NCBI GenBank assembly: GCA_002311835.1 | Contig: DBZY01000013.1 | Coordinates: 6,664 to 60,913 of the forward strand | Reading direction: 5' to 3' | DNA length: 54,250 nucleotides | DNA from: Proteobacteria bacterium UBA1148 | Lineage (GTDB): Bacteria; Pseudomonadota; Gammaproteobacteria; Steroidobacterales; Rariloculaceae | Shown here: positions 1 to 54,250 of the stretch, in pieces | How the letters are laid out: each line of letters starts with the position of its first letter | How positions within the stretch are numbered: the stretch's first letter is position 1 | Made by a program: the position numbers and the translations under genes | Notes under the pieces: generated by a model | Database searches by the model: none | What the model was told of the DNA's origin: nothing | What the model saw: the letters and a program-made list of their open reading frames with translations, nothing else

Positions 1-40
1 GCACTACCAACCCTAATTTGCGAAACCTCCCCTCCAGAGA

Positions 41-1975
41 GTGCTCAGAACTAAGCGATCAGGTAGCATGACGACAGTTTTTTGTGGAGAAAACCGCGCC
101 GTGAAACTCCCCGCTATCGGACTCTTAGCGATACTGTTCGGGCCCATATCCCTCCTTGCCCAGAATAGTCCTAATGATTCAGACTGGCCAACCTATAACA
201 GAGACCTCGCTGGAACACGTTTCTCCCCGCTGACGCAGATCAACACCACAAACGTCAGTAACTTACGAGAAGCGTGGTCTTATGAACTAGGACGCAACAC
301 CACAACGGGTGACCTCGGCGGTGGGTCTCAATTCACGCCTCTAGTAATTCATGGGGTAATGTATCTAGCAGGAGCCGACCACGTAGTAGCGCTGGACGCT
401 ACGACGGGCGCAGAGCAGTGGCGGTTCGCCTTAAACCAAGGAGCCCCCTCAAGGCGAGGCTTAGCTTATTGGCCAGGTGAAGGCGAGCATTCGCCCATGG
501 TTCTGATCACGATAGGTCAACTATTAGTTGCTCTTCTGCCGGAGGAACAGACGTCCACAACACGTATTATGCCGGTATTCTACCTCGGTGCCCCCGTGAT
601 CTACGAGAATCTACTTCTCATTGGCTCCAACACACCACCCGGGAGCGTCAGAGCTTTCGACCTTAGAGATGGCTCGGAAGCTTGGGTCTTTAATTCCACT
701 CCCGGTCCGGGCGAACTCGGTCACGAGACATGGGAAAACGACGCCTGGCAAAATCAACCCAATCTTTTCCACTGGGCATTCTCTCTTACGGTCGATGAGG
801 AGCGCGAGATTGTCTATGCCGCCTTTGAGAGCGCTGGTCCATCGGACTATTACGGTGGCGAACGCCCCGGAAATAATCTCTTCAGCGACTCTATCGTAGC
901 TTTGAATGTGCGTACTGGCGAGCGACTCTGGCACTATCAAACGATCCACCACGATATCTGGGACTTTGACCTGCCAGCGGCACCAGGATTGCTTGATGTC
1001 GAGATTGATGGTGAAAACGTTCCGATACTCGCTCTAGCCGGAAAAACTGGCTACATGTATATCCTAAATCGCGAAACAGGAGAGCCTGTATTCGGGATTG
1101 AAGAAAAACCGGTTCCTCAAAGTAATGTCCCGGGTGAACAAAGTTCACCCACGCAACCCATACCCATCAAGCCCCCACCGATCGCAAAAATCACTTTCAC
1201 CCCTGAGGACATCGTAACTGCCACAGATACTACGGAAGCACACGCTCAGTTCTGCCAAAGAATTTACGAAGAAAGCGGTGGCTTCTTCAACGATGGACCT
1301 TTTACTCCCTATATGTATAGAGAGTCAGGCAGCCTGGCACCTTCGACAATTATTTTTCCTGGCTCGATCGGCGGGGCAAACTGGGGTGGCACGGCGGCCG
1401 ACCCCACACTAGGCTATATCTTTGTGAACACTATGAACGAGGGCAGTTTTGGCTGGATTGAAGAACAAACTGGCTCCCCAGGGTCTTATGTACGCAACAG
1501 CGTGCACGGCCCGTTATCTCGATTCTGGTGGAACGAGACCTCAGCCAACTCTGGAGGTAGTGCGCTCAGTGGAGGGGAAGCCGCATGGCCCTGCACGAAA
1601 CCTCCCTGGGCCAACCTGATAGCAGTAAATGCAGCAACGGGGGACATCGCATGGCAGGTGCCTCTGGGTATTACGGAAGAGCTTCCCGCCGATCGGCAGA
1701 ACACTGGACGTTTAGGCATGGGAGGACCTATCGCCACAGCCGGGGGGTTAGTATTTATTGGCGCGACTAATGACCAACGCTTCCGGGCATTTGACTCCAA
1801 GACCGGGGAGGAACTCTGGGCCACTCGTCTTGATATGAGCGCCTTCGCAGTACCGATCACATATCAAGGACGTGATGGCAAGCAGTATGTGGCCATAGTG
1901 GCAGCAGCAGCCTCAGCATTAAATGATCCGAAACCTGACGCAGCCCAAAAACTGATCGTATTCGCCTTACCCTAA
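41..1975 (+). CDS. PQQ-dependent dehydrogenase (secreted quinoprotein, beta-propeller family)
   Basis: 644-aa ORF. It has a signal-peptide-like N-terminus (LPAIGLLAILFGPISLLAQN) followed by DWPTYNRDLAGTRFSPL, the hallmark N-terminal motif of PQQ alcohol/glucose dehydrogenases. Propeller-like repeats run throughout. ATG at 68 is an alternative start to the GTG at 41. Confidence 0.8.
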   Translation: MLRTKRSGSMTTVFCGENRAVKLPAIGLLAILFGPISLLAQNSPNDSDWPTYNRDLAGTRFSPLTQINTTNVSNLREAWSYELGRNTTTGDLGGGSQFTPLVIHGVMYLAGADHVVALDATTGAEQWRFALNQGAPSRRGLAYWPGEGEHSPMVLITIGQLLVALLPEEQTSTTRIMPVFYLGAPVIYENLLLIGSNTPPGSVRAFDLRDGSEAWVFNSTPGPGELGHETWENDAWQNQPNLFHWAFSLTVDEEREIVYAAFESAGPSDYYGGERPGNNLFSDSIVALNVRTGERLWHYQTIHHDIWDFDLPAAPGLLDVEIDGENVPILALAGKTGYMYILNRETGEPVFGIEEKPVPQSNVPGEQSSPTQPIPIKPPPIAKITFTPEDIVTATDTTEAHAQFCQRIYEESGGFFNDGPFTPYMYRESGSLAPSTIIFPGSIGGANWGGTAADPTLGYIFVNTMNEGSFGWIEEQTGSPGSYVRNSVHGPLSRFWWNETSANSGGSALSGGEAAWPCTKPPWANLIAVNAATGDIAWQVPLGITEELPADRQNTGRLGMGGPIATAGGLVFIGATNDQRFRAFDSKTGEELWATRLDMSAFAVPITYQGRDGKQYVAIVAAAASALNDPKPDAAQKLIVFALP

Positions 1976-2015
1976 CCCGTCTGCCTACGCCTAAAACTAC
2001 ATCATGCGCTATGTT

Positions 2016-2408
2016 CTAAAAAACAATCGCTCCGGGGCCAACCGCGACCACCATCAAGAGCCCTCCAATAACACCAAAGTGTGCCAGAAAAATTCTTTGA
2101 TCAGCCCTTCTCTCCTGACCTTCCAAATTCCAAAAATCATGCACTATCAGAGTGGCTACCACTGTGAATAATGCTAGTGCTATTGCACACTCCTCCACAT
2201 AAGTGCCCGAGAACATTCCAATCGACCCCACAAAGTGGAGAATAATCGTCAAAACAACAGAAGTGTGTGCAAACGGTACTCCCACCGCTCGGAAAGCTTT
2301 AACAGAAATTGGGAAATAAAGCGTTTTTTGTACCGCACTTACAAAATAAACCGAGGCCAAACACGCTCGAGCAACCAACAGCATCCAAGAAAGCCATGGT
2401 TCCTCCAT
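2016..2408 (-). CDS. DoxX family membrane protein
   Basis: 130-aa ORF with four hydrophobic segments. The N-terminal pattern LLVARACLASVYFVSAVQK resembles DoxX-family proteins. Confidence 0.6.
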   Translation of the reverse strand: MEEPWLSWMLLVARACLASVYFVSAVQKTLYFPISVKAFRAVGVPFAHTSVVLTIILHFVGSIGMFSGTYVEECAIALALFTVVATLIVHDFWNLEGQERRADQRIFLAHFGVIGGLLMVVAVGPGAIVF

Positions 2409-2453
2409 CAGCCGAGCTCGAAAACAGTGCAGAACAGCCAGTAAGACATAACG

Positions 2454-3452
2454 ATGACAATTAAAACACGAAAAATTGGATCCCTGGAAGTTTTTGCCAT
2501 AGGGGTAGGCTGCCGGGGGCTCTCAGGTCCCTACGGGTCACCGCCATCCGAAATGGAAACGACCAAACTTCTGAACCAGGCTTTGGATTTGGGCTATAAC
2601 CTATTCGATACCGCAGCTCTATATGGATTCGGAGACAACGAAAAACTTTTAGGGCGGATCTTGAAAAATCGTCGTCACGAATGTGTATTGGCAAGTAAAT
2701 GCGGTATTTTCAAAAATTCTAAAGGCCAACGAGAATTAGACGGCCGACCTGAGACACTGATTAAGACATGTAATGAAAGTCTACGTCGTCTCAAAACCGA
2801 TGTAATTGACCTTTACTATCTGCATAGGTGGGATCGGCGAGTTCCAATCGATGAAAGTATTGGCGCATTAAAGGAGCTTGTTGAGGCGGGCAAAATTAAG
2901 GAAATCGGCGTATCTGAAGTTTCCGCTAAACTCCTACGTGAAGCTCATCGAAAACACTCCATTAGCGCACTACAATCGGAATATTCACTTTGGACCAGAA
3001 ATGCGGAGATTAAGGTTCTTGATACATGTAAATCCATTGGTTCGGCATTCGTTGCCTTCAGCCCTTTAGGTCGTGGTTTCTTAACCGGTAGTGTGCGCGA
3101 CTCCTCAAAACTAGTGGCTAATGACCTGCGTCTCACCATGCCTCGTTTCCAAGGCAAGAACCTCACCGCTAATCTGCGTTTGCTGGATGGCTACACCAAT
3201 ATTGCGCGAGAAAATAACTGTTCGATGGCACAACTAAGTCTGGCATGGTTATTGGCCCAGAGTGACCACATTATTCCTATTCCAGGAGCGACGACTCTTC
3301 AACATCTGGAAGAAAACGTTGGCGCCATGAAGATAGAGTTATCAAATACTACCTTGGACCGACTCAATGCGCTCATCAACCAAAACACCGTATCTGGCCC
3401 GCGCTATGGCCCCAATGTTCAGCAGGAACTCGACACTGAAGAGTTCGCTTAA
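2454..3452 (+). CDS. aldo/keto reductase (cytoplasmic)
   Basis: 332-aa ORF. AKR signatures are present: GVGCRGLSG, FDTAALYG, DLYYLHRWD, IKEIGVSE and IPIPGATTLQHLEEN. It ends 12 nt before cofE. Confidence 0.85.
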   Translation: MTIKTRKIGSLEVFAIGVGCRGLSGPYGSPPSEMETTKLLNQALDLGYNLFDTAALYGFGDNEKLLGRILKNRRHECVLASKCGIFKNSKGQRELDGRPETLIKTCNESLRRLKTDVIDLYYLHRWDRRVPIDESIGALKELVEAGKIKEIGVSEVSAKLLREAHRKHSISALQSEYSLWTRNAEIKVLDTCKSIGSAFVAFSPLGRGFLTGSVRDSSKLVANDLRLTMPRFQGKNLTANLRLLDGYTNIARENNCSMAQLSLAWLLAQSDHIIPIPGATTLQHLEENVGAMKIELSNTTLDRLNALINQNTVSGPRYGPNVQQELDTEEFA

Positions 3453-3464
3453 GCGCTAGATCAC

Positions 3465-4235
3465 ATGGCAGACCAAATACTTAACTTATTGGCAATTCCA
3501 CAGATGCCTATGATCAGGCCAGGCGACGATCTCCCCGAAATTCTGATTGCCGCGCTGGATAAGGCTGACCTTAAACCCCAAGCGCAGGATATCTTGGTCC
3601 TTGCACAGAAAATCGTATCGAAGGCAGAGGGTCGATACGTCAACCTGGAAGATGTCATACCTTCTGAACGCGCGTTAAACCTGGCAAAAGCGGTAGAAAA
3701 AGATCCCCGTCTCGTGGAGGTCATCCTCTCCGAGTCAGAAGAAGTAGTCGGACACAAGCCGGGGGTCTTAGTAGTCGCGCATCGATTAGGCCTCATATTG
3801 GCAAATGCTGGTGTTGACCGTTCAAATCTAGACCCAGAGTTTGATGGAGAACATGCTTTGTTGCTTCCAGTAGCTCCCGATCACTCAGCACATTGCATAA
3901 AAGCTCGTCTAGACGAGCACTACGAAACCGAGGTTGGGGTAGTGATTAGCGACAGTGTGGGGCGTCCCTGGCGCAATGGAACCGTTGGCATTGCCTTAGG
4001 TACATCTGGTATACCCGCGCTTCGTGATTTTATCGGTCAAACTGATTTATCTGGCAGATCTCTGGAAGTGACCCAAACAGGGTTTGCAGACGAGTTAGCC
4101 TCTGCAACATCCCTTTTGATGGGTCAGGCCAATGAAGGTATACCAGCCGTGCTCGTTCGTGGACTTAAATGGGACGAACCGGATTTAAACGCAAAATCAC
4201 TGCAGCGGGCAAAAGAGGATGACCTCTTCCGGTGA
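3465..4235 (+). CDS. cofE: coenzyme F420-0:L-glutamate ligase, single-domain CofE type
   Basis: 256-aa ORF. The strings PGDDLPEIL..., ILVLAQKIVSKAEGR, ...HRLGLILANAGVDRSN... and VVISDSVGRPWRNGTVGIALG match the CofE / FbiB N-terminal domain pattern. There is no C-terminal nitroreductase-like domain. The stop overlaps the cofC start (GTGA). Confidence 0.85.
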   Translation: MADQILNLLAIPQMPMIRPGDDLPEILIAALDKADLKPQAQDILVLAQKIVSKAEGRYVNLEDVIPSERALNLAKAVEKDPRLVEVILSESEEVVGHKPGVLVVAHRLGLILANAGVDRSNLDPEFDGEHALLLPVAPDHSAHCIKARLDEHYETEVGVVISDSVGRPWRNGTVGIALGTSGIPALRDFIGQTDLSGRSLEVTQTGFADELASATSLLMGQANEGIPAVLVRGLKWDEPDLNAKSLQRAKEDDLFR

Positions 4236-4930
4236 CAAAAAAAACTGAGCATATAGAGACATGGGCCCTAGTACCCATGAAATCACTAACCGAGGCAAAA
4301 CATAGGCTGTCTGGTATGTTTAGCTTAAGTGAACGTCGCGACCTATCTCTCGCAATGCTCTCCGACGTGCTCACAACGTTAAAACAGATAAGTCACCTAG
4401 CTTCTACTGCTGTGATCACTCATGACCCCTTAGTCTTAGATTTGGCGCACTCATGGAACACGCGTGTACTAAAGGAATCCAAGACGGGTGTTAATGCTGC
4501 AGTAACAGAAGCCGCTAAAATCCTGAGCCTAGAATCCTGTACCACAATGTTGGTAGTGCCAGGAGACGTTCCCTTGGCTACGCCTGAAGAATTCTCTGCG
4601 CTGCTTGAGATGCAAAAACCTGGTGCTACGATCAGCATAGCTACCGATCATAGAGGCACTGGTACAAACGCTCTCGCCTGTTCGCCGCCCACGGTGATCG
4701 CGCCCTGTTTTGGTCAACGCAGTTTGGTTCGTCACCAGGAAGCTGCACGAAACGTGGGGACCGTTGCAACCGTACTCAAGCTGCCTGGCCTTGCTCTAGA
4801 TATTGATATTCCAGATGATATCGCGCGCCTATTAGAAAAGAAGCCGCAAGGCCATACCTACGCATTCTTGCGCAAAGTTGTCGGTGAGACGCTCTATCAA
4901 GTACCGGTCATTACCAACGAGCAAACATAG
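4232..4930 (+). CDS. cofC: phospho-donor guanylyltransferase for F420 biosynthesis (CofC/FbiD family)
   Basis: 232-aa ORF. The N-terminal WALVPMKSLTEAKHRLSG...RRDLSLAMLSDVL and the mid-protein VVPGDVPL are typical of CofC/FbiD. It is translationally coupled to cofE. Confidence 0.75.
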   Translation: MTKKTEHIETWALVPMKSLTEAKHRLSGMFSLSERRDLSLAMLSDVLTTLKQISHLASTAVITHDPLVLDLAHSWNTRVLKESKTGVNAAVTEAAKILSLESCTTMLVVPGDVPLATPEEFSALLEMQKPGATISIATDHRGTGTNALACSPPTVIAPCFGQRSLVRHQEAARNVGTVATVLKLPGLALDIDIPDDIARLLEKKPQGHTYAFLRKVVGETLYQVPVITNEQT

Positions 4931-5018
4931 ATTAACTATTACCGCTGCGAGAGAACCCCCATAATACAATTACCATGTGCATTTACATCACACTTAACTC
5001 AAGGCTAAGGAGCAATGG

Positions 5019-6521
5019 GTGAAAGTACTAGCCAAGTTGCAAAAGAATAGACCCCCCTTCCTCGTTAGTCAGTTGCTCAAACTATTATCTGGGCCCCTGT
5101 TTTTACTAATAATATATTCCATCGAAATGGAAGGCATGGTGCACGGATCCAAGATTGCGTTCGGGACTCTGGCATGGATGGTAACGTGGTGGATTCTGCG
5201 CCCAGCACCTTGGGGAATTACGGCTTTGCTTCCTCTCATCGTGTTTCCGTTGAGCGGAACACTTGGCATTGTAGATACTGCTGCTCTCTACGGACAAAGA
5301 GTTTTCTTCTGGTTGATGGGCCTCTCTCTACTCGCGTTCGCTCTTATTAAGCATGGCATTGCAAAACGATTTGCGCTTGCGTTCTTAACTATCCCGGGCA
5401 TCGGAGACAGCACAAGCCGATTACTCTTCTTCTTTATGCTTGCTACCGCCTGCGTTTCCATGTTTGTTTCAGACGGATCTGCTGTCGCAATAATGCTACC
5501 TATCGGGCTATCTATTCACGCCTATATCATGACTCTAAGCGGCCAGGATATTTCTGAGAACAACGGTCCTCGACTCCGAACATTCTTTGCGTTAGGTACG
5601 TTATACGCTGCAGTCTCGGGAGGTATTGCCACTCTAGTTGGGATGCCACATAGCGCGGTAGCTATGGATCAATTAGAAACGTTGACGGGCAGAGAAATTG
5701 GCTGGTTCACCTGGATGAGCCTTGGCGTACCCATCTTTGCTACGTTACTCGTATGCAACTACTTTCTACTTCGATTCTTTTTTAAACCCGAGGTGGAATC
5801 AATTCCTGGAGGCCGAGATTTTTTGTTTGAGGAAAGGAGAAAACTTGGGCGAATGTCATTAGGCGAGAAGAGCGTTCTCTCCATTTTTCTGACGATGGCT
5901 GCGCTCTTCGTGATTCCCTCACTCCTGCCAGGCATCCTTGGCGAAGAGAACGCCTTCTCGATTTGGGTAGATAACGCGATATCTATTTGGATGGTACCGC
6001 CTTTTGTCATGCTGTTGCTCTTCATAGCCCCAAGCAACCTTCAGAAGCACGAATTCGTACTGGACTGGAAAGAGGCCAACGAACATATTTCCTGGGGAGT
6101 CCTGCTTATGGTAACCAGTGCGATAGCCGTGGTGCAGGCGCTATCGAGCTTCGGTTTTACTGAAGTCCTCGCACAGTATATTAGGGACGCGAGTGTGCCT
6201 GCCTATGGCTTGCCTTACGTAACAGGTCTCGCCACTTCCATTTCAACGAATTTCATGTCCGGCGTAGCTGCCGCAGCCCTGATAACGGCCGTGATGGTGC
6301 CTGTTGCGGAGACGGTAAATTTCAGTACTGTCGCCATTACAATCATGGTCCCAGCAACTGCGATGGGAATAGTTTTTCCGTGGGCTGGACCTACTGTGGG
6401 TACAGCATTTGGGATTAGTAATATCGAGCTTAAGGACCTGATTAGGGTTGGCATTGTGGCAGAAATCATCATGATAATCGTCGCCGGCACTTACTGCTTA
6501 CTCATTGGACCTTTTCTATAA
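5019..6521 (+). CDS. SLC13/DASS-type (ion-transporter superfamily) anion permease
   Basis: 500-aa polytopic membrane ORF. Its two-repeat architecture and hairpin-like TSISTNFMSGVAAAALI segment resemble DASS/ArsB-NhaD permeases. It starts 88 nt downstream of cofC on the same strand. Confidence 0.6.
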   Translation: MKVLAKLQKNRPPFLVSQLLKLLSGPLFLLIIYSIEMEGMVHGSKIAFGTLAWMVTWWILRPAPWGITALLPLIVFPLSGTLGIVDTAALYGQRVFFWLMGLSLLAFALIKHGIAKRFALAFLTIPGIGDSTSRLLFFFMLATACVSMFVSDGSAVAIMLPIGLSIHAYIMTLSGQDISENNGPRLRTFFALGTLYAAVSGGIATLVGMPHSAVAMDQLETLTGREIGWFTWMSLGVPIFATLLVCNYFLLRFFFKPEVESIPGGRDFLFEERRKLGRMSLGEKSVLSIFLTMAALFVIPSLLPGILGEENAFSIWVDNAISIWMVPPFVMLLLFIAPSNLQKHEFVLDWKEANEHISWGVLLMVTSAIAVVQALSSFGFTEVLAQYIRDASVPAYGLPYVTGLATSISTNFMSGVAAAALITAVMVPVAETVNFSTVAITIMVPATAMGIVFPWAGPTVGTAFGISNIELKDLIRVGIVAEIIMIIVAGTYCLLIGPFL

Positions 6522-6536
6522 TAGATCGAATAACCA

Positions 6537-7283
6537 TTACATAGCCCGCCACCAGACGAGCCTTCCTAACAGCTCAATCATGAAAAATAGGATCAAGGAA
6601 AGTCCTGTCACTACTAATAACGCCGAAAACATCAGCGCGGTTTGAGCTGAACCGGTGGCCGTCTGGATGAGATTGCCCAATCCGTCGTTCGAACCAACAA
6701 ACTCACCAACCACTGCACCAATCACGGCCAGAGGCATAGCCACCTTACACCCATCAACAAAGTTTGGGAGTGCGCTTGGTGCGCGCAACTTCCAAAACGT
6801 ATTCCATCCGGAAGTTTTCAACGCTTGAAAGTGCTCCACTAAACGGTCGGGTGTTGCACTAAGCCCCCCAAGAGTTGAGATAACAATTGGGAAGAAGGCA
6901 AACAAGAAGGCCATTACAACTTTAGATGGCAGGCCATAACCAAACCAGACGACGATAATGGGTGCTAACGCAACCTTGGGGATGCTTTGCAGTCCAATGA
7001 TCAACGGGTAGATCGTACGCCTAGCGATTGGAACAAAGAAAATTGCAGCAGAAATCACCACTCCAAACACTGCCGCAAAAATAAACCCAAACAACACCTC
7101 TTCAAGCGTAACCATAGCCTGCTCTAAGAGCAGCTCACGAAACTCCCAAGTTTCACGAAAAATATCCGTCAGCGAAGGTAGTAAATACGCGCGAACATCA
7201 AAGAGCTCAACTGAAAACTCCCAAAGAAGACCCAACACCAGAAAAAACACAAACGGGTCGATGATGTTTCTGTTGATTTTCAT
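6537..7283 (-). CDS. ABC transporter permease (NitT/TauT family)
   Basis: 248-aa ORF with six TM segments. The loop LQSIPKVALAPIIVVWFGYG is typical of SsuC/TauC-type permeases. It starts 6 nt after the substrate-binding gene. Confidence 0.85.
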   Translation of the reverse strand: MKINRNIIDPFVFFLVLGLLWEFSVELFDVRAYLLPSLTDIFRETWEFRELLLEQAMVTLEEVLFGFIFAAVFGVVISAAIFFVPIARRTIYPLIIGLQSIPKVALAPIIVVWFGYGLPSKVVMAFLFAFFPIVISTLGGLSATPDRLVEHFQALKTSGWNTFWKLRAPSALPNFVDGCKVAMPLAVIGAVVGEFVGSNDGLGNLIQTATGSAQTALMFSALLVVTGLSLILFFMIELLGRLVWWRAM

Positions 7284-7289
7284 CCTCAG

Positions 7290-8315
7290 TCAGTCTTCCG
7301 ACGGCGCAGATGAGCTCGGCAAAAATTCCGTCGTATAGATTTCATCTACAGTCATCGTGTCTTCAACGTCATAGGCCGCCATGAGAAAATTCATAGTTCG
7401 GGCTACTTTCTCATCGTCTAGCCAACCAAGTCCGGCCGGGCCAGTCATTAAATCTATGATTTCGTGAACTTGCTGTAAGGTGATATCAAAATCCAGCACT
7501 GGATAGTGCTGTGTGACGATTTTGGTCGCCTCCTCCGGGTTCTCTCGAACCCAGTCATAACCTCTATAGGTCGCCTCAAGGAATTGCCGCGCCACATCCG
7601 GTTTTTCTTCAAGAAGCTGCTCGGAGGTTATAATTCCGTTACCATAAACATCGAAATTAAAATCTCCGTATTCCAACAAATCAATCGTGAGACCCGCCTC
7701 TACTGCCCGTCTCTGGAAAACAGCAACACTATTTCCAAGCCAACACTCACCTGCATCAATCGTCCCCTCAACCAGAGAACCTGCAATAATCGAAGGTGCT
7801 AATTGCAGCAACTCAACAGAGTCAGCTTCAATGTCATTACGCTCCAACCACAGTGGGACAATGACCTGGATGGGCGAATTTTGCCCACCGCCTACTGTCA
7901 GACCTACAAGATCCCCTGGCTCATCCAACTGGTGACGTTCCGTAACGTAGCACAGCCCAGCCGGCCAACGTTCGTTAATCCCACCAATCAAACGGGTGCT
8001 ACCACCATTGTTGCGGTTAAGAATTACCGCAAGCGCATCAACATAGCCGAAGTCAAACATTCGCTGATCAATCTCGTTTGCTGTTCGGATACCTCCAAAA
8101 CCACGTACAGCCTCAACATCGAGCCCTAGCTCTTCATAAAACCCCTGATCTATGGCGACAATTACCCCACTCATACTCCCTTGTGGGAGCCACGACATGT
8201 TGAAAGTGATTCGCTCACTGGGGGGCTCGGAGCACGCGGCAATCAATAAGCACCCGACAACAGCTCCAACAAATCCACACGTGCGTAATGGGCTTATTTT
8301 ATTAGCAAGTTGCAC
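7290..8315 (-). CDS. ABC transporter substrate-binding lipoprotein (NMT1/THI5-like, NitT/TauT family)
   Basis: 341-aa ORF with a lipobox (LLIAAC). Overall it resembles NMT1/THI5-like periplasmic binding proteins. GTG start is preceded by GGAGG. Confidence 0.75.
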   Translation of the reverse strand: MQLANKISPLRTCGFVGAVVGCLLIAACSEPPSERITFNMSWLPQGSMSGVIVAIDQGFYEELGLDVEAVRGFGGIRTANEIDQRMFDFGYVDALAVILNRNNGGSTRLIGGINERWPAGLCYVTERHQLDEPGDLVGLTVGGGQNSPIQVIVPLWLERNDIEADSVELLQLAPSIIAGSLVEGTIDAGECWLGNSVAVFQRRAVEAGLTIDLLEYGDFNFDVYGNGIITSEQLLEEKPDVARQFLEATYRGYDWVRENPEEATKIVTQHYPVLDFDITLQQVHEIIDLMTGPAGLGWLDDEKVARTMNFLMAAYDVEDTMTVDEIYTTEFLPSSSAPSED

Positions 8316-8440
8316 CTTTACACCTCCGGTTCAATCTCTCAAAGAACGTATATATTTCACTGTATAATTTTACTCAGGTCATTCCTGCTGACACATTTCT
8401 CGAATCTTCCAGCCCTATTCTGGCATAGACCGAGCATCGC

Positions 8441-10858
8441 TCACAGTGAGTGTTGCTCACCGCTAACTGGGCAATATTCCTTCGCATGACGATTGCGAAC
8501 AGGCATCAGAGGTTCTACGTTAACCGCCATTGATTTTCTGCTCTTAACTGGTTCCTTGTACAGAGTTGTTCGTTGCTGGGCGAAACGCCCGAGATTTTCA
8601 ACCAAAGCATTCACCTTGTCGGGCGTCAACTCCTGACCGTGACTAGCACCTGCGGCACGAGAAATAGATTCATTCATCAGTGTGCCACCAAGATCATTTG
8701 CACCCGCCTTTAGGCAGTCGGCGGCTCCAGTTGCTCCCAACTTCACCCATGATGTTTGAATATTCCTTACCAGTGGATGAAGTGCCAAGCGCGCAACCGC
8801 GTGCATAAGCAGTGTTTCCCGATAAGTGGGCCCTTTCCGCGCCATTCCTCTTAGATACATAGGCGCCTCCATATGTACAAACGGAAGAGGTACAAATTCC
8901 GTTAGTCCTCCCGTACTCTGCTGTAGATCGCGTATACGTAAAAGGTGTCTTGCCCATGCGCGAGGCGTCTCCATATGCCCAAACATAATGGTCGAGGTCG
9001 TTGGTATACCGAGCCCATGAGCGATACGTATCACGTTAACCCACTCAGCCGTTGATAGCTTATCGGGACAGATAACCCGACGCACATCATCATCTAAGAT
9101 CTCAGCGGCAGTGCCAGGCAGACTACCAAGCCCAGCCTCACGTAATTGCTTCAGAAAAGTCTCAATACTCAAACTGAGTGTTTTAGCCCCGTGCGTAATC
9201 TCCAGCGGAGAAAACGCGTGCACGTGCATCTCGGGCACTGCTTCTTTTACAGCCCGGCAGATCGTCAGGTAGGTATCACCAGTAAATGCTGGATGAATGC
9301 CGCCTTGCAGGCAAACTTCCGTAGCACCCCGGCTCCATGCTTCTTCAGTACGTCGGCAGACCTCATCAAGCTCCAATACATAGGGTTCACCTCGCAAATC
9401 ATCTGTGCTTTTACCTTTGGAGAATGCACAAAAATGGCACTTATACTGACAAACATTCGTGTAATTGATGTTTCTATTGACCACGAAGGTAACGGCATCG
9501 CCACAGGTTTCACGACGGAGGTCGTCAGCACTCTGGCACACAAGATCAAAGTGCTCGCCACGAGCAGCAAACAAAGCTTCGATATCACTCTCAGCCAGAG
9601 ATTCTCCACCCCTCGTTCTACGCAATAACCCAGCGACCCTGCCGCGAGGTATTTGATTCTGCGAACGTTTCTGTAACGAAAAGGGCGTAGGCCCTATTGC
9701 GCCGGGGGACCAATCTTCACAACGCGCGAACCCTTCGCTATCAGAACTCCTCATTACCGGGGTGGAAAGTGCAGGATCAACCCAGTCTTTGCTACGACGC
9801 ACATATTCAGGGTAGATGGTGAGGCGTTGAACCAAAGTTTTACCAGCAGCAGCAGTTCTTTTTCGGAGCACAGATATCTGTGGCCAGGGGGATTCTGGGT
9901 TGACGTGGTCCGGTGTTACGGGAGATACGCCACCCCAATCGTTGATTCCAGCCTTGATCAATTCCGACAAGATCGATGGATTTAGATTTGGTGGCACCTG
10001 AATATTCATCTCGGGGCCGAACAAGTGTCGGGAAATTGCCACCGTCCATAGAAGCTCATCACTATCTGGCGGCTGAACATTTGCCATAATAGTACCCGGC
10101 TTCGGCACGAAGTTTTGGATGATAATCTCTTGCAAATGCCCGTAGCGCTCATGCAATTCCCTGAGTGCTAACAAGCTATCGAGCCGCTCTACTCGAGTTT
10201 CTCCGATGCCGATTAAAATGCCCGAGGTGAACGGAACTTTTGCTTTGCCGGCATTCTCGATAGAAGCAAGCCGGATCTCTGGATTCTTATCTGGCGAACC
10301 GTAGTGAGGCCCACCCGGCTGACACAGTCGCACCGAGGAAGACTCGAGCATCAGTCCCATTGATGGGGAGACAGCGCGCAGCCGCCTATAGTCCTCCAGC
10401 CCCAGCACACCCGGATTCAGATGTGGTAGCAAATCAGTTTCACGTAGCACCAGCTTGGCCATTTTCTCGACATACTCCAACGTCGACTTACAACCCAGAT
10501 CGCTCAGGGCTTCGCGCGCAGCTTTGTAACGGAGTTCGGGTTTATCACCCAAAGTAAATAGCGCTTCCTGACAGCCCTCCGCCTGCGCCGCACGCGCTAT
10601 CTCGAGGACTTGTTCTGGTGAGAGATAGATATTCGTGACGTGCCGGGGAGTCTTCGCATAGGTGCAATAGTGACAAACATCGCGACACAGCATAGTGAGG
10701 GGAATGAATGCCTTACGCGAGTAGCTCACTACATCACCCTTAGCATGATCTCGGAGCACACCTGCAGAGGCAATCAGATCCGAAAGCGGCATGCTTTCGG
10801 TAAGCTCTAATACTTTGGATCGGCTGGGGATTAAGTAAGATTTAATCAGCTCACTCAT
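8441..10858 (-). CDS. fbiC: 7,8-didemethyl-8-hydroxy-5-deazariboflavin (FO) synthase, fused CofG+CofH
   Basis: 805-aa ORF with two radical-SAM CxxxCxxC motifs. CRDVCHYC lies in the N-terminal half (CofG) and CQYKCHFC in the C-terminal half (CofH). Length and domain order match bifunctional FbiC. Confidence 0.9.
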   Translation of the reverse strand: MSELIKSYLIPSRSKVLELTESMPLSDLIASAGVLRDHAKGDVVSYSRKAFIPLTMLCRDVCHYCTYAKTPRHVTNIYLSPEQVLEIARAAQAEGCQEALFTLGDKPELRYKAAREALSDLGCKSTLEYVEKMAKLVLRETDLLPHLNPGVLGLEDYRRLRAVSPSMGLMLESSSVRLCQPGGPHYGSPDKNPEIRLASIENAGKAKVPFTSGILIGIGETRVERLDSLLALRELHERYGHLQEIIIQNFVPKPGTIMANVQPPDSDELLWTVAISRHLFGPEMNIQVPPNLNPSILSELIKAGINDWGGVSPVTPDHVNPESPWPQISVLRKRTAAAGKTLVQRLTIYPEYVRRSKDWVDPALSTPVMRSSDSEGFARCEDWSPGAIGPTPFSLQKRSQNQIPRGRVAGLLRRTRGGESLAESDIEALFAARGEHFDLVCQSADDLRRETCGDAVTFVVNRNINYTNVCQYKCHFCAFSKGKSTDDLRGEPYVLELDEVCRRTEEAWSRGATEVCLQGGIHPAFTGDTYLTICRAVKEAVPEMHVHAFSPLEITHGAKTLSLSIETFLKQLREAGLGSLPGTAAEILDDDVRRVICPDKLSTAEWVNVIRIAHGLGIPTTSTIMFGHMETPRAWARHLLRIRDLQQSTGGLTEFVPLPFVHMEAPMYLRGMARKGPTYRETLLMHAVARLALHPLVRNIQTSWVKLGATGAADCLKAGANDLGGTLMNESISRAAGASHGQELTPDKVNALVENLGRFAQQRTTLYKEPVKSRKSMAVNVEPLMPVRNRHAKEYCPVSGEQHSL

Positions 10859-10873
10859 TCAACTCACCTGTTA

Positions 10874-11641
10874 TTACACTACACCCATCAATTCGCCGAG
10901 TTGAACCCTATACTGCCCAAACTCAGGAACTTCCGGCAATGTCTTGGGATCCCGTGGTCGCGGCAAGTCAATTCGAACCTCTTCAATTATGCGCCCCGGC
11001 CGTTCAGACATCACCAATACACGATCCGAAAGAAATACAGCTTCTGAGATACTGTGAGTAACGAGGACAACCGTTTTCCGTTCAGCCTGCCAGATTCTCA
11101 GTAACTCTACGTTTAGTCGATCTCGGGTCAGAGCGTCTAGAGCACCAAAAGGCTCGTCCATAAGCATCACACGCGGATTACGCATGAGTGCCTGTCCAAT
11201 GGCGACCCTACGTCGCATACCTCCTGATAATTCGTGTGGATGACTTTTCTCAAAGCCCGTGAGACCAAGCATTTCAACCATAGTCTGAACTTGCTCGCGA
11301 AGTTCCTCCGTTGGAATGTTGCTCTCCTCAACACCGAGCCGGAGATTTCCCTCAACGGTTCGCCACGGCAGCAAATTCGCGCGCTGAAAAACAATGCCGA
11401 TGTCATCACTAGGGCCCCGGACAGGCTTGCCCAAAACGGTTGCAGTCCCTTCCTCATGCGGTATGAGCCCACCGATAATTCTCAGCATTGTGCTCTTGCC
11501 ACAGCCACTAGGGCCAAGCACAGCGACAAACTCACGATCAAAAATCTGGCAGCTGATGTTCTGCAAAGCCCTAACGCCCTCCTCTCCCCCAAAAGTCTTG
11601 CCAACCCCGTCGAGAGCAATCGTTACCTCCTCGGTGGACAT
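10874..11641 (-). CDS. ABC transporter ATP-binding protein (NitT/TauT family)
   Basis: 255-aa ORF with Walker A GPSGCGKST, signature LSGGMRRR and Walker B MLMDEPF. Its ATG overlaps the E1-beta stop by 1 nt (TGATG). Confidence 0.9.
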   Translation of the reverse strand: MSTEEVTIALDGVGKTFGGEEGVRALQNISCQIFDREFVAVLGPSGCGKSTMLRIIGGLIPHEEGTATVLGKPVRGPSDDIGIVFQRANLLPWRTVEGNLRLGVEESNIPTEELREQVQTMVEMLGLTGFEKSHPHELSGGMRRRVAIGQALMRNPRVMLMDEPFGALDALTRDRLNVELLRIWQAERKTVVLVTHSISEAVFLSDRVLVMSERPGRIIEEVRIDLPRPRDPKTLPEVPEFGQYRVQLGELMGVV

Positions 11642-12612
11642 CAGGAAAGAACCCTCAGCACTGCCTGGACGACTTTATCTTCCGTTGGTTCAATGTAACG
11701 CTCTAGCGTCTGGCTAAAAGGAACGGGAACATCCTCTGTTGATACGCGCACGATGGGAGCTCGCAGATCAGAAAAGGCTTTTTCGACAACTAATGCAGCA
11801 AACTCTGCGCCCACGCCACAGCGACGATGACACTCATCAACGATCACCAAATAATGGGTCTTTGCGACAGACTCCAGAATCGTATCCTCATCGAGAGGAA
11901 CAAGAGTTCGGGGATCAACTACCTCTGCATCTATACCTTGCTCAGCTAGCGTCTCTGCTGCAGAAAGGGCCAGCTGCACCATAAAAGACGAAGCAAGCAA
12001 AGTGATATCTTTACCGCCCCGTTTGATATCTGCCTGGCCGAAAGGAATCATATAATCGTCCTCCGGAACTGGCCCAATCACATCAAAAAGTCTTGTATGG
12101 TCGACGAAAGCAGTAGGGTTATCGGACTCCGCGGCAGTCTTCAATAGCCCCTTTACATCGTACGGAGATGATGGAGCCATAATTTCCAGTCCCGGCGTAT
12201 TCCACAACATCGCTTGTGGGCTGTGTGAATGTTGAGCTGCTCCACCACCGCGAATCCCATGATTAAAATGAAAAATCATCGGCACCTTGGTCTGCCCGCC
12301 AGTCATATAGTGAATGTTGGCCGCCTCATTAACGATTTGAGGAAACGCCTGAAAGATGAAACTAGCCGTCGCTATGTCGACGATTGGGCGTAAACCCGCA
12401 ATCGCTGCACCAATCGCTGCACCCACGTAGCCAAGTTCTGCAATAGGTGGATAATAGACTCTCCCCGGAAACGAATCTCGCACGTCCGCCATGAGTTCTC
12501 GATGTGAGGTTAATCCCAAAAAGTACTGGCCCATAAGATGAACACGCTCGTCCGCCTCAAGAAGTTCTCTCAATCCCTCTACAAGAGCCTCTGCGTAAAG
12601 GATTTCTCTCAT
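11641..12612 (-). CDS. 2-oxoacid (pyruvate/acetoin-type) dehydrogenase E1 component, beta subunit
   Basis: 323-aa ORF with a transketolase-like pyrimidine-binding plus C-terminal domain pattern. ATGA overlap with the E1 alpha gene. Confidence 0.85.
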   Translation of the reverse strand: MREILYAEALVEGLRELLEADERVHLMGQYFLGLTSHRELMADVRDSFPGRVYYPPIAELGYVGAAIGAAIAGLRPIVDIATASFIFQAFPQIVNEAANIHYMTGGQTKVPMIFHFNHGIRGGGAAQHSHSPQAMLWNTPGLEIMAPSSPYDVKGLLKTAAESDNPTAFVDHTRLFDVIGPVPEDDYMIPFGQADIKRGGKDITLLASSFMVQLALSAAETLAEQGIDAEVVDPRTLVPLDEDTILESVAKTHYLVIVDECHRRCGVGAEFAALVVEKAFSDLRAPIVRVSTEDVPVPFSQTLERYIEPTEDKVVQAVLRVLS

Positions 12613-13646
12613 GGTACTGACCCGCTTTTAGCAAACACCAGATCTAGCGCTGTTTCGGGTTCAGGATAGGGGCTTTCAAGCGCAAAATTCTCTGCAGTAC
12701 GCATTTGATCTTGGACTAATTCGTCAAGCGCAATCACCGTTTCCGGGGTCGCATGACCTTCGTCAATCATCTCCCGTACGAAGCGTAAGACACCATCCTG
12801 TGTAGTATGCCATTCTCGAAATTCTTCAGGAATCACTGTCTCATCCCAAGCCATGCTAAGGTTTGTTTCCCCTGTTACTAGTGCGGGCCACAAAGGCCGA
12901 TTCCCCGGCCAACGAACCGTGCGTGCTTCGATGAACGTCGGCCCCTCCCCGGAGCGGGCTCTATCGATAGCCTCGGTCATTCCATCACGAACTGCCTTTC
13001 CATCGCATCCGTCGATTGTAATAGCCGGAACCCCGAATGGGGCCACCAGATCCGTGAGACGCACGACGGCTAATGTAGAAGAAGGGTATTCACCTGCTTT
13101 CTGGCCTAATGCCTCTAAACTATTGTTTTCACATAAAAATATTAGTGGTAATTTTTCTAGTGCAGCGATATTAATCGACTCGTGATACGAGCCCTCCTCT
13201 AATGCACCGTCACCAAAAAGACACACACTGACGCGATCCGAACCGAGGCGGTCCATTCCGAATGCTGCCCCCGTGGCTAGAGGAGTGCAGCCACCAACAG
13301 CCGCTGACGTTGCCGGAAACCCCAGTTGTGCTGACGCCAAATGCAGTGTTCCGCCTCGCCCACCACAGTAACCAGTGGACTTGCCGAGAATTTCTGCCAG
13401 CATGAGCGCTGGATCGGCGCCACGAGCAAGCAAATGGCCGTGATTGCGATGAGTGGTAAAACACAAATCGCCTGTTTCAAGCAGATCAAGGGCCGCCACA
13501 CCAGTGATTTCCTGACCGACGTACACATGAAAATGCCCAACGTCGATTTTACCCGCCAACTTCACGAGCATTTCTTCAAAGCGCCGGATAGCCAGTGCTT
13601 TTTCCAGCAACCCTAGCAGTACTTTAGTCGACAGAGTCGGTAGCAA
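12609..13646 (-). CDS. 2-oxoacid dehydrogenase E1 component, alpha subunit (TPP-binding)
   Basis: 345-aa ORF with the TPP motif GDGALEEGSYHESINIAALEKLPLIFLCENN. TTG start in the ORF track. Confidence 0.85.
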   Translation of the reverse strand: MLPTLSTKVLLGLLEKALAIRRFEEMLVKLAGKIDVGHFHVYVGQEITGVAALDLLETGDLCFTTHRNHGHLLARGADPALMLAEILGKSTGYCGGRGGTLHLASAQLGFPATSAAVGGCTPLATGAAFGMDRLGSDRVSVCLFGDGALEEGSYHESINIAALEKLPLIFLCENNSLEALGQKAGEYPSSTLAVVRLTDLVAPFGVPAITIDGCDGKAVRDGMTEAIDRARSGEGPTFIEARTVRWPGNRPLWPALVTGETNLSMAWDETVIPEEFREWHTTQDGVLRFVREMIDEGHATPETVIALDELVQDQMRTAENFALESPYPEPETALDLVFAKSGSVP

Positions 13647-13686
13647 TTTGATGGGCCCTCTACCGCAGATTCATTAGTGCAGAAAA

Positions 13687-15429
13687 TTATTGGCGCAGCG
13701 CTTGTGTCTGCTCCCAATCGATGGACCTCGTCTCCAAATCTATGACGACGCGATACGTTTCACGAGCCATCTCTACGGTGATGTACTCATTAACCACATC
13801 GGTCAACACCTTTTCGGGATCTCTTTCTGCAGGATCACCGACTCCACCCCCTCCGCCGCTCAGCTTACCCAGGATCTCGTCGGTCTTTACTTCAACCATC
13901 CGGTGGGTACGAGCCGGAGTGACTTCCTCACCATGTCTCACATACATCTTACAGAGCGGGCCTGGCTCCCCGCCAGCGGCGCCCGGAGGTTGGGTCAGAT
14001 CACCATCCGAACTACCAGTAGCAACACTCACATCACTACCACGATTTTCTACCTCCCAGAGCATTCCTGACCCACCACGCCATCGGCCAGCCCCAGACAA
14101 ATCTGGTACGAAATGGTAGCGAACCGTGCGCCACGGGTACCGAGTCTCAACTTCTTCGACGCTACCTCGCTGAATCGAGCCCAGACCTGACATACCCATA
14201 GCTCCTTCTGCACCATCAAACCCCCACACAGCCCCTGATCCTCCATCAGCATCAGTGGTCGTCTGTACATACCCTTCTCCAGTACGCGGGTCTGTTCCTG
14301 CTAAATAATGGCCTCGACGCCGACCCCAAGAAGCAATGGCTTTCTCAGGCATAGCTTTCGACAGGGCTGACACCGTAGCCTCGAGCACTTGTGTCCCCAC
14401 ATTCACAGGAGATCCTCCAACCGTTGCAGGGTACTGCGCGTTACATACACTGCCTTCAGGGGCGATGAGGGTGATCGGGCGCATGCTCCCCGCGTTATGG
14501 AACGGGGCTAATGCAGGATCAAAAAATAGAAAACTTCCCGCAACAGCTCTGCTGTAAGTCGATGCATAGACGCAATTGACAAAGCCCTTACGCTGCTTGT
14601 CAGACTTTGAAAAATCTAGAATCAGTTCATCGCCCTTAATTGTCGCCTCACACCGCACCCACACCTGCTCATCTAATGTTGTTCCATCGTCGTCGGTGGC
14701 CGATTCACCATAATAGGTGCCGTCAGGCATCTTTGAAATTCCATCCCTAACACTTCGCTCCATTCGGTCCTGCATCTCATCGACGCAATCCAAAATAACG
14801 TCGCGGCCGTACTTCTCTAACATTGCAAGTATCCGGTTCTCACAGACCTGCAACGCGGCCATGAGAGCATAGTTATCGATCCTCACCCCTTCGGGCCAAC
14901 GCACATTACCCCAAAGGAGTTCAAATATATCTGCTCGTTCCTTGCCCCTATCGAAGCACTTAATCGGCGGGATAATCAGGCCTTCGGCATGGATATCATA
15001 TCCGTTGGGAAAGTACCCCCCGGGAAAAGAACCTCCAGTATCCATCTGGTGTCCGCGAGTCAAGGCGACGAAGATAAGTTCCCCCTTATAAAAAATCGGG
15101 CGGAAAAATCCCCAGTCAGGAAGGTGATTACACTGTCCGTGATAGGGGTCATTAGTGACGATGACATCACCGGGGTGAAGATCATCACCAAACTTGTCGA
15201 GGATGTACTCCACTGAAAAATGTTGTGACAAGAACATCGAAGTTGGCCCTTCCGGCACTGCGACCGTCCGCGCACGAGCATCCCAAATCCCCGCAGCCAT
15301 ATCGTGTAACTGTGCAATCAAGTAACTCTGAGCGGTTCTGTCGATCACATGCCTCATCTCCTTGGCGATACTCTGAAAAGCATGCCAAGTGGTAGATAAC
15401 GTGATCGGATCAATATTTCGAGCGCTCAC
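13687..15429 (-). CDS. hyuB: hydantoinase B / oxoprolinase family protein
   Basis: 580-aa ORF. The N-terminal DPITLSTTWHAFQSIAKEM and overall pattern match HyuB/OplB-type subunits. It starts 14 nt after hyuA. Confidence 0.85.
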   Translation of the reverse strand: MSARNIDPITLSTTWHAFQSIAKEMRHVIDRTAQSYLIAQLHDMAAGIWDARARTVAVPEGPTSMFLSQHFSVEYILDKFGDDLHPGDVIVTNDPYHGQCNHLPDWGFFRPIFYKGELIFVALTRGHQMDTGGSFPGGYFPNGYDIHAEGLIIPPIKCFDRGKERADIFELLWGNVRWPEGVRIDNYALMAALQVCENRILAMLEKYGRDVILDCVDEMQDRMERSVRDGISKMPDGTYYGESATDDDGTTLDEQVWVRCEATIKGDELILDFSKSDKQRKGFVNCVYASTYSRAVAGSFLFFDPALAPFHNAGSMRPITLIAPEGSVCNAQYPATVGGSPVNVGTQVLEATVSALSKAMPEKAIASWGRRRGHYLAGTDPRTGEGYVQTTTDADGGSGAVWGFDGAEGAMGMSGLGSIQRGSVEEVETRYPWRTVRYHFVPDLSGAGRWRGGSGMLWEVENRGSDVSVATGSSDGDLTQPPGAAGGEPGPLCKMYVRHGEEVTPARTHRMVEVKTDEILGKLSGGGGGVGDPAERDPEKVLTDVVNEYITVEMARETYRVVIDLETRSIDWEQTQALRQ

Positions 15430-15443
15430 CTTTACGTCCTTTT

Positions 15444-17525
15444 CTAAGTCTTCGAGTTTGGCAATTTTTGGGTCAGCAGATAATTTCGTCGATGATCAAC
15501 AGTACAAGAGAACCTGGGTGGAATGACTACTGTCGTCGTAGTCTCCTCAATAATCGCTGGACCGACAATCTGGTTGCCCGATAATAATTTTTGGCCGTCA
15601 TAAATTGGCGTATCCACCTGTTTACCGCCAAACCAGCACTGGCGCTGACGCTTCAAAGCCGCCGATGCATCCGGACCACCTTCTGCAACACTACTCAAAT
15701 TGAAGGGAGCTTTAGGCATTGTTGCGCGGACTCGAAAGTTTAGAAATTCGACACCTCTCCATCGCATATTAAAGGTATAGAGAGCCTCATGACGTTGGTG
15801 GAAATTCTCTACCACCTCCTCTAAATTCTTGGTTGTAAGAGACCCACTAGGAACATCAACTTCGACCTCATGAAATTGCCCAATATAGCGAAGCTCTGCC
15901 GTGCGTGAATAGACACCATCCTTGGCCGCAACCTGCAGCTCTGCAAAGCCCCCACTCGCCTCGCTCTCCATCTCTTTATACAACCGGCGAACGATATCTA
16001 AATCAATATTTTCGGCCCGCATGATGTGAGAACGGGCGTAGTTGCGTCCGATATCCATAGCGAACATACCAAAAGCTGAGTAAGTCGCTGCAACTGAGGG
16101 GATTACAACATTAGGAATAGCAAGCTGCTCAGCAATGAAGGGAACGTGCACCGGACCGGCACCGCCGCCCGCCACGATTGCCATGTCGCGCAGGTCATAA
16201 CCTCTCCGAGTCGAGACCTCCGTAATTTGATCGGCCATAAAGGCCGCCACCGTTGTCAAAATCGCCTGTGCTGCCTCAGGAGTCGACATACCGAGTGGTT
16301 CTGCGATCCGTGTCGCCACCGCTTCCTCGGCACGCTCTGCATTAAGTGGAATCTCACCTCCTAAGAAAAAATCTGCGGGCACGTAACCCAGAACTAAATC
16401 GGCGTCAGTCACCGTTGGTTCTACCCCGCCTTTGTCGTAACAGGCTGGACCAGGTTCACTACCTGCCGACTGAGGACCAACACGAAGCAGCCCCAGCGAA
16501 TCAATCCACGCAATAGATCCACCGCCAGCACCTGCGGTGTGCACGTCAACCATTTTGATAGCAACTCGCTCATCCTGCACCCAAGCATCGCTTGTCGTCG
16601 GAACCTCCCCCTTCTGAATATGCCCAATATCAATAGAGGTTCCGCCCATATCGAAAGAAATTAAATTATCAAACCCGGCTTCCTGCCCCAGGCTTCTTGC
16701 ACCTGTGGGTGCAGCAGCTGGACCCGAATTGATGAGATACACCACACGCGGGATACAGTAGTCGATGGTTTCTACGAGCCCGTCCGAAAGCATGAGCAGT
16801 AACTTACCTTTGAAACCAGCCTCGTTGATCCGAGTCTCCAAGGCTCTTAAATATCGCTTCACTGCAGGACCGATGTAAGCTGAGACTGCGGCCGTTGAGA
16901 ATCTCTCCCACTCTCTCCAGACCGGCAGAATCTCATGCGAAGTGGCGACGTAAACATCGTCAAGTATTTCTTGCGCAATCTCGGCAGCCCGCTTCTCGTG
17001 ATCAGAATTCGCATATGAATGAAGGAAGCACACTACTAATGATTCCACTCCTTCGTCCTTTAAACGTAGAGCTGCTGCCTTGACATCTCCCTCATTGAGT
17101 TCGGTATGCACTTCTCCGTTGAAAAGCACGCGTTCTTCAACCTCTGTGCGCAGAAAACGCGGAATGAGTGGGTCATAAGGAGGCACGAAAACGTTATACA
17201 TGGACTCACGCACATTCTTGTAGCCACGACGTATCTCCAGGATATCGCGAAAACCTTTGGTTGTAATCATCCCAGTCTTAGCGCCATTCTGGTTAATAAG
17301 CGTATTTGTAGCGAGAGTTGTCCCGTGTATTAACAGCTCAACATCTCCCAAAAACTCTTCCAAAGACTGTTGATAGGCTGTCGCGGCTTTCTCAACCGCA
17401 TTCATGAAACCCACCGAAGGATCAGGATATGTTGTAGGTGCCTTAAACTGATGGAGATTCCCGTCGGAATCCAAAACTAGGCAGTCAGTAAAAGTCCCGC
17501 CGACATCAATACAGATCCTAGACAA
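15444..17525 (-). CDS. hyuA: hydantoinase A / oxoprolinase family protein (ATP-dependent)
   Basis: 693-aa ORF. The N-terminus RICIDVGGTFTD and the internal DMGGTSIDI are ASKHA-fold phosphate motifs typical of HyuA/OplA. TTG start is preceded by AAGAGG. Confidence 0.85.
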   Translation of the reverse strand: MSRICIDVGGTFTDCLVLDSDGNLHQFKAPTTYPDPSVGFMNAVEKAATAYQQSLEEFLGDVELLIHGTTLATNTLINQNGAKTGMITTKGFRDILEIRRGYKNVRESMYNVFVPPYDPLIPRFLRTEVEERVLFNGEVHTELNEGDVKAAALRLKDEGVESLVVCFLHSYANSDHEKRAAEIAQEILDDVYVATSHEILPVWREWERFSTAAVSAYIGPAVKRYLRALETRINEAGFKGKLLLMLSDGLVETIDYCIPRVVYLINSGPAAAPTGARSLGQEAGFDNLISFDMGGTSIDIGHIQKGEVPTTSDAWVQDERVAIKMVDVHTAGAGGGSIAWIDSLGLLRVGPQSAGSEPGPACYDKGGVEPTVTDADLVLGYVPADFFLGGEIPLNAERAEEAVATRIAEPLGMSTPEAAQAILTTVAAFMADQITEVSTRRGYDLRDMAIVAGGGAGPVHVPFIAEQLAIPNVVIPSVAATYSAFGMFAMDIGRNYARSHIMRAENIDLDIVRRLYKEMESEASGGFAELQVAAKDGVYSRTAELRYIGQFHEVEVDVPSGSLTTKNLEEVVENFHQRHEALYTFNMRWRGVEFLNFRVRATMPKAPFNLSSVAEGGPDASAALKRQRQCWFGGKQVDTPIYDGQKLLSGNQIVGPAIIEETTTTVVIPPRFSCTVDHRRNYLLTQKLPNSKT

Positions 17526-17615
17526 GACCTCTTACCTCTCTGATTGATCGGTGGTACACACCGAACTCAATTCCACGTGTACGGACCAACCCTACATGTT
17601 TCCTTATCGCACCAA

Positions 17616-17651
17616 GGATTGTATCCTATATAAGAGTTTTGTATACAATCC
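17616..17651. promoter_or_regulatory. candidate GntR/FadR-type operator in the divergent hyuA / hydrolase control region
   Basis: A perfect 9-bp inverted repeat, GGATTGTAT-N18-ATACAATCC. The right arm contains the perfect palindrome TTGTATACAA (17639..17648), which fits the GT-Nx-AC core of GntR-family boxes. A GntR gene sits in the downstream operon. Confidence 0.5.
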
Positions 17652-17681
17652 TGACAACCCAGAAAATTAAGGAAGAAGACT

Positions 17682-18611
17682 ATCAAAGAAGAGCGCGTTT
17701 CGTTCTTTAGTGAGGGTGACCGAATCGCGGGAATCCTCCGTCTACCAAACAGTGGGGCGGCCCCACCATGGCCGGCCATTGTCCAGGGTCCCGGATGGTT
17801 GGGTCTAAAGGACGCCAAACTGTACCTCAGATATCACGCGGCTCTTACTGAGGCAGGCTTTGCTGTTCTGATTTTCGACTACCGAGGCTTTGGTGAGTCT
17901 GAGGGGCGAACAGATCTTTTGCGACCACAAGATCAACTTGAAGATCTGATCAACGCCGTGTCGTATCTCATCACGCGTGACGATGTTGATGCTGACAACA
18001 TTGGCGCCTTTGGCTCGGGCGGAACTGGTGGCGGTAATGCGCTAGTGTTGGCAGCGCAGGACCCTCGCGTCTGTTGTGCTGTATCACAGGTTCCAGTGGC
18101 CGATGGAAGAGACTGGCTACATCGAATGCGACGAGAATATGAGTGGCTGGAGTTTCTTGAACGCATCGAGGCAGATAGGGCACGTCGCGTACTCACAGGA
18201 AAAGGTGAGTTAGTCCACCCACGCCAAGAAATTATGGTGCCAACACCAGAACGAAAAAAAACGAACATTAAAAAGGACGTTGACTCAAAGATCCAAGAAG
18301 AGATCCTCCTGCGTAGCGCTGAATATATACTAGATTACAAACCAATAGAGTTGGTTAAAAAAATCGCTCCGCGCGCAGTAATGATCATTGGTGTAGAAAA
18401 TGATGCCACCACACCAACCGATCATGCGATCGCTCTCTATGAGGCAGCGGGTCAGCCAAAAAAGCTGATCTTACAAAGGCACACGACGCACTACGCAGCC
18501 TATGAAAAATACGGTGACACAGTCACACCTGAAATTGTTGATTGGTTCCGCAAACACATGACCCGCGGTAACTTGGATATCCGCCAGGAGGAGAAAAAAA
18601 ATGAAAGTTGA
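17682..18611 (+). CDS. alpha/beta hydrolase (start codon uncertain)
   Basis: The frame is open from 17655. Family-like N-terminal sequence (KEERVSFFSEGDRIAGILRLP...PAIVQGPGWLG) lies upstream of the first canonical start, the TTG at 17799. FDYRGFGESEG and a nucleophile-elbow-like GSGGTGGG are present. ATC at 17682 lies 6 nt after AAGGAAG. Confidence 0.7.
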   Translation: MKEERVSFFSEGDRIAGILRLPNSGAAPPWPAIVQGPGWLGLKDAKLYLRYHAALTEAGFAVLIFDYRGFGESEGRTDLLRPQDQLEDLINAVSYLITRDDVDADNIGAFGSGGTGGGNALVLAAQDPRVCCAVSQVPVADGRDWLHRMRREYEWLEFLERIEADRARRVLTGKGELVHPRQEIMVPTPERKKTNIKKDVDSKIQEEILLRSAEYILDYKPIELVKKIAPRAVMIIGVENDATTPTDHAIALYEAAGQPKKLILQRHTTHYAAYEKYGDTVTPEIVDWFRKHMTRGNLDIRQEEKKNES

Positions 18612-19974
18612 TGTTGCAATAACAGGTGGGCGGGTTTTCTCTGCCAATGGCGGTAAAGATCTCGATGTCCTAATCAACGGTGAAAAAATTACCGCTGTCG
18701 TAGAACCAAATTCCGAAGGAATAGAGGCAACGAAAACCATCGATGCTACTGACCTCTGGGTGCTCCCTGGCATGGTGGACCCACATGTTCATACTCGCGA
18801 GCCCGGACACACTCACAAGGAAGACATCTTGACGTGTAGCCAGGCTTCAGCCGCTGGGGGTGTTACGACTATTTTTGGAATGCCTAACCTAAAGCCGGCT
18901 ACGCTAACGCACAAAGACCTTGTAGATGTCCTAGGACTTTATGCTGAGAAGTGCTTGGTTGACTACAACCATAACCCCGTGCCGACATTAGGTGAGGTTG
19001 ATGCAATGGCGGAGACCGGTATCGCAGCATATAAGGTATACCAAGTCATCGATACCGGACGCGACTATCCTCACCCCTCTGGTACAGGTATCACTGACTC
19101 TGGCCATCTATTACAGATGTTTGAAGCTGTTTCGACAACTGGCAAACGATTTATGGTTCATCCTCACAATCAGGGAGTATGTGATCGGGTCGAACAAAGC
19201 TTCCACAAACGTGGAGACCGCAGCGTCGAAGCCTATGCTAAGACGCTGGCGACACACGATGGGCTCATTTGGGATCTTGCGACAGCAGAGCTCATCCGAA
19301 TGTCCGAAGCAACCAACTGTCCGTTACATCTTGTCCATGTACAAACCTCTCGCGGCGTGGAAATGATTCGACAGGCGAAAGAACGGGGTATTGATGTCAC
19401 AGGTGAGGTAAATCACTGGGCATTATTCCTAGGTAGCTGGGACATCGTTACGAAGCTCGGTCCTTATGCTCTGTCTTACTGGGTGCCAGATCACCACCGG
19501 GAAGCTATCGTCAAAGGTTTACAGGATGGCATCATTGATATGGTGAATTCTGATCATGCCCCACATACCCGTGAAGAAAAGGAGATTGGGTGGACCGACA
19601 TGTGGGCATGTCATACAGGCACACCAGGAATTCAATTCCAATATCCATTGATGATTGATGCCGTACATCGGGGTGAATTCACCATGGAACGAACTATTGA
19701 CCTTTGCTGTGAAGCACCTGCACGAGTTTTTAAACTCGACTCAAAGAAAGGCTCAATATCGGCTGGCCTCGATGCCGATATCGTATTGGTAGACCCAAAT
19801 AAAGAATGGACTATCACAGATGACATTGTGTTATCGAAGATCGGTTGGACCCCTTATAACGGACGAAAGTGTCGTGGGCAGGTACTGCGTACGCTGGTAC
19901 GAGGCACTGACGTCTATCTCGACGGAAAAATCGTAGGTACCCCTGGGCATGGAAAACACGCTACTCCAGATTAG
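18601..19974 (+). CDS. cyclic amidohydrolase (dihydroorotase/allantoinase/dihydropyrimidinase superfamily)
   Basis: 457-aa ORF with metal ligand motifs VDPHVHTREPG, AYKVY (candidate carboxylated Lys), HLVHVQT and NSDHAPH. It overlaps the hydrolase gene by 11 nt. Confidence 0.85.
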   Translation: MKVDVAITGGRVFSANGGKDLDVLINGEKITAVVEPNSEGIEATKTIDATDLWVLPGMVDPHVHTREPGHTHKEDILTCSQASAAGGVTTIFGMPNLKPATLTHKDLVDVLGLYAEKCLVDYNHNPVPTLGEVDAMAETGIAAYKVYQVIDTGRDYPHPSGTGITDSGHLLQMFEAVSTTGKRFMVHPHNQGVCDRVEQSFHKRGDRSVEAYAKTLATHDGLIWDLATAELIRMSEATNCPLHLVHVQTSRGVEMIRQAKERGIDVTGEVNHWALFLGSWDIVTKLGPYALSYWVPDHHREAIVKGLQDGIIDMVNSDHAPHTREEKEIGWTDMWACHTGTPGIQFQYPLMIDAVHRGEFTMERTIDLCCEAPARVFKLDSKKGSISAGLDADIVLVDPNKEWTITDDIVLSKIGWTPYNGRKCRGQVLRTLVRGTDVYLDGKIVGTPGHGKHATPD

Positions 19975-19985
19975 GAAAAAAAATT

Positions 19986-20975
19986 GTGGCAACAAAAATG
20001 AAATTTGGACTGCTTCTCCCTCACTTTGGGGAGTATGCATCAAGCACACGCCTCATTAGAGGTGCTCAGCTAGCAGAAGATCTTGGCTTTGATTCCATAT
20101 GGGTTAGGGATCACCTGGTATTTAAGCCTCACTCAGAAATGGAGAAAGCTGTACCAGTATTTTATGAAGCACTCGCCACATTAACAGCCGTGGGCGCGGT
20201 TACCAACCATATTACGCTAGGTACAGGATCGCTCATTCCGTTTCGCCACCCTCTGAACACTGCTTTAGCTCTCGCAACAATCAGCAATATTGTGGGACCA
20301 CGCCTCATTATAGGTTTTGGTGCCGGCACATTCGATCATGAGTTCGAAGCTATTGGTATGGCAGGAATTCCTCGTCCAGAACTAGTGGAATCAAACGCCA
20401 ATATTTTTAAGCGTATCTTTAATGAAAATAATGTTTCGTACAAAGATGATTACTACCAGTTTGAAAATATTTCCATCGAACCAAAACCACTTGGACCAGT
20501 GCCGTTTTGGTATTGTGGTGGCACTCCAAGATCTGCCCGTTTAGCGGTAAAATATGCAGATGGTTGGATGCCCGGCCGTATCACACTCGCAACAATCGAA
20601 AAGCGTGTTGAGGTAATGACCAAACTCTCATCAGAAGCGGGACGATCACTTCCAACCGTTGGTGTTATCCCACCAACATCTATAGCAAAATCACGTGAAG
20701 AAGCATTTGATGGACTCAACGTAGACGGTTTGCTCAAGTGGGCGAATGACCGAGGAAAGTGGTGGGTAAAACCACCTTCAGGGCGTTTCGAAACGGCTGA
20801 AGATATTGAGGGCTCACTCATCGCAGGCTCGCCTTCCGAAGTTGTTGAACAAACGAAAAAATTTGAAAAAGTTGGGGTCGAACACCTAGTTTTCGATTTG
20901 CGCCTTCGTTTTGACCGCTGGTTTGAGTCCATAGAACTGCTGGGAACACAGGTGCTACCACACCTCCGTGAGTGA
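19986..20975 (+). CDS. luciferase-like (LLM class) flavin/deazaflavin-dependent oxidoreductase, possibly F420-dependent
   Basis: 329-aa ORF. The N-terminus MKFGLLLPHFG...AEDLGFDSIWVRDHL is typical of LLM TIM-barrels. Cofactor type cannot be decided by eye. ATG at 19998 is an alternative start. Confidence 0.75.
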   Translation: MATKMKFGLLLPHFGEYASSTRLIRGAQLAEDLGFDSIWVRDHLVFKPHSEMEKAVPVFYEALATLTAVGAVTNHITLGTGSLIPFRHPLNTALALATISNIVGPRLIIGFGAGTFDHEFEAIGMAGIPRPELVESNANIFKRIFNENNVSYKDDYYQFENISIEPKPLGPVPFWYCGGTPRSARLAVKYADGWMPGRITLATIEKRVEVMTKLSSEAGRSLPTVGVIPPTSIAKSREEAFDGLNVDGLLKWANDRGKWWVKPPSGRFETAEDIEGSLIAGSPSEVVEQTKKFEKVGVEHLVFDLRLRFDRWFESIELLGTQVLPHLRE

Positions 20976-21640
20976 CTGTAGATAATGCCGTGACAACCAT
21001 AGCGGACAAGGTTTCTCGTCAACTGGCAGAAGAAATCATATCTGGGGTCATCTCACCGGGCCAAAAATTAGAAGAGCAAAATCTAGCCGAAAAGTTTAGC
21101 GTTTCGCGCTCACCAATTCGCGATGCACTGCGGCAACTTAGCGGAACAGGCCTAGTCGATATCAAGCCGAATCATAGTGTTACTGTCGTCGACCTCAAAG
21201 TGGATCAGTTGCACGATATGTACGAAGCGCTTGGCGAATTAGAAGCACTTTGTGCAAAATTCTGCGCCCAAAGAATGACGACTGTTGAGCGCAAACAACT
21301 CGAAGAGCTACATCAAAGATCGGCGATAGCAGTCAGGAAAAAAAGCAAAAAAACCTACGCAGATCTAAACGATCAATTTCACGACATGCTCCATCAAGGA
21401 TCCCATAATAAGAGTTTGCACAGCATCTCTGGAGAGTTGCGGCGGCGGCTTGCACCATTTCGCAGACCTACATTTTTTCGCGGGACAAAACGTCTCAAAG
21501 ACTCATGGGATGAACATGACAATGTTGTAAATGCAGTTCTAGCAGCAGATGCCAAACGCGCGCACGCAGAGATGGGAAGACATTTAGTGAACTCTAGTTT
21601 AAACGTTATCTCATATATCGAAGAAACCCGAGACTCATAA
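20972..21640 (+). CDS. GntR family transcriptional regulator (FadR/FCD subfamily)
   Basis: 222-aa ORF with an N-terminal winged-helix pattern (LEEQNLAEKFSVSRSPIRDALRQL) and a helical C-terminal FCD-like domain. GTGA overlap with the preceding LLM gene. Confidence 0.85.
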   Translation: MTVDNAVTTIADKVSRQLAEEIISGVISPGQKLEEQNLAEKFSVSRSPIRDALRQLSGTGLVDIKPNHSVTVVDLKVDQLHDMYEALGELEALCAKFCAQRMTTVERKQLEELHQRSAIAVRKKSKKTYADLNDQFHDMLHQGSHNKSLHSISGELRRRLAPFRRPTFFRGTKRLKDSWDEHDNVVNAVLAADAKRAHAEMGRHLVNSSLNVISYIEETRDS

Positions 21641-21653
21641 AGGTAAACTTTAT

Positions 21654-22658
21654 ATGCTCAAACTTGGATACAAAGCCTCCGCCGAACAATTCGGACCCAG
21701 TGAACTACTATCCTATACACTTTTAGCAGAGGAACAGGGTTTCGACTCGGCCTTTGTGAGCGATCACTTTCAACCATGGCGTCACAATGGCGGACATGCC
21801 CCATTTGCCCTCGCTTGGCTAGGTGCGGCCGGTGCTAAAACCTCACGCATCGTGCTCGGAACCAGCGTTCTTACACCAACCTTTAGATATCACCCCTCCA
21901 TCATTGCTCAGTGCTTTGGGACGTTGGGATCGATGTTCCCCGGCCGTATCATTCTAGGCATTGGTACGGGGGAGTCATTGAATGAGGTGCCAGCTTGCGG
22001 AGTCGAGTGGCCGGCAATTAAGGAGCGCTTTGCACGATTACGTGAAGCAGTCAGATTGATACATACGCTCTGGTCAGAGGAACGAGTTAGTTTCGACGGC
22101 GAGTTTTATACCACAGAGAATGCCACTATCTATGATCGACCCGACCAAGCACCACCAATCTATATTGCGGGTGCCGGTCCTATGATCGCAAAGTTCGCTG
22201 GTCGGACGGCCGATGGTTTCATTTGTACCAGTGGTAAGCCAACAGAGCTTTATAGCGAAAAACTCCTACCTAATGTATCAGCAGGCCTTGAAGCAGCGGG
22301 CCGGAGACCCGAAGATGTCGAACTCACAATTGAGCTCAAAGTCTCGTTCGATACCGATGGAAAAAAAGCACTCGAAGATACGCGCCATTGGGCGGTACTT
22401 GCTTTATCGCCAGAAGAAAAAATGTCGGTTAAGGATCCTTTGGAGATGGAACGCCTTGCCGACAGCTTACCTCTAGAACGTGCGGCATCACGGTGGATTG
22501 TTTCTACAGATCCCGATGAGCATATTGAGAAAATTCGCCCCTACATAGATCTCGGGTTTCGCCATCTCATATTCCACGCACCAGGACCGGATCAGGAGCG
22601 TTTTATCCGCCTCTATGCCGAAACCGTGCTCCCTAAGCTTCGAGACGCATTCAATTAA
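21654..22658 (+). CDS. fgd: F420-dependent glucose-6-phosphate dehydrogenase
   Basis: 334-aa ORF. From memory it is collinear with mycobacterial Fgd1 over the full length: KLGYKASAEQF, SDHFQPWRHNGGHAPF, LGTSVLTPTFRYHP, GTGESLNE, ERFARLRE, DGFICTSGK, RWIVS.DPDE and HLIFHAPG. Confidence 0.85.
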   Translation: MLKLGYKASAEQFGPSELLSYTLLAEEQGFDSAFVSDHFQPWRHNGGHAPFALAWLGAAGAKTSRIVLGTSVLTPTFRYHPSIIAQCFGTLGSMFPGRIILGIGTGESLNEVPACGVEWPAIKERFARLREAVRLIHTLWSEERVSFDGEFYTTENATIYDRPDQAPPIYIAGAGPMIAKFAGRTADGFICTSGKPTELYSEKLLPNVSAGLEAAGRRPEDVELTIELKVSFDTDGKKALEDTRHWAVLALSPEEKMSVKDPLEMERLADSLPLERAASRWIVSTDPDEHIEKIRPYIDLGFRHLIFHAPGPDQERFIRLYAETVLPKLRDAFN

Positions 22659-22669
22659 GGATCATTCCT

Positions 22670-23698
22670 TTGCTTGATTCCGACCCAAAGCTCAAATCAT
22701 CCTCTGAGACGCGTCCAACTTCGGTAATCGCTCTCACAGGTGGAGTCGGCGGTGCAAAACTTGCATTAGGCCTTCATCGTATTCTTGCTCCTGGGGATTT
22801 CATGATAATTTGCAACACAGGTGATGACTTTTATCATCTAGGTCTCGAGATATCCCCAGATATAGACACAGTCCTTTACACACTCTCAGGATTAGCAGAT
22901 CCGTCCCGAGGCTGGGGACGCCGTGACGAGACATGGAATTTCATGGCAGCTCTCGAAGAAATTGGTGGTCATACCTGGTTTCAGCTTGGTGATCAGGATT
23001 TAGCTACTCACATTGAGCGTACAAAACGACTCACAGAAGGCGAAACTTTGTCAGCTGTCACCGATTATTTTCGGCAACAACTTGGAATCGCCACACGTAT
23101 TGTGCCCATGAGTGATGATCCTGTCCGGACACGGCTACGCACTACAATGGGCTGGATTGATTTTCAGGATTACTTCGTACGCCAAAACTGTAAGCCGTCG
23201 GTAAGGGAAATAGCATTCGATAACGTAGAAACGGCGCGTATAGCCCCAGCTATCCTACCCGCTTTAAGTGACCCACACCTTCGTGCCGTTGTTATTTGTC
23301 CATCGAACCCGCTCATCAGCGTTGAGCCCATCTTAGCTGTGCCCGGCATGCGCAGAGCGTTACGTTCCTGCACTGCACCCGTAATTGGCATCTCTCCCAT
23401 CATTAATGGTCAAGCCGTCCGAGGGCCAGCAGCTAAGCTGATGGAAGAACTCGGGTTTGAACCGAGCGCTTCAGCGGTCGCACAACGTTATACCGACGTG
23501 ATTGACACCTGGATCGTTGATGAATCGGATGCAGACGCGCGCGTACCTACGGGCGTCGAAAAAGTCGTTACCGAGACATTAATGATCACTATAAAAGATC
23601 GTGAGAAACTCGCTCAGAAGGTGCTTGCCGTAGCCCAACAACGAGGCCGAGAAGAATCAAGTGTAACTATGACATCGAATGTGATGAGTGATGACTAA
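22670..23698 (+). CDS. cofD: 2-phospho-L-lactate (or analogous phospho-donor) transferase, CofD/FbiA
   Basis: 342-aa ORF with VIALTGGVGGAKLALGL near the N-terminus and ICNTGDDF, both typical of CofD. TTG start in the ORF track. Confidence 0.85.
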   Translation: MLDSDPKLKSSSETRPTSVIALTGGVGGAKLALGLHRILAPGDFMIICNTGDDFYHLGLEISPDIDTVLYTLSGLADPSRGWGRRDETWNFMAALEEIGGHTWFQLGDQDLATHIERTKRLTEGETLSAVTDYFRQQLGIATRIVPMSDDPVRTRLRTTMGWIDFQDYFVRQNCKPSVREIAFDNVETARIAPAILPALSDPHLRAVVICPSNPLISVEPILAVPGMRRALRSCTAPVIGISPIINGQAVRGPAAKLMEELGFEPSASAVAQRYTDVIDTWIVDESDADARVPTGVEKVVTETLMITIKDREKLAQKVLAVAQQRGREESSVTMTSNVMSDD

Positions 23699-24434
23699 TA
23701 CCCCACAACTCAACCTAAAAAATACTGAAGTGAAAATCTATTCTGACGTGGATCTCCTGGCACATGCAGCTGCAACCCTGCTGTGCAATCGCCTATCTTC
23801 TACAAAAGGTGATATAGCGGTATCACTTGCGGGCGGCTCAACCCCAAAGCGGCTCTACGAACTTCTTGCGAGTCCAACTTATCTTGAACAGATACCCTGG
23901 AAACGCGTCCACTGGTTTTGGGGCGATGAACGATTCGTTCCGCCAGACGACCCACAAAGCAACTTCTCCATGTTCAAGACCACTGTGCTATCCCGCGCAC
24001 CCGTTCCAGCAACCAATATTCACCCTATCCCAACCATTGGGCTCACACCAGAAATAGCAGCCGATGTTTATGCTCAAGAGTTACAACGGTTTCATGGGGA
24101 AAAGGTGCTCTCAGCTAAAAACCCATTATTCGGTGTAGTTATCCTCGGGCTGGGGGAAGACGGCCACACGGCATCTCTGTTCCCTGGTTCGCCTGCCCTG
24201 AAAGAACGTTCGCGCTGGGCGACGTGCGCGAATCTGGATCAGGCCGTACCACGAATCACTCTAACCTACCCCGCCCTAGAGTCTTGCCATGATTGTTTAT
24301 TTCTCGTTACAGGATCAGCTAAAAGAACCATTCTAAGATCTATTTTTCGTGGCGATGTTTTTCCCGCAACGCGTCTAAAACCGCAAGGTCGATGCACTTG
24401 GCTCTTAGATCAAGCGGCTGCGCCCGACGGCTAG
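23688..24434 (+). CDS. pgl: 6-phosphogluconolactonase
   Basis: 248-aa ORF with the motifs LAGGSTPKRLYELL, WGDERFVP and LGLGEDGHTASLFPG. It overlaps cofD by 11 nt. Confidence 0.9.
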   Translation: MMTNTPQLNLKNTEVKIYSDVDLLAHAAATLLCNRLSSTKGDIAVSLAGGSTPKRLYELLASPTYLEQIPWKRVHWFWGDERFVPPDDPQSNFSMFKTTVLSRAPVPATNIHPIPTIGLTPEIAADVYAQELQRFHGEKVLSAKNPLFGVVILGLGEDGHTASLFPGSPALKERSRWATCANLDQAVPRITLTYPALESCHDCLFLVTGSAKRTILRSIFRGDVFPATRLKPQGRCTWLLDQAAAPDG

Positions 24435-24448
24435 GAATTCTTTACACC

Positions 24449-26017
24449 CTAAATTTTTTGTTGTGGCCTCATAGGATTCGGCCAGTCTGTGTGGAATGAC
24501 TGCCCCCGCGGAGCGTCTGTGCGCTCATATGTATGAGCACCAAAGTAGTCGCGTTGAGCCTGCAGCAAATTCGCGGGTAAGGTAGCACTACGATAGCCAT
24601 CGAAGTAGGCCAAAGCAGCCATGAAAGCCGGGCAAGACACTCCCGCCTCGGCGGCTAGACTCACAACTTTACGCCAACCACTTTGTCTCTCCTTCAATTG
24701 CCCTGTGAAATAAGGATCTAATATCAGATTACTTAGATCGTCTTGCTTCTGATAAGCCTCAGTGATCTTTTGCAAGAATCTGGCCCGAATGATGCAACCG
24801 CCACGAAATATTTTAGCCAAATTAGCAAAATTGAGATTCCAACCATACTCCTTTGCTGCTTCCCCCATCAGAGCAAAGCCCTGTGCATATGCACAAATCT
24901 TTGAACAATAAAGTGCATCGCGAACAGCAGCAATCAGAAGCTCCTTCTGCTCGCCGGTAACCGGAGGCAATTTTGGATTATCGAACAATTTGCTCGCGGT
25001 AACGCGTTCATCTTTTTGTGCCGATAGACAGCGGGCAAATACGGCCTCTGCCATGGCGCTGGCGGGACTACCCAGATCTAACGCAGACTGACTACTCCAT
25101 TTCCCAGTACCCTTCTGACCAGCTGCATCAAGTATTCTATCAACCAAGAAATGATCCTCGTCTCCATAATCTCGCTGCTGAAGAATGTCAGCAGTGATCT
25201 CTATAAGAAAAGAATTAAGTTCACCTTCGTTCCACCCTCTAAAGGTCACGCTCATCTCATCTGGACTCATTTGGAGCAACTCTTTCATAAGTTGAAATGC
25301 TTCACATATGAGTTGCATGTCAACGTACTCAATACCGTTATGAACCATCTTCACGTAATGACCCGCGCCGTCCGCACCAACATAGGTCGTACAAGCTTCT
25401 CCATCTGTAACTGGTTCACCGGGTTGAGCTCCCTCAATAGGCTGACCGGTGTCACTGTCAACCTTTGCAGCGATAGCTACCCAAATCGGTTCGAGCAATG
25501 CCCAAGCTTCCTTACTACCACCGGGCATTAGACTTGGCCCGAAGCGGGCGCCCAATTCACCTCCCGAAACTCCAGACCCAATAAAATGGATGCCTTTCCC
25601 GGCAAGCTCCTTCTCACGGCAAACAGTATCGCTCCAAAGTGCATTGCCACCGTCGATGAGTACGTCCCCCTCATCTAGCAAAGGCAAGACAGCCTGGATA
25701 ATCGCCTCGGTAGCGGCACCGGCCTGCACTAACATCACCACTTTACGAGGGCGTTTGAGGCTTTCAATGAAACTATCAAGCGTCTCAAAAGCACTCACGT
25801 TGCTACCACAAGGTTCGACTGCACACCGCTCCATGAAGGATTTGGTTCGTGCATACGTGCGATTGAAGACAGCCACCCTAAAACCGTGATCCACCATATT
25901 TAGGACCAAATTCTGACCCATTACTGCTAGGCCAATAAGGCCAACATCACAGTTGGGTCGCATGCTAGAGAGCTTACTCACCTGAACGAGTATACTTTCA
26001 ATCCGCTCTTCGCTCAT
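24449..26017 (-). CDS. gnd: NADP-dependent 6-phosphogluconate dehydrogenase (decarboxylating)
   Basis: 522-aa ORF with [38 protein letters not shown] and [14 protein letters not shown] at 25963 ([11 protein letters not shown]...) is a plausible shorter start. Confidence 0.9.
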
Positions 26018-26028
26018 GGATAACTTAC

Positions 26029-26583
26029 ATGACGACTATATTGGGACTCTCAGGAAGCTTGCGGTCAAGATCATTCAACACTGCGTTGCTGACTGCAGCC
26101 GCCGAAATGATGCCAGCAGAAATCCAATTAGAAATAACAACCATTCAGGGAATTCCTCTCTATAACGAGGATGTAGAAAGTATGGAAGGCGAGCCCAAGT
26201 CGGTCACAGTTTTAAAACGTCAGATCTCTGACGCCGATGGATTATTGATCTCAACACCGGAGTACAACCACTCAATACCCGGTGTGGCAAAAAATGCTAT
26301 TGACTGGCTTTCACGACCCTTGTCAGATATCCCTCGTATTTTTGGTGCCCGACCAATCGCGATCATGGGTGCAGCGATGAGTAATTTCGGTACCATTCAA
26401 GCACAACGTGCTTGGTTACCTGTATTAAAAGCGCTCGGAGCTCAAGTATGGACTGGTGGGCGACTGCTCGTAAGCGAGGCACATACCGTATTTGATACAT
26501 CCGGTAACCTAGTAAATACACAGGTGGAAGAAGAGCTACGTGTATTTATCGAGGGGTTTGCAAACCACGTCGCAAACAACTAA
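26029..26583 (+). CDS. NAD(P)H-dependent FMN reductase family protein
   Basis: 184-aa ORF with [14 protein letters not shown] and [19 protein letters not shown], typical of the flavodoxin-like FMN reductase family. Confidence 0.8.
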
Positions 26584-26642
26584 TGAAGCGCACATGATCA
26601 CCGATATTAGCTAGCGATAGCGAGCTTTGGCGGACCGACGCG

Positions 26643-27569
26643 TTACGGATCTAACGAAGCCAGATATGCTGCGATTGCAATCATATCGTCTTCGGTAAGG
26701 CTTGCTACGGTCGCCTGCATGAGAGCAGTCTGAACACCCGCACGATCGCCAGTCTGAATGTCGTTGAGTTGCCGTACGGCATAGAGTGGCGAGATTCCGC
26801 GGATGGATGGAATTTCGCCAATACCTCGTAACTCGGCGCCATGGCAAATAGTGCAGGCAATGGTCCGGCCATCCCCGCCCGTTGTAATCAACTCCTCGCC
26901 TCTCGCCAGACTACCCACCGGCACATAGGCGATAAAACCCGCGTAAGGATGCTTTGCAGTGACGAGCTCGCGGTTTTGAGGAAGTTCAACAATACGGTTA
27001 CCGAGTAGTTCGGTGCCACCGCTAGAGTCGCGAAAGCGCATGCGGCCGTCCCCCACGTAACTCCTCGGTACTGAGTCAGCCTCGACCACCTCAACCCAAT
27101 CGATGGGCTCGATTGCAGTGTAATACTCAGCGGCTTCACGCGTAGCTTCGACCGAAAGCTCTCGCGCGAAGTCATTCATCCAATACCGGTCCTTCCTGGC
27201 GCCGCTCCTAAAGTCTTCCATCTGGCGCATAAAGTATTCGACTGGGAGACCGGCTAGTTGCGACGATTCAGGATGCCCCATACCTGATGTTAAGTGGCAG
27301 GACGCGCACGCTCGAACGTTCCCGGGGCCTCGAGCGACAACTGCCGGTAACGGCGAATGATCGTTGGGAAACCAGTCCGGCGGATTCCAGTCATCGTCGA
27401 TCTCCGCTTGACTGTAGCTTCGGGAGCTGCCGGGCACCATTCTCGGGGCGTTTATATCGATCTCGTTTGGAGGAATCGTTTCGACAACCTGATATGCCCA
27501 TTCCTGAGCAACACCAGTAGTGGAAGTAACAAGCCATACTGTGGCGAGTAACGCGATCGTGCTCTTCAT
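26643..27569 (-). CDS. periplasmic diheme c-type cytochrome
   Basis: 308-aa ORF with a signal peptide and two CxxCH heme motifs (CASCH, CTICH). It starts 7 nt after the upstream paralog B gene. Confidence 0.85.
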   Translation of the reverse strand: MKSTIALLATVWLVTSTTGVAQEWAYQVVETIPPNEIDINAPRMVPGSSRSYSQAEIDDDWNPPDWFPNDHSPLPAVVARGPGNVRACASCHLTSGMGHPESSQLAGLPVEYFMRQMEDFRSGARKDRYWMNDFARELSVEATREAAEYYTAIEPIDWVEVVEADSVPRSYVGDGRMRFRDSSGGTELLGNRIVELPQNRELVTAKHPYAGFIAYVPVGSLARGEELITTGGDGRTIACTICHGAELRGIGEIPSIRGISPLYAVRQLNDIQTGDRAGVQTALMQATVASLTEDDMIAIAAYLASLDP

Positions 27570-27576
27570 GGAACGT

Positions 27577-28245
27577 TTAACTCAGCACACACGCTGCGTC
27601 GCGATCGATATCGTCCGCACGCACGTAACTGTGTTGGACGTTCAGCGAGAATGTATAGTACTTAGGATCAATGAGGTTGATATCCACGGTAAGGTGGTTG
27701 TGGTCCTCACTCAACCTGTAACGCTCAACCATCTGGGCTATCGAGCCACCGAACGGCAACGGCCGCTCACCTGATTTGAATACACCTTCAGAGAAATGCG
27801 TAGTTCGTATCACGAGCATATCTCCAGCCCAACGCGCCGTTGACCAACCCAGTCTGCCCGGCATGAAGGTCACCGGTGGCTCAAGCCAGAAATCCATGTG
27901 AACACGGCGCGTTCTACCGAATGCGGACAGGTCGATCGTCTCGCCCCGGTCAACAATCTCAAAGTCCGCCGCCTCGCCCGCCAAAGCTCCTGCCATTAGA
28001 CATGAACCAGCGTCTGCGTTAGCTTGGTATGACGCCCGGAAGGCCTCACCCGGGTCACGTAAATTACTCTCTGCCACTGAGATGAACCGTCGTTGTTCAA
28101 GTGTCTCTGTACGACTTGCATTATCTTCAACCCACAACCCCTGCAATGTCGACTGTAAGGGGTGAGGCTCCTGAGCAAAAACCGAAGAACTCTCCCAGTT
28201 CACTAGAAACACTAATGAGCTGAGTAGTGACCACTTCGAGATCAT
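27577..28245 (-). CDS. uncharacterised secreted protein, W(E/D)GDTLVV-motif family (paralog B)
   Basis: Shares LQGLW, RRVHMD, LGWSTARWAGDMLVIRT, RPLPFGG and ERYRLSED with 28296..28970. ATG at 28245 has an upstream AGGAG/AAGGAG and yields a clean signal peptide. The ORF track extends to a TTG at 28299. Confidence 0.7.
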   Translation of the reverse strand: MISKWSLLSSLVFLVNWESSSVFAQEPHPLQSTLQGLWVEDNASRTETLEQRRFISVAESNLRDPGEAFRASYQANADAGSCLMAGALAGEAADFEIVDRGETIDLSAFGRTRRVHMDFWLEPPVTFMPGRLGWSTARWAGDMLVIRTTHFSEGVFKSGERPLPFGGSIAQMVERYRLSEDHNHLTVDINLIDPKYYTFSLNVQHSYVRADDIDRDAACVLS

Positions 28246-28295
28246 TCTCCTTGTTCTCCTTGAAGCTTCTTGGTCGATCGCACTAACCAACCAAT

Positions 28296-28970
28296 TCAAT
28301 AAATACTCGGCACGCAGTCAATGGCGAAGATAGTCCTATTCGACCGAACGAAGGTGTGACGCATTTCAATAGGTGCAATATAGTACTTTGCATCGATACG
28401 CGTTACATGTAGAGACAACGTATTAAGATCATCGCTCAAGGTATAGCGTTCAATCATTTCGGCGTCGGGACCACCGAATGGAAGTGGTCGATTACCCGTA
28501 TCGATCGTGCCTTGTGTAAAGTCATTTGTTCTCACCACTAAGGTATCTCCGTCCCAGTGCCCCTCGGACCAACCCAACTTGTTCGGCCAGAAGTCGTTCG
28601 GCGGGTCACGCCCATCCATATAGACACGCCGCACCTGTTCAAATCCAACTAAGTAGAGTACTTCTTGCGTGTCGAGGAACTCCAGGGTATAGCCAAACCC
28701 GCCATGCGCCGCCGCCGACCTCCGCTGACATGTCGCAGTATTATCATTTTCCTCGATAGCCCATCGCCGTCGAAAATCCTCAGCCTCTGCCGTCAATAGT
28801 GCCTCTGCTGCCATATCGAGCATGTTCTCGCTTGAGGCACTGCCGTTTCTTGGCTGCTCCCAAAGACCCTCCAAAACCGCTTGCAATTGATGAAATTCCT
28901 GAGCGAATGCGCTACCCACTGTACCCAGGAGGAACGTCAACAGGAGAATCACGAATCGCTTGAAAATCAT
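28296..28970 (-). CDS. uncharacterised secreted protein, W(E/D)GDTLVV-motif family (paralog A)
   Basis: 224-aa ORF with a signal peptide (LLTFLLGTVGSAFAQE). Motifs are LEGLW, RRVYMDG, LGWSEGHWDGDTLVVRT, RPLPFGG and ERYTLSDD. Confidence 0.7.
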   Translation of the reverse strand: MIFKRFVILLLTFLLGTVGSAFAQEFHQLQAVLEGLWEQPRNGSASSENMLDMAAEALLTAEAEDFRRRWAIEENDNTATCQRRSAAAHGGFGYTLEFLDTQEVLYLVGFEQVRRVYMDGRDPPNDFWPNKLGWSEGHWDGDTLVVRTNDFTQGTIDTGNRPLPFGGPDAEMIERYTLSDDLNTLSLHVTRIDAKYYIAPIEMRHTFVRSNRTIFAIDCVPSIY

Positions 28971-28985
28971 GGTGGGCTCAGTTTT

Positions 28986-29429
28986 CTAATCCGCTTCCGA
29001 AGCTCGTAGGTACCGGTCCAAGTTACCCCGAACCTCCCTGCCATCCTCAAACGTAAACTGAATCAGAGCCATCACTGGCCTGCCGGAAAAAGCAGGGAAG
29101 CCCAAAACCGTCACTCTAGAACCCACGGGCAGGGTATCCCTGTTCCAGCCCCGTTCCGTCATACTTCGCGCTGCACCTGTTTCTATCGCCCAAGCCACAG
29201 CGTCGCCCTGCTCGTCTTCAATCTCCAAAGTAATTCTTGAATGCGGGTTAGCTATTCTTACTTCGGTAATCACACCCTCAACGGTTACTCGCGCCCGAAC
29301 ATCGAAATAGGCGTTAAAGTTATGGTGAGTGTAACCAATGGACGCGACGAACAACCAGCCAAGACCCGCAAACAAACCACTCATCGCTATTCTAGAGATC
29401 ATTGATACAGACCATACCCTCGAAACCAC
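28986..29429 (-). CDS. small secreted HH...NPH-motif protein (DUF6152-like; family name from memory)
   Basis: The ORF has a hydrophobic leader followed by THHNFNAYFD-x-ANPHSRITLEI. It is a paralog of 47594..47965. The start is uncertain; ATG at 29402 is an alternative. Confidence 0.7.
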   Translation of the reverse strand: MVSRVWSVSMISRIAMSGLFAGLGWLFVASIGYTHHNFNAYFDVRARVTVEGVITEVRIANPHSRITLEIEDEQGDAVAWAIETGAARSMTERGWNRDTLPVGSRVTVLGFPAFSGRPVMALIQFTFEDGREVRGNLDRYLRASEAD

Positions 29430-29529
29430 TAAAATGGAACTCAGTGGCTCATCTCTGAAAATACTTAAGTCGGTTTAGATGCACCAGTCAGGTATTATTA
29501 AGTCTCAAAATCAAGAATTTTGAAGAACC

Positions 29530-30564
29530 ATGAACCCATCGATTAACATCCGGTTAGCTGCAACATTAACTGTTGCCATAGTAGCTGGGTGCAGCGGTAA
29601 CCTTGGGATGCTCGAGCTCAGTGGGTACACCATGGGAACCAGCTATTCGGTTAAAGCCGTGCGTTCAGACGCATCAATTTCACTCGAACCACTGAGTAAC
29701 CGCATCAGTGTCCGCTTGGAGGAACTGGAGAATCTGTTCTCTACCTATCGCGAGACATCTGAAATCAGTCAATTTAACGCCCATGCCGGCAATGAGTGGT
29801 TCGAGATCCATCCAGCCTTTCTAACAGTGCTAACGAGGGGAATAGATATCAGTGAATTTTCTGATGGAGCATTCGATATAACGGTTGGCCCATTGGTAGA
29901 GTTGTGGGGTTTCGGGGCAAGTAACTCGATCAATATGGTTCCGACACAAGCGGAGATCGATTCCATGCTAAAGGTAACTGGATTTAATTACGTTGAAGTC
30001 CAATCATCACCGCCAGCCATACGCAGAACCCAGTCTGGCGTCAAGCTTGATCTATCCTCCATTGCAAAAGGATTCGCTGTAGACGAGATCTCTACACTGT
30101 TGGATAGTTCTGGCCTGACCTCTTATATGGTTGAGATAGGTGGAGAAGTGCGTGCCCGGGGCATGCGGGCCGATGGCAGTAATTGGCTGATCGGTATTGA
30201 AAATCCTATCTCAATAAATGGACTAACAGACAGCATCCAGGATGTCGTCTATCTGCGGGATGCTGCCATTGCCACGTCGGGCGATTATCGGAATTACTTT
30301 GAATACGAAGGTAACCACTACTCCCACACACTTGACCCTCGGACTGGCTGGCCAGTTTCCCATGGACTCACATCAGTCAGCGTCATTGAACGGTCGGCAA
30401 TGAACGCCGATGCCCTTGCAACAACACTCATGGTGCTAGGCCCTGAACTGGGCCTACAGCTTGCGACCCGTGAAAATATTGCAGCCCTACTGATTCTGAG
30501 AGCTGATGGGGAATTGAAAATTTTGCAGTCACCAGCTTACAAAACATATCTTGCAAATCGCTGA
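29530..30564 (+). CDS. apbE: FAD:protein FMN transferase (ApbE family lipoprotein)
   Basis: 344-aa ORF with a lipobox (IVAGC). MGTSYSVK follows just after the leader, and SSIAKGFAVD and TSGDYRNYFE are ApbE-like strings. Confidence 0.85.
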   Translation: MNPSINIRLAATLTVAIVAGCSGNLGMLELSGYTMGTSYSVKAVRSDASISLEPLSNRISVRLEELENLFSTYRETSEISQFNAHAGNEWFEIHPAFLTVLTRGIDISEFSDGAFDITVGPLVELWGFGASNSINMVPTQAEIDSMLKVTGFNYVEVQSSPPAIRRTQSGVKLDLSSIAKGFAVDEISTLLDSSGLTSYMVEIGGEVRARGMRADGSNWLIGIENPISINGLTDSIQDVVYLRDAAIATSGDYRNYFEYEGNHYSHTLDPRTGWPVSHGLTSVSVIERSAMNADALATTLMVLGPELGLQLATRENIAALLILRADGELKILQSPAYKTYLANR

Positions 30565-30639
30565 TGGTTGATTGGCCATTCGTCCGAACTCAAAACTTCA
30601 AATATAATTCATTCATCTTTTTGACTCATAGGAACCCAC

Positions 30640-31389
30640 GTGGGAATCATTACGCCAACCAATAAGACAGCTACAACGCTCACAGGACTACATCTTTATC
30701 ACTTCAGCAAATCTAACTGTTCTATGCGCGTACGCATAACACTGGAAGAAAAATGCGTGCCTTGGGTCAGTCACCATCTGGACTTGCACAAAGCCGAGAA
30801 CATTACCCCCGAGTATTTTGATATTCACCCTAAAGGATTAGTACCAACCCTGGTGCATGATGGTGTCGTCATTATCGAGTCTACCGACATCATCTATTAC
30901 CTTGATGACGCGTACACTAACCCACCGCTTCGACCAAAAAATAAGCTTGATCAGAAAAAAATGCTCGGCTGGATGCGTCTAGCAGCAGACCATCACATCC
31001 ATGTAAAAACGTACATGTTTGCAAACCAGATCGGGAAAAGTATGGCCAAAAACGAATCCGAACTGAACTTTTATCGCCAACTACAAAAAAACGAAGAGCT
31101 ACTTGAATTTCATATAGAAAACTCATTGCCAGAGGGCTTATCCAAAAAGCGCATAGCCAAAGCGATAAAAAAACTAAATAACTGCTTTTCGAGAATAGAG
31201 CGTAAGCTGGAAGAACAAGAATGGACTGCTGGCGATGCCTTCTCTCTATCAGACATCACTTGGATACCGCTGTACGTTACTTTGCATAGTGCCAAGTTCC
31301 CATTCGAAAATTACCCAAATATTATTCGTTGGAAAGAGGCTATATGGAAGCGCCCCAGCTTCCAAAAAGCAGTATTAGAATGGACGTAA
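30640..31389 (+). CDS. glutathione S-transferase family protein
   Basis: 249-aa ORF with a thioredoxin-like N-domain (LYHFSKSNCSMRVRITLEE...GLVPTLVHDGVVIIESTDI) and a helical C-domain. GTG start in the ORF track. Confidence 0.75.
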   Translation: MGIITPTNKTATTLTGLHLYHFSKSNCSMRVRITLEEKCVPWVSHHLDLHKAENITPEYFDIHPKGLVPTLVHDGVVIIESTDIIYYLDDAYTNPPLRPKNKLDQKKMLGWMRLAADHHIHVKTYMFANQIGKSMAKNESELNFYRQLQKNEELLEFHIENSLPEGLSKKRIAKAIKKLNNCFSRIERKLEEQEWTAGDAFSLSDITWIPLYVTLHSAKFPFENYPNIIRWKEAIWKRPSFQKAVLEWT

Positions 31390-31430
31390 AAGGTTAATCG
31401 TTACTGACATCCTAGAGCAAAATATTTTAC

Positions 31431-33413
31431 TCAACCAAACAATATGGAAGGATGGAAGAGCAACCGCATCAGTTGCCCATAAAAACCCCAAACAATTAAC
31501 AATGCAGCACTGGAGTAGATTGCCACCGTCGTCCACTTATAGTTACCCCAGATTACCAAATACCCGGCCACGAAAAGCGGTAATGCCACAAGTTGCCCAG
31601 CCAAATAAGCTATTCCAATCGTGGCAAGAATAAACCCGATGAATACCAGACTGGGTTTTAGATTCGCCTTATCCGCTGCAACATTCCAGGCACGGCGCAT
31701 GCCCCCACCCGAGGTGATAGATGCCCAGGCTGCTCGACCATCTTTTACAAGAATCCAAAATGACAGCGGCAGTGCAGTCAAGAGAATAATGTGTGGAAAC
31801 TGAGCAGTTGCTGCCCCTTGGAAGCCAAGCGTGACAAAATATCCAATAGAAAACATTACAAAAAGACCAACAGCCAACGGCGTGGAAATTAGGGCATTAC
31901 GGGTTGCGCCCTCACCAGCCTCGGATGATTGATCCCCTTGTGGTTTTAGGGCGCTTTTTATGGCAAATACAAAAGTAATAATGATTAGAATCTCAATCAA
32001 AACCACCACTGGTCGGTTGTAGAGCCAAGCGTAATTCCCATAGATTTGCGTAGTGAGTTGAAAATTATTTTCCATCAATCCCCCAAGCACTAAAGCCAAT
32101 ATCAGGGGTGGTCGCGCCCAACCGCCCTGCTTCATCCAATAACCAAGCACACCGAATACTAGGCAAGTCCACCAATCACCCATGGAGTTTGTTGCTACCC
32201 AGGTGCCCATCAGTAATACCACCATAACGCCCGGTACGATGAGGTGACCTGGCAAAAACGCGATTTTGTGGATGTGTCTACTAAGAAGCATCAGAAGGCC
32301 TGCGGCGACTAGATTTGCAATGACTATCGCCCAAACCATGCTAAAGGTAAGAGGGAGATTAACTGTCAACATATCTGGCCCCGGCCGTAAACCTTTGAGC
32401 ACCAACGCACTCAAAAGTATTGCCGTGCCAATACTGCCAGGAATTCCAAACGCTACCGTAGGAATTAATGCCCCCGCCTTGTGGGCATTGTTCGCAGTTT
32501 CAGGAGCGATGACACCTCGAATATCGCCCTGACCGAACTGTGTTTTGTCCTTGGAACTCTGTACGGCGTGACCATATGCAATCCAGTCCACTATTGCCGC
32601 ACCTAACCCCGGCAACATACCAATGTACGTACCAAGAAATGCACATCGCAGAACTAACCAACGATGATGAAACGCATCCTTTACGCCCTGAAGTAAACCA
32701 GTGGTTGGGTCCTCACTGCGAGCCACACGTGAGATTGAGGTATTTTGAACAGCCAGTTCCATGAGCTCTGGAATACCAAATAGCCCAAGCACGATAGGAA
32801 TAATCGGCACACCATCTAAAAGGTAGTTCACTCCAAAATAGAACCTGGGTACCCCAGTAGCATCAGCGTAACCCACAGTAGTCAACAACAAACCTAAAAG
32901 AGCCACTGTGAGGCCCTTCAAAAGCGAACGCCCGGAAAGCACGCCAACCATGGTGAGGCCAAGCACGGCAAGCATAAAAAACTCGGGCACACCAAAAGCA
33001 AAGATGACCGGCAAGATAATAGGCAAAGAAACCGCTAACAGAACTGCGCCCAGCACTCCACCGAAAGCTGAGACCGTGTACGTTGCACCAAACGCGCGCG
33101 CAGCCTGTCCCTTTTTTGCTAAAGGATAACCGTCCAGAATAGTAGCTTGCGAGGCAACGGTACCCGGAATCCCTAGCATAATCGACGCAATGCTGTCGCT
33201 TGTGGAGGTCACTGCATACATACCGAGAAGCAGTGCAAAAGCCGGCACCGGGTCCATGCCGAATGTGAACGGTAACATCAAAGCCAGCCCAACTGCGCCA
33301 CCGAGTCCTGGTACCGCCCCGATCCATATCCCAAGAAACACGCCAAGCATTAGATAACCGGGTGTAGGCCAGCTTAGGGCTAACTCAAGTCCACTCAGCA
33401 TTCCTTCAAGCAT
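31431..33413 (-). CDS. tctA: tripartite tricarboxylate transporter permease, TctA with a C-terminal TctB-like extension
   Basis: 660-aa polytopic ORF with a TctA-like N-terminus (GAVPGLGGAVGLALMLPFTFG...). That is about 150 aa longer than typical TctA. The tail has about four extra TM helices, and no separate tctB ORF is present. Confidence 0.8.
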   Translation of the reverse strand: MLEGMLSGLELALSWPTPGYLMLGVFLGIWIGAVPGLGGAVGLALMLPFTFGMDPVPAFALLLGMYAVTSTSDSIASIMLGIPGTVASQATILDGYPLAKKGQAARAFGATYTVSAFGGVLGAVLLAVSLPIILPVIFAFGVPEFFMLAVLGLTMVGVLSGRSLLKGLTVALLGLLLTTVGYADATGVPRFYFGVNYLLDGVPIIPIVLGLFGIPELMELAVQNTSISRVARSEDPTTGLLQGVKDAFHHRWLVLRCAFLGTYIGMLPGLGAAIVDWIAYGHAVQSSKDKTQFGQGDIRGVIAPETANNAHKAGALIPTVAFGIPGSIGTAILLSALVLKGLRPGPDMLTVNLPLTFSMVWAIVIANLVAAGLLMLLSRHIHKIAFLPGHLIVPGVMVVLLMGTWVATNSMGDWWTCLVFGVLGYWMKQGGWARPPLILALVLGGLMENNFQLTTQIYGNYAWLYNRPVVVLIEILIIITFVFAIKSALKPQGDQSSEAGEGATRNALISTPLAVGLFVMFSIGYFVTLGFQGAATAQFPHIILLTALPLSFWILVKDGRAAWASITSGGGMRRAWNVAADKANLKPSLVFIGFILATIGIAYLAGQLVALPLFVAGYLVIWGNYKWTTVAIYSSAALLIVWGFYGQLMRLLFHPSILFG

Positions 33414-33551
33414 GCTGATTCTGTTTCCTAACCACGCCGTCCTTTCATGCCGGCAAGGTTTGCGCTCTTAACTCGTACTCTGGTTACAGGGAAAAAAGCG
33501 AATTGTGATATTAGTGTGGTTAATTTATGAGCGCTTGCACCAACGAACAGG

Positions 33552-34664
33552 TTACCGCACTTCATCGATATAGGCTTCCAGAAAAGCTGTAACGTCCTCG
33601 GGCACGTCATACAAGCTTCGGAGGATTTCTGTCCCCTCCTCAGCTCCAACCAAGGGCAAACTAAATCCGTACATTGTCTGCTCTTCCGCCTTATATTCTG
33701 GATCTTCAGTTACTTTCACAAAGCTTTCGCGGAGAATACTCACCCTCTCCTCTGGAGTCTCAGGCGGCAACAGCGCCGCATACACGATATTATTTACCCG
33801 AGGCAGTATCCACTTATACATCTCGTATATCCGACCTGAAGGCGGAGAACCGTGCACTTTCTCGTAGAACTCCATGTAACTCGGAATATCAGATACGACT
33901 TCTAGTGGCTCTACATTACCGGCAGTATCCGCAGAAGGATTATGCCAAAGAGGTATCGCGAGCCCTTCGTTCACTAACGTGGGTTCGATGGAAAAGCGAT
34001 ACAACCCCAAAGAGGCTACTTGAATATCCACCTCACCACGACGCACCGCATTAAAAACATCGGCTCCACCCGAGAACCCCGTGACATACTGATACTCAAC
34101 ACCAAGTGCATCCAATGCAAGTCGACCAAGAAGATCAAAACGAACCACAGGATTCTGCCCACCGAATCGTAGCCCCTCGGCACTCAGAAGCTCCTCGGGG
34201 CTCGCTACCTTCTCGGTGCGAACATAGGCCATATTTGGACTCAGCAACCCCCCCACGAAGGGCATCGTAGAAAAATTAGCACGAAGCCCAGGTTCCTTGA
34301 GAATAGCCGCCGCCCCGTTAGTCGGAGAAAAAAACACATGCAGACCGTCATTTGCCGCAACTTCTGCACCGTAGTTCCACACCCGCGTACCCCCCCCACC
34401 AGGCAGGTTACGAACAATAATGGTTGGCTCACCTGGAATGTAGCGCGACCAGAACTGAGAGAACACACGCGCTGCAAGATCAGCTCCGCTACCCGGTGTT
34501 CGACCGACATAGAGCGTGAGCGTCTTACCCTGGTAGTAAGGTTGGTCCTGGGCATAGGAGGGGGTTACCACGCCTACAATTGCGATTACTGTGATAATCG
34601 CAATCGCGGGAACAGGCAGAAAAAATGGCAATTTGCTCTCGATTCTTATTTGTCCCAGTACCAT
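33552..34664 (-). CDS. TctC/Bug-like periplasmic substrate-binding protein
   Basis: 370-aa ORF with a signal peptide. GRTPGSGADLAARVF...IVRNLPGGGGTRVWNYG mirrors the Bug/TctC N-terminal binding motif. It lies upstream of tctA. Confidence 0.6.
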   Translation of the reverse strand: MVLGQIRIESKLPFFLPVPAIAIITVIAIVGVVTPSYAQDQPYYQGKTLTLYVGRTPGSGADLAARVFSQFWSRYIPGEPTIIVRNLPGGGGTRVWNYGAEVAANDGLHVFFSPTNGAAAILKEPGLRANFSTMPFVGGLLSPNMAYVRTEKVASPEELLSAEGLRFGGQNPVVRFDLLGRLALDALGVEYQYVTGFSGGADVFNAVRRGEVDIQVASLGLYRFSIEPTLVNEGLAIPLWHNPSADTAGNVEPLEVVSDIPSYMEFYEKVHGSPPSGRIYEMYKWILPRVNNIVYAALLPPETPEERVSILRESFVKVTEDPEYKAEEQTMYGFSLPLVGAEEGTEILRSLYDVPEDVTAFLEAYIDEVR

Positions 34665-34687
34665 CCATCATTCCTTATAGACGCACC

Positions 34688-35662
34688 TTAATATACCCGG
34701 TTTGCAGCTAGCTCGCCTCGCTCTAACACTCGCACCACATTCTCCCACGCTGTATTGAATAGGTATGCCCAGGATTGTCGGGTCACACCAGCAACGTGAG
34801 GAGTAAATAAGATGCGCTGCGCTCCTTCACCCCTCAAAGATAGTAGAGGATTTGAATCTGACGGCGGCTCCTCAGAGTACACATCTACAGCGGCGCCACC
34901 AATCTCACCCTGAGCTAGACTCGCGGCTAAAGCTGCCTCATCAACGACACCACCCCGCGCAGCATTGATCAAAACAGCATCTGGCTTCATCCTCATAAGC
35001 TCCTTAGCACCGATTAACCCTTGAGTCTCGGGGAGCAAGGGGACGTGCAAGGTCACAATATCTGCAACATCTAAAAGCTCTGATAACGAGCTAGAACGTG
35101 CGCCGAGTTTCTCCGAAACCGCTGGATCAAAATAAATAGTAGAACACCCCATGCGCTTAAACGCTTCGGTGACTGCTAGCCCTATGTTACCAAGACCCAC
35201 GATACCTACGGTGAGACCCGCAATGCCCTGTAGGCTATCAGCGATCATCCGAGTCCGGACAGATTGGTAATTTCCCTCACGAATTTCCCGGTCGGCCCAC
35301 GCGATGCGTCGATGAAGTACCAACGCGCAAGCCACTACATACTCTGCAAGCGCACTGTTCGAACCACCGGCAACATTTGCAACAACAATTCCCAACTTTT
35401 TCATGGCCGCCTCGTCAAGGCGATCAACACCTGCGCCTGTCACCTGCACCAGCCGTACCGCGCTATCCTGAAATAGTGCACCCTTAAGCTTCGGTCCAAC
35501 TGCAGGTATAACAAGGGCATGCGCCTGTTTCACCAGCACAGGCATATTCCTATCATCGGGCGAGATATAGGTAATGGATAACTGCCCCGGAGGCGTGACA
35601 CCAACTTTCAGAAAGTCAGCTTCTGGCCGTAGACAGACCACACTGTAGGTTTTCACCAACAT
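34688..35662 (-). CDS. D-isomer-specific 2-hydroxyacid dehydrogenase (NAD-binding)
   Basis: 324-aa ORF with the Rossmann motif GIVGLGNIGLAV and a downstream NAARGGVVDE. 1-nt TAATG overlap with the cupin gene. Confidence 0.85.
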   Translation of the reverse strand: MLVKTYSVVCLRPEADFLKVGVTPPGQLSITYISPDDRNMPVLVKQAHALVIPAVGPKLKGALFQDSAVRLVQVTGAGVDRLDEAAMKKLGIVVANVAGGSNSALAEYVVACALVLHRRIAWADREIREGNYQSVRTRMIADSLQGIAGLTVGIVGLGNIGLAVTEAFKRMGCSTIYFDPAVSEKLGARSSSLSELLDVADIVTLHVPLLPETQGLIGAKELMRMKPDAVLINAARGGVVDEAALAASLAQGEIGGAAVDVYSEEPPSDSNPLLSLRGEGAQRILFTPHVAGVTRQSWAYLFNTAWENVVRVLERGELAANRVY

Positions 35663-36021
35663 TAACCGTGACTCTCAAGATCAGCAACAGGGAAAAAACA
35701 TAACAGCATTAGTGCTATATCACCGGTATTACGAGTGTAGTGAGACTCTTTAGAAGGGACCAGAATTGCGTCCCCCGCTTCTAATGGATGCTCGCCATCG
35801 GCTGTACAAAATACACCTTGCCCGGAAATCACATAAATGCATTCTTCACAATCCGGATGAAAATGGGGTACACGTGCTGGAGCATTGACTGTCTCAACAG
35901 GGATCTCAACAAGTCTTAGCGTAACGGCATCTGACCCAGAGCTACCGGAAACGATCTCCTTAGATACCCTCCCCCGCAGCCCGAGATCCTTAGCTTCGCC
36001 AGACTTGATGATACGCGCCAC
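35662..36021 (-). CDS. cupin domain protein
   Basis: 119-aa ORF with the cupin metal motif PHFHPDCEECIYVISGQG. Confidence 0.75.
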   Translation of the reverse strand: MARIIKSGEAKDLGLRGRVSKEIVSGSSGSDAVTLRLVEIPVETVNAPARVPHFHPDCEECIYVISGQGVFCTADGEHPLEAGDAILVPSKESHYTRNTGDIALMLLCFFPVADLESHG

Positions 36022-36036
36022 TAGGCAGCGCCCCTC

Positions 36037-36846
36037 TCAGCTTACTTCCTGGAGATGCCTGACTTCGGCCACACCGCCTTGCACTCCATCGAGTTGTTGA
36101 AAAATTTCCGCGGCTTCATCTGCAATTGCATCCGCAATGTCGGTCAACATGCGCTGAGCTTTATCTACAGTTGCATGCTCTGGACTCCCGTACCAACCCG
36201 TTGCTGCAATAGAACGAATATCGGTCAAGACTGGTTGGAAAGCACGTGTGCGACGTAACTTATCCATCTTACGACCATGCTCTGCGTCCGAAGAGTAATC
36301 AATACGATCAAGGTGGACGAGTTCTGGTCGGTGCGCAAGGATTGCCAGCACTTCAATTTCACCACCGTGGGTAAGCCCCCCGCACTCGTGACCGTAGAGG
36401 TCTGCAGCGATATAACACGCCTGCACGGTTACTACCGAAATCCCATGATCCCGATGAAGTGCATCAGCTGCTATAGATAATGAAGGAATGTTGCCTTCAT
36501 GCCAGTTGAGTATTAGGCAACGCCGAGCGCCATGCTTCGCCGTAGATATACATGTCTCCTTTACCACATTCATATAAGTTTCCGGTGTCAGGGTAATGGT
36601 CCCTTCGAACGGCATATGCATGGGTGTAACACCAAGAGGGCCGCCGGGTAAAACTAATCCATCCAGACGTTCGGCAACCGCATGACCAATGATGTTAGAG
36701 GCAAAGATGTCAGTGCCCGTCGGCAAGTGCGGCCCGTGTTGTTCAACACTGCCAGCTGGGAAAATCACCAACGGATTCTTCTTAAGCTGAGCAGCAATCT
36801 CCGGCTGAGTTAAATCAATGAAGTATCGGGTGGGGAGCTTGCTCAT
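36037..36846 (-). CDS. creatininase-family amidohydrolase
   Basis: 269-aa ORF. PAGSVEQHGPHLPTGTD and the later HGGEIE are characteristic of the creatininase / formamide hydrolase family. Confidence 0.8.
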   Translation of the reverse strand: MSKLPTRYFIDLTQPEIAAQLKKNPLVIFPAGSVEQHGPHLPTGTDIFASNIIGHAVAERLDGLVLPGGPLGVTPMHMPFEGTITLTPETYMNVVKETCISTAKHGARRCLILNWHEGNIPSLSIAADALHRDHGISVVTVQACYIAADLYGHECGGLTHGGEIEVLAILAHRPELVHLDRIDYSSDAEHGRKMDKLRRTRAFQPVLTDIRSIAATGWYGSPEHATVDKAQRMLTDIADAIADEAAEIFQQLDGVQGGVAEVRHLQEVS

Positions 36847-36870
36847 AGCCTTTCCTTTATCTGTAAACTT

Positions 36871-37947
36871 TTAAGCCGCTGCCAGCCGAGCACGAGATTC
36901 TTCAAGCACACTTTCTAGTGAAACAAGTTGACCGTTTTGGTCTACTGACCGCAGGGCAGCATTCACCACAGCAAGTGCGATATTACCGCTACTGGCATTT
37001 AGTTCAGAGGGTTGACCCGTGATGCATACCTCAGCAAACATCTCAAGTTCATCCAAAAACATATCCCCTGCTGGTAGCTCTAGTACCTCGCGCTTGCTAT
37101 AACCATCTTTACCTCGTTGAATGTAGAGCAGTGAAGTCTCATGCAGCCGATCAGGCGTATCCCAGGTACTGAAATCTAGCTCGTAGTGCATCAAGCCTTT
37201 TTGGCCGAACACACGGACACAAAAAATGCCGGGCGATGTCCAACTCGATCCTACGTACCCGAGTTTGCCATCCGCGAATTTCAATGTGGTCATGGTCTGG
37301 TCATCTACCTCCGCGCCCACTGGAGAGAGTTTCGACGCAATTGATGCCACCGATTCAATTTCTCCACCGAGGAAGTGCAGCGTATCAAACTGGTGTATGG
37401 CCAACTGCGATAGTGGCCCCCCTGGCGCTTTGTCACGGTACCAGCGCCAGGTATCAGGCGTAATCTCTAACGCCCGCTCATTCGAGAAATTTGCTTCCAT
37501 AAAGACCACTCGACCAAGTTCATCACTGTCCATCGCCTCACGCATCAAACGCACGCCCTTAAGCAATCGCGCACTGTGTCCCACCATTACTTGCACACCA
37601 TACCGCTCTTGAAGTGCTTCAATGGCGAGACCAGACTCTAGGGTATTTGCGATCGGCTTTTCCGTGTACACCTGCTTACCAGCCTTAGCGGCGAGCTCCG
37701 CGACCGGAAGATGTTGCTCGTTAGGAACAGTGAGAATCACGCCCTTAATTTCAGGATTTTTGAGTAATGTCTCCATGTTCGGAGCGGCCGTAATGCCAAA
37801 CTCCTCCTGGTAGCTCTGGCGCTTTTCCTCAGAGCGACTGTAGCCAGCTACGATGCTGAATTTTGTGGATTTCTGAGCCGCCCGTGTAAGCACTTTGGCC
37901 CAACGACCAAGCCCTATGATGCCGACTTTGACCGATTCCGATTTCAT
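36871..37947 (-). CDS. Gfo/Idh/MocA family oxidoreductase
   Basis: 358-aa ORF with the N-terminal Rossmann motif VKVGIIGLGRWA and the EKP motif (VYTEKPIA). Confidence 0.85.
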   Translation of the reverse strand: MKSESVKVGIIGLGRWAKVLTRAAQKSTKFSIVAGYSRSEEKRQSYQEEFGITAAPNMETLLKNPEIKGVILTVPNEQHLPVAELAAKAGKQVYTEKPIANTLESGLAIEALQERYGVQVMVGHSARLLKGVRLMREAMDSDELGRVVFMEANFSNERALEITPDTWRWYRDKAPGGPLSQLAIHQFDTLHFLGGEIESVASIASKLSPVGAEVDDQTMTTLKFADGKLGYVGSSWTSPGIFCVRVFGQKGLMHYELDFSTWDTPDRLHETSLLYIQRGKDGYSKREVLELPAGDMFLDELEMFAEVCITGQPSELNASSGNIALAVVNAALRSVDQNGQLVSLESVLEESRARLAAA

Positions 37948-37992
37948 CCTCGCATTTCCCTTTGAAATATAAGGCTTTCAGACAACAGTATT

Positions 37993-38709
37993 ATGGTATT
38001 ACAATATGGTCGCATGAGCCAAGCTCCATTGCTAAAAATCGAAAAAGTCCCTGCATCCCTACGACAATTGGTGTTAGGGCGCTTGCGTGAAGCTATTATT
38101 TCCGGGCATCTGGCGCCCGGAGAACGACTGACAGAACGTACGCTGACAGAACAGATGGGCGTCTCCCGGACAGTGTTGCGAGAAGCGCTTCGTCAACTTG
38201 AAACCGAACACCTCGTAGAAGTTATCCCCAATAAAGGGCCAGTCGTACGGGCACTTAGCGCCGAGGAGGCGAAGGATCTCTATCGGATACGAGCCGTATT
38301 ACATGGGCTCGCTGCTCGAATCTGCGTAGAAAACGCCGATGAAGCAAGCGTACGTCGACTTGAAGAGGCCCTCAAAATAGTGATCAATGCATATGAAAGT
38401 GGAGACGCTGAACAGGTTCTTGATGCCAAGACGTCCTTCTATGACGTGCTCTATGAAGGAACACAGAGCGAGTCTCTCAGTGAGATGCTCGAAACACTCC
38501 ATGCACGGATCGCCCGTTGGAGGGCATTAGGTCTTGGCCATCCAAAACGATCGGATAAACGCTCCCGGGAAAGCATGAATAACCTGAAAGCTATTGTCGA
38601 TGCGGTAAAACAAAGAAACGCCGACGTGGCCGAACGCCTAACGCGCGAAGAAGACAACCAGGCAGGACGAGAGGTCATGCGACTGCTTGCCTTCGAGCCA
38701 GCAAAATGA
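37993..38709 (+). CDS. GntR family transcriptional regulator (FCD subfamily)
   Basis: 238-aa ORF with the wHTH string LTERTLTEQMGVSRTVLREALRQL. The in-frame ATG at 38014 (MSQAPL...) is a likely true start. Confidence 0.85.
   Translation: MVLQYGRMSQAPLLKIEKVPASLRQLVLGRLREAIISGHLAPGERLTERTLTEQMGVSRTVLREALRQLETEHLVEVIPNKGPVVRALSAEEAKDLYRIRAVLHGLAARICVENADEASVRRLEEALKIVINAYESGDAEQVLDAKTSFYDVLYEGTQSESLSEMLETLHARIARWRALGLGHPKRSDKRSRESMNNLKAIVDAVKQRNADVAERLTREEDNQAGREVMRLLAFEPAK
37994..38004. promoter_or_regulatory. candidate GntR box in the divergent 36871..37947 / GntR control region
   Basis: TGGTATTACAA fits TNGTNNNACNA exactly. It lies in the 45-66 bp spacer and overlaps the first ATG (37993) of the regulator ORF. 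Confidence 0.35.
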
Positions 38710-38746
38710 GCGAGAATATTAAGATGATGAAAGGAGAGGAAAGCCC

Positions 38747-39034
38747 ATGAGCATTCCGCATTTACTAGTTCATAACAAACTTGACAATGTTGGCGTCGTG
38801 GTCGTTGAAGGCGTAGAAGCAGGGACAGACTTGCTTGCCGTAGTCACCGAAGACAACAGCGACTTCACAATTACCACCCAACATGACATTCCTATCGGAC
38901 ATAAGATTGCTCTTTCAGATTTCACTGAGGGTGATACGGTAATTAAGTACGGTGTAGACATTGGCCGTATCGTCCAAAATACGAATAAAGGCGAACATAT
39001 CCACACACACAATCTAAAAACTAAACGATGGTAG
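38747..39034 (+). CDS. UxaA-family dehydratase, small N-terminal (SAF domain) subunit
   Basis: 95-aa ORF. DNVGVVV...IPIGHKIAL...GDTVIKYG matches the SAF/altronate dehydratase N-domain. It lies immediately upstream of the large subunit. Confidence 0.75.
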   Translation: MSIPHLLVHNKLDNVGVVVVEGVEAGTDLLAVVTEDNSDFTITTQHDIPIGHKIALSDFTEGDTVIKYGVDIGRIVQNTNKGEHIHTHNLKTKRW

Positions 39035-39040
39035 GCAAAC

Positions 39041-40213
39041 ATGGCAACTAACGAAACATTTTTTGGGTATCGACGGGGAAATAGCCGTGTCGGTGTGCGT
39101 AACTACGTGGCGATACTCCCTGTCGATGATATCTCCAACGCTGCCTGCGAAGCGGTAGCTAATAATATTCAAGGTACTATTGCCCTACCCCACTCTTACG
39201 GGAGACTTCAGTTCGGCGAGGACCTTGAACTTCATTTCCGAACCATGATCGGCACAGGGGCCAATCCAAATGTTGCTGCCTGCATCGTAATCGGTATCGA
39301 ACCCGGTTGGACTCAACAAATTGTGGATGGCATAGCTGACACAGGAAAGCCAGTAGTAGGTTTTTCTATAGAACAACACGGGGATATTGAAACTATTGCT
39401 ACAGCATCGCGCAAAGCCAAGGAATTTGTACACATGACCTCCGGTCTCCAACGCGAAGAATGCGATATCTCGGAATTATGGGTCGCAGCCAAGTGCGGCG
39501 AGTCTGATACGACTACTGGCCTAGCATCATGCCCAGCTGTTGGAAATATGTATGACAAATGGATCCCGAAGGGCATTTACGGTTGCTTTGGAGAAACGAC
39601 CGAAATTACTGGCGCAGAACACATTTGTGCGGCACGGGCAGCAACGCCAGAAATTGGCGAAAAATTTATGAAAACATGGCAAGCCTATCAGGACGAGGTA
39701 GTTGAGCCCTATAAAACATCGGATTTGTCAGATAGCCAGCCAACTAAGGGCAACATACTGGGCGGCCTGACTACTATCGAAGAAAAAGCTTTGGGGAACC
39801 TGGAGAAAATAGGAAAAGAAATCAGTTACATAGATGTGCTAGAACCAGCCGAAGCTCCCTTGAGTGGACCTGGACTATATTTTATGGACACCTCCTCTGC
39901 AGCAGCAGAGTGCAACACAATACAAGCTGCAGCAGGCTACGTGGTGCACTGTTTTCCAACAGGCCAAGGTAATATCATCGGCAACCCCATCATGCCCGTG
40001 ATCAAAATTACTGGTAATCCCCGCACCGTACGAACCATGGGCGAGCATATTGATGTAGATGTTTCCGGCGTAGTACGCCGAGAAATGACTATTCCACAAG
40101 CTGGTGATGCCCTTATAGATGCAATCATCCAAACAGCTAATGGACGATTCACTGCAGCAGAAGCTCTGGGTCACAAAGAATTCGTGATGACCAAGCTCTA
40201 CCGTAGCGCTTAA
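39041..40213 (+). CDS. UxaA-family sugar-acid dehydratase, large subunit
   Basis: 390-aa [23 protein letters not shown] and the downstream pattern match the C-terminal catalytic part of altronate/galactarate dehydratases. Confidence 0.8.
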
Positions 40214-40330
40214 CAACCCTCTATCCCAATACTTCAAGCTGCCCTCGAAGCTATCCGCTAACGAAGGCCTATATATTAACCAGACTAGTTGAGTCCGCTA
40301 CTCTCGGGGATACAGTTGTACTGGTAAAGC

Positions 40331-40911
40331 TCAAGGCTGGCAATCGTAAGCGTAGAGTTGCAGATGTGGCGAATACACCATCTCAGTTCGTCCCTCGAAG
40401 GGTTCCGCTAAAAACTCGGGATCTTCCACGAACACATCTACGATCGCCCGTGTACCGTCATCGCTCAACGAGAAGCGTTCGACCACATGCTTTTGTGCCC
40501 CTGAGGGCACGCCGCCTGAACTGTTCCCCGCACGGTGAGAGGACAGAAGCGTTGTGTCTACTACTAGCGTATCGCCCTCCCACCAACCGACGGAGTGGCC
40601 TTGATTTGTTCGTTCCCCGTTCTCCGGGTGATCTGCGACCATCCATGTATACCGTGCGTGACATGTCGAAGAACTCGTTCCTCAGGATCACGCGATCCTC
40701 GCGCAACTCAATACCGCTTAAGTAGTTAGTACTGGAGTTCAGAAATGGCGGCGGTATCGGGACGCATTGCACGTTGGGACTGTCCGTAACTCTATCGTAT
40801 GAGGCGACGGCGGTCTCTCCGGCGGGCGTTAAGACTAATCGATCTGGTCTGCCCCCCCAAACCGGTGCTGCGGACCCCCCTCCAGACGCCTTCTAGGCTC
40901 GAGGCGGCAAC
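40331..40911 (-). pseudogene. frameshifted remnant of the W(E/D)GDTLVV-motif secreted protein family
   Basis: Family motifs are split across three frames: LEGVWRG; then LTPAGETAVASYDRV...VQC...RTVYMDG; then DHPENG...GHSVGWWEGDTLVVDTT...ERFSLSDD. One shift maps to a C7 run (40852..40858) and a second near 40630. No signal peptide and no own start codon. Confidence 0.8.
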
Positions 40912-41302
40912 TGTTACCTCAGCCTTCCCCTCGACTTGCGACCAGAGTCTGCCGTCAGTTGTCTCTAAGGTATTTAAAATGGCCCGTGCGCTGACCCGAC
41001 CGCATGGGGGTGTGCACGAATCGTCACTGTTTGACCGGGATCCAATAGGTCTTGCGACCAGCCACTTCGAATCATGATCGGCGTCGAGCCGCTCTCGATC
41101 TCCCACTCGACCCTTCTCACCGGTTTCGTCTTCTGTTTCGACGAAGATCGTCACGTGGGGGTTACGAAAAATATAGCGTGCGACCTCGGCGTCGAACGCT
41201 ACGATGGTCTTCGTAATCGTAGACCGCATCACTGTGGTGACTCTTAGCGTGATTTCCTCCCAGAATTACCATCGCTAATGCCATAATGCATAAAATTCTC
41301 AC
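40912..41302 (-). pseudogene. frameshifted remnant of the HH...NPH (DUF6152-like) gene
   Basis: Leader plus SHHSDAVYDYE reads in one frame and TIVAFDAEVARYIFRNPHVTIFVETEDETGEK in a second. VEWEIESGSTPIMIRSGWSQDLLDPGQTVTIRAHP reads in a third frame, then the sequence returns for AILNTLETTDGRLW. That makes at least three frameshifts, and the stop codon separating it from the next gene is lost. Confidence 0.8.
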
Positions 41303-41457
41303 GCCTTATCTCCTGAAATTGGTAGCTGGGATCTGAGTCAGCTAGGGCCCAGGCGGCATAATATCAATGGTATCTTCGTCCTGCTAGACGTAGTCAATCC
41401 GCAAGTTTTACAACAAATAATGAATATCTCCTGTGGATTGAGTCACTTATGGTTATT

Positions 41458-41487
41458 TTGATATATGTATATTATTTTTGGTAATAT
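41458..41487 (+). promoter_or_regulatory. sigma70-like promoter candidate for 41518..41775
   Basis: TTGATA (41458..41463), an 18-nt spacer, then TAATAT (41482..41487). An AGGAG lies 7 nt before the TTG start. Confidence 0.4.
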
Positions 41488-41517
41488 ACAACTCGTGCCG
41501 CACACTAGGAGACGTCG

Positions 41518-41775
41518 TTGAATCTGGTACGAGCGTTCAAAGAGCATCCAGAATCTGTTGGAGAGACGTACACCGAACATCTCGTTGCTGCACTGGGATT
41601 CGCTGCCACAATGATGCGGGCAGCTATTTGTTGCATTGTGCATGCCTTCGTACCGTGTCTTTTTACGAACACAGGCAGTCGAGCCGTCAAGAAACTCTCT
41701 AAAAGGATGGATCGTGGGCACTCTCCTCCTGCCACCATCACCACAGAACAACAAACGGTATCCCAGCACTATTGA
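41518..41775 (+). CDS. small membrane protein, DUF6356-like (family name from memory)
   Basis: 85-aa ORF. EHPESVGETYTEH...IVHAFVPCLFTNTGS matches my recollection of this small conserved family. It has a good RBS and a TTG start. Confidence 0.55.
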   Translation: MNLVRAFKEHPESVGETYTEHLVAALGFAATMMRAAICCIVHAFVPCLFTNTGSRAVKKLSKRMDRGHSPPATITTEQQTVSQHY

Positions 41776-41779
41776 GTCG

Positions 41780-42409
41780 CTAATCGAGTTGTTGTAGCGG
41801 AGGTTCAGCGCTTCCCGGAGCTGGCGTTCGGGCCGTGTTCATAGTCATTGCAAGCATAGTGTAATAACCGATGATCCCCACTGTATCTATAACCCCTTTC
41901 TCACCGAACATCTCAAGCGCCTGAGCATAAGTTGCATCGCTGACAGCCTTATCTCGATTCAGCTCCGTAAAAAATGCGTACAAAACCGCCTCATCTTCAG
42001 CTAAACCTTCTAAAGGGCGACCTTCGGCCAAAGCACTCACGATCTCCAAGCTAACCCCGACATCAAGAGCGATTTGATGGTGCGCATACCACTCGTATGG
42101 CTGTGTCCACTCCCGGGCTGTCATAAGAATAACGAATTCGCTGAGTCGAGGCGGTAAGCTACTATTGAAGCGCAGATAGTCCCCCATGGCTCGCGCGCGA
42201 GTCAGGACCTCCGGGCTCCGTAGCAATGGCACCCATGGCCCTCGTGGGCCATAGCCACGCATCTCCACCAGTTCCGCAACCGCAGCGGCCTGTTCAGCAG
42301 TAAGGCTCTCCGACGGGATTGGTGGCAGACGATCCTGAGCAAAAACTAGATTCGCCACCAAAAACATCACAGGGATGGCAACTAAAATAGGCCGTTTGAT
42401 TAAAATCAT
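41780..42409 (-). CDS. carboxymuconolactone decarboxylase (AhpD-like) family protein, secreted
   Basis: 209-aa ORF with a signal peptide (VMFLVANLVFAQD) and the CMD-like core MTAREWTQPYEWYAHHQIAL. Confidence 0.7.
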   Translation of the reverse strand: MILIKRPILVAIPVMFLVANLVFAQDRLPPIPSESLTAEQAAAVAELVEMRGYGPRGPWVPLLRSPEVLTRARAMGDYLRFNSSLPPRLSEFVILMTAREWTQPYEWYAHHQIALDVGVSLEIVSALAEGRPLEGLAEDEAVLYAFFTELNRDKAVSDATYAQALEMFGEKGVIDTVGIIGYYTMLAMTMNTARTPAPGSAEPPLQQLD

Positions 42410-42635
42410 GATGCTCCAAATTCATTAGACAGTAGGATCGCGTATCGAAAACTGACGCGTAGAACACTACACTTGTATCAGGATATCACAACAAAAAACT
42501 GCTCCTGACGGTTACAATAAAACAGTAATAGTTGTTAAACATCATCACGCATTCTATGGCAGATAATTTTTATACCCGGATGCAGTCATACAAAGTACCC
42601 GCGTATAATATGCGGAGGGGCAATAGGGAGAAAAT

Positions 42636-43679
42636 ATGATTAAAAATACTTTGAGTCTCGCTCTTACACTAAGTGTTTTATTGGTTGGATTTTTCTCCTC
42701 AAGCTCCGGTCAAGAAGTACCGCAGCGTGTTATCACGCACGTAACGGGTGACTTTTATCGAGCCCAGAATAACAATCATAACTCTGCATTCCTGGTTACC
42801 CCCGAAGGCATTATCGTCGTGGACCCTCTCAATGAAGATTTCGCTGAGTGGCTCAAACAAGAACTAGATGAGAGATTTGGCGTTCCGGTCAGATACGTTC
42901 TCTACAGCCATCATCATTGGGACCATGCTTCGGGAGGAGCTGTATTTGAAGATACCGCTCAATTCGTGGGGCATGCCAACATGCTAACCCACCTGGCAAT
43001 GCCACCAGATTCTACGACACTATCCGATGTCATCGGTCAATACGCACCCGTAGCCGCACTGGACACCAACGCCAATGGACAGATCGAACCTAGCGAAGCC
43101 GCCGGTAATGATACCGACGCCCCATTCTCCGCTTTCGATGCTAACGGTGACGGTCTGTTAAGCGGCGCGGAAGTCTTAAGAGGACCGTTAAGCCAAGTAC
43201 GCCCACCAACTATTACGTACCAGAACAAACTCGAAATCACACTCGGCGGTAAGCGAGCAATACTAGAGTGGGTTGGAGAGATGAATCACTCCCTTGATAT
43301 GAGCCGAATCATCTTCCCAGAGGAAAGCGTGATGATGGTAGTAGACTACATCACATTCGGCCGCCTACCTTACAGAGAACTGGACTATGAACTCGGCATG
43401 TTCCAAGAATGGATGGCAGCGATCCGAGAAGCAGAAGAGACGTCAAAGAATTACGAGTACGTTACGACAGGACATGGACCACTAGGCAACTGGGAAAACG
43501 TGACCGAATGGCGAGTGTATTTCGAGAAATTACATGAAGTGGTCGCGACTGGAATCACCGAAGGTCGATCTCTGGCAGAAATGCGAGAAAATATTCGTAT
43601 TCCCGAGTACGAACACTGGACTGGCTACAACTGGCTTCATGAGAACGTGCTAGGGATGTATCACTTCCTAACCGATTGA
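42636..43679 (+). CDS. secreted MBL-fold metallo-hydrolase with an inserted EF-hand pair
   Basis: 347-aa ORF with a signal peptide and the HxHxDH motif (SHHHWDHASGG). It carries two canonical 12-residue EF-hand loops, DTNANGQIEPSE and DANGDGLLSGAE (nt 43062..43172). Confidence 0.8.
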   Translation: MIKNTLSLALTLSVLLVGFFSSSSGQEVPQRVITHVTGDFYRAQNNNHNSAFLVTPEGIIVVDPLNEDFAEWLKQELDERFGVPVRYVLYSHHHWDHASGGAVFEDTAQFVGHANMLTHLAMPPDSTTLSDVIGQYAPVAALDTNANGQIEPSEAAGNDTDAPFSAFDANGDGLLSGAEVLRGPLSQVRPPTITYQNKLEITLGGKRAILEWVGEMNHSLDMSRIIFPEESVMMVVDYITFGRLPYRELDYELGMFQEWMAAIREAEETSKNYEYVTTGHGPLGNWENVTEWRVYFEKLHEVVATGITEGRSLAEMRENIRIPEYEHWTGYNWLHENVLGMYHFLTD

Positions 43680-43734
43680 ACATGCCCTTGTTCACGCAAG
43701 ACTCCCGTGGGATATCGCCCTGACGACATCACTC

Positions 43735-44766
43735 GTGAATGTCTGTGCAAACGATCTTGAGATATTCAGTCGAGAGATCTTCAAGCGCGCGGGCTTATCC
43801 GAAGAACACGCTCAAACTCAAGCTAATATTCTTGTGTGGGCTAATTTGCGCGGCATTGACTCTCACGGCGTGCTCCGCATCCCACGCTATCTCGGCTGGT
43901 TACAAAAAGGAATAATGAACTCAGTGCCAAATATTAGTATTACTAAGCAAACCCCCTCCTCTGTGCTCATTGATGCAGATAAAGCTCCGGGCGCACTATC
44001 AATGAGTTTTGCTATGGAGCAGTCTATCGAGAAAGCACAGAAAGCAGGTATTGGCTGGGCGTTCGTTAAGCACACTACTCATTCTGGACCAGTGGGGTAC
44101 TACGCCCAACTAGCAGTGCGAGAGGAAATGGTTGGAATTGTGATCGTGACTAGCCGGCCTAACATGGCTTACTTTGGCTCAAAAGCAGCAGGGGTAGCCA
44201 CCAATCCAATTGCAATCGCTGTGCCAGGTGGACCTGACGGTTCCGTCATGCTCGATATGGCTAGCAGTGAACTAGCTATTGGTAAAATAAAAGATGCTCT
44301 AGCCCGTGAAGCAGTACTGCCAGAAGGTGGGGCGTTAACGAAAGAAGGTCGCCCGACCACGGATCCGGCTGAAGCAGCCATCCCCATGCCGCTGGGCGGA
44401 GCTAAGGGGTCCGGCCTCTCTCTCATGTTCGAGACCCTTGTCAGCCTTCTGATCGGAAACCCACTACTAGAACCTGCGCTAGCTGGGAGGGAACAAGATC
44501 ATAGCCAGAACGGTCTGGCTATTGCCGTTAATATTTCAACCTTTACGGACATTGATGATTACAAAAAATGTATGACTGCCCTTGCTCAAGCTCTCAAAGA
44601 ACTCCCCCCCATGAAGTCCGGTGGCGAGATCTTTTTGCCCGGTGAGATAGAGATTCGGAAGCTCGAAGAACGACGCCGCGTTGGCATCCCCATACCTACT
44701 AGAATTTGGAACCAACTCTCCGCTTCAGCAAAAACGCTGAATGTACCGATGCCAGAAACCACTTAA
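43735..44766 (+). CDS. Ldh family 2 (malate/L-lactate/ureidoglycolate-type) oxidoreductase
   Basis: 343-aa ORF with GIDSHGVLRIPRY and a later PLGGAKGSGLSLM, typical of the Ldh_2 family. GTG start. Confidence 0.8.
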   Translation: MNVCANDLEIFSREIFKRAGLSEEHAQTQANILVWANLRGIDSHGVLRIPRYLGWLQKGIMNSVPNISITKQTPSSVLIDADKAPGALSMSFAMEQSIEKAQKAGIGWAFVKHTTHSGPVGYYAQLAVREEMVGIVIVTSRPNMAYFGSKAAGVATNPIAIAVPGGPDGSVMLDMASSELAIGKIKDALAREAVLPEGGALTKEGRPTTDPAEAAIPMPLGGAKGSGLSLMFETLVSLLIGNPLLEPALAGREQDHSQNGLAIAVNISTFTDIDDYKKCMTALAQALKELPPMKSGGEIFLPGEIEIRKLEERRRVGIPIPTRIWNQLSASAKTLNVPMPETT

Positions 44767-44775
44767 GAAAAGGCT

Positions 44776-45042
44776 ATGAGCATCTATCAGGTTCAGAAAC
44801 TTATCCAAACCGTGAATCGAGAACAAAAATCACGCGAAGAATTTTTAGAATCTCGAGAATCTCTGGCTGATAAGTTTGTGCTAACGAATACGGAATATCA
44901 GGCCATTGTAGAACTTGACATCAACACCCTCTACGAAATGGGAGTACATCCACTACTGCTCAGACCTTTCACTATTATCCACGGTGTTTCAGAACCCGAT
45001 TATCTAAAAGCTATCCGTGAGGGGATTGATTCGTGCCCGTAG
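44776..45042 (+). CDS. LigA-like small subunit of a class III extradiol dioxygenase
   Basis: 88-aa ORF with an all-helical pattern ending ...LYEMGVHPLLLRPF..., as in protocatechuate 4,5-dioxygenase alpha subunits. It overlaps the LigB-like gene by 10 nt. Confidence 0.65.
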   Translation: MSIYQVQKLIQTVNREQKSREEFLESRESLADKFVLTNTEYQAIVELDINTLYEMGVHPLLLRPFTIIHGVSEPDYLKAIREGIDSCP

Positions 45043-45842
45043 TATTCACTTGCTCAGTGAGTCATACGCCTGGCATTCGTGCATGGGCTGAGGCAGCGGA
45101 TTCCGATCAGAAAGAACGTCTCTATTCTGGTTTCGGCGAACTACACAAGCGTATGGAGGCGGCAAACCCCGACACCATACTGATCATTAGTAGCGAACAT
45201 TTTGCAAACTTCTTCCTAGACTGTATGCCAGCATTCACTATGGGGCAGGCCGAAACGTATTTCGGCCCCATAGAGCCCTGGGTCAAAATTGACCAGGGAC
45301 TGACGACTGGAGATCCTGAGCTTTCTGAGCGACTTCTAAGCGCCTGTTACTCAGACGGCGTGGAGCTCAACTATGCACACGAAATGAAGCTCGATCATGG
45401 TGTCATGATCCCCTTAAGCTTTCTTGATCCAGCTCGCGGACTACCTATAATTCCGCTCATTATTAATGCAATGACACACCCGATGCCAAAGCTGACACGT
45501 TGCTATGAACTAGGCCAGGCATTAGCCCGGGCTCTAAAAATGGAATCTCGTCGTGTTGCCGTCATCGCAGCGGGAGGCCTGAGTCACGCACCGGGCGAGC
45601 GCATGCATGGAGAGATTGATACTGAATTCGACCAAGAATTTATACGTCGTCTCGTCGCGAACGAGGTGAACGCTTTCACATCTTATACAGATCAGGAGAT
45701 AGAGCGGACTGGTCTCGGGACACATGAAATCCGCTCCTGGATAACCGCTGCTGGAATCGCTGGAAACAAGCAAGCGAAGGCAATTTTTTATGAACCTATC
45801 ACTGCCTGGGCAACGGGCTGTGGGTTACTCTACTACGCCTAA
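45033..45842 (+). CDS. class III extradiol ring-cleavage dioxygenase, LigB-like catalytic subunit
   Basis: 269-aa ORF. It has the N-terminal SVSHTPG, then SSEHF, a later GGLSH and an overall LigB pattern. GTG start. Confidence 0.75.
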   Translation: MPVVFTCSVSHTPGIRAWAEAADSDQKERLYSGFGELHKRMEAANPDTILIISSEHFANFFLDCMPAFTMGQAETYFGPIEPWVKIDQGLTTGDPELSERLLSACYSDGVELNYAHEMKLDHGVMIPLSFLDPARGLPIIPLIINAMTHPMPKLTRCYELGQALARALKMESRRVAVIAAGGLSHAPGERMHGEIDTEFDQEFIRRLVANEVNAFTSYTDQEIERTGLGTHEIRSWITAAGIAGNKQAKAIFYEPITAWATGCGLLYYA

Positions 45843-45865
45843 CGTGTTGCTATATCCAATACTGA

Positions 45866-47233
45866 TCACAGTTGAACAACAAAATTTGCTTCGGTCTTCT
45901 CCTCGACTTCCTTGAGCGTCACTCCAGGCATAACCTCCACTAAAGTTAGTTGACCATCAATAAACTGAAACTTTGCTAACTCGGTAACCAGCACTGTTAC
46001 GGCGTTAACCGCGGTCAGAGGCAATGTGCACTCCTTGACGACTTTGGATGAGCCGTCTCGGCTCGTGTGCGTCATAGTAACGATCAATCTCTTTGCCCCA
46101 GAAGCTAGATCCATAGCTCCACCCAGACCCAGAAGTGGCTTACCAGGCACCGCCCAGTTAGACAAATTCCCTTGCTCATCGACCTGCAACCCACCCAGTA
46201 TCGCCACATCCAGATGCCCACCTCTAATCATCGCGAAAGAACTAGCGCTGTCAAAGTAGCTACTTCCGGGTAATGCGGTTACAGGAATCTTGCCTGCATT
46301 GACTGGATAATCCATTGCACCACCGGACTCCGGCTCGGGACCAACTCCTAACATGCCATTCTCACTATGCACCGTAATGTCCAACTCCGGCGTAATGAGA
46401 TCCGCAACCAGGGTGGGAATCCCAATCCCCAGATTCACGACATCTCCAGGTCTAAGTTCTTCTAGTGCCGATTTGGCCATTCTCATCCGAGACTCATCAA
46501 CCTTTTTCAAACTGCTAGCCACCGAAGCGGATGAACCTAGCTCTTCAAGAGTTGTATGAGCCTGAACCAAATAGTCTACGAAACAACCGGGTGTATGAAT
46601 GTGATTGGGATCAAGTTCTCCGATCGGTACGATATGTTCCACCTCAGCGATAACAATCTTACCTGCAGTGGCCGCTGCCTGATTGAAATTATTTTCCGTC
46701 ATTCTATACACGAGATTTCCCGCTAAATCCGCCTGCCAGGCGCGGACTAATGCAACATCTGCCGTCAACGCAGGCTGAACAATATATTCCTTACCGTCAC
46801 TTACATAGTTATCACAACCCTCTGAGAACTGGGTCCCTGCTCCAGTGGGGGTCAAAAATCCTCCAAGACCCGCACCACCTGCACGAATCGCTTCTGCGAG
46901 ATTACCCTGAGGTAACAACTCTACCTCCAGATCACCTGACTGGAACGCCTCGACGACCTCCGGGTTGGTCGTAAAGAAAGACCCAATCGCTTTTTTCAAT
47001 TGCCCGTTACGCAACATCCGGCCTCCACCCATACCAGGCTCACCAACATTGTTGCTGATCATTGTCAGATTCTTTACATCCGTCTCGGCGATAGCATCCA
47101 ATAAATGTATCGGTGTCCCAGTCATACCAAAACCGCCCACAACGACAACATCACCGGACTTAATTTTCAGTGCTGCCTCTTTAACAGAGATCTGAGGTAC
47201 CTTCTTCATAAGACAATCAACATGGTTCATCAA
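45866..47233 (-). CDS. family I CoA-transferase with fused A and B subunits (3-oxoacid CoA-transferase type)
   Basis: 455-aa ORF. The N-terminal half carries [19 protein letters not shown] (subunit A). The C-terminal half carries GIGIPTLVA and the catalytic SENG motif (VHSENGMLG) of subunit B. Confidence 0.85.
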
Positions 47234-47593
47234 CGATTGCTTTATACTTTAAAAACATTACCTTATTAAATAATCCTAAACTGATACAAAGCTTATTTAT
47301 GTGTATCTAGAGCATCCCTCGTAGTTTATCCACCCTCAATAGAAATACTTGTCGATGGGACCACTATTTGATTCTAGTGTCTGAAAACAACACTCGTGGA
47401 CTGAGTAGATTCTAAGGCGCTGAGAGGGAGTTCATTATCACCTATGGATCAGGAAAAAAGCGGCTGGCTACTAGTGGCAGTAGGCATGGCTCATCCGAAT
47501 TTAGGCTGATTTATTGGGCAAAATAGCGCAGCTTTATCTATCAGTATGGCGCATCTCTTTGTCGTCACACAATAATTTGAGCGTGGCCGTTCG

Positions 47594-47965
47594 CTAGAGG
47601 ATCTCGAGGGAATCTCTATCTAGCGATAATTTCCGTCTACCTTCTCGACCAAGATCGCCAGATACTTGGATGCGATCCCCGACTTCAATCGTTTCAATGG
47701 TCCAGCCAGACCTCGCCATAACCCCCAGATTCGCAGACTCCACATCCCATATCTCCATAACCCCATCGCCTCTTGCAACTTCTAGATAATAGTGGACATG
47801 TGGATTCCCCCAAAACACCTCCACCACCACACCTTCGATTGTGCCAAGCTCATCGACGTAGTTGGCTGCATACGCATGATGCCCTCTTGCCAGCGAACCC
47901 CCCAAAGCGGAGAAGCACGAGAACGCTAACAACCAAAATAGCATCTTCATCTTTAACCCTCCCAA
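47594..47965 (-). CDS. small secreted HH...NPH-motif protein (DUF6152-like), copy c
   Basis: 123-aa ORF with a signal peptide, then GHHAYAANYVD-x-GNPHVHYYLEV. It is a paralog of 28986..29429. ATG at 47950 is an alternative start. Confidence 0.7.
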   Translation of the reverse strand: MGGLKMKMLFWLLAFSCFSALGGSLARGHHAYAANYVDELGTIEGVVVEVFWGNPHVHYYLEVARGDGVMEIWDVESANLGVMARSGWTIETIEVGDRIQVSGDLGREGRRKLSLDRDSLEIL

Positions 47966-47986
47966 ACGCGATGAATTAACGGTCTC

Positions 47987-49021
47987 TTAGAGACGATTAC
48001 TGGAGCGCCCCCAATGTTCTTCGAGCCGACCCTCCAAATATAAGCCACGGTAAAAAGGATACGGGTCACAGGAATATGCGGGAATTTCTGTATCTTCGGA
48101 CTGTTTTATTCGCACTTGATGCATCAACCCAGGGCGATGGTAGTTCACCGGGTCATCCATGCTGAACTCAATATGAAGTCGACCATCATCATCGAGATAC
48201 CAGCGTTCCGTAAAAACTGCGTTTGATGAAATGGGCATACCTGGAGCATCCCATACTCCTCTCTTGAGGCCTCGGGTTTCAATTACAAAAGTGGAACCTT
48301 CCCAATGCCCGATAGAATATCCCATCGACAGGTTCATATTTTCTATATCATCGGGAAAACCTCGATCTAGGTAAACCCGGCGTATTTCGTGCATATCCTC
48401 ATACAAAATGATGATGCGATTGTTAACATCCAATACCTCAATATCGAATGGACCATGCGACATACGGATCATCCCATCTGATACGCAACGCAAAATTGGG
48501 TCGTCCATGGTCTCATCGTACACGGCATCAGCTGTACGCCCGGCCTCAGTCAAATCAAATACACCCTTACCAATGTAATCGGGCTCTCCCCAGATCCCTG
48601 TAAGATCAACTGGATTGGGAGGCGGAGGAGAGCCGGGCCTCACCAGTCGGGTGGCGCGCCAAGCACCTCTATCTTCTCCATCCTCTGTAACCGTTCCGTG
48701 GATACTGCCATTCTCTAGAACGCCTTCCAGAACACTGAGGTGCGGCTGATCTGGTAAATCAACCCAATCCATATCGAAACTAATCCGATTACCATCGAGT
48801 TCTATCAAGTTTACGGGGCCTCCATCAATATAGATTTCCAAACCTCCCGCACCACTCTCGATCGCCAACGTGCCGTAAGCCGGTCTGTATTCATAACCCG
48901 ACTCAACCCAAAGTTCCCACAGACTCACAAAGACATCCTCTTGTTGGGCAGAGACATAAGGCACGACGAGTGCAAATAAGACAACCGCAATTACTCCAAG
49001 CCGTTTTAATAATTCGAACAT
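47987..49021 (-). CDS. uncharacterised secreted protein, W(E/D)GDTLVV-motif family with an extra N-terminal domain, copy c
   Basis: 344-aa ORF with a signal peptide. The C-terminal ~220 aa carry LTGIW, LTEAGRTADAVYDE, RC, RRVYLD, GYSIGHWEGSTFVIET and ERWYLDDD. About 110 extra residues precede LTGIW. Confidence 0.7.
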   Translation of the reverse strand: MFELLKRLGVIAVVLFALVVPYVSAQQEDVFVSLWELWVESGYEYRPAYGTLAIESGAGGLEIYIDGGPVNLIELDGNRISFDMDWVDLPDQPHLSVLEGVLENGSIHGTVTEDGEDRGAWRATRLVRPGSPPPPNPVDLTGIWGEPDYIGKGVFDLTEAGRTADAVYDETMDDPILRCVSDGMIRMSHGPFDIEVLDVNNRIIILYEDMHEIRRVYLDRGFPDDIENMNLSMGYSIGHWEGSTFVIETRGLKRGVWDAPGMPISSNAVFTERWYLDDDGRLHIEFSMDDPVNYHRPGLMHQVRIKQSEDTEIPAYSCDPYPFYRGLYLEGRLEEHWGRSSNRL

Positions 49022-49434
49022 ATCATGTCTCTGATGTAGAAAAGAATATCCATATTATAGTGTTTGACATCGCTAGAATCGACGCTGCAATGGAGCCAAA
49101 GACGTCCCAGAGCCCTCTAACTGCGGCTTTTTCTTAAGGTCTGCGCCCCAATATAGTCCAACAAAATCTATTAACTTCTGGAGGTATATGGGAACATATA
49201 AAAGCAAATATCTATGTAAAATGACTGACTTGTATACATACCTTGACAATCTATCAGCGGATGAAGGTTTTCAATCTTCGCAAGCGTATATCGTAAAAAA
49301 TTATGAGAACTCATAGAATTTCTGCGCAAAAATAATAAATACTTATTTCGCCTCGAATATTCAAAATAATTTAAACGAATTGATGGGCTGACCCGTTTCA
49401 AAACTTAACAAAACTATTAGTTAGCTAATGTTTT

Positions 49435-50871
49435 TTATGGATTCACATAAGTGGTCTTAGTAGCAGTGTAGAACTGCTCAGCCGCCTGTCCTTGCTCGCG
49501 TGGTCCGAAGCTTGAGTTGCGACGTCCACCGAATGGTACGTGGTAGTCGACACCTGCAGTCGGCAGATTAACCATCACCATACCTGCCGACGAGTTGCGC
49601 TTAAAATGACTAGCGTGTTTTAGCGAAGTTGTACAGATTCCAGCTGAGAGCCCAAAATCTGTATCGTTTGCAACAGTCAAGGCTTCTTCGTAATCATGCG
49701 CCCGTATCACGGAAGCAATTGGGCCAAACATCTCCTCCTGATTAATGCGCATCGCATTATTTGTCTCAATAAAAAGAGTTGGCGCTAGATAGTAGCCATC
49801 AGTATCACGCTCAAGTCGAGCACCTCCGGTGGCCATTTCGGCACCCTCCGAACATCCCACCTCAATATAGTTTAGATCCTCTTCAAATTGTCTGTCATCC
49901 ACGACAGGTCCCATTTGTGTACCAGGCTTAAGCGCATGATCAACGATCAGACTTTCCATTCTTTCGATCAAACGCTCTACAAAGCGGTCGTGAATATCAG
50001 CACCAACAATTAGTCGCGAGGAAGCTGTACAACGTTGTCCCGTTGAATAGAAAGCCCCGTTGATAGCACATTCCACGGCTGTCTCAAGATCAGCATCATC
50101 CAATACGATCAAAGGATTTTTGCCCCCCATCTCTAATTGCACTCGCGCCTGTCGCTCAGCGGTCTTAACAAGAATCTCACGTCCCGTAGCAACCGACCCG
50201 GTAAATGAAATCGCATTGACTAATGGAGAATTAACAATGGTTTCTCCCACCTCTTGCCCAGAACCCATAACGAGATTAAACACTCCAGCTGGCAAACCCG
50301 ACTCCGCAATAATCTGAGTGAGGGACTGCGCGCTCGCCGGAACCAGTGTGGCTGGCTTGAAAACCACTGTATTGCCAAAAGCTAGCGCGGGCGCAATTTT
50401 CCAAGCAGGAATCGCAATAGGAAAATTCCAAGGCGTGATGATACCAACAACACCAATAGGTTCACGCACGACCTCCACGTCAACACCCGGACGCACAGAG
50501 TCCATGCTCACCCCAGCAATACGCACTGCCTCACCCGCAAAAAACTTAAAGATATGCCCTGCCCGTTCAACTTCTCCGATACCTTCCGCAAGCACCTTTC
50601 CTTCCTCGCGAGATAAAAGCGTGCCAAGCTCCTCCTTGCGAGAAAGAATCTCACTACCAATCCGATCGAGCATCTCAGCTCTCTGATGAATTCCACTCTC
50701 TCTCCACGATCCCGATATTTTTTGAGCCGCATTAATTGCATCATTCGTTTGAGCTTTGTTAGATGATGCAAAATCTCCGATACAGTCACTTGTGTCCGAC
50801 GGATTGAGGTCCGCAACAGCACTGCTTCCTTCCACCCAAGCCCCATCGATATAGCTCTTATTCACCTTCAT
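49435..50871 (-). CDS. NAD(P)-dependent aldehyde dehydrogenase
   Basis: ALDH motifs are present: FTGSVATG, LEMGGKNP and STGQRCTASSR. The ORF track extends to 51042, but ATG at 50871 (MKVNKSYIDGAWVEG) has an AGAGG RBS and avoids overlap with the upstream gene. Confidence 0.85.
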   Translation of the reverse strand: MKVNKSYIDGAWVEGSSAVADLNPSDTSDCIGDFASSNKAQTNDAINAAQKISGSWRESGIHQRAEMLDRIGSEILSRKEELGTLLSREEGKVLAEGIGEVERAGHIFKFFAGEAVRIAGVSMDSVRPGVDVEVVREPIGVVGIITPWNFPIAIPAWKIAPALAFGNTVVFKPATLVPASAQSLTQIIAESGLPAGVFNLVMGSGQEVGETIVNSPLVNAISFTGSVATGREILVKTAERQARVQLEMGGKNPLIVLDDADLETAVECAINGAFYSTGQRCTASSRLIVGADIHDRFVERLIERMESLIVDHALKPGTQMGPVVDDRQFEEDLNYIEVGCSEGAEMATGGARLERDTDGYYLAPTLFIETNNAMRINQEEMFGPIASVIRAHDYEEALTVANDTDFGLSAGICTTSLKHASHFKRNSSAGMVMVNLPTAGVDYHVPFGGRRNSSFGPREQGQAAEQFYTATKTTYVNP

Positions 50872-50905
50872 TACCTCTTTAATAAGACGTCTCGTTGCTT
50901 GCGAG

Positions 50906-52582
50906 TTAACTTTGCACAGGCGACGACTTGCGAATCTCACTGAGAGACTGCCCGGGCGTGAGTGCTTCTGGATCAATGCGCAACTCAAGTATCGCAGGCT
51001 TGCCGCTCGAACGCGCCCGATCAAACGCTGCGGGAAATTCATCGGTTCTCTCTACAACCTCGCCGTACCCTCCGAACGCACGCGCATAGGCTTCAAAGTC
51101 TGGATTCACCAATTCTGTACCACTGACTCGGCCGGGAAAGTGACGTTCCTGGTGCATTCGAATCGTACCAAGCATTTGATTATTAACAACCAAACACACT
51201 ATGTTCGCACCATACTGAACCGCGGTCGCGAATTCCTGGCCATTCATCAGGAAACATCCATCACCCGCAAAAGCGACAACCTCCCGTTCTGGGTACCGCA
51301 GCTTTGCGGCAATTGCAGCAGGCACGCCGTATCCCATTGAGCCTGCGGTCGGCGCGAGTTGTGTTCCAAACTGTCGATACCGATAAAAACGATGAACCCA
51401 GACCGTATAGTTCCCCGCTCCATTGGTAAGAATCGCATCCTGCGGCAGGGTCTCACACAGATATGCCATGACCTCGCCCATCTGGAGGTCCCCCGGAATC
51501 ACGGTTGGGAGGTTATGGGCCCGAAAATCATCATTAGCAGACTGTACCCACTTGGACCAACGACTAGCGTCTAGAGTTGGTACCTGTTCCAAGACTGCAG
51601 CCATAGCGCTTGGATCCGCATTTATCGGGAGTTGAGCCTGATATACACGTCCAAGTTCCTCCGGATCAGCATGTACATGGATCAGCTTTTGATTAGGGTT
51701 CGGAATATTTAACAGAGAATACCCACTTGTTGATACTTCACCCAACCGGGCACCTAAAACGAGAAGAAGGTCTGCATCTTGGACTCGGTCTGCAAGTTTT
51801 TGGTCTATCCCCAACCCGAGATAACCTGAAAACAGTGGGTGAGCATTATCAAAATAGTCCTGACGACGAAAAGAAGTAACCACTGGAAGTCCGAATCGTT
51901 CAGCGAATGATTGTACGTTGTTGACGGTAGTTGTATCCCAACCGCCACCTCCTAAAATAAGTAAAGGCCGTTTAGCCTCACTCATCATGGACCGTAGTGT
52001 TTCCATAGCGTCAGCACTGGGGCAAGCTCGTGCCGTGCGATAGGACTGAACATCCTCAACACTTGCAGTCTCAAATAACATATCTTCGGGAAGCGCTAGC
52101 ACAACTGGTCCTGGACGCCCGGCTGTAGCAACACAGAAAGCTCGGGAAACCATCTCTGGAATTCGCGCCGCTTCATCAATCTGTGCAACCCACTTGGATA
52201 ATGGACCGTACATCCGCCGAAAATCGATCTCTTGAAAAGCCTCGCGCTCCATCATCGCCCTGCTTACTTGGCCTACGAACAAAATCAGAGGAGTTGAGTC
52301 CTGGTGTGCAATATGGACCCCCAGACTGGCGTTGGTTGCTCCAGGTCCCCGCGTGACCATGCAAATACCGGGCCGATGGGTGAGTTTGCCATCCGCCTCA
52401 GCCATGATTGCTGCTCCTCCTTCTTGGCGGCATGCAAAGAAATGGAGCTTATCCTGATGATCATGTAACGCATCCAGCAGAGCAAGATAACTCTCACCAG
52501 GCACACCAAAAATATGCTGCACGCCTTGTGCGAGCAACTGATCCACTAGGATCTGGCCACCTGTTCTAGGACTACTAGTCAC
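50906..52582 (-). CDS. thiamine-diphosphate-dependent enzyme (acetolactate synthase large-subunit-like)
   Basis: 558-aa ORF with a three-domain ALS-like pattern and the TPP motif GDGCFLMNGQEFATAVQYGANIVCLVVNN. GTG start. Confidence 0.8.
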   Translation of the reverse strand: MTSSPRTGGQILVDQLLAQGVQHIFGVPGESYLALLDALHDHQDKLHFFACRQEGGAAIMAEADGKLTHRPGICMVTRGPGATNASLGVHIAHQDSTPLILFVGQVSRAMMEREAFQEIDFRRMYGPLSKWVAQIDEAARIPEMVSRAFCVATAGRPGPVVLALPEDMLFETASVEDVQSYRTARACPSADAMETLRSMMSEAKRPLLILGGGGWDTTTVNNVQSFAERFGLPVVTSFRRQDYFDNAHPLFSGYLGLGIDQKLADRVQDADLLLVLGARLGEVSTSGYSLLNIPNPNQKLIHVHADPEELGRVYQAQLPINADPSAMAAVLEQVPTLDASRWSKWVQSANDDFRAHNLPTVIPGDLQMGEVMAYLCETLPQDAILTNGAGNYTVWVHRFYRYRQFGTQLAPTAGSMGYGVPAAIAAKLRYPEREVVAFAGDGCFLMNGQEFATAVQYGANIVCLVVNNQMLGTIRMHQERHFPGRVSGTELVNPDFEAYARAFGGYGEVVERTDEFPAAFDRARSSGKPAILELRIDPEALTPGQSLSEIRKSSPVQS

Positions 52583-52692
52583 ACAAACAATCCTTTATGG
52601 CTGATGCGTGGCAGCGCTGTGTTGGAACGAATCATTACTTTGACTCAAATCTACCGTCTGCTAATTACAGATACGTCGGCGATGCGCTCAAG

Positions 52693-53103
52693 CTAACCAG
52701 GACCAACAGCCTCAACCGTTACCGAGTCTTCCAAAGCCTCATAGCGATGCTCAACATAGGCTGGAACAACAACCATATCTCCGGGCTCAAGGAGAAACTC
52801 ACGATCCCCACTGAATGCTCTTAATCTTCCCTCTAGCAGCATTACAATTAATTCGTTGGCATGGTTGTGGGCGATTGTCGAGGTACCCGCGGGCCATTCA
52901 ACCCTGATAGATCTAATAGTTGCCGCAGCAACCCGGCGAACAACACGACCATCTTCCGCATTTTGAGCGGAAATTCCGTCCCATGTATGGAAGGTCATCT
53001 CAGGCTCAGTGATCTGTTGTGAACTACTCAGTTGAGAAAACATAGCACCAATAAGTGCTACAACTGCAATGATAAGTCTGTTCATAACGTTTAAGGACTC
53101 CAA
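52693..53103 (-). CDS. cupin domain protein with signal peptide
   Basis: 136-aa ORF with a hydrophobic leader and the cupin motif IAHNHANELIVMLLEGRL. Confidence 0.65.
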   Translation of the reverse strand: MESLNVMNRLIIAVVALIGAMFSQLSSSQQITEPEMTFHTWDGISAQNAEDGRVVRRVAAATIRSIRVEWPAGTSTIAHNHANELIVMLLEGRLRAFSGDREFLLEPGDMVVVPAYVEHRYEALEDSVTVEAVGPG

Positions 53104-53259
53104 TCAGTCTTATGGAATATTGATTCTAGGGTTGCGACAAGGGGATTGGAACTCCAGACCGGTAAAACTGATACTTCATATACTCATTGATCCGACAATC
53201 CAGTTACGCACATATTATTCCGCGGTTATCCTTCTGGTAAGCTCGCGCCATCAGGTCAA

Positions 53260-54228
53260 ATGGTTTATTCAATCATGCTCACACGTCGTGACTGTTTTAA
53301 GTATGCTGCCACTGCCGGAGCAGCCATATCTCTCCCTGTGCAAAGGTTGCTCGGGCAAGTGAGTGCGCCGCTAATAACGCGAAAAATCCCGTCCTCCGGG
53401 GAAGATTTGCCCGTCATTGGACTCGGAGGTGCCGCCACCTTTGGTAGCCTCGCCCAGAGCGGTAACTTGAGCCCCCTGCGAGCGGTTTTGACGACCTTGC
53501 TCGACAATGGCGGCACGGTGTTCGATACGGCGGCGGCCTACGGGGCCTCCGAGGTGATCGCGGGGCGTCTGGCCCAGGAACTCGGAGTCGAGGCACAGCT
53601 TTTCTGGTCCACGAAGGTTAACTCAGCAAAACCAGAATGGGGACCATCTTATCCAGATGTCACCAGACAGCAGATCCAAGACTCCTTTGATCGCATCGGA
53701 AAATCCCCGATTGATCTCATGCAAATCCACAATCTAGGGGATATAAAAACACAACTACCGATGATCCAAGAGTTAAAAGAAGAAGGGCGCGTTCGATATA
53801 TCGGTATCACCTACGACACACCCGATCGCCATGATGAGCTCATACAAGCTATGCGTGATGAAACTTTAGATTTCATTGGCATTGATTATGCAGTGGATAA
53901 TACGGCAGCTGCAGAAACAATTTTGCCGCTAGCACAAGATCAAGGTATTGCTGTCATTATCTACCAACCATTCGGGCGAACAAGGCTATGGAGCCGCGTA
54001 GCTGGCCGCCAAGTGCCTGAATGGGCGCAAGAATTCGATGCCACCACGTGGGCTCAATTCTTCATCAAATATGTAATCGCGCACCCTGCGGTCACTGTAG
54101 TCACGCCTGCAACCAGCAAGCCTGCAAACGTTATCGATAACCTGGCTGGCGGCATGGGACGACTTCCGGATGAGCCTATGAGACATCGTATGGAAGAACT
54201 GGTCGCCGCACTACCCTCAGCGCGTTAA
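53260..54228 (+). CDS. aldo/keto reductase with a twin-arginine (Tat) signal peptide
   Basis: 322-aa ORF. The N-terminus LTRRDCFKYAATAGAAISLP fits S/T-R-R-x-F-L-K. The AKR core is present: FDTAAAYG, DLMQIHN, YIGITY. Confidence 0.8.
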   Translation: MVYSIMLTRRDCFKYAATAGAAISLPVQRLLGQVSAPLITRKIPSSGEDLPVIGLGGAATFGSLAQSGNLSPLRAVLTTLLDNGGTVFDTAAAYGASEVIAGRLAQELGVEAQLFWSTKVNSAKPEWGPSYPDVTRQQIQDSFDRIGKSPIDLMQIHNLGDIKTQLPMIQELKEEGRVRYIGITYDTPDRHDELIQAMRDETLDFIGIDYAVDNTAAAETILPLAQDQGIAVIIYQPFGRTRLWSRVAGRQVPEWAQEFDATTWAQFFIKYVIAHPAVTVVTPATSKPANVIDNLAGGMGRLPDEPMRHRMEELVAALPSAR

Positions 54229-54250
54229 ATTAGCTATAACACATTCTAGA

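Follow-up and report, generated by a model that had tools for sequence, protein, structure and literature searches.

The F420 genes of Gram-negative bacteria are held to have been acquired through horizontal transfer (PMC8764529, PMC8498797), and production of this cofactor has been reported for Alphaproteobacteria having a stand-alone CofE (reviewed in PMC8498797). In the Alpha-, Beta- and Gammaproteobacteria, dozens of genomes carry fgd together with cof genes, usually as a compact fbiC-fgd-cofE-cofD-cofC operon. Here we analyzed a window of 54,250 nucleotides, by which we mean the whole stretch of DNA given above, and compared it with such loci. A genome scan for relatives of its Fgd returned at least 585, the best 80 loci of which were compared. 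As most of these best 80 were alpha-, beta- or gammaproteobacterial, and most had adjacent cof genes, the view that F420 is only sporadic in Proteobacteria, expressed in a preliminary description of this DNA, is outdated. Within 10 kb of fgd, the same best 80 loci had cofE in 51 cases, cofD in 38, fbiC in 35 and cofC in 27; this clustering is not due to chance. The proteobacterial host proposed earlier agrees with the nearest catalogued Fgd relatives, which belonged to uncultured Gammaproteobacteria MAGs (85% and 79% identity), and with the assignment of 67 of the best 80 loci to Proteobacteria; this uncultured marine host is most likely a gammaproteobacterium. Family searches also confirmed the previously listed neighbours TctA (31431-33413), cytochrome c (26643-27569) and ApbE (29530-30564), as well as a PQQ dehydrogenase (41-1975).

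We favour, with a probability of about 0.65, the reading that a complete F420 pathway together with Fgd, Pgl and Gnd is wired into co-regulated catabolic gene strings, that a luciferase-like oxidoreductase (LLM) in one of these strings uses F420H2, and that the cluster is old. FbiC, CofC, CofD, CofE and Fgd are encoded by five real genes at the positions previously assigned to them, and when scored against the curated NCBIfam/TIGRFAM models all five proteins exceeded the cut-offs. The cofE gene (3465..4235, plus strand) encodes the F420-0:gamma-glutamyl ligase as a stand-alone protein of 256 aa (TIGR01916, 266.4 bits vs a cut-off of 180.65), the closest solved structures of which are archaeal CofE proteins (2PHN and 7ULD, 1e-48). 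Its stop is overlapped by 4 nt by the start of the cofC/fbiD guanylyltransferase gene (4232..4930, plus strand; TIGR03552, 159.2 vs 105). Whereas the CofC of Mycetohabitans carries the 3-PG-diagnostic Ser162, a Gly is found there in the aligned window protein, and Thr replaces His145 (residue roles from PMC8764529). This signature predicts a CofC of the 2-phospholactate/PEP type and not of the 3PG-F420 type, so that ordinary F420 would be expected rather than 3PG-F420. The fused CofG-CofH FO synthase gene fbiC (8441..10858, minus strand; NF006687, 1137.2 vs 1018) passed the cut-offs for both halves (CofG TIGR03550, 505.6 vs 213; CofH TIGR03551, 582.8 vs 374), and the two CxxxCxxC motifs reported before are indeed present, at FbiC residues 58 and 470. 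The set includes the cofD/fbiA transferase gene (22670..23698, plus strand; TIGR01819, 304.2 vs 257.45), which begins 11 nt after fgd. At the sequence level, a complete canonical F420 pathway thus appears to be encoded: FbiC would form FO, the deazaflavin head group, the phospho-linker would be attached by CofC and CofD, and the archaeal-type stand-alone CofE would add the glutamate tail. The window yielded neither a source of 2-phospholactate nor a dehydro-F420 reductase.

The fgd gene (21654..22658, plus strand; TIGR03554, 480.9 vs 420) encodes a protein with strong PDB matches to 5LXE (2.5e-139) and 3B4Y (2e-132). Fgd retains the catalytic and phosphate-binding residues, with His40, Trp44, Glu109, Lys198, Lys259 and Arg283 (M. 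tuberculosis numbering) all conserved. Assignment to the FMN 'revertant' family TIGR03885 was rejected, with just 247.6 vs a cut-off of 398.7. The earlier claim of a toolkit that makes F420 and reduces it with glucose-6-phosphate is therefore borne out, its families being present above their cut-offs. At the end of the fgd-cofD string lies pgl (6-phosphogluconolactonase; 23688..24434, plus strand; TIGR01198, 193.5 vs 124.45), which overlaps cofD by 11 nt. The two are also neighbours in a related locus (L083), and in another (L090) they are called as one 590-aa CofD-Pgl protein. Convergent with pgl is gnd, for an NADP-dependent decarboxylating 6-phosphogluconate dehydrogenase (24449..26017, minus strand, with the start placed at 25963 by gene callers; TIGR00873, 684.6 vs 426.7). 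The preliminary description had overlooked both pgl and the adjacent gnd. Pgl and Gnd beside Fgd would carry the product to ribulose-5-phosphate, so that the three are predicted to form an F420-linked route into the oxidative pentose-phosphate pathway. One or both genes adjoin fgd in 11 of the 80 related loci (the best 80 of at least 585 Fgd relatives).

By their spacing and orientation, the F420 genes form part of two tightly packed divergent strings with one common control region. The plus-strand string, with gaps or overlaps of at most 13 nt, starts with the alpha/beta hydrolase gene abH (17799..18611; Pfam Peptidase_S9/S15), which scored highest, below cut-off, with the UilS-type lactonases (126.7 bits). 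Its true start is probably the ATC at 17682, as the upstream reading frame IKEERVSFFSEG is conserved, and preceded by a Shine-Dalgarno site, in both the window and L083. Next are a cyclic amidohydrolase gene (18601..19974; Pfam Amidohydro_1), the LLM gene (19986..20975), a GntR/FCD-family regulator gene (20972..21640; PF00392 and PF07729; phnR-like at 129 bits, below cut-off), fgd, cofD and pgl. The amidohydrolase is closest to L-hydantoinase, with the non-ATP-dependent L-selective hydantoinase 1GKR as its top solved structure (2.5e-54), and it reached ~240-270 bits, all below cut-off, with each of the dihydroorotase, allantoinase and dihydropyrimidinase models. The GntR gene starts within the end of the LLM gene, with a 4-nt overlap at the stop, and 13 nt separate it from fgd. 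On the minus strand, genes for HyuA-like (15444-17525; caprolactamase/hydantoinase A, 645 bits, below cut-off) and HyuB-like (13687-15429; caprolactamase/hydantoinase B, 354 bits, below cut-off) proteins are followed by those for PDH-E1-like 2-oxoacid dehydrogenase subunits E1 alpha (12609-13646) and E1 beta (11641-12612) and an ABC ATPase (10874-11641), with intergenic gaps of at most 40 nt. The fbiC start lies 15 nt past the stop of the ATPase gene, and family searches placed an SsuA-family substrate-binding protein (7290-8315, minus strand) and a SaoP/TauC-like NitT/TauT-type ABC permease (6537-7283, minus strand) downstream of fbiC. That fbiC is part of an ABC/hydantoinase operon had gone unnoticed before. 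Between cofC and fbiC lies a DASS-family anion:Na+ symporter gene (5019..6521, plus strand; TIGR00785, 167.3, below the cut-off of 198.6), which occupies the same place in L083 (75% identity) and L092.

The layout is shared with relatives to different extents. L083, with an Fgd 87% identical, keeps the order cofE-cofC-DASS-fbiC-abH-amidohydrolase-LLM-GntR-fgd-cofD-pgl; abH (86%), the amidohydrolase, LLM and Fgd each share 86-87% identity with their L083 counterparts, the biosynthetic genes less (58-77%). The HyuA-HyuB-E1 block is absent from L083; in L091 the abH-amidohydrolase-LLM trio recurs with the HyuA/HyuB and E1 genes, the block being divergent from abH-LLM-GntR. A GntR/FCD gene accompanies the trio in L083, L086-L089, L090 and L091, and the trio, this regulator and a NitT/TauT ABC transporter recur together in other marine loci, mostly labelled Acidimicrobiia (the transporter type in the Acidimicrobiia-type loci L086-L089).

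The 273-nt divergent control region contains an operator-like element (17615..17652, no strand assigned) with a perfect 10-nt inverted repeat AGGATTGTAT/ATACAATCCT, which overlaps the palindrome TTGTATACAA at 17639-17648. This shared operator-like palindrome was likewise missed by the preliminary description. T(G/C)GTATACA-related sites occur upstream of DASS, fbiC/abH, GntR and fgd in L083, L090, L091 and L092, with a TGTATACA site upstream of the DASS gene in both L083 and L092. In these relatives, which are akin to one another and have AT-richer intergenic DNA, 15 of 18 GTATAC sites fell within the intergenic 10.5% of the sequence; within the window alone the palindrome count was not significant, being reached in 12 of 100 shuffles. 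The GntR/FCD regulator might bind TTGTATACAA-type palindromes and induce both strings jointly with a cyclic amide or ureide as substrate. With substrate present, the cell would make F420, Fgd would load it with hydride from glucose-6-phosphate, LLM would use F420H2 for one redox step of cyclic amide or ureide breakdown, and the hydrolases would open the ring and clear the products.

The earlier proposal of LLM as a candidate F420H2-using partner is reasonable, the gene being wedged among F420 genes in the window and L083, and we regard this role as plausible. Family scans of 54 ORFs (100 aa or longer), which together represent the non-overlapping genes of the window, detected neither fno nor an FDOR/PNPOx gene, in agreement with the preliminary description, and no nitroreductase-type protein. 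The sole F420_oxidored Pfam match (36871-37947) is a GFO/IDH/MocA dehydrogenase, a Rossmann-fold cross-hit. It is possible, though rather unlikely, that LLM is instead an FMNH2-dependent two-component monooxygenase, with the SsuE-like FMN reductase (26029-26583) or one encoded elsewhere serving it, and that the F420 pathway is real with its F420H2 consumers elsewhere in the genome, adjacency then not implying a common cofactor. LLM (Pfam Bac_luciferase, 145.7 bits) indeed fell below the cut-off of every curated F420 LLM family, including the top one, F420_Rv2161c (TIGR03619, 144.7 bits vs 166.9). In a family profile search, however, F420 enzymes (Mer 6e-25, Adf 4e-22, Fgd1 1e-21) ranked above known FMN enzymes (SfnG, the best, 4e-17; RutA 1e-8). 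The second-best profile match was 2B81 from Bacillus cereus; the genus Bacillus is not known as an F420 producer. Foldseek with the AF2 model of LLM (pLDDT 91) scored SfnG and RutA level with Fgd1 and Mer, a result that does not tell F420 from FMN enzymes. Against the FMN reading, the protein has the size (329 aa) of Mer, Fgd and Adf, and in the alignment its RDH motif falls on the TDH of Mer. The FMN_red gene (PF03358, 124 bits), 5 kb downstream of LLM in the window, is not near LLM in L083, L085-L089, L091 or L092. The trio is conserved in L085-L089 with no F420 genes within 8 kb, and in L086-L089 it is accompanied by an OsmC gene, which would suit oxygenase chemistry as well. In the Rut pyrimidine pathway, too, an LLM works alongside an amidohydrolase and an alpha/beta hydrolase, the same combination as the window trio, and this likeness also speaks for FMN. 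Against it stands the position of LLM in one tightly packed string with fgd, cofD and pgl.

We consider it improbable that the pathway yields no ordinary F420, stopping short, for want of a reductase, at FO or unstable dehydro-F420, or that the Fgd homologue is FSD-like, with a broader range of sugar 6-phosphates to dehydrogenate, or has a different substrate. CofE lacks the C-terminal reductase domain of FbiB (only positions 9-243 of the 449-position profile NF009810 are covered), the window has no FbiE-type nitroreductase, and CofD matches enzymes of the LPPG and EPPG types equally well (archaeal CofD 3C3D 193.7 bits, mycobacterial FbiA 6UVX 192.9 bits). However, all four genes for the biosynthesis are intact and conserved, with scores above cut-off, and the reported alphaproteobacterial producers likewise have a stand-alone CofE (PMC8498797). 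Fgd has Ala at the Gly177 position, where FGDs have Gly and FSDs Ser (PMC6279831), and Met for His260 (M. tuberculosis numbering), which would fit an FSD-like enzyme; against this, Lys198, Lys259 and Arg283 of the phosphate pocket are invariant or nearly so, the translationally coupled pgl downstream fits 6-phosphogluconolactone as product, and FSDs themselves prefer glucose-6-phosphate (PMC6279831).

That a recent horizontally assembled island supplied a proteobacterial genome with F420 synthesis and reduction, as suggested earlier, is very doubtful: horizontal acquisition is held for Gram-negative F420 genes (PMC8764529, PMC8498797), Alpha-, Beta- and Gammaproteobacteria and some Chloroflexi intermix in the Fgd tree, LLM relatives beyond the clade are mostly labelled Acidimicrobiia and L092 has transposase fragments within its cluster, but F420 genes and neighbours are indistinguishable in GC (0.504/0.499) and GC3 (0.461/0.475) and the window holds no tRNA, integrase or transposase. 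The conserved order in L083 and the finding that every gene has its best match in the same lineage point to an older transfer, followed by vertical inheritance in this clade. As the compact operon is widespread in Proteobacteria, any transfer was old and the window layout arose from local rearrangement. We regard the cluster as an old, vertically inherited clade feature, not a recently assembled island.

A gene set for F420 synthesis and glucose-6-phosphate-driven reduction is a known kind of system. Whereas the usual proteobacterial layout is compact, the F420 genes of the window are interleaved with catabolic genes, and this interleaving with a conserved breakdown pathway may reveal the use of F420 in Proteobacteria, thus offering a testable lead on its function.

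All five F420 proteins that the preliminary description had placed in the window were confirmed at their positions (CofE, 3465-4235; CofC, 4232-4930; FbiC, 8441-10858 on the minus strand; Fgd, 21654-22658; CofD, 22670-23698; plus strand unless indicated), and each exceeded a curated NCBIfam cut-off. For FbiC, the bifunctional model NF006687 gave 1137.2 against a cut-off of 1018; the CofG and CofH halves scored far above theirs (TIGR03550, 505.6 versus 213.35; TIGR03551, 582.8 versus 374.1), and each half carries one radical-SAM CxxxCxxC motif (CRDVCHYC at residue 58, CQYKCHFC at residue 470). The corresponding values were 159.2 (TIGR03552, cut-off 105) for the guanylyltransferase CofC/FbiD, 304.2 (TIGR01819, cut-off 257.45) for the transferase CofD/FbiA and 266.4 (TIGR01916, cut-off 180.65) for the F420-0:glutamate ligase CofE, which fell slightly below the cut-off of a further model, NF009809 (257.9 versus 274). 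CofE is a stand-alone protein of 256 aa whose nearest solved structures are archaeal CofE. It lacks the C-terminal nitroreductase-fold reductase domain of FbiB, as its match to the 449-position profile NF009810 is confined to positions 9-243, and family scans of the window revealed no stand-alone nitroreductase-type reductase.

Fgd matched the equivalog model TIGR03554 with a score of 480.9 (cut-off 420). A grouping of this protein with FMN-dependent luciferase-like oxidoreductases (LLMs), which had been named as the result that would speak against an F420 enzyme, was not observed; its score for the FMN 'revertant' family TIGR03885 was 247.6, with a cut-off of 398.7. Among solved enzymes it was matched to those of Rhodococcus (2.5e-139) and Mycobacterium tuberculosis (2e-132). 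The catalytic residues His40, Trp44 and Glu109 and the phosphate pocket residues Lys198, Lys259 and Arg283 (M. tuberculosis numbering) are retained, and all six are invariant or nearly so across 84 aligned Fgd sequences. In comparison with the actinobacterial enzymes, His260 is replaced by Met and Gly177 by Ala (residues 257 and 174 of the window Fgd), and both positions vary widely in the family. Position 260 is Met, Thr or Val in most proteobacterial homologues. Position 177 is Ala in 54 of the 84 sequences, the commonest residue in proteobacterial homologues, and is Gly in actinobacterial FGDs and Ser in FSDs; Gly177 is said to divide glucose-6-phosphate-specific from broader sugar-6-phosphate enzymes (PMC6279831).

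The F420 toolkit as first described consisted of these five genes, and two more that lie beside them had been missed. A 6-phosphogluconolactonase gene, pgl (23688-24434), follows cofD with an 11-nt overlap (TIGR01198, 193.5 versus 124.45), and beyond it lies gnd (24449-26017, minus strand, convergent), for an NADP-dependent 6-phosphogluconate dehydrogenase (TIGR00873, 684.6 versus 426.7). Because pgl and gnd are situated directly beyond fgd-cofD, the locus is predicted to code for every step by which glucose-6-phosphate is converted to ribulose-5-phosphate, F420 being the electron acceptor of the first step. Among the best 80 loci of at least 585 relatives, pgl and/or gnd stood beside fgd in 11, mostly gammaproteobacterial ones, and this linkage therefore provides independent support for glucose-6-phosphate as the Fgd substrate.

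The surroundings of these genes suggest what the cofactor may be used for. On the plus strand, seven genes form a string at 17799-24434 in which adjacent genes neither overlap nor stand apart by more than 13 nt, in the order abH (an alpha/beta hydrolase gene), a cyclic amidohydrolase, an LLM (19986-20975), a GntR/FCD regulator, fgd, cofD and pgl. The minus strand carries a divergent string of eight genes (17525-6537) for HyuA-like and HyuB-like subunits of an ATP-dependent ring-opening enzyme, the E1 alpha and E1 beta subunits of a 2-oxoacid dehydrogenase, an ABC ATPase, FbiC, a binding protein and a permease. The ATPase, binding protein and permease around fbiC constitute one NitT/TauT-type transporter, and fbiC starts 15 nt past the ATPase gene. 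From this gene order and tight spacing it follows that fbiC lies within a transport and catabolic operon and that fgd-cofD-pgl is the tail of another.

The best solved match of the cyclic amidohydrolase is the L-hydantoinase 1GKR (2.5e-54). Relative to L083, a locus from another sample, AbH, the amidohydrolase, the LLM and Fgd are each 86-87% identical, and the biosynthetic proteins are less so (58-77%). The abH-amidohydrolase-LLM trio recurs at marine loci, the majority of which bear the label Acidimicrobiia, with an LLM identity of 66-75%; in L086-L089 it is accompanied by a GntR/FCD gene, a NitT/TauT ABC transporter and OsmC, and in all five of the loci L085-L089 an MFS gene follows the LLM. 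In L091, a further related locus, the HyuA, HyuB and E1 genes diverge from abH-LLM-GntR, which argues that the HyuA/HyuB/E1 block flanking fbiC is part of the same module. The LLM homologues labelled 'Gemmatimonadales' and Acidimicrobiales (L086/L087 versus L088/L089) are 88% identical and have identical ten-gene neighbourhoods. This identity and synteny make the 'Gemmatimonadales' label doubtful; it probably reflects a binning conflict and is no evidence for the trio in a second phylum.

Two gene boundaries in this module deserve mention. The abH reading frame was called from a TTG at 17799 (270 aa), and the frame upstream of it is open (17655-17830) and encodes IKEERVSFFSEGDRIAGILRLP, which is kept in L083. 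The only plausible start there is an ATC at 17682 after AAGGAAG, and L083 has the same ATC after GGGAGA; abH thus probably uses a rare ATC start and would encode about 309 aa, in line with homologues of 295-319 aa. The cofD and pgl genes, which overlap in the window, are 1 nt apart in L083. In the related locus L090, where the LLM is 88% identical, they are called as a single protein of 590 aa with CofD and Glucosamine_iso domains (4047-5819), which may be a genuine fusion or the product of an indel error in a 14x assembly.

Between the two divergent strings lies a region of 273 nt with a candidate control element at 17615-17652, comprising a perfect 10-nt inverted repeat (AGGATTGTAT/ATACAATCCT) and an overlapping palindrome, TTGTATACAA, which we take to have the general form of GntR-family operators. 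Sites with the GTATAC core were present in L083 upstream of the anion:Na+ symporter gene (DASS), fbiC/abH, GntR and fgd; in L090 upstream of GntR and fgd; in the HyuA/abH region of L091; and in L092 upstream of DASS and abH. Fifteen of the 18 sites in these four loci are intergenic, with intergenic DNA making up 10.5% of the sequence (binomial 1e-12), a figure to be read with the relatedness of the four loci to one another and the higher AT content of intergenic DNA in mind. The motif count within the window alone was not significant. We regard the element as a good lead to a single regulon, short of proof. Further copies of the core occur at 25990, between gnd (called start 25963) and an FMN reductase gene, and at 49231-49239 as TTGTATACAT, in the intergenic region between a gene for a 344-aa hypothetical protein and an aldehyde dehydrogenase gene; these may belong to the same regulon or be due to chance. 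Consensus scans for promoters and terminators gave counts no higher than the shuffled expectation and were uninformative.

We propose, with a probability of roughly 0.35, that F420 in this clade is a dedicated, substrate-induced cofactor for the breakdown of a cyclic amide or ureide, for instance one resembling a hydantoin, a dihydropyrimidine or a lactam. Within one GntR/FCD regulon, three functions would be turned on jointly: synthesis of the cofactor (fbiC and cofD, with cofE and cofC as probable additions), provision of hydride from glucose-6-phosphate through fgd and pgl, and an F420H2-dependent LLM reductase with its partners, the L-hydantoinase-like amidohydrolase and the alpha/beta hydrolase. 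Why Proteobacteria make F420 was stated to be unknown physiologically in a 2021 review (PMC8498797) and a 2022 study of CofC (PMC8764529). If the proposal is correct, F420 would gain its first defined physiological role in Proteobacteria, along with a new F420-dependent catabolic reaction, and the locus offers a testable route to the purpose of the cofactor there. What it adds is its architecture, in which synthesis, an F420-linked entry into the pentose-phosphate pathway, a regulator, an LLM and two hydrolases are arranged in two back-to-back operons, and the question is narrowed to the LLM cofactor, the GntR ligand and the inducing compound. F420-dependent LLMs are also sought as biocatalysts, and with an Fgd-Pgl-Gnd route, abundant marine bacteria would channel some of their pentose-phosphate flux into F420H2 instead of NADPH.

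As to the cofactor of the LLM, the main rival reading is that the enzyme is an FMNH2-dependent two-component monooxygenase. The best curated family of the LLM is the F420 family TIGR03619, with a score (144.7) below the cut-off of 166.9, and it exceeded the cut-off of none of the curated F420 LLM families. A profile of the LLM family (39 members) matched the F420 enzymes Mer, Adf, Fgd1 and fHMAD with values from 6e-25 (Mer) to 5e-20, versus 4e-17 for SfnG, the best of the known FMN enzymes, and 1e-8 for RutA; the Bacillus cereus protein 2B81, which has no assigned cofactor, was matched at 1e-24. The predicted structure (pLDDT 91.4) was set aside as a means of deciding, as F420 and FMN enzymes score alike in Foldseek. 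The LLM family is found in the F420-encoding clade of the window and mostly in Acidimicrobiia, and F420 use is common in Actinomycetota. Genomic context and the taxa carrying the family lean towards F420. The FMN reading draws support from an FMN reductase gene at 26029-26583, divergent from gnd, whose SsuE-like, NADPH-dependent product (PF03358, 124 bits) could serve a two-component monooxygenase; it was rejected as an LLM partner or F420 enzyme, being conserved near the cluster in none of the relatives compared, and is retained solely as a point for the FMN reading. On balance we moderately favour F420 dependence of the LLM. Its predicted co-transcription with a generator of F420H2 suggests that it consumes F420H2; a role as an F420-reducing dehydrogenase is conceivable.

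With regard to the form of the cofactor, CofC has Gly at the position of Ser162 in Mycetohabitans CofC, which is diagnostic for the use of 3-phosphoglycerate (FGQRS aligned to FSGPS in 7P97 and FGPDS in 6BWG), and Thr at the position of His145. The Ser or Thr that 3-phosphoglycerate-activating CofC requires at the Ser162 position is thus absent from the alignment of the window protein; the roles of both residues have been described (PMC8764529). Because of these two replacements, ordinary F420 would be expected and 3PG-F420 would not. Comparing CofD with solved structures was abandoned as a way to choose between the 2-phospholactate and PEP linkers, since archaeal CofD and mycobacterial FbiA scored equally; the linker source (2-phospholactate or PEP; LPPG or EPPG) does not appear to be readable from the CofD sequence, and the same would hold for other Proteobacteria with a stand-alone CofE.

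F420 had been considered only sporadic in Proteobacteria, and the toolkit a horizontally assembled island. A scan with Fgd, using one genome per species, returned at least 585 confirmed relatives, of which the best 80 loci were analyzed: 67 were from Alpha-, Beta- or Gammaproteobacteria and the remainder from Chloroflexi, Actinomycetota and one Dormiibacterota. Since most of these 80 carry a compact fbiC-fgd-cofE-cofD-cofC arrangement, the combination of Fgd with cof genes is common in Proteobacteria rather than sporadic. F420 is made by Gram-negative bacteria (PMC8498797, PMC8764529), predicted alphaproteobacterial producers encode Fgd (PMC8498797), and production has been reported for Alphaproteobacteria such as Paracoccus denitrificans and Oligotropha carboxidovorans. 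Gammaproteobacteria are not mentioned in the 2021 review (PMC8498797) or in any paper found in the literature searched. The exact Fgd protein of the window was found only on metagenome contigs, and its closest relatives among the matches listed are from uncultured marine Gammaproteobacteria MAGs (85% and 79% identity). The host is an uncultured marine proteobacterium, and its toolkit is ordinary as a class, because F420 synthesis by Gram-negative bacteria is an established fact and these genes are already recognised by name in annotation pipelines.

The idea of an island is not upheld either. The window is densely coding and of even composition (GC 0.46-0.53 throughout), and the F420 genes resemble the other 40 genes in GC (0.504 versus 0.499) and third-position GC (0.461 versus 0.475). 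Family scans of the window found no integrase or transposase, and its tRNA and Rfam scans were both empty, so that evidence for an integration site or a riboswitch is lacking. L083, a contig of 4.39 Mb, has the same order cofE-cofC-DASS-fbiC-abH-amidohydrolase-LLM-GntR-fgd-cofD-pgl, with gnd nearby; the best match of every window gene is to the same small clade as L083, and a neighbour-joining tree places the Fgd of this clade inside the proteobacterial group. These three observations argue that the cluster was inherited within the clade, and any transfer between phyla would be old. Judged from sequence, the layout of the window is a rearranged form of the common compact operon and not a fresh assembly. 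In another relative, L092, the F420/LLM cluster contains fragments of transposase and HTH genes (DDE_3, HTH_23/28/29/32) at 6111-6359 and 9308-9979, and fgd-cofD-pgl is absent downstream of the LLM; in that genome the cluster is therefore under rearrangement by insertion sequences.

Other neighbours were considered as well. An aldo-keto reductase (2454-3452), encoded on the strand of cofE by a gene that ends 12 nt before it, was rejected as the missing linker or dehydro-F420 reductase enzyme, its conservation being unlike that of the cluster genes: homologues at 94-99% identity (same species) are followed by ones at no more than 65% from many phyla, and the 75-90% range in which other cluster genes have homologues is empty. 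A tblastn comparison with other F420 loci gave only two weak matches (L069 and L073; 30-33% identity, about 6-8 kb from cofE). No homologue of similar identity is seen in the sister lineage, and the aldo-keto reductase is therefore probably a neighbour specific to its own lineage. An F420_oxidored Pfam match at 36871-37947 was dismissed as Fno, the protein being a GFO/IDH/MocA dehydrogenase whose best NCBIfam model is iolG-like. A second catabolic cluster at 33552-40213 encodes a creatininase-family amidohydrolase, a cupin, a D-2-hydroxyacid dehydrogenase, the GFO/IDH/MocA dehydrogenase with the spurious F420_oxidored match, a second GntR/FCD regulator, a galactarate/altronate-type dehydratase and TctA, and this analysis yielded no evidence tying it to F420. 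Beside gnd/pgl, at 26643-29429, lie genes for a cytochrome c, for two proteins of 240 and 224 aa that match no family, and for a DUF6152 protein; the same block adjoins the gnd/pgl region of L090 (6880-10102), and DUF6152 paralogues occur at 47594-47965 in the window and, in several copies, in L083 and L092. The aldehyde dehydrogenase frame at 49435-51042 overlaps that of a thiamine-diphosphate enzyme (50906-52582) by 137 nt; its true start is probably further downstream, since the Aldedh domain begins at residue 69.

Among known systems, the compact proteobacterial operon (loci L005-L078) shares with the window the same five families, a fused FbiC, a stand-alone CofE and an Fgd orthologue of 65-75% identity. 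In the window, in contrast, this operon is broken into three parts with catabolic and transport genes interspersed, and pgl is fused onto the fgd-cofD string. The mycobacterial system (FbiC, FbiD, FbiA, FbiB, Fgd1) is similar in its Fgd orthologue (2e-132), with the catalytic residues kept, and in the predicted use of glucose-6-phosphate as F420 reductant. It differs in that the window lacks the C-terminal dehydro-F420 reductase domain of FbiB, has no FDOR-type consumers nearby and co-locates fgd with pgl and gnd; to our knowledge, fgd1 is not adjacent to pgl in mycobacteria. The 3PG-F420 pathway of Mycetohabitans (Paraburkholderia) rhizoxinica is likewise Gram-negative, with a stand-alone CofE and no reductase domain, and its CofC (7P97) is the best solved match of the window CofC (5.9e-20), but the changes of Ser162 to Gly and His145 to Thr do not predict use of 3-phosphoglycerate. 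Betaproteobacteria are reported to encode Fno and not Fgd (PMC8498797). The catabolic genes resemble hydantoin/dihydropyrimidine utilisation clusters in an amidohydrolase closest to 1GKR and in HyuA/HyuB-type ATP-dependent ring-opening enzymes; in the window, however, no carbamoylase or racemase gene was seen in the hydantoin-like cluster, and none of its members scores above the threshold of a named equivalog, which also sets it apart from the Rut pyrimidine pathway. In the latter, the LLM RutA is paired with the alpha/beta hydrolase RutD, as the LLM is with AbH here, but the window LLM is distant from RutA (1e-8) and lies in predicted co-transcription with F420 genes.

Follow-up and report, generated by a model that had tools for sequence, protein, structure and literature searches.

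Organization of the locus

The window analysed here, a stretch of 54,250 nucleotides from contig DBZY01000013.1 of the uncultured Proteobacteria bacterium UBA1148, contains two divergent putative operons whose gene identities, order, strands and gaps were confirmed from ORF coordinates and profile matches (Table 1). The original prediction had placed hyuA-hyuB-E1alpha-E1beta-ABC ATPase-fbiC-SBP-permease on the minus strand, with gaps running from overlaps to 40 nt except for 125 nt before the SBP gene, and the ORF coordinates agree with it: hyuA and hyuB are 14 nt apart and hyuB and E1alpha 40 nt, E1alpha overlaps E1beta by 4 nt and E1beta overlaps the ABC ATPase gene by 1 nt, and fbiC, the SBP gene and the permease gene follow after 15, 125 and 6 nt, respectively. 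The plus-strand order hydrolase-cyclic amidohydrolase-LLM-GntR-fgd-cofD-pgl, with gaps from 11-nt overlaps to 13 nt, was likewise borne out (hydrolase/cycAm overlap, 11 nt; cycAm to LLM, 11 nt; LLM/GntR overlap, 4 nt; GntR to fgd, 13 nt; fgd to cofD, 11 nt; cofD/pgl overlap, 11 nt). The identities of FbiC/CofGH, Fgd, CofD and Pgl were assigned by scores above the NCBIfam equivalog cut-offs.

An identical gene order was found in a 47-kb JGI contig (L001, 100% identical) and in a locus of the same species from a different metagenome (L091, 85-99% amino acid identity); thus, the layout is no assembly artefact. The modules of the layout also co-occur in other lineages.

Table 1. Features of the UBA1148 locus (positions in the window)
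Feature	Position	Strand	Evidence and remarks
Aldo-keto reductase	2454..3452	+	Pfam Aldo_ket_red 252 bits; 13 nt upstream of cofE
cofE, F420:gamma-glutamyl ligase, single domain	3465..4235	+	Pfam F420_ligase 259 bits
cofC/fbiD guanylyltransferase	4232..4930	+	Pfam CofC 91 bits
DASS-family anion symporter	5019..6521	+	Pfam, NCBIfam; convergent with permease gene
ABC permease, NitT/TauT type	6537..7283	-	Pfam BPD_transp_1
NMT1/THI5-like substrate-binding protein (SBP)	7290..8315	-	Pfam NMT1 99.5 bits
fbiC, fused CofG-CofH FO synthase	8441..10858	-	NF006687 1137 bits (cut-off 1018)
ABC ATPase	10874..11641	-	Pfam ABC_tran; overlaps E1beta stop by 1 nt
TPP-dependent dehydrogenase E1 beta subunit	11641..12612	-	Pfam Transket_pyr, Transketolase_C
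TPP-dependent dehydrogenase E1 alpha subunit	12609..13646	-	Pfam E1_dh; below PDH equivalog cut-offs
HyuB, ATP-dependent hydantoinase/lactamase subunit B	13687..15429	-	Pfam Hydantoinase_B 467 bits
HyuA, ATP-dependent hydantoinase/lactamase subunit A	15444..17525	-	Pfam
Inverted repeat, divergent promoter spacer	17615..17652		Contains palindrome TTGTATACAA, candidate GntR operator
Alpha/beta hydrolase (abH)	17682..18611	+	Pfam, NCBIfam; probable non-canonical ATC start 17682
Binuclear-metal cyclic amidohydrolase (cycAm)	18601..19974	+	Nearest L-hydantoinase 1gkr; below all equivalog cut-offs
Luciferase-like oxidoreductase (LLM)	19986..20975	+	Best family TIGR03619, 144.7 bits (cut-off 166.9)
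GntR-family regulator with FCD domain	20972..21640	+	Pfam GntR, FCD
fgd, F420-dependent glucose-6-phosphate dehydrogenase	21654..22658	+	TIGR03554 481 bits (cut-off 420)
cofD, 2-phospho-L-lactate transferase	22670..23698	+	TIGR01819 304 bits (cut-off 257)
pgl, 6-phosphogluconolactonase	23688..24434	+	TIGR01198 193 bits (cut-off 124)
gnd, 6-phosphogluconate dehydrogenase	24449..26017	-	TIGR00873 685 bits (cut-off 427)
NADPH-dependent FMN reductase	26029..26583	+	Pfam FMN_red

Divergent spacer and transcription units

The inverted repeat that had been noted in the shared spacer is real: its two arms, AGGATTGTAT (17615-17624) and ATACAATCCT (17643-17652), are 10 nt each, lie 18 nt apart and are 100% complementary, whereas approximately 0.01 such repeats per spacer of comparable size would be expected by chance on a rough estimate. 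Within it lies the perfect palindrome TTGTATACAA (17639-17648). The corresponding family of operator-like motifs has 14 matches in 1595 bp of four orthologous spacers, a number reached in 0 of 2000 shuffles, and in these spacers, otherwise unalignable, nothing is conserved but this GT..AC palindrome, a form typical of GntR operators.

Promoter and terminator scans gave matches no commoner than in shuffled sequence, and co-transcription is therefore deduced from gene spacing alone. A promoter-like match is present within the 125-nt gap before the SBP gene, and in L082 the gaps around the GntR gene and fgd are wider (139 and 208 nt). In the hydrolase frame, the first canonical start codon is TTG 17799. 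Homology begins upstream of it, near 17691 (the PDB alignment runs from codon 13 of the open frame), and the position of ATC 17682, the probable start in the window, is precisely that of an ATG in L088. The hyuA-hydrolase spacer is thus about 156 nt long, not 273.

Synthesis and recharging of F420

Just beyond the region covered by the original prediction, and overlooked there, are cofE-cofC (3465-4930) and gnd (24449-26017), with which the complete F420 pathway and an Fgd-Pgl-Gnd recharging module are found within 3.4-26 kb. Together with fgd and pgl, gnd rounds off an F420-reducing oxidative pentose-phosphate module, and L082, L087 and L091 likewise have gnd close by. The FMN reductase gene is probably outside the system and bears only on the FMN-based alternative considered below.

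The closest FbiC relatives are encoded in a compact (fgd)-cofE-cofD-cofC-fbiC operon in about 60 of the 80 nearest fbiC loci. The best genome relatives of FbiC are at most 68% identical, and their genes come last in compact F420 operons; CofE is 44-58% identical to its counterparts in proteobacterial F420 operons. Judging from these similarities, the F420 genes of the window descend from a compact operon that was broken into three pieces.

One of these genes, fbiC, has come to lie between the ABC ATPase and SBP genes of the minus-strand unit. In the sister species (L087), hyuAB, E1 and the ABC transporter genes were lost by deletions near an IS fragment, while fbiC is intact (FbiC 79% identical to that of the window) and still surrounded by pieces of hyuA and of the permease, SBP and ATPase genes, so that the fbiC-embedded order is ancestral to the clade of the window and L087. 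A DASS-family symporter gene follows cofC in L087 as well. As L087 kept fbiC without the catabolic genes, there is a need for F420 that does not depend on hyuAB, E1 or the ABC transporter. The embedded fbiC is an inherited rearrangement that is probably co-transcribed with the ABC/hyu unit, and it is no evidence for a cofactor made only on demand. The claim that the cofactor is made on demand is unsupported: L087 has retained fbiC, and cofE-cofC stand apart as a unit of their own, the operator-like motif being absent upstream of it.

Two ring-opening modules

Among 89 LLM loci, cycAm lies directly upstream of the LLM gene in 74, and abH is present in 56, most of the remaining loci being on truncated contigs. 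These loci span at least three phyla (Acidimicrobiia, Gemmatimonadales and Pseudomonadota) and a G + C content of 47-73%. The hydrolase, cycAm and LLM genes are therefore a real, widely conserved three-gene cassette that is uncharacterised. The best PDB match of cycAm is the L-hydantoinase 1gkr (188 bits, versus approximately 160 for allantoinase and DHOase), with the metal ligands HxH, Lys, His, His and Asp all aligned, and the nearest NCBIfam family of the hydrolase is the lactonase UilS, at 127 bits, far below its cut-off.

The neighbours of the cassette elsewhere, namely an XDH-family Mo hydroxylase (13 loci), M20 peptidase, amidase, and MFS_3 or ABC importers, would fit N-heterocycle catabolism. 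The cassette usually comes with an importer and a GntR/FCD regulator, and the gene for such a regulator lies close to it in about 15 other loci. The NMT1 SBPs that accompany the cassette in other lineages share no more than about 21% identity with the SBP of the window and are not clear orthologs of it. Of the other cassette loci, L091 alone, from the same species, has an FMN reductase gene alongside.

At 469 and 457 bits, respectively, caprolactamase (6yra) and N-methylhydantoinase (7hk5) are the closest relatives of HyuA with a solved structure. HyuB is 79-85% identical in L088, L093, L171, L173 and L174, and a full conserved operon, hyuAB-E1-E1-lipoyl-E2 with a GntR gene, is present in L171-L174. 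The E1beta of the window is 66-74% identical to the second E1beta of this operon, and the first E1 pair, the lipoyl protein gene and the E2 gene are absent from the window. By these comparisons, hyuA-hyuB-E1 in the window is a reduced copy of the larger conserved operon, and for want of these partners its E1 may be crippled. The juxtaposition of two ring-opening systems, as originally described, recurs in other lineages, where hyuAB-E1 and the cassette occur together (L088, L093 and L174).

Association of the cassette with F420

An Fgd gene adjoins the cassette in L118, L141, L145, L163, L164, L168 and L170, and an F420 operon adjoins abH-LLM in L058, L095 and L096. Scores of 468-501 against the equivalog cut-off of 420 were obtained for Fgd in L118, L141, L170 and L058; the remaining cassette-adjacent Fgd genes were called by tblastn identity only (58-66%). 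In L095, an FrhB-like gene and a 2-oxoacid:ferredoxin oxidoreductase lie between the LLM gene and cofE, and GST and O-methyltransferase genes lie directly upstream of abH-LLM. Loci with an Fgd, F420 biosynthesis or FrhB-like gene beside the LLM module are spread over the LLM tree, in no fewer than six distinct clades. The LLM flanks, 0.72 Mb in total, contain seven Fgd genes. This density of 9.7 per Mb is an approximately 20-fold enrichment over the roughly 0.2-0.5 per Mb that we estimate for a gene with one or two copies in each genome. F420 genes are absent from the fetched flanks of about 85% of the cassette loci, many of these on short contigs.

The LLM and all tested orthologs score below the cut-off of their best-matching family, TIGR03619 (136-160 versus 166.9). 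Its best PDB sequence matches, Mer at the top, fHMAD and Fgd1, are all F420 enzymes, and RutA gave no match at E <= 1e-5; in Foldseek, the FMN-dependent SfnG (rank 1) and the F420-dependent Mer, Fgd and Adf score equally well. The predicted F420H2 chemistry therefore draws its support from the repeated adjacency of F420 genes in at least six clades, whereas the sequence and fold scores of the LLM are indecisive. We infer that the LLM would use F420H2.

Alternative explanations

The F420 genes might instead be housekeeping genes scattered by rearrangement and without a role in the pathway, with the LLM acting as an FMNH2/O2 ring-cleaving monooxygenase. Such an LLM would belong with RutA, PyrA or TpdA and draw on the nearby FMN reductase. 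LLMs known to cleave N-heterocycles, RutA and PyrA, are FMN-dependent, an FMN reductase gene lies 5 kb from the LLM gene, and SfnG ranks first in the fold search; moreover, the closest fbiC relatives sit in a purely biosynthetic operon, most cassette loci lack adjacent F420 genes, and IS fragments and deletions mark L087. We nevertheless consider this explanation unlikely, given the enrichment of F420-related genes beside the cassette across LLM clades, the restriction of the adjacent FMN reductase to the same species, and the top profile and PDB sequence matches of the LLM to F420 enzymes rather than RutA. That F420 is formed only with substrate, the GntR protein switching on fbiC, cofD, fgd and catabolism together, is quite unlikely. 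The tight spacing of fbiC, fgd and cofD inside two divergent units, the single conserved palindrome in their shared spacer and the embedded order kept since the split from L087 would suit such a regulon, but the separate, motif-free cofE-cofC unit, the promoter-like match before the SBP gene, the widened gaps in L082 and the intact fbiC of L087 argue against it.

The LLM might also work oxidatively, reducing F420 as the dehydrogenases Fgd, Adf and fHMAD do, so that the pathway yields F420H2 and does not consume it. In that case a cyclic hemiaminal, hemiacetal or alcohol would be converted to a lactam or lactone and then opened by the hydrolase. The closest relatives of solved structure do include several F420-reducing dehydrogenases (Fgd1, fHMAD and Adf), and the distant similarity of the hydrolase to UilS points the same way; however, the top PDB sequence match, Mer, is a reductase, and the F420-reducing systems alongside (Fgd, or FrhB with the 2-oxoacid oxidoreductase in L095) better suit a consumer of F420H2, which leaves the oxidative direction doubtful. 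Finally, tailoring of a secondary metabolite or cofactor derivative is very improbable: F420-dependent LLMs are frequent in biosynthetic clusters (PMC8498797), and L095 has its GST and O-methyltransferase genes, but core biosynthetic enzymes are absent and the recurrent partners include SBP-dependent ABC importers, GntR/FCD regulators, hydrolases, Mo hydroxylase, aldehyde dehydrogenase, acyl-CoA dehydrogenase and 2-oxoacid dehydrogenase.

A candidate F420H2-driven pathway

The somewhat more probable explanation is that the region is a mosaic of F420 genes, the cassette and a reduced hyuAB-E1 operon, serving F420H2-driven degradation of an N-heterocycle or cyclic amide. What the genes are, how they are ordered, that the modules and the operator-like motif are conserved and that F420 genes repeatedly lie beside the modules is established; the LLM cofactor, the direction and sequence of the reactions, the substrate and the regulation are predicted. 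An NMT1-type ABC system would import the nitrogen heterocycle or cyclic amide, for which a hydantoin- or lactam-like N-heterocycle is our best guess. The LLM would reduce the imported ring with F420H2, supplied by Fgd from glucose-6-phosphate; the metal amidohydrolase and/or the ATP-dependent HyuAB would open the saturated ring by hydrolysis, the hydrolase would take off a carbamoyl, acyl or ester group, and the E1 enzyme would decarboxylate the 2-oxo-acid product. The GntR protein may bind TTGTATACAA-type sites and so keep both divergent promoters repressed as long as neither the substrate nor an intermediate is present.

F420 is a rare redox cofactor, and here the genes for its synthesis and recharging are all interspersed among two widely conserved but uncharacterised ring-opening gene sets. 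We found no published description of such a system, and the UBA1148 locus points, short of proof, to an F420-driven degradation pathway not yet described. The compact proteobacterial F420 operon forms one block, whereas the same genes are in three pieces in the window; the full hyuAB operon has two E1 pairs plus lipoyl and E2 genes, whereas the copy in the window has one E1 pair; and cycAm is, by bit score, nearer to L-hydantoinase than to allantoinase or DHOase.

Layout of the F420-associated region

The 15 genes of the original prediction lie where it placed them, with the strands and spacing it described, and their families were confirmed by Pfam and NCBIfam. The gene list was right as far as it went, but it missed cofE, cofC and gnd just outside its limits. 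Each of the F420 biosynthesis proteins (FbiC/CofGH, CofC, CofD and CofE) reached its curated family threshold, including FbiC, a fused CofG-CofH FO synthase scoring 1137 on NF006687 of NCBIfam (equivalog cut-off 1018), and CofD, scoring 304 on TIGR01819 (cut-off 257). Fgd, with pgl downstream and gnd convergent, scored 481 on TIGR03554 (cut-off 420), and Pgl scored 193 against an NCBIfam equivalog cut-off of 124. Both the complete F420 pathway (fbiC, cofC, cofD, cofE) and an entire F420-reducing oxidative pentose-phosphate branch (fgd, pgl, gnd) lie between 3.4 and 26 kb of the window. The ATP-dependent HyuAB proteins, the cyclic amidohydrolase (cycAm), the E1 pair, the luciferase-like oxidoreductase (LLM) and the alpha/beta hydrolase (abH) are clear superfamily members, yet they fall below every equivalog cut-off, and thus no specific enzyme name is assigned to them.

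Features of the F420-associated region and its surroundings (window positions)
Feature	Position	Strand	Remarks
aldo-keto reductase (AKR)	2454-3452	+	13 nt upstream of cofE, apparent operon with cofE-cofC
cofE	3465-4235	+	Pfam F420_ligase, 259 bits, single-domain form
cofC	4232-4930	+	Pfam CofC, 91 bits
hyuA-hyuB-E1alpha-E1beta-ABC ATPase-fbiC-SBP-permease	17525-6537	-	divergent from the abH unit
inverted repeat, arms	17615-17624 and 17643-17652		in the hyuA/abH spacer
abH	to 18611	+	start discussed in the text
cycAm	18601-19974	+	
LLM	19986-20975	+	
near match to the spacer palindrome	21664-21673		10 nt inside the fgd coding region
gnd	24449-26017	-	convergent, directly downstream of the originally predicted region
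cytochrome c gene, two genes without Pfam match, DUF6152 gene	26643-29330		
creatininase-family, GFO/IDH/MocA and GntR/FCD group	36037-38709		
creatininase-family gene	36037-36846	-	
second GntR/FCD regulator	37993-38709		

The locus is identical on a 47-kb JGI contig (L001), and the same species from another metagenome (L091) keeps the gene order of the window with 85-99% protein identity. Members of the 90% clusters carry the NCBI label 'Pseudomonadota bacterium' MAG, and the window proteins are found on contigs of 64, 126 and 347 kb as well. Thus, the layout is real; the initial observation is correct and interesting, and it is the interpretation that needs trimming.

A few other genomes (L023, L056) also have AKR genes close to fbiC, and a role for the AKR in F420 side-chain chemistry is conceivable. 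The sister locus L082, whose LLM is 88% identical, carries cofD and pgl fused in one 590-aa ORF (4047-5819, with CofD and 6-phosphogluconolactonase domains), whereas the two window genes are separate and overlap by 11 nt in different frames. The G + C content is approximately 49-50% in the window and L091 versus 58-60% in the sister loci L082 and L087 (LLMs 86-88% identical), a large compositional shift between close relatives. L082 (6880-10102) shares with the window the cytochrome c gene, the two genes without a Pfam match and the DUF6152 gene next to the F420/gnd region; of these neighbors, only DUF6152 genes are found in L087. The group containing the creatininase-family gene, 12 kb from the cluster, may be another cyclic-amide-related unit. 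A route from creatinine through N-methylhydantoin to HyuAB would fit this gene but was not adopted, as the gene is not adjacent to the cluster.

An Rfam scan of the whole window revealed no riboswitch or other RNA family, and thus no TPP or FMN element precedes the NMT1 SBP gene; no tRNA gene was found in the window either. Promoter and terminator scans gave match counts equal to those of shuffled sequence and were unable to define transcription units.

The abH-cycAm-LLM cassette and the hyuAB-E1 module

The LLM has thousands of homologs; among the best 120, which include the sponge-associated Candidatus Spongiisocius (Acidimicrobiia), other Acidimicrobiia and Gemmatimonadales, the 100 most distant are 66-77% identical to it. 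We surveyed 89 cassette loci, comprising nine contexts retrieved by exact protein and 80 metagenome loci retrieved by LLM alignment. The cycAm gene lies directly upstream of the LLM gene in 74 of them and abH upstream of cycAm in 56, with most of the others being contigs that end early. Clustering of all neighboring ORFs identified an MFS_3 transporter (21 loci), an NMT1-type ABC ATPase (17 loci), a GntR/FCD regulator (15 loci) and the large subunit of an XDH/CODH-family molybdenum hydroxylase (13 loci, with FAD, [2Fe-2S] and CoxG partners) as recurrent partners. Genes for an M20 peptidase, an amidase, an aldehyde dehydrogenase, an SDR and an acyl-CoA dehydrogenase were present as well. Judged by gene content, this neighbor set appears to be a signature of N-heterocycle catabolism.

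CycAm had been described as a DHOase/allantoinase-type enzyme. It is indeed a cyclic amidohydrolase, and its binuclear-metal ligands (HxH, carboxylated Lys, His, His, Asp) all align with those of the Arthrobacter L-hydantoinase 1gkr, but it is closer to that enzyme (188 bits) than to allantoinase and dihydroorotase (approximately 160) and belongs to no named equivalog, its best scores being 268 for DHOase (cut-off 482), 253 for allantoinase (cut-off 358) and 237 for D-hydantoinase (cut-off 393). The substrate-binding protein was considered as a clue to a common substrate and set aside: the NMT1 SBPs beside the cassette elsewhere are at most approximately 21% identical to that of the window, and thus the transporter cannot be used to infer a shared substrate. 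As a substrate, a ring resembling a hydantoin, pyrimidone or keto-lactam fits this set of enzymes.

HyuA and HyuB contain complete Hydantoinase_A and Hydantoinase_B Pfam domains. The scores of 645 for CapA and 354 for CapB are below the cut-off of 1000 for a caprolactamase (CapAB) equivalog, and HyuA is about equally near to caprolactamase 6yra and N-methylhydantoinase 7hk5. The E1 alpha protein belongs to a large, well-conserved family (63-72% identical), and in three independent contexts the window-type E1 forms the second of two E1 pairs in a fixed operon accompanied by a GntR/FCD gene. The full order, hyuA-hyuB-E1alpha'-E1beta'-E1alpha-E1beta-lipoyl protein-E2 catalytic domain, is found in L171/L172 and L174, and in L173 a Mo hydroxylase replaces the lipoyl and E2 genes. 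HyuB is approximately 79% identical across these loci of different lineages, and the operon of hyuAB, two E1 pairs, lipoyl protein and E2 is strongly conserved and apparently uncharacterized. The window ORFs scanned include the second E1 pair alone, and neither a lipoyl nor an E2 gene was found among them, so that the E1 domains lack there the lipoyl-bearing E2 partner of a 2-oxoacid (or acetoin) dehydrogenase complex. The hyuAB-E1 genes of the window are a reduced copy of the conserved operon.

The hyuAB-E1 genes were recovered together with the cassette in three further loci. In L088, the full hyuAB-E1-E1-lipoyl-E2 operon and abH-LLM-GntR are transcribed divergently, as are hyuB-hyuA and abH-LLM in L093, and the hyuAB-E1 operon of L174 continues directly into GntR-ABC ATPase-abH-cycAm. 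These arrangements indicate that the two modules belong together functionally.

Association of the LLM with F420 genes

The original prediction invoked F420H2 chemistry. Family score and fold give weak direct evidence on the cofactor of the LLM; the repeated adjacency of the cassette to F420 genes in other genomes favors F420. The best family of the LLM is the F420-dependent TIGR03619 (Rv2161c family), whose cut-off of 166.9 is not reached by the window protein (144.7) or by five orthologs (136-160), although it is the top-scoring family in every case. Among solved structures, those nearest to the LLM in sequence are Mer, fHMAD and Fgd1, and there was no match to the RutA family TIGR03612 at an E value of 1e-5 or better. 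The AlphaFold model is confident (pLDDT 89), and Foldseek ranks the FMN-dependent SfnG level with the F420-dependent Mer, Fgd and Adf, so that the fold does not discriminate between the cofactors.

The evidence from gene context is stronger. Fgd is encoded immediately beside the cassette in L141, L145, L163, L164 and L170, in the order abH-cycAm-LLM-fgd with gaps of 11-95 nt, and also next to it in L118 and L168; among these, the Fgd proteins of L118, L141 and L170 (as well as that of L058) scored 468-501 on TIGR03554 (cut-off 420), and the remaining four were assigned as orthologs by tblastn identity alone (58-66%). This corresponds to seven genes in 0.72 Mb of LLM flanks, or 9.7 per Mb, roughly 20-fold or more above expectation for a gene present once or twice per 4-6 Mb genome, a background that is our own estimate. 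The Pseudolabrys MAG locus L058 has LLM-abH-IclR divergent from fgd-cofE-cofD-cofC-fbiC, with the amidohydrolase and an NMT1 ABC system 4-6 kb beyond, and in L096 cofD-cofC directly follow the LLM gene. A single-strand array in L095 encodes GST and O-methyltransferase and then, at 9064-20886, abH, LLM, an F420-binding Fe-S protein resembling FrhB, 2-oxoacid:ferredoxin oxidoreductase subunits, CofE, CofD, an apparent CofC-FbiC fusion of 1005 aa and a second LLM, which suggests a 2-oxoacid-driven F420 reductase. In a neighbor-joining tree of the LLMs, the F420-linked cassette loci fall into at least six separate clades, with G + C contents from 50% to 73%. The FMN reductase gene, which lies next to gnd in the window, adjoins the cassette only in the same-species locus. 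Given the repeated association with Fgd, F420 genes and FrhB in these clades, the LLM is likely to depend on F420, and it probably runs in the F420H2-consuming direction. The E1/E2 genes, or the 2-oxoacid:ferredoxin oxidoreductase of L095, suggest that ring opening yields a 2-oxo acid.

Origin and history of the F420 genes

A scan covering one genome per GTDB species identified FbiC relatives of at most 68% identity, mostly from Gamma- and Alphaproteobacterial MAGs (57-68% identical) and some from Chloroflexota. In approximately 60 of the closest 80 loci, a compact cofE-cofD-cofC-fbiC operon ends with fbiC; in Alphaproteobacteria, a true fgd often stands in front of this operon (65-72% identity to that of the window). 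The three F420 pieces of the window, cofE-cofC, fbiC and fgd-cofD, are thus rearranged fragments of an ordinary operon and no extra, pathway-specific copy. HyuAB genes near fbiC were also considered as a signal. Distant paralogs (28-39% identical) occur there in 4 of the 80 genomes, which was judged compatible with chance because Proteobacteria carry many HyuAB paralogs.

The sister-species locus L087 (LLM 86% and FbiC 79% identical to the window) provides historical evidence. Its order is cofE-cofC-DASS, an oppositely oriented fbiC, an IS fragment, abH-cycAm, a DDE_3-type IS gene and LLM. Sensitive searches detected remnants around the intact fbiC (3140-3345 and 5966-6480 of L087) in the order of the window: the 20 C-terminal residues of the permease, SBP residues 128-183, the 38 C-terminal residues of the ATPase, and the 36 N-terminal residues of HyuA plus its 5' flank. 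The order with fbiC inside the ABC/hyu unit was thus ancestral to this clade, and L087 later lost the hyuAB, E1 and ABC transporter genes while retaining fbiC, clearly through IS-associated decay that removed catabolic genes and spared the cofactor gene. This loss shows that F420 is needed independently of hyuAB, E1 and the ABC transporter, and it argues against a purely substrate-induced supply, as the earlier idea of cofactor made on demand had it.

Divergent spacer and putative operator

The inverted repeat reported in the hyuA/abH spacer is perfect, with 10-nt arms 18 nt apart, and contains the perfect palindrome TTGTATACAA. Among the window, L087, L088 and L093, the corresponding spacers are unalignable; each of the four holds two to five T(T/C/G)G(T/C)AT(A/G)C half-palindromes. 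This motif was found 14 times in 1595 bp of spacers versus 0-0.5 times per kb elsewhere in the same loci, a count reached by none of 2000 shuffles, although the statistic is optimistic as the pattern was chosen after the sequences had been inspected. A GT..AC core is typical of GntR-family operators. The window palindrome carries this core and overlaps a weak -10-like element on both strands, and the GntR protein of the plus-strand unit combines an N-terminal GntR HTH with a C-terminal FCD domain (FadR-like), making the palindrome a candidate operator. GntR control of both divergent units is plausible on these sequence features. Control of the entire F420 pathway is not indicated: no operator-like motif was found upstream of AKR-cofE-cofC, which again speaks against cofactor synthesis on demand, or before the SBP gene. 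The sole near match elsewhere, TTGGATACAA in fgd, is one mismatch from the spacer palindrome and may be due to chance, as three sites with at most one mismatch are present in the window versus 1.3 expected.

The start of abH is unusual. Its frame is open from 17655, no ATG, GTG or TTG occurs before 17799, and homology to a solved esterase begins at codon 13 of the open frame. An ATC at 17682 follows an AAGGAAG ribosome-binding site; the same ATC is found in L091 and L087, and the ortholog in L088 has ATG there. A start at 17682 gives a divergent spacer of approximately 156 nt, and abH has either a rare non-canonical start or is a translationally impaired gene.

Overall reading and significance

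Taken together, the novelty lies in a pair of widespread, uncharacterized catabolic modules, with the LLM repeatedly wired to F420-reducing or -biosynthetic genes, rather than in one island; the window is the most intermingled example of these modules and F420 genes. We tentatively propose, at rather less than even confidence, that the cassette, often coupled to the hyuAB-E1-E1-lipoyl-E2 operon or an XDH-type Mo hydroxylase, represents a widespread, undescribed F420H2-dependent reductive ring-opening pathway for N-heterocycles resembling hydantoins, pyrimidones or keto-lactams, which occurs in Actinomycetota, Gemmatimonadota and Pseudomonadota and would give F420 its first concrete physiological role in Proteobacteria of marine or host-associated habitats. 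Full-text literature of incomplete coverage contained no description of this system, which is absence of evidence only, and nothing linking F420 to hydantoinases.

Why Proteobacteria and Chloroflexi synthesize F420 is an open question in the main review of the field (PMC8498797). For Proteobacteria, this locus and related ones supply a specific candidate answer that can be tested, namely a conserved three-enzyme cassette repeatedly wired to Fgd, F420 biosynthesis genes or a 2-oxoacid oxidoreductase linked to FrhB. Should the LLM be an F420H2-dependent heterocycle reductase, it would add a new reaction class to F420 enzymology, of interest for biocatalysis, and define a new microbial turnover route for cyclic amides, and several thousand generic 'LLM class oxidoreductase' and 'dihydroorotase-like' annotations could gain names.

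Comparison with known systems

Nicotinate fermentation in Eubacterium barkeri proceeds from a Mo hydroxylase through a ring reductase to enamidase, a ring opener of the amidohydrolase superfamily. The resemblance is an analogy of logic only, seen in the 13 cassette loci with an XDH-family Mo hydroxylase beside LLM and cycAm; the window lacks a Mo hydroxylase, the enzymes of the two systems are not orthologs, and the electron donor would be F420H2, not ferredoxin. The Rut pathway (FMN-dependent LLM RutA, RutB and alpha/beta hydrolase RutD) likewise combines an LLM with an alpha/beta hydrolase in N-heterocycle breakdown, and an isochorismatase gene lies near the F420 operon of L058. However, the window LLM does not match the RutA family, a cyclic amidohydrolase is present, and FMN reductase is no conserved neighbor.

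Hydantoin utilization and reductive pyrimidine catabolism combine an L- or D-hydantoinase or a dihydropyrimidinase with a carbamoylase, and they include the ATP-dependent N-methylhydantoinase HyuAB. They are resembled by the window in the L-hydantoinase-like cycAm, in HyuA, nearest to caprolactamase and N-methylhydantoinase, and by L083 and L089 in an M20 (carbamoylase-type) gene before the cassette. In contrast to these systems, the window lacks a racemase, a carbamoylase and an NAD(P)H dihydropyrimidine dehydrogenase, with the LLM in the place of the reductase, and its hydantoinase-like proteins miss all equivalog cut-offs.

The npd cluster of Rhodococcus and Nocardioides degrades picrate and 2,4-dinitrophenol by F420H2-dependent LLM hydride transferases and an F420 reductase. 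PMC8498797 mentions LLHT-mediated reductive degradation of picrate; it also cites Ney et al. 2017 and Braga et al. 2019, whose work describes the compact proteobacterial operon (fgd)-cofE-cofD-cofC-fbiC. The window contains the same five or six genes, with a single-domain CofE, but its operon is split into cofE-cofC, fbiC and fgd-cofD on both strands, and 12 genes for catabolism, transport and regulation lie interspersed among the pieces, with fbiC inside the ABC transporter unit. With npd, the window shares the logic of a catabolic cluster that combines an LLM-type hydride transferase with an F420H2-regenerating enzyme. The substrate class and enzymes differ, however: nitroaromatic enzymes are absent, amidohydrolases open the ring, regeneration is by Fgd, Pgl and Gnd instead of Fno, and the window cluster itself carries the genes for cofactor biosynthesis.

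Follow-up and report, generated by a model that had tools for sequence, protein, structure and literature searches.

A frequently fused pair of secreted protein families, DUF6152 and a predicted calycin-like barrel, as a probable metal-containing periplasmic unit

CusF, which is encoded in cus/sil efflux operons, carries a His-Met-Met site capped by a tryptophan, and ZinT/YodA is an example of a metal-binding calycin. For DUF6152, the Pfam model (PF19649) covers only a small domain of about 100 residues without assigned function, and no mention was found in the searchable literature of this family, of the barrel protein that accompanies it, of their fusion or of the His-His cleavage-site rule described below. 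It has been reported that the histidine brace's amine becomes exposed when the signal peptide is removed (PMC10952591), and secreted proteins that carry a histidine at the N-terminus (His1) and have unrelated folds have turned out to be metalloproteins (PMC12537917).

The stretch of DNA analysed here (54,250 nt, hereafter the window) contains three minus-strand loci, all within 23 kb, which encode a secreted DUF6152 protein (S) and a larger barrel protein (L) (Table 1). No extra copies of S or L were detected in the window by tblastn and local HMMs. As stated in the initial annotation, leader peptides are present in both families, since Sec-type leaders could be read from the translations of all S and L proteins of the window, and the gene order differs between loci, being S-L-L at locus 1 and L-S at locus 3. 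The three small-plus-large pairs described there were retained for these two loci, while locus 2 turned out to be a single fused S-L gene.

Table 1 Features of the three S/L loci in the window
Feature	Coordinates	Strand	Evidence or position
S1, small secreted DUF6152 protein	28986..29429	-	Pfam PF19649, E=1.2e-21, 77 bits
L1a, 224-aa secreted protein, calycin-like barrel (predicted)	28296..28970	-	15 bp downstream of S1
L1b, 222-aa L1a paralogue, second L gene of the operon	27577..28245	-	Local L-family HMM, E=1.9e-54
c4-type dihaem cytochrome c, 308 aa, CASCH and CTICH	26643..27569	-	Pfam Cytochrom_C, E=2.9e-10
Locus 2, one fused S-L gene (DUF6152 and barrel domain), disrupted	40331..41302	-	tblastn of fusion P0023
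S3, small secreted DUF6152 protein	47594..47965	-	Pfam PF19649, E=9.6e-18, 64.5 bits
L3, 344-aa secreted L-family protein	47987..49021	-	L-family HMM, E=1.4e-48, residues 132-335

At locus 1, the probable start of S1 is the ATG at 29402, which gives a protein of 138 aa; a 138-aa gene is also called in sibling contigs, where L1b is likewise a 222-aa gene. The last gene of this operon, 7 bp downstream of L1b, encodes two class I c-type haem domains with one CxxCH motif each, as in cytochrome c4. It matches the PDB cytochrome c4 6q2u (E=3.6e-13), and both 6q2u and 1etp were aligned to it in two stretches. The region delimited in the initial annotation begins with this cytochrome gene (at 26643), which was not mentioned there. 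No internal terminator was seen within the locus 1 operon of the window, and an S-L-L(-L)-cytochrome c operon is kept in a more distant relative (L006-L008). A cytochrome c partner was found at none of the 160 other S/L loci examined; redox coupling is therefore not general, and the partnership with a dihaem cytochrome c is confined to the lineage of locus 1. At locus 3, L3 is transcribed ahead of S3, which lies 21 bp downstream of it, and is extended at its N-terminus by about 110 aa that have no detectable relation to DUF6152. The orthologues of L3 (L001:11485-12534, 46% identity) and S3 (L001:11079-11468, 51% identity) occur in the reversed order, with the large partner downstream of the small one and not upstream.

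Locus 2 had been taken for the remnants of a separate small gene (40912..41302) and a separate large gene (40331..40911). This reading was rejected because the only sibling contig with the whole gene (L089:5108-6073) has one intact fused ORF of 321 aa, with PF19649 present. The alignment with this sibling contains six insertions and two mismatches. The frame of the window copy is broken by six 1-bp insertions (41211, 41116, 41010, 40987, 40844 and 40634), all of which are absent in three out of three sibling metagenome assemblies. Consistent with a single gene, the fusion P0023 spans the locus in frames -1/-2/-3 in tblastn and is 69% identical to it along the C-terminal 100 aa.

The resemblance of the small protein to DUF6152 suggested in the initial annotation was confirmed, as S1 and S3 (32% identical to each other, E=1e-14) both score above the PF19649 gathering cut-off of 27 bits, and the N-terminal half of locus 2 also belongs to the family. 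Nothing besides DUF6152 and weak OB-fold families was found for S in Pfam, and the S domain is predicted by AlphaFold2 to adopt an OB fold. The HH-x(23-24)-NPH motif pointed out earlier takes the form HH-x24-NPH in S1 and HH-x23-NPH in S3, and a spacing of 23-24 residues prevails in 86 other members. The only invariant residues in an alignment of 39 stand-alone S proteins are H, H, P and H. By sequence pattern, the HH pair comes right after the hydrophobic leader in 86 of 93 S domains; in these 86, position -1 is Ala (70), Gly, Thr or Ser, and position -3 is mostly Ala, followed by Val, Leu, Gly and Ser. The leaders of S1, S3 and locus 2 end in ASIGYT, ARG and AKS, respectively, each followed by HH, and the predicted mature N-termini are HHNFNAYF for S1 and HHAYAANY for S3. 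Since HH lies directly after an AxA-type cleavage site, mature S should begin with His-His, and the pattern would thus place His1 at the mature N-terminus, as in the N-terminal-His metalloproteins.

The L proteins of the window are homologous, as had been noted, with 28-39% identity (L1a and L1b 38%, E=2e-46; L1a and L3 28%, E=3e-11). The L family comprises 18,034 clusters at 50% identity and has no relative by sequence in Pfam, NCBIfam or the PDB, and the earlier statement that neither S nor L belongs to a family of known function therefore holds. The L motifs listed in the initial annotation are present, except that L1b reads GWSTARW, with Ala and not Gly at the fifth position of GxSxGxW. 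Two cysteines are invariant (C81 and C219, L1a numbering) instead of the single one claimed. Neither G35 nor W37 (L1a numbering) varies among 32 diverse L sequences, and wherever the region aligns, almost every one of 142 L ORFs has the GxW that they form; judged from sequence, this corresponds to the GxW that calycins carry on the first barrel strand. In AlphaFold2 models (L1a: pLDDT 81.9, pTM 0.79), L is predicted to form a calycin-like barrel of 9-10 strands that holds GxW and both invariant cysteines. The Foldseek matches were of a consistent class but weak, with FABP/CRABP as the best for the L domain (E ~1e-3, TM 0.55-0.65 normalised to target) and avidins, an FABP-like SAHS protein and lipocalins on top for L1a (E 0.03-0.3). 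To our knowledge, the L core RxVYxD...GxSxGxWxGxTLVV...ER matches no named calycin family. The scaffold is conserved and positions 223, 235 and 270 vary among paralogues; none of L1a, L1b and L3 has the histidines that the fused subfamily conserves in its L domain.

Fusions of S and L were found among the homologues of L1a itself. One fusion used as query gave more than 2,700 matches, with PF19649 in all of the best 120; PF19649 was also matched in 64 of 64 fusions tested, and fused relatives are labelled 'DUF6152 family protein' at NCBI. All 163 domain-parsed fusions are S-L and never L-S, and the fused state changes at least seven times on the L-domain tree. A survey of the 142 L ORFs in 80 other genomes showed 23 fused to S, 49 beside S and a further 11 for which an S gene lies no more than 3 kb away. 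In the 49 adjacent pairs, S is upstream of L in 29 and downstream in 20; the L-then-S order of separate genes was found in 20/49 in one set and 27/43 in another. Adjacency in either order was seen in Acidobacteriota, Alpha- and Gammaproteobacteria. An S gene lies within 300 bp of 53 of the 119 unfused L ORFs, compared with 16.6 ± 3.5 (maximum 27) in 2,000 within-locus shuffles. Because other bacteria often fuse them, S and L almost certainly work together, and the functional partnership proposed in the initial annotation, as opposed to mere segmental duplication, is supported by these fusions and by adjacency across phyla and beyond the shuffle control. Neither of the outcomes named in the initial annotation as refuting it, membership of characterised families or co-occurrence no better than chance, was seen.

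The pairing is frequent, not obligatory. A same-strand S within about 3 kb is absent for 59 of the 142 L ORFs, and for many S genes there is no L in the vicinity, DUF6152 occurring also alone or in tandem arrays; these facts suggest that each protein may also work by itself. Eight S/L genes were counted in one locus (15.9-kb L009) and about 11 in another (16.3-kb L056). No conserved third partner was found, as the 118 putative operon mates are spread over 131 Pfam families, each seen at most twice, so that the link to neighbouring catabolic clusters proposed earlier is not conserved. One fusion was modelled with AlphaFold2 at a pLDDT of 89.9 and a pTM of 0.83, with every 10-residue block from 31 to 320, linker included, at pLDDT of at least 87, as would suit contact between the two domains, and with a low-confidence N-terminal segment (residues 18-24, pLDDT below 50).

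These results suggest that S and L probably constitute a metal-containing periplasmic unit. A fuller reading, which we favour tentatively and give slightly less than an even chance, is that the two act as one unit, whether built from two chains or from one S-L chain, with a metal at a histidine-brace-like site on S and a barrel that binds or oxidises small molecules. Cleavage by signal peptidase would bare His-His on the OB fold of S, with NPH located 23-24 residues on, and the three histidines together with the free alpha-amino group could bind a transition metal, copper being the likeliest. L would be a disulfide-stabilised barrel packed rigidly against S, in which a scaffold of invariant residues (GxW, two Cys, R..D, S, W, ER) is combined with variable positions taken as pocket-lining. 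The composite S-L site may bind or oxidise small periplasmic molecules, with the paralogues tuned to different ligands, and in the locus 1 lineage only, the co-transcribed cytochrome c4 might feed or remove electrons. The S-first arrangement of all fusions, compared with either order for separate genes, fits a need for a free N-terminal histidine. Speaking against this reading, copper-homeostasis genes do not recur beside the module, the cytochrome c partner is confined to one lineage, many L ORFs have no S in their neighbourhood, the calycin matches of L are weak, and the L proteins of the window do not have the histidines conserved in the fused subfamily.

The same N-terminal evidence, namely HH at the cleavage site, the invariant H/H/P/H and the S-first fusions, would be expected if S-L captured or trafficked a metal without catalysis, with S sequestering the ion at HH/NPH and L docking or giving specificity, in the manner of CopC, YcnI, DUF6702 or the 'anglerases'. 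Leaving aside the LPMOs, the majority of the bacterial His1 proteins that have been characterised bind or transport metal with no catalysis demonstrated (PMC10952591; PMC12537917), and most S/L loci have no redox partner. However, among the 118 putative operon mates, transporters and regulators for copper, nickel or zinc do not recur. The many paralogues in single loci such as L009 and L056 and the variation of the seemingly pocket-lining L positions among paralogues are hard to square with the handling of one or a few metals, and the conserved cytochrome c4 operon of the locus 1 lineage suggests electron transfer. We consider metal traffic without catalysis unlikely. A metal-free carrier of small hydrophobic or aromatic molecules, in which L would hold the ligand like lipocalins and FABPs and S would be a lid or adaptor whose histidines contact ligand or partner, appears improbable to a similar degree. 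The predicted calycin-like fold of L with its GxW signature, the conserved scaffold around variable positions, the expanded paralogues and the varying catabolic and transport neighbourhoods would suit such a carrier, but it leaves unexplained why His-His are the first mature residues in 86/93, why fusions are S-first, why three His and a Pro are the sole invariant residues of S, and the cytochrome c4 operon. That the three loci are leftovers of a local segmental duplication of functionally unlinked neighbours, as three same-strand copies within 23 kb could suggest, is refuted by the fusions and the cross-phylum adjacency in both orders and beyond the shuffle control, and the paralogues, only 28-39% identical, point to old duplications.

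If the favoured reading of S-L as a metal-binding unit were extended, OB-fold histidine-brace domains docked on a calycin-like substrate barrel might represent a very large new class of periplasmic copper enzymes that oxidise small organics and not polysaccharides, with substrate-specialised paralogues and some lineages wired to cytochrome c4; this is a speculative proposal that we regard as quite unlikely. The frequent fusion is a first functional anchor for two orphan families, DUF6152 and L, the latter with about 18,000 clusters and without Pfam model, solved relative or name. The His-His rule makes protein with a native N-terminus a natural object of metal analysis. Should the metal site be confirmed, the OB-fold scaffold and the two-part architecture would join the short list of N-terminal-His metalloproteins, and there would be an explanation for a gene family whose expansion is heavy in Gammaproteobacteria of the sea and Acidobacteriota of soil; otherwise, S-L nonetheless offers a clearly defined target in the search for ligands.

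Compared with known systems, the cytochrome of locus 1 is like cytochrome c4 in its two CxxCH motifs and structure matches, but it is about 120 residues longer than the classical protein and, unlike it, ends an S-L-L operon, a placement that is lineage-specific. L is predicted to share with the calycins (FABP/CRABP, lipocalins, avidins) an antiparallel barrel whose first strand is followed by a helical insert, as well as an N-terminal GxW, although the structure matches are weak (E 1e-3 to 1e-1) with no sequence-level relationship, and L is larger (about 200 residues) and has the two invariant cysteines. CusF/SilF are small periplasmic OB-fold proteins, as S is predicted to be, and set an example of this fold bearing a metal site, but S has no efflux neighbours, no His-Met-Met/Trp motif, no Pfam CusF match and, in the 39-sequence alignment, no conserved methionines. 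With the histidine-brace and N-terminal-His families (LPMOs, CopC, YcnI/DUF1775, PmoF1, X325, DUF4198, DUF6702 and the 'anglerases'), to which no sequence similarity was found in Pfam, S shares more than one invariant histidine and, judged by sequence pattern, a leader cut right ahead of the first of them and an extracytoplasmic location. Unlike them, S is predicted to form an OB barrel and not a beta-sandwich or cupredoxin-like fold, begins with a His-His doublet and frequently has a dedicated barrel partner.

Both families were found at three loci in the window, all on the minus strand, and no further copies of either were detected in the 54-kb window by tblastn and local HMMs. Judging by the nearest named homologues, which come from Gammaproteobacteria MAGs, the source is probably an uncultured marine gammaproteobacterium. 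The four genes of locus 1 are separated by gaps of only 15, 50 and 7 bp, and the cluster looks like one operon because no terminator-like site was found inside it by a consensus scan. The two small proteins, S1 and S3, are 32% identical to each other and were matched by Pfam family DUF6152 (PF19649) with bit scores of 77 and 64.5 (Pfam cut-off 27); as a new member, the small protein joins a family that is already named but uncharacterised. Among the larger proteins, L1a is 38% identical to L1b (E=2e-46) and 28% identical to L3 (E=3e-11), and none of the three had a Pfam or NCBIfam match even at E <= 1. The N-terminal extension of L3 was considered as a degenerate DUF6152 domain and rejected (hhalign probability 0.75%). 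A Sec-type leader lacking a lipobox was read from the sequence of each of the five proteins. In a sibling contig from another sample (L004), a deletion of about 55 bp (L004:10999-11010, corresponding to window 27907-27971) splits L1b into two 106-aa ORFs; copies of the L family may be decaying in the population.

Features of the three S/L loci and of their neighbourhood in the window
Feature	Coordinates	Strand	Remark
Luciferase-like monooxygenase cluster	19986-24434		
6-Phosphogluconate dehydrogenase	24449-26017		
Dihaem cytochrome c, 308 aa	26643-27569	-	Locus 1, fourth gene
L1b	27577-28245	-	Locus 1, third gene
L1a	28296-28970	-	Locus 1, second gene
S1	28986-29429	-	Locus 1; likely start ATG at 29402, giving 138 aa, as in the gene call of sibling contigs
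ApbE	29530-30564		Divergent gene
TctA-family transporter, 660 aa	31431-33413		
370-aa ORF	33552-34664		No Pfam match
Disrupted S-L fusion	40331-41302	-	Locus 2
DUF6356 gene, 85 aa	41518-41775		
209-aa ORF	41780-42409		Leader-like N-terminus; no Pfam match
Aromatic-catabolism-like cluster	42636-47233		Between loci 2 and 3
LigA/LigB-type extradiol dioxygenase subunits	44776-45842		Within the preceding cluster
S3	47594-47965	-	Locus 3; 21 bp after L3
L3	47987-49021	-	Locus 3, first gene
Aldehyde dehydrogenase	49435-51042		Longest ORF
TPP enzyme	50906-52582		Longest ORF

The homologues of L1a included proteins of about 335 aa (P0020-P0023) which carry both a PF19649 and an L match and are thus fusions with the S domain at the N-terminus (S-L). 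One of them, P0023, aligns across the whole of locus 2 in alternating frames, with 69% identity in the last 100 residues. Over 6-8.6 kb, the window is 99.7-99.8% identical to sibling metagenome contigs from its own population, and the sibling containing the complete gene has an intact 321-aa ORF with PF19649 (L089:5108-6073). Locus 2, which the initial annotation had taken for separate remnants of a small and a large gene, is therefore one broken fusion. It differs from the sibling gene by six 1-base insertions (41211, 41116, 41010, 40987, 40844 and 40634) and only two substitutions, and the insertions are absent from three sibling metagenome assemblies. All six gaps of the 8.6-kb sibling alignment lie inside this gene, and the 20.7 kb around locus 1 showed 0-1 gaps against the siblings. 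Such a pattern is unusual for natural decay and may come from a sequencing or assembly error; the insertions represent either very recent inactivation or sequence error. Whichever their origin, the third copy in this genome is a single-chain form of the module.

The fused form is widespread. More than 2,700 matches were obtained with P0023, the best 120 of which were all 310-360 aa long and all carried PF19649, and the barrel half of 64 fusions had no Pfam or NCBIfam match at E <= 1. A profile of the L domain matched 18,034 clusters (50% identity) at E <= 1e-3 and 11,070 at E <= 1e-10; among the best 148 new matches, 107 were L alone, 26 were tandem L-L proteins and 15 were S-L fusions. The L-L tandem fusions, 410-530 aa long (P0155-P0170 and others), are common.

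A scan of GTDB species genomes yielded 80 loci, from members of Acidobacteriota (Bryobacterales, Vicinamibacterales, Terriglobia), Gammaproteobacteria (Steroidobacteraceae, Rariloculaceae, Haliea) and Alphaproteobacteria (Sphingobium, Caulobacteraceae, Rhodospirillaceae). One match lies in a culturable carrier, Sphingobium xanthum NL9 (L041). Local HMMs identified 142 L ORFs in these loci: 23 were fused to S, 29 were adjacent to S with S upstream and 20 with S downstream, 11 had S within 3 kb, and 59 had no same-strand S within about 3 kb. An S gene lay at most 300 bp away from 53 of the 119 unfused L ORFs, compared with an expectation of 16.6 ± 3.5 (maximum 27) when S positions were permuted within the same loci in 2,000 trials. 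The reverse survey used 80 metagenome contigs anchored on one S sub-clade through its alignment and covered 111 S ORFs, of which 1 was fused, 43 had a same-strand adjacent L and 12 had L further off; 27 had no L although their flanks reached 500 bp or more, and for 28 the contig end was too near to judge. S genes also form S-S-S-S arrays in the metagenome contigs; in L131 and L132, four stand-alone DUF6152 genes stand in a row with no L in the vicinity. From the neighbour counts in both directions, the S-L association is strong, but not obligatory.

Gene order within the pair is not fixed. The orthologues of S3 and L3 in a locus of another genome (L001; 51% and 46% identity) are arranged with S first, and a neighbour-joining tree built from 144 L domains requires at least 12 flips of S between upstream and downstream. 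The earlier proposal that the pairing is kept while the order changes was thus upheld; a pure duplication artefact is excluded, and the S-L module itself is secure.

Only the histidines and the proline of HH and NPH are invariant across 39 stand-alone S proteins drawn from many lineages. A typical leader immediately precedes HH in 86 of 93 S domains; position -1 is occupied by Ala (70), Gly (7), Thr (5) or Ser (4) and position -3 chiefly by Ala, then by Val, Leu, Gly and Ser, and NPH lies 23-24 residues beyond HH. Because HH stands directly after the leader, mature S is predicted to begin with His-His. S comes first in all 163 domain-parsed fusions, and L comes first in 20 of 49 and 27 of 43 unfused pairs; the fused state changes at least 7 times on the L tree. 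The lack of L-S fusions would be expected if the N-terminal histidine has to be free, since such a fusion would bury the S N-terminus. This is supporting evidence and not proof, because the tree is rough and the fusion events are not fully independent.

An AlphaFold2 model of P0023 was built with 64 homologues (pLDDT 89.9, pTM 0.83). As the linker and all other 10-residue blocks from 31 to 320 were modelled at 87 or higher, the model argues for a fixed interface between S and L. In Foldseek comparisons with the PDB, the N-terminal domain matched OB folds of lysyl-tRNA synthetase anticodon-binding domains, and the C-terminal domain matched CRABP/FABP barrels (E ~1e-3, target-normalised TM 0.55-0.65). 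The NPH motif falls in the turn that follows strand 1 (residues 34-45), and residues 18-24 were poorly modelled; should the stretch N-terminal to strand 1 fold back along it, residues 22-23 would come to lie beside 45-47, an arrangement with which the fixed spacing of 23-24 residues would be consistent. The L1a model (pLDDT 81.9, pTM 0.79) had avidins, an FABP-like SAHS protein and lipocalins as its top structural matches (E 0.03-0.3). These top matches are all calycin-type barrels, none of them close, and the family keeps the calycin GxW motif on the first strand. PDB searches with fusion, L-family and S-family profiles gave chance-level matches only. Two cysteines are invariant in L, C81 and C219 (L1a numbering), and probably form a disulfide, which would suit a periplasmic protein; R114, D119, S135, W139, E174 and R175 are also invariant. 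Subfamilies differ at the counterparts of fusion residues H223, H235 and H270 (H/L/P/F, H/Y/D/W and H/K/R), none of which is histidine in L1a, L1b or L3. These variable positions possibly line a pocket, and a conserved scaffold with variable positions suits a ligand-diversified family.

The fourth gene of locus 1 encodes a protein with two CxxCH motifs and a structure match to cytochrome c4 (6q2u, E=3.6e-13). A more distant genome, from which the L1a homologue P0007 (59% identical) derives, has an S-L-L-L-cytochrome c operon (L006-L008), so that the clade as such conserves the cytochrome link. An HMM built from this cytochrome matched only the window's own lineage and L006-L008 and none of 160 other S/L loci, and cytochrome c was rejected as a general S/L partner. 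Of four distant cytochrome homologues, three (L175, L176 and L178; 54-60% identity) have S or S-L genes no more than 5 kb away, but in a separate operon, and the fourth (L177) adjoins MtrA/MtrB-like genes instead. This proximity is only suggestive, since those genomes are rich in S/L copies.

No conserved third gene was found: the 118 same-strand, closely spaced neighbours (putative operon mates) from the 80 genomes spread over 131 Pfam families, none occurring more than twice. A fixed operon partner or fixed catabolic context was rejected on this ground. ApbE was also rejected as a partner, as its gene is not beside the related operon in L006-L008, and no flavinylation-type motif was seen by eye in S1, L1a or L1b.

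Several neighbouring genes deserve mention in their own right. Two luciferase-like monooxygenases, a GntR regulator, a CofD-family protein and a 6-phosphogluconolactonase-like protein form a cluster adjoining 6-phosphogluconate dehydrogenase; they resemble F420-type genes, here in a gammaproteobacterial context, and the CofD and lactonase-like domains are fused in a related genome (L006). The 370-aa ORF directly upstream of the TctA-family transporter may represent a component of the tripartite tricarboxylate transporter, binding or accessory, that has gone unrecognised. The 209-aa ORF and the adjoining DUF6356 gene are immediately beside the broken fusion. The aromatic-catabolism-like cluster also contains a metallo-beta-lactamase-fold protein, an Ldh_2-family dehydrogenase and a CoA-transferase. 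Taken as their longest ORFs, the aldehyde dehydrogenase and TPP enzyme genes share 137 bp; the Pfam match of the former starts only at residue 69, so its true start probably lies further downstream.

The best-supported reading is a self-contained periplasmic S-L unit with a putative metal site. The OB-fold domain would carry a metal at its N-terminal His-His/NPH site and pack against the calycin-like barrel, the two domains together binding or transforming small molecules, with lineage-specific redox coupling at locus 1. The metal site is a reasoned inference from the conserved histidines. Rival readings are that the module captures metal without catalysis, or that it is a metal-free ligand carrier.

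No publications on DUF6152 or PF19649 were found in the literature searched, and the sources searched held no prior description of the L family, of the S-L fusion or pairing, or of the rule that His-His lies at the cleavage site. DUF6152 is also absent from the main texts of two papers on secreted N-terminal-histidine proteins (PMC10952591, PMC12537917) and from the supplements of the latter. The self-contained unit with a putative metal site may be grouped with such proteins on its predicted N-terminus, as a candidate member. In the histidine brace, the amine and imidazole of His1 together with a second histidine hold copper, and the site is unmasked by removal of the signal peptide (PMC10952591). 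A search for secreted His1 proteins has likewise reported proteins that bind nickel or copper and differ in fold (PMC12537917).
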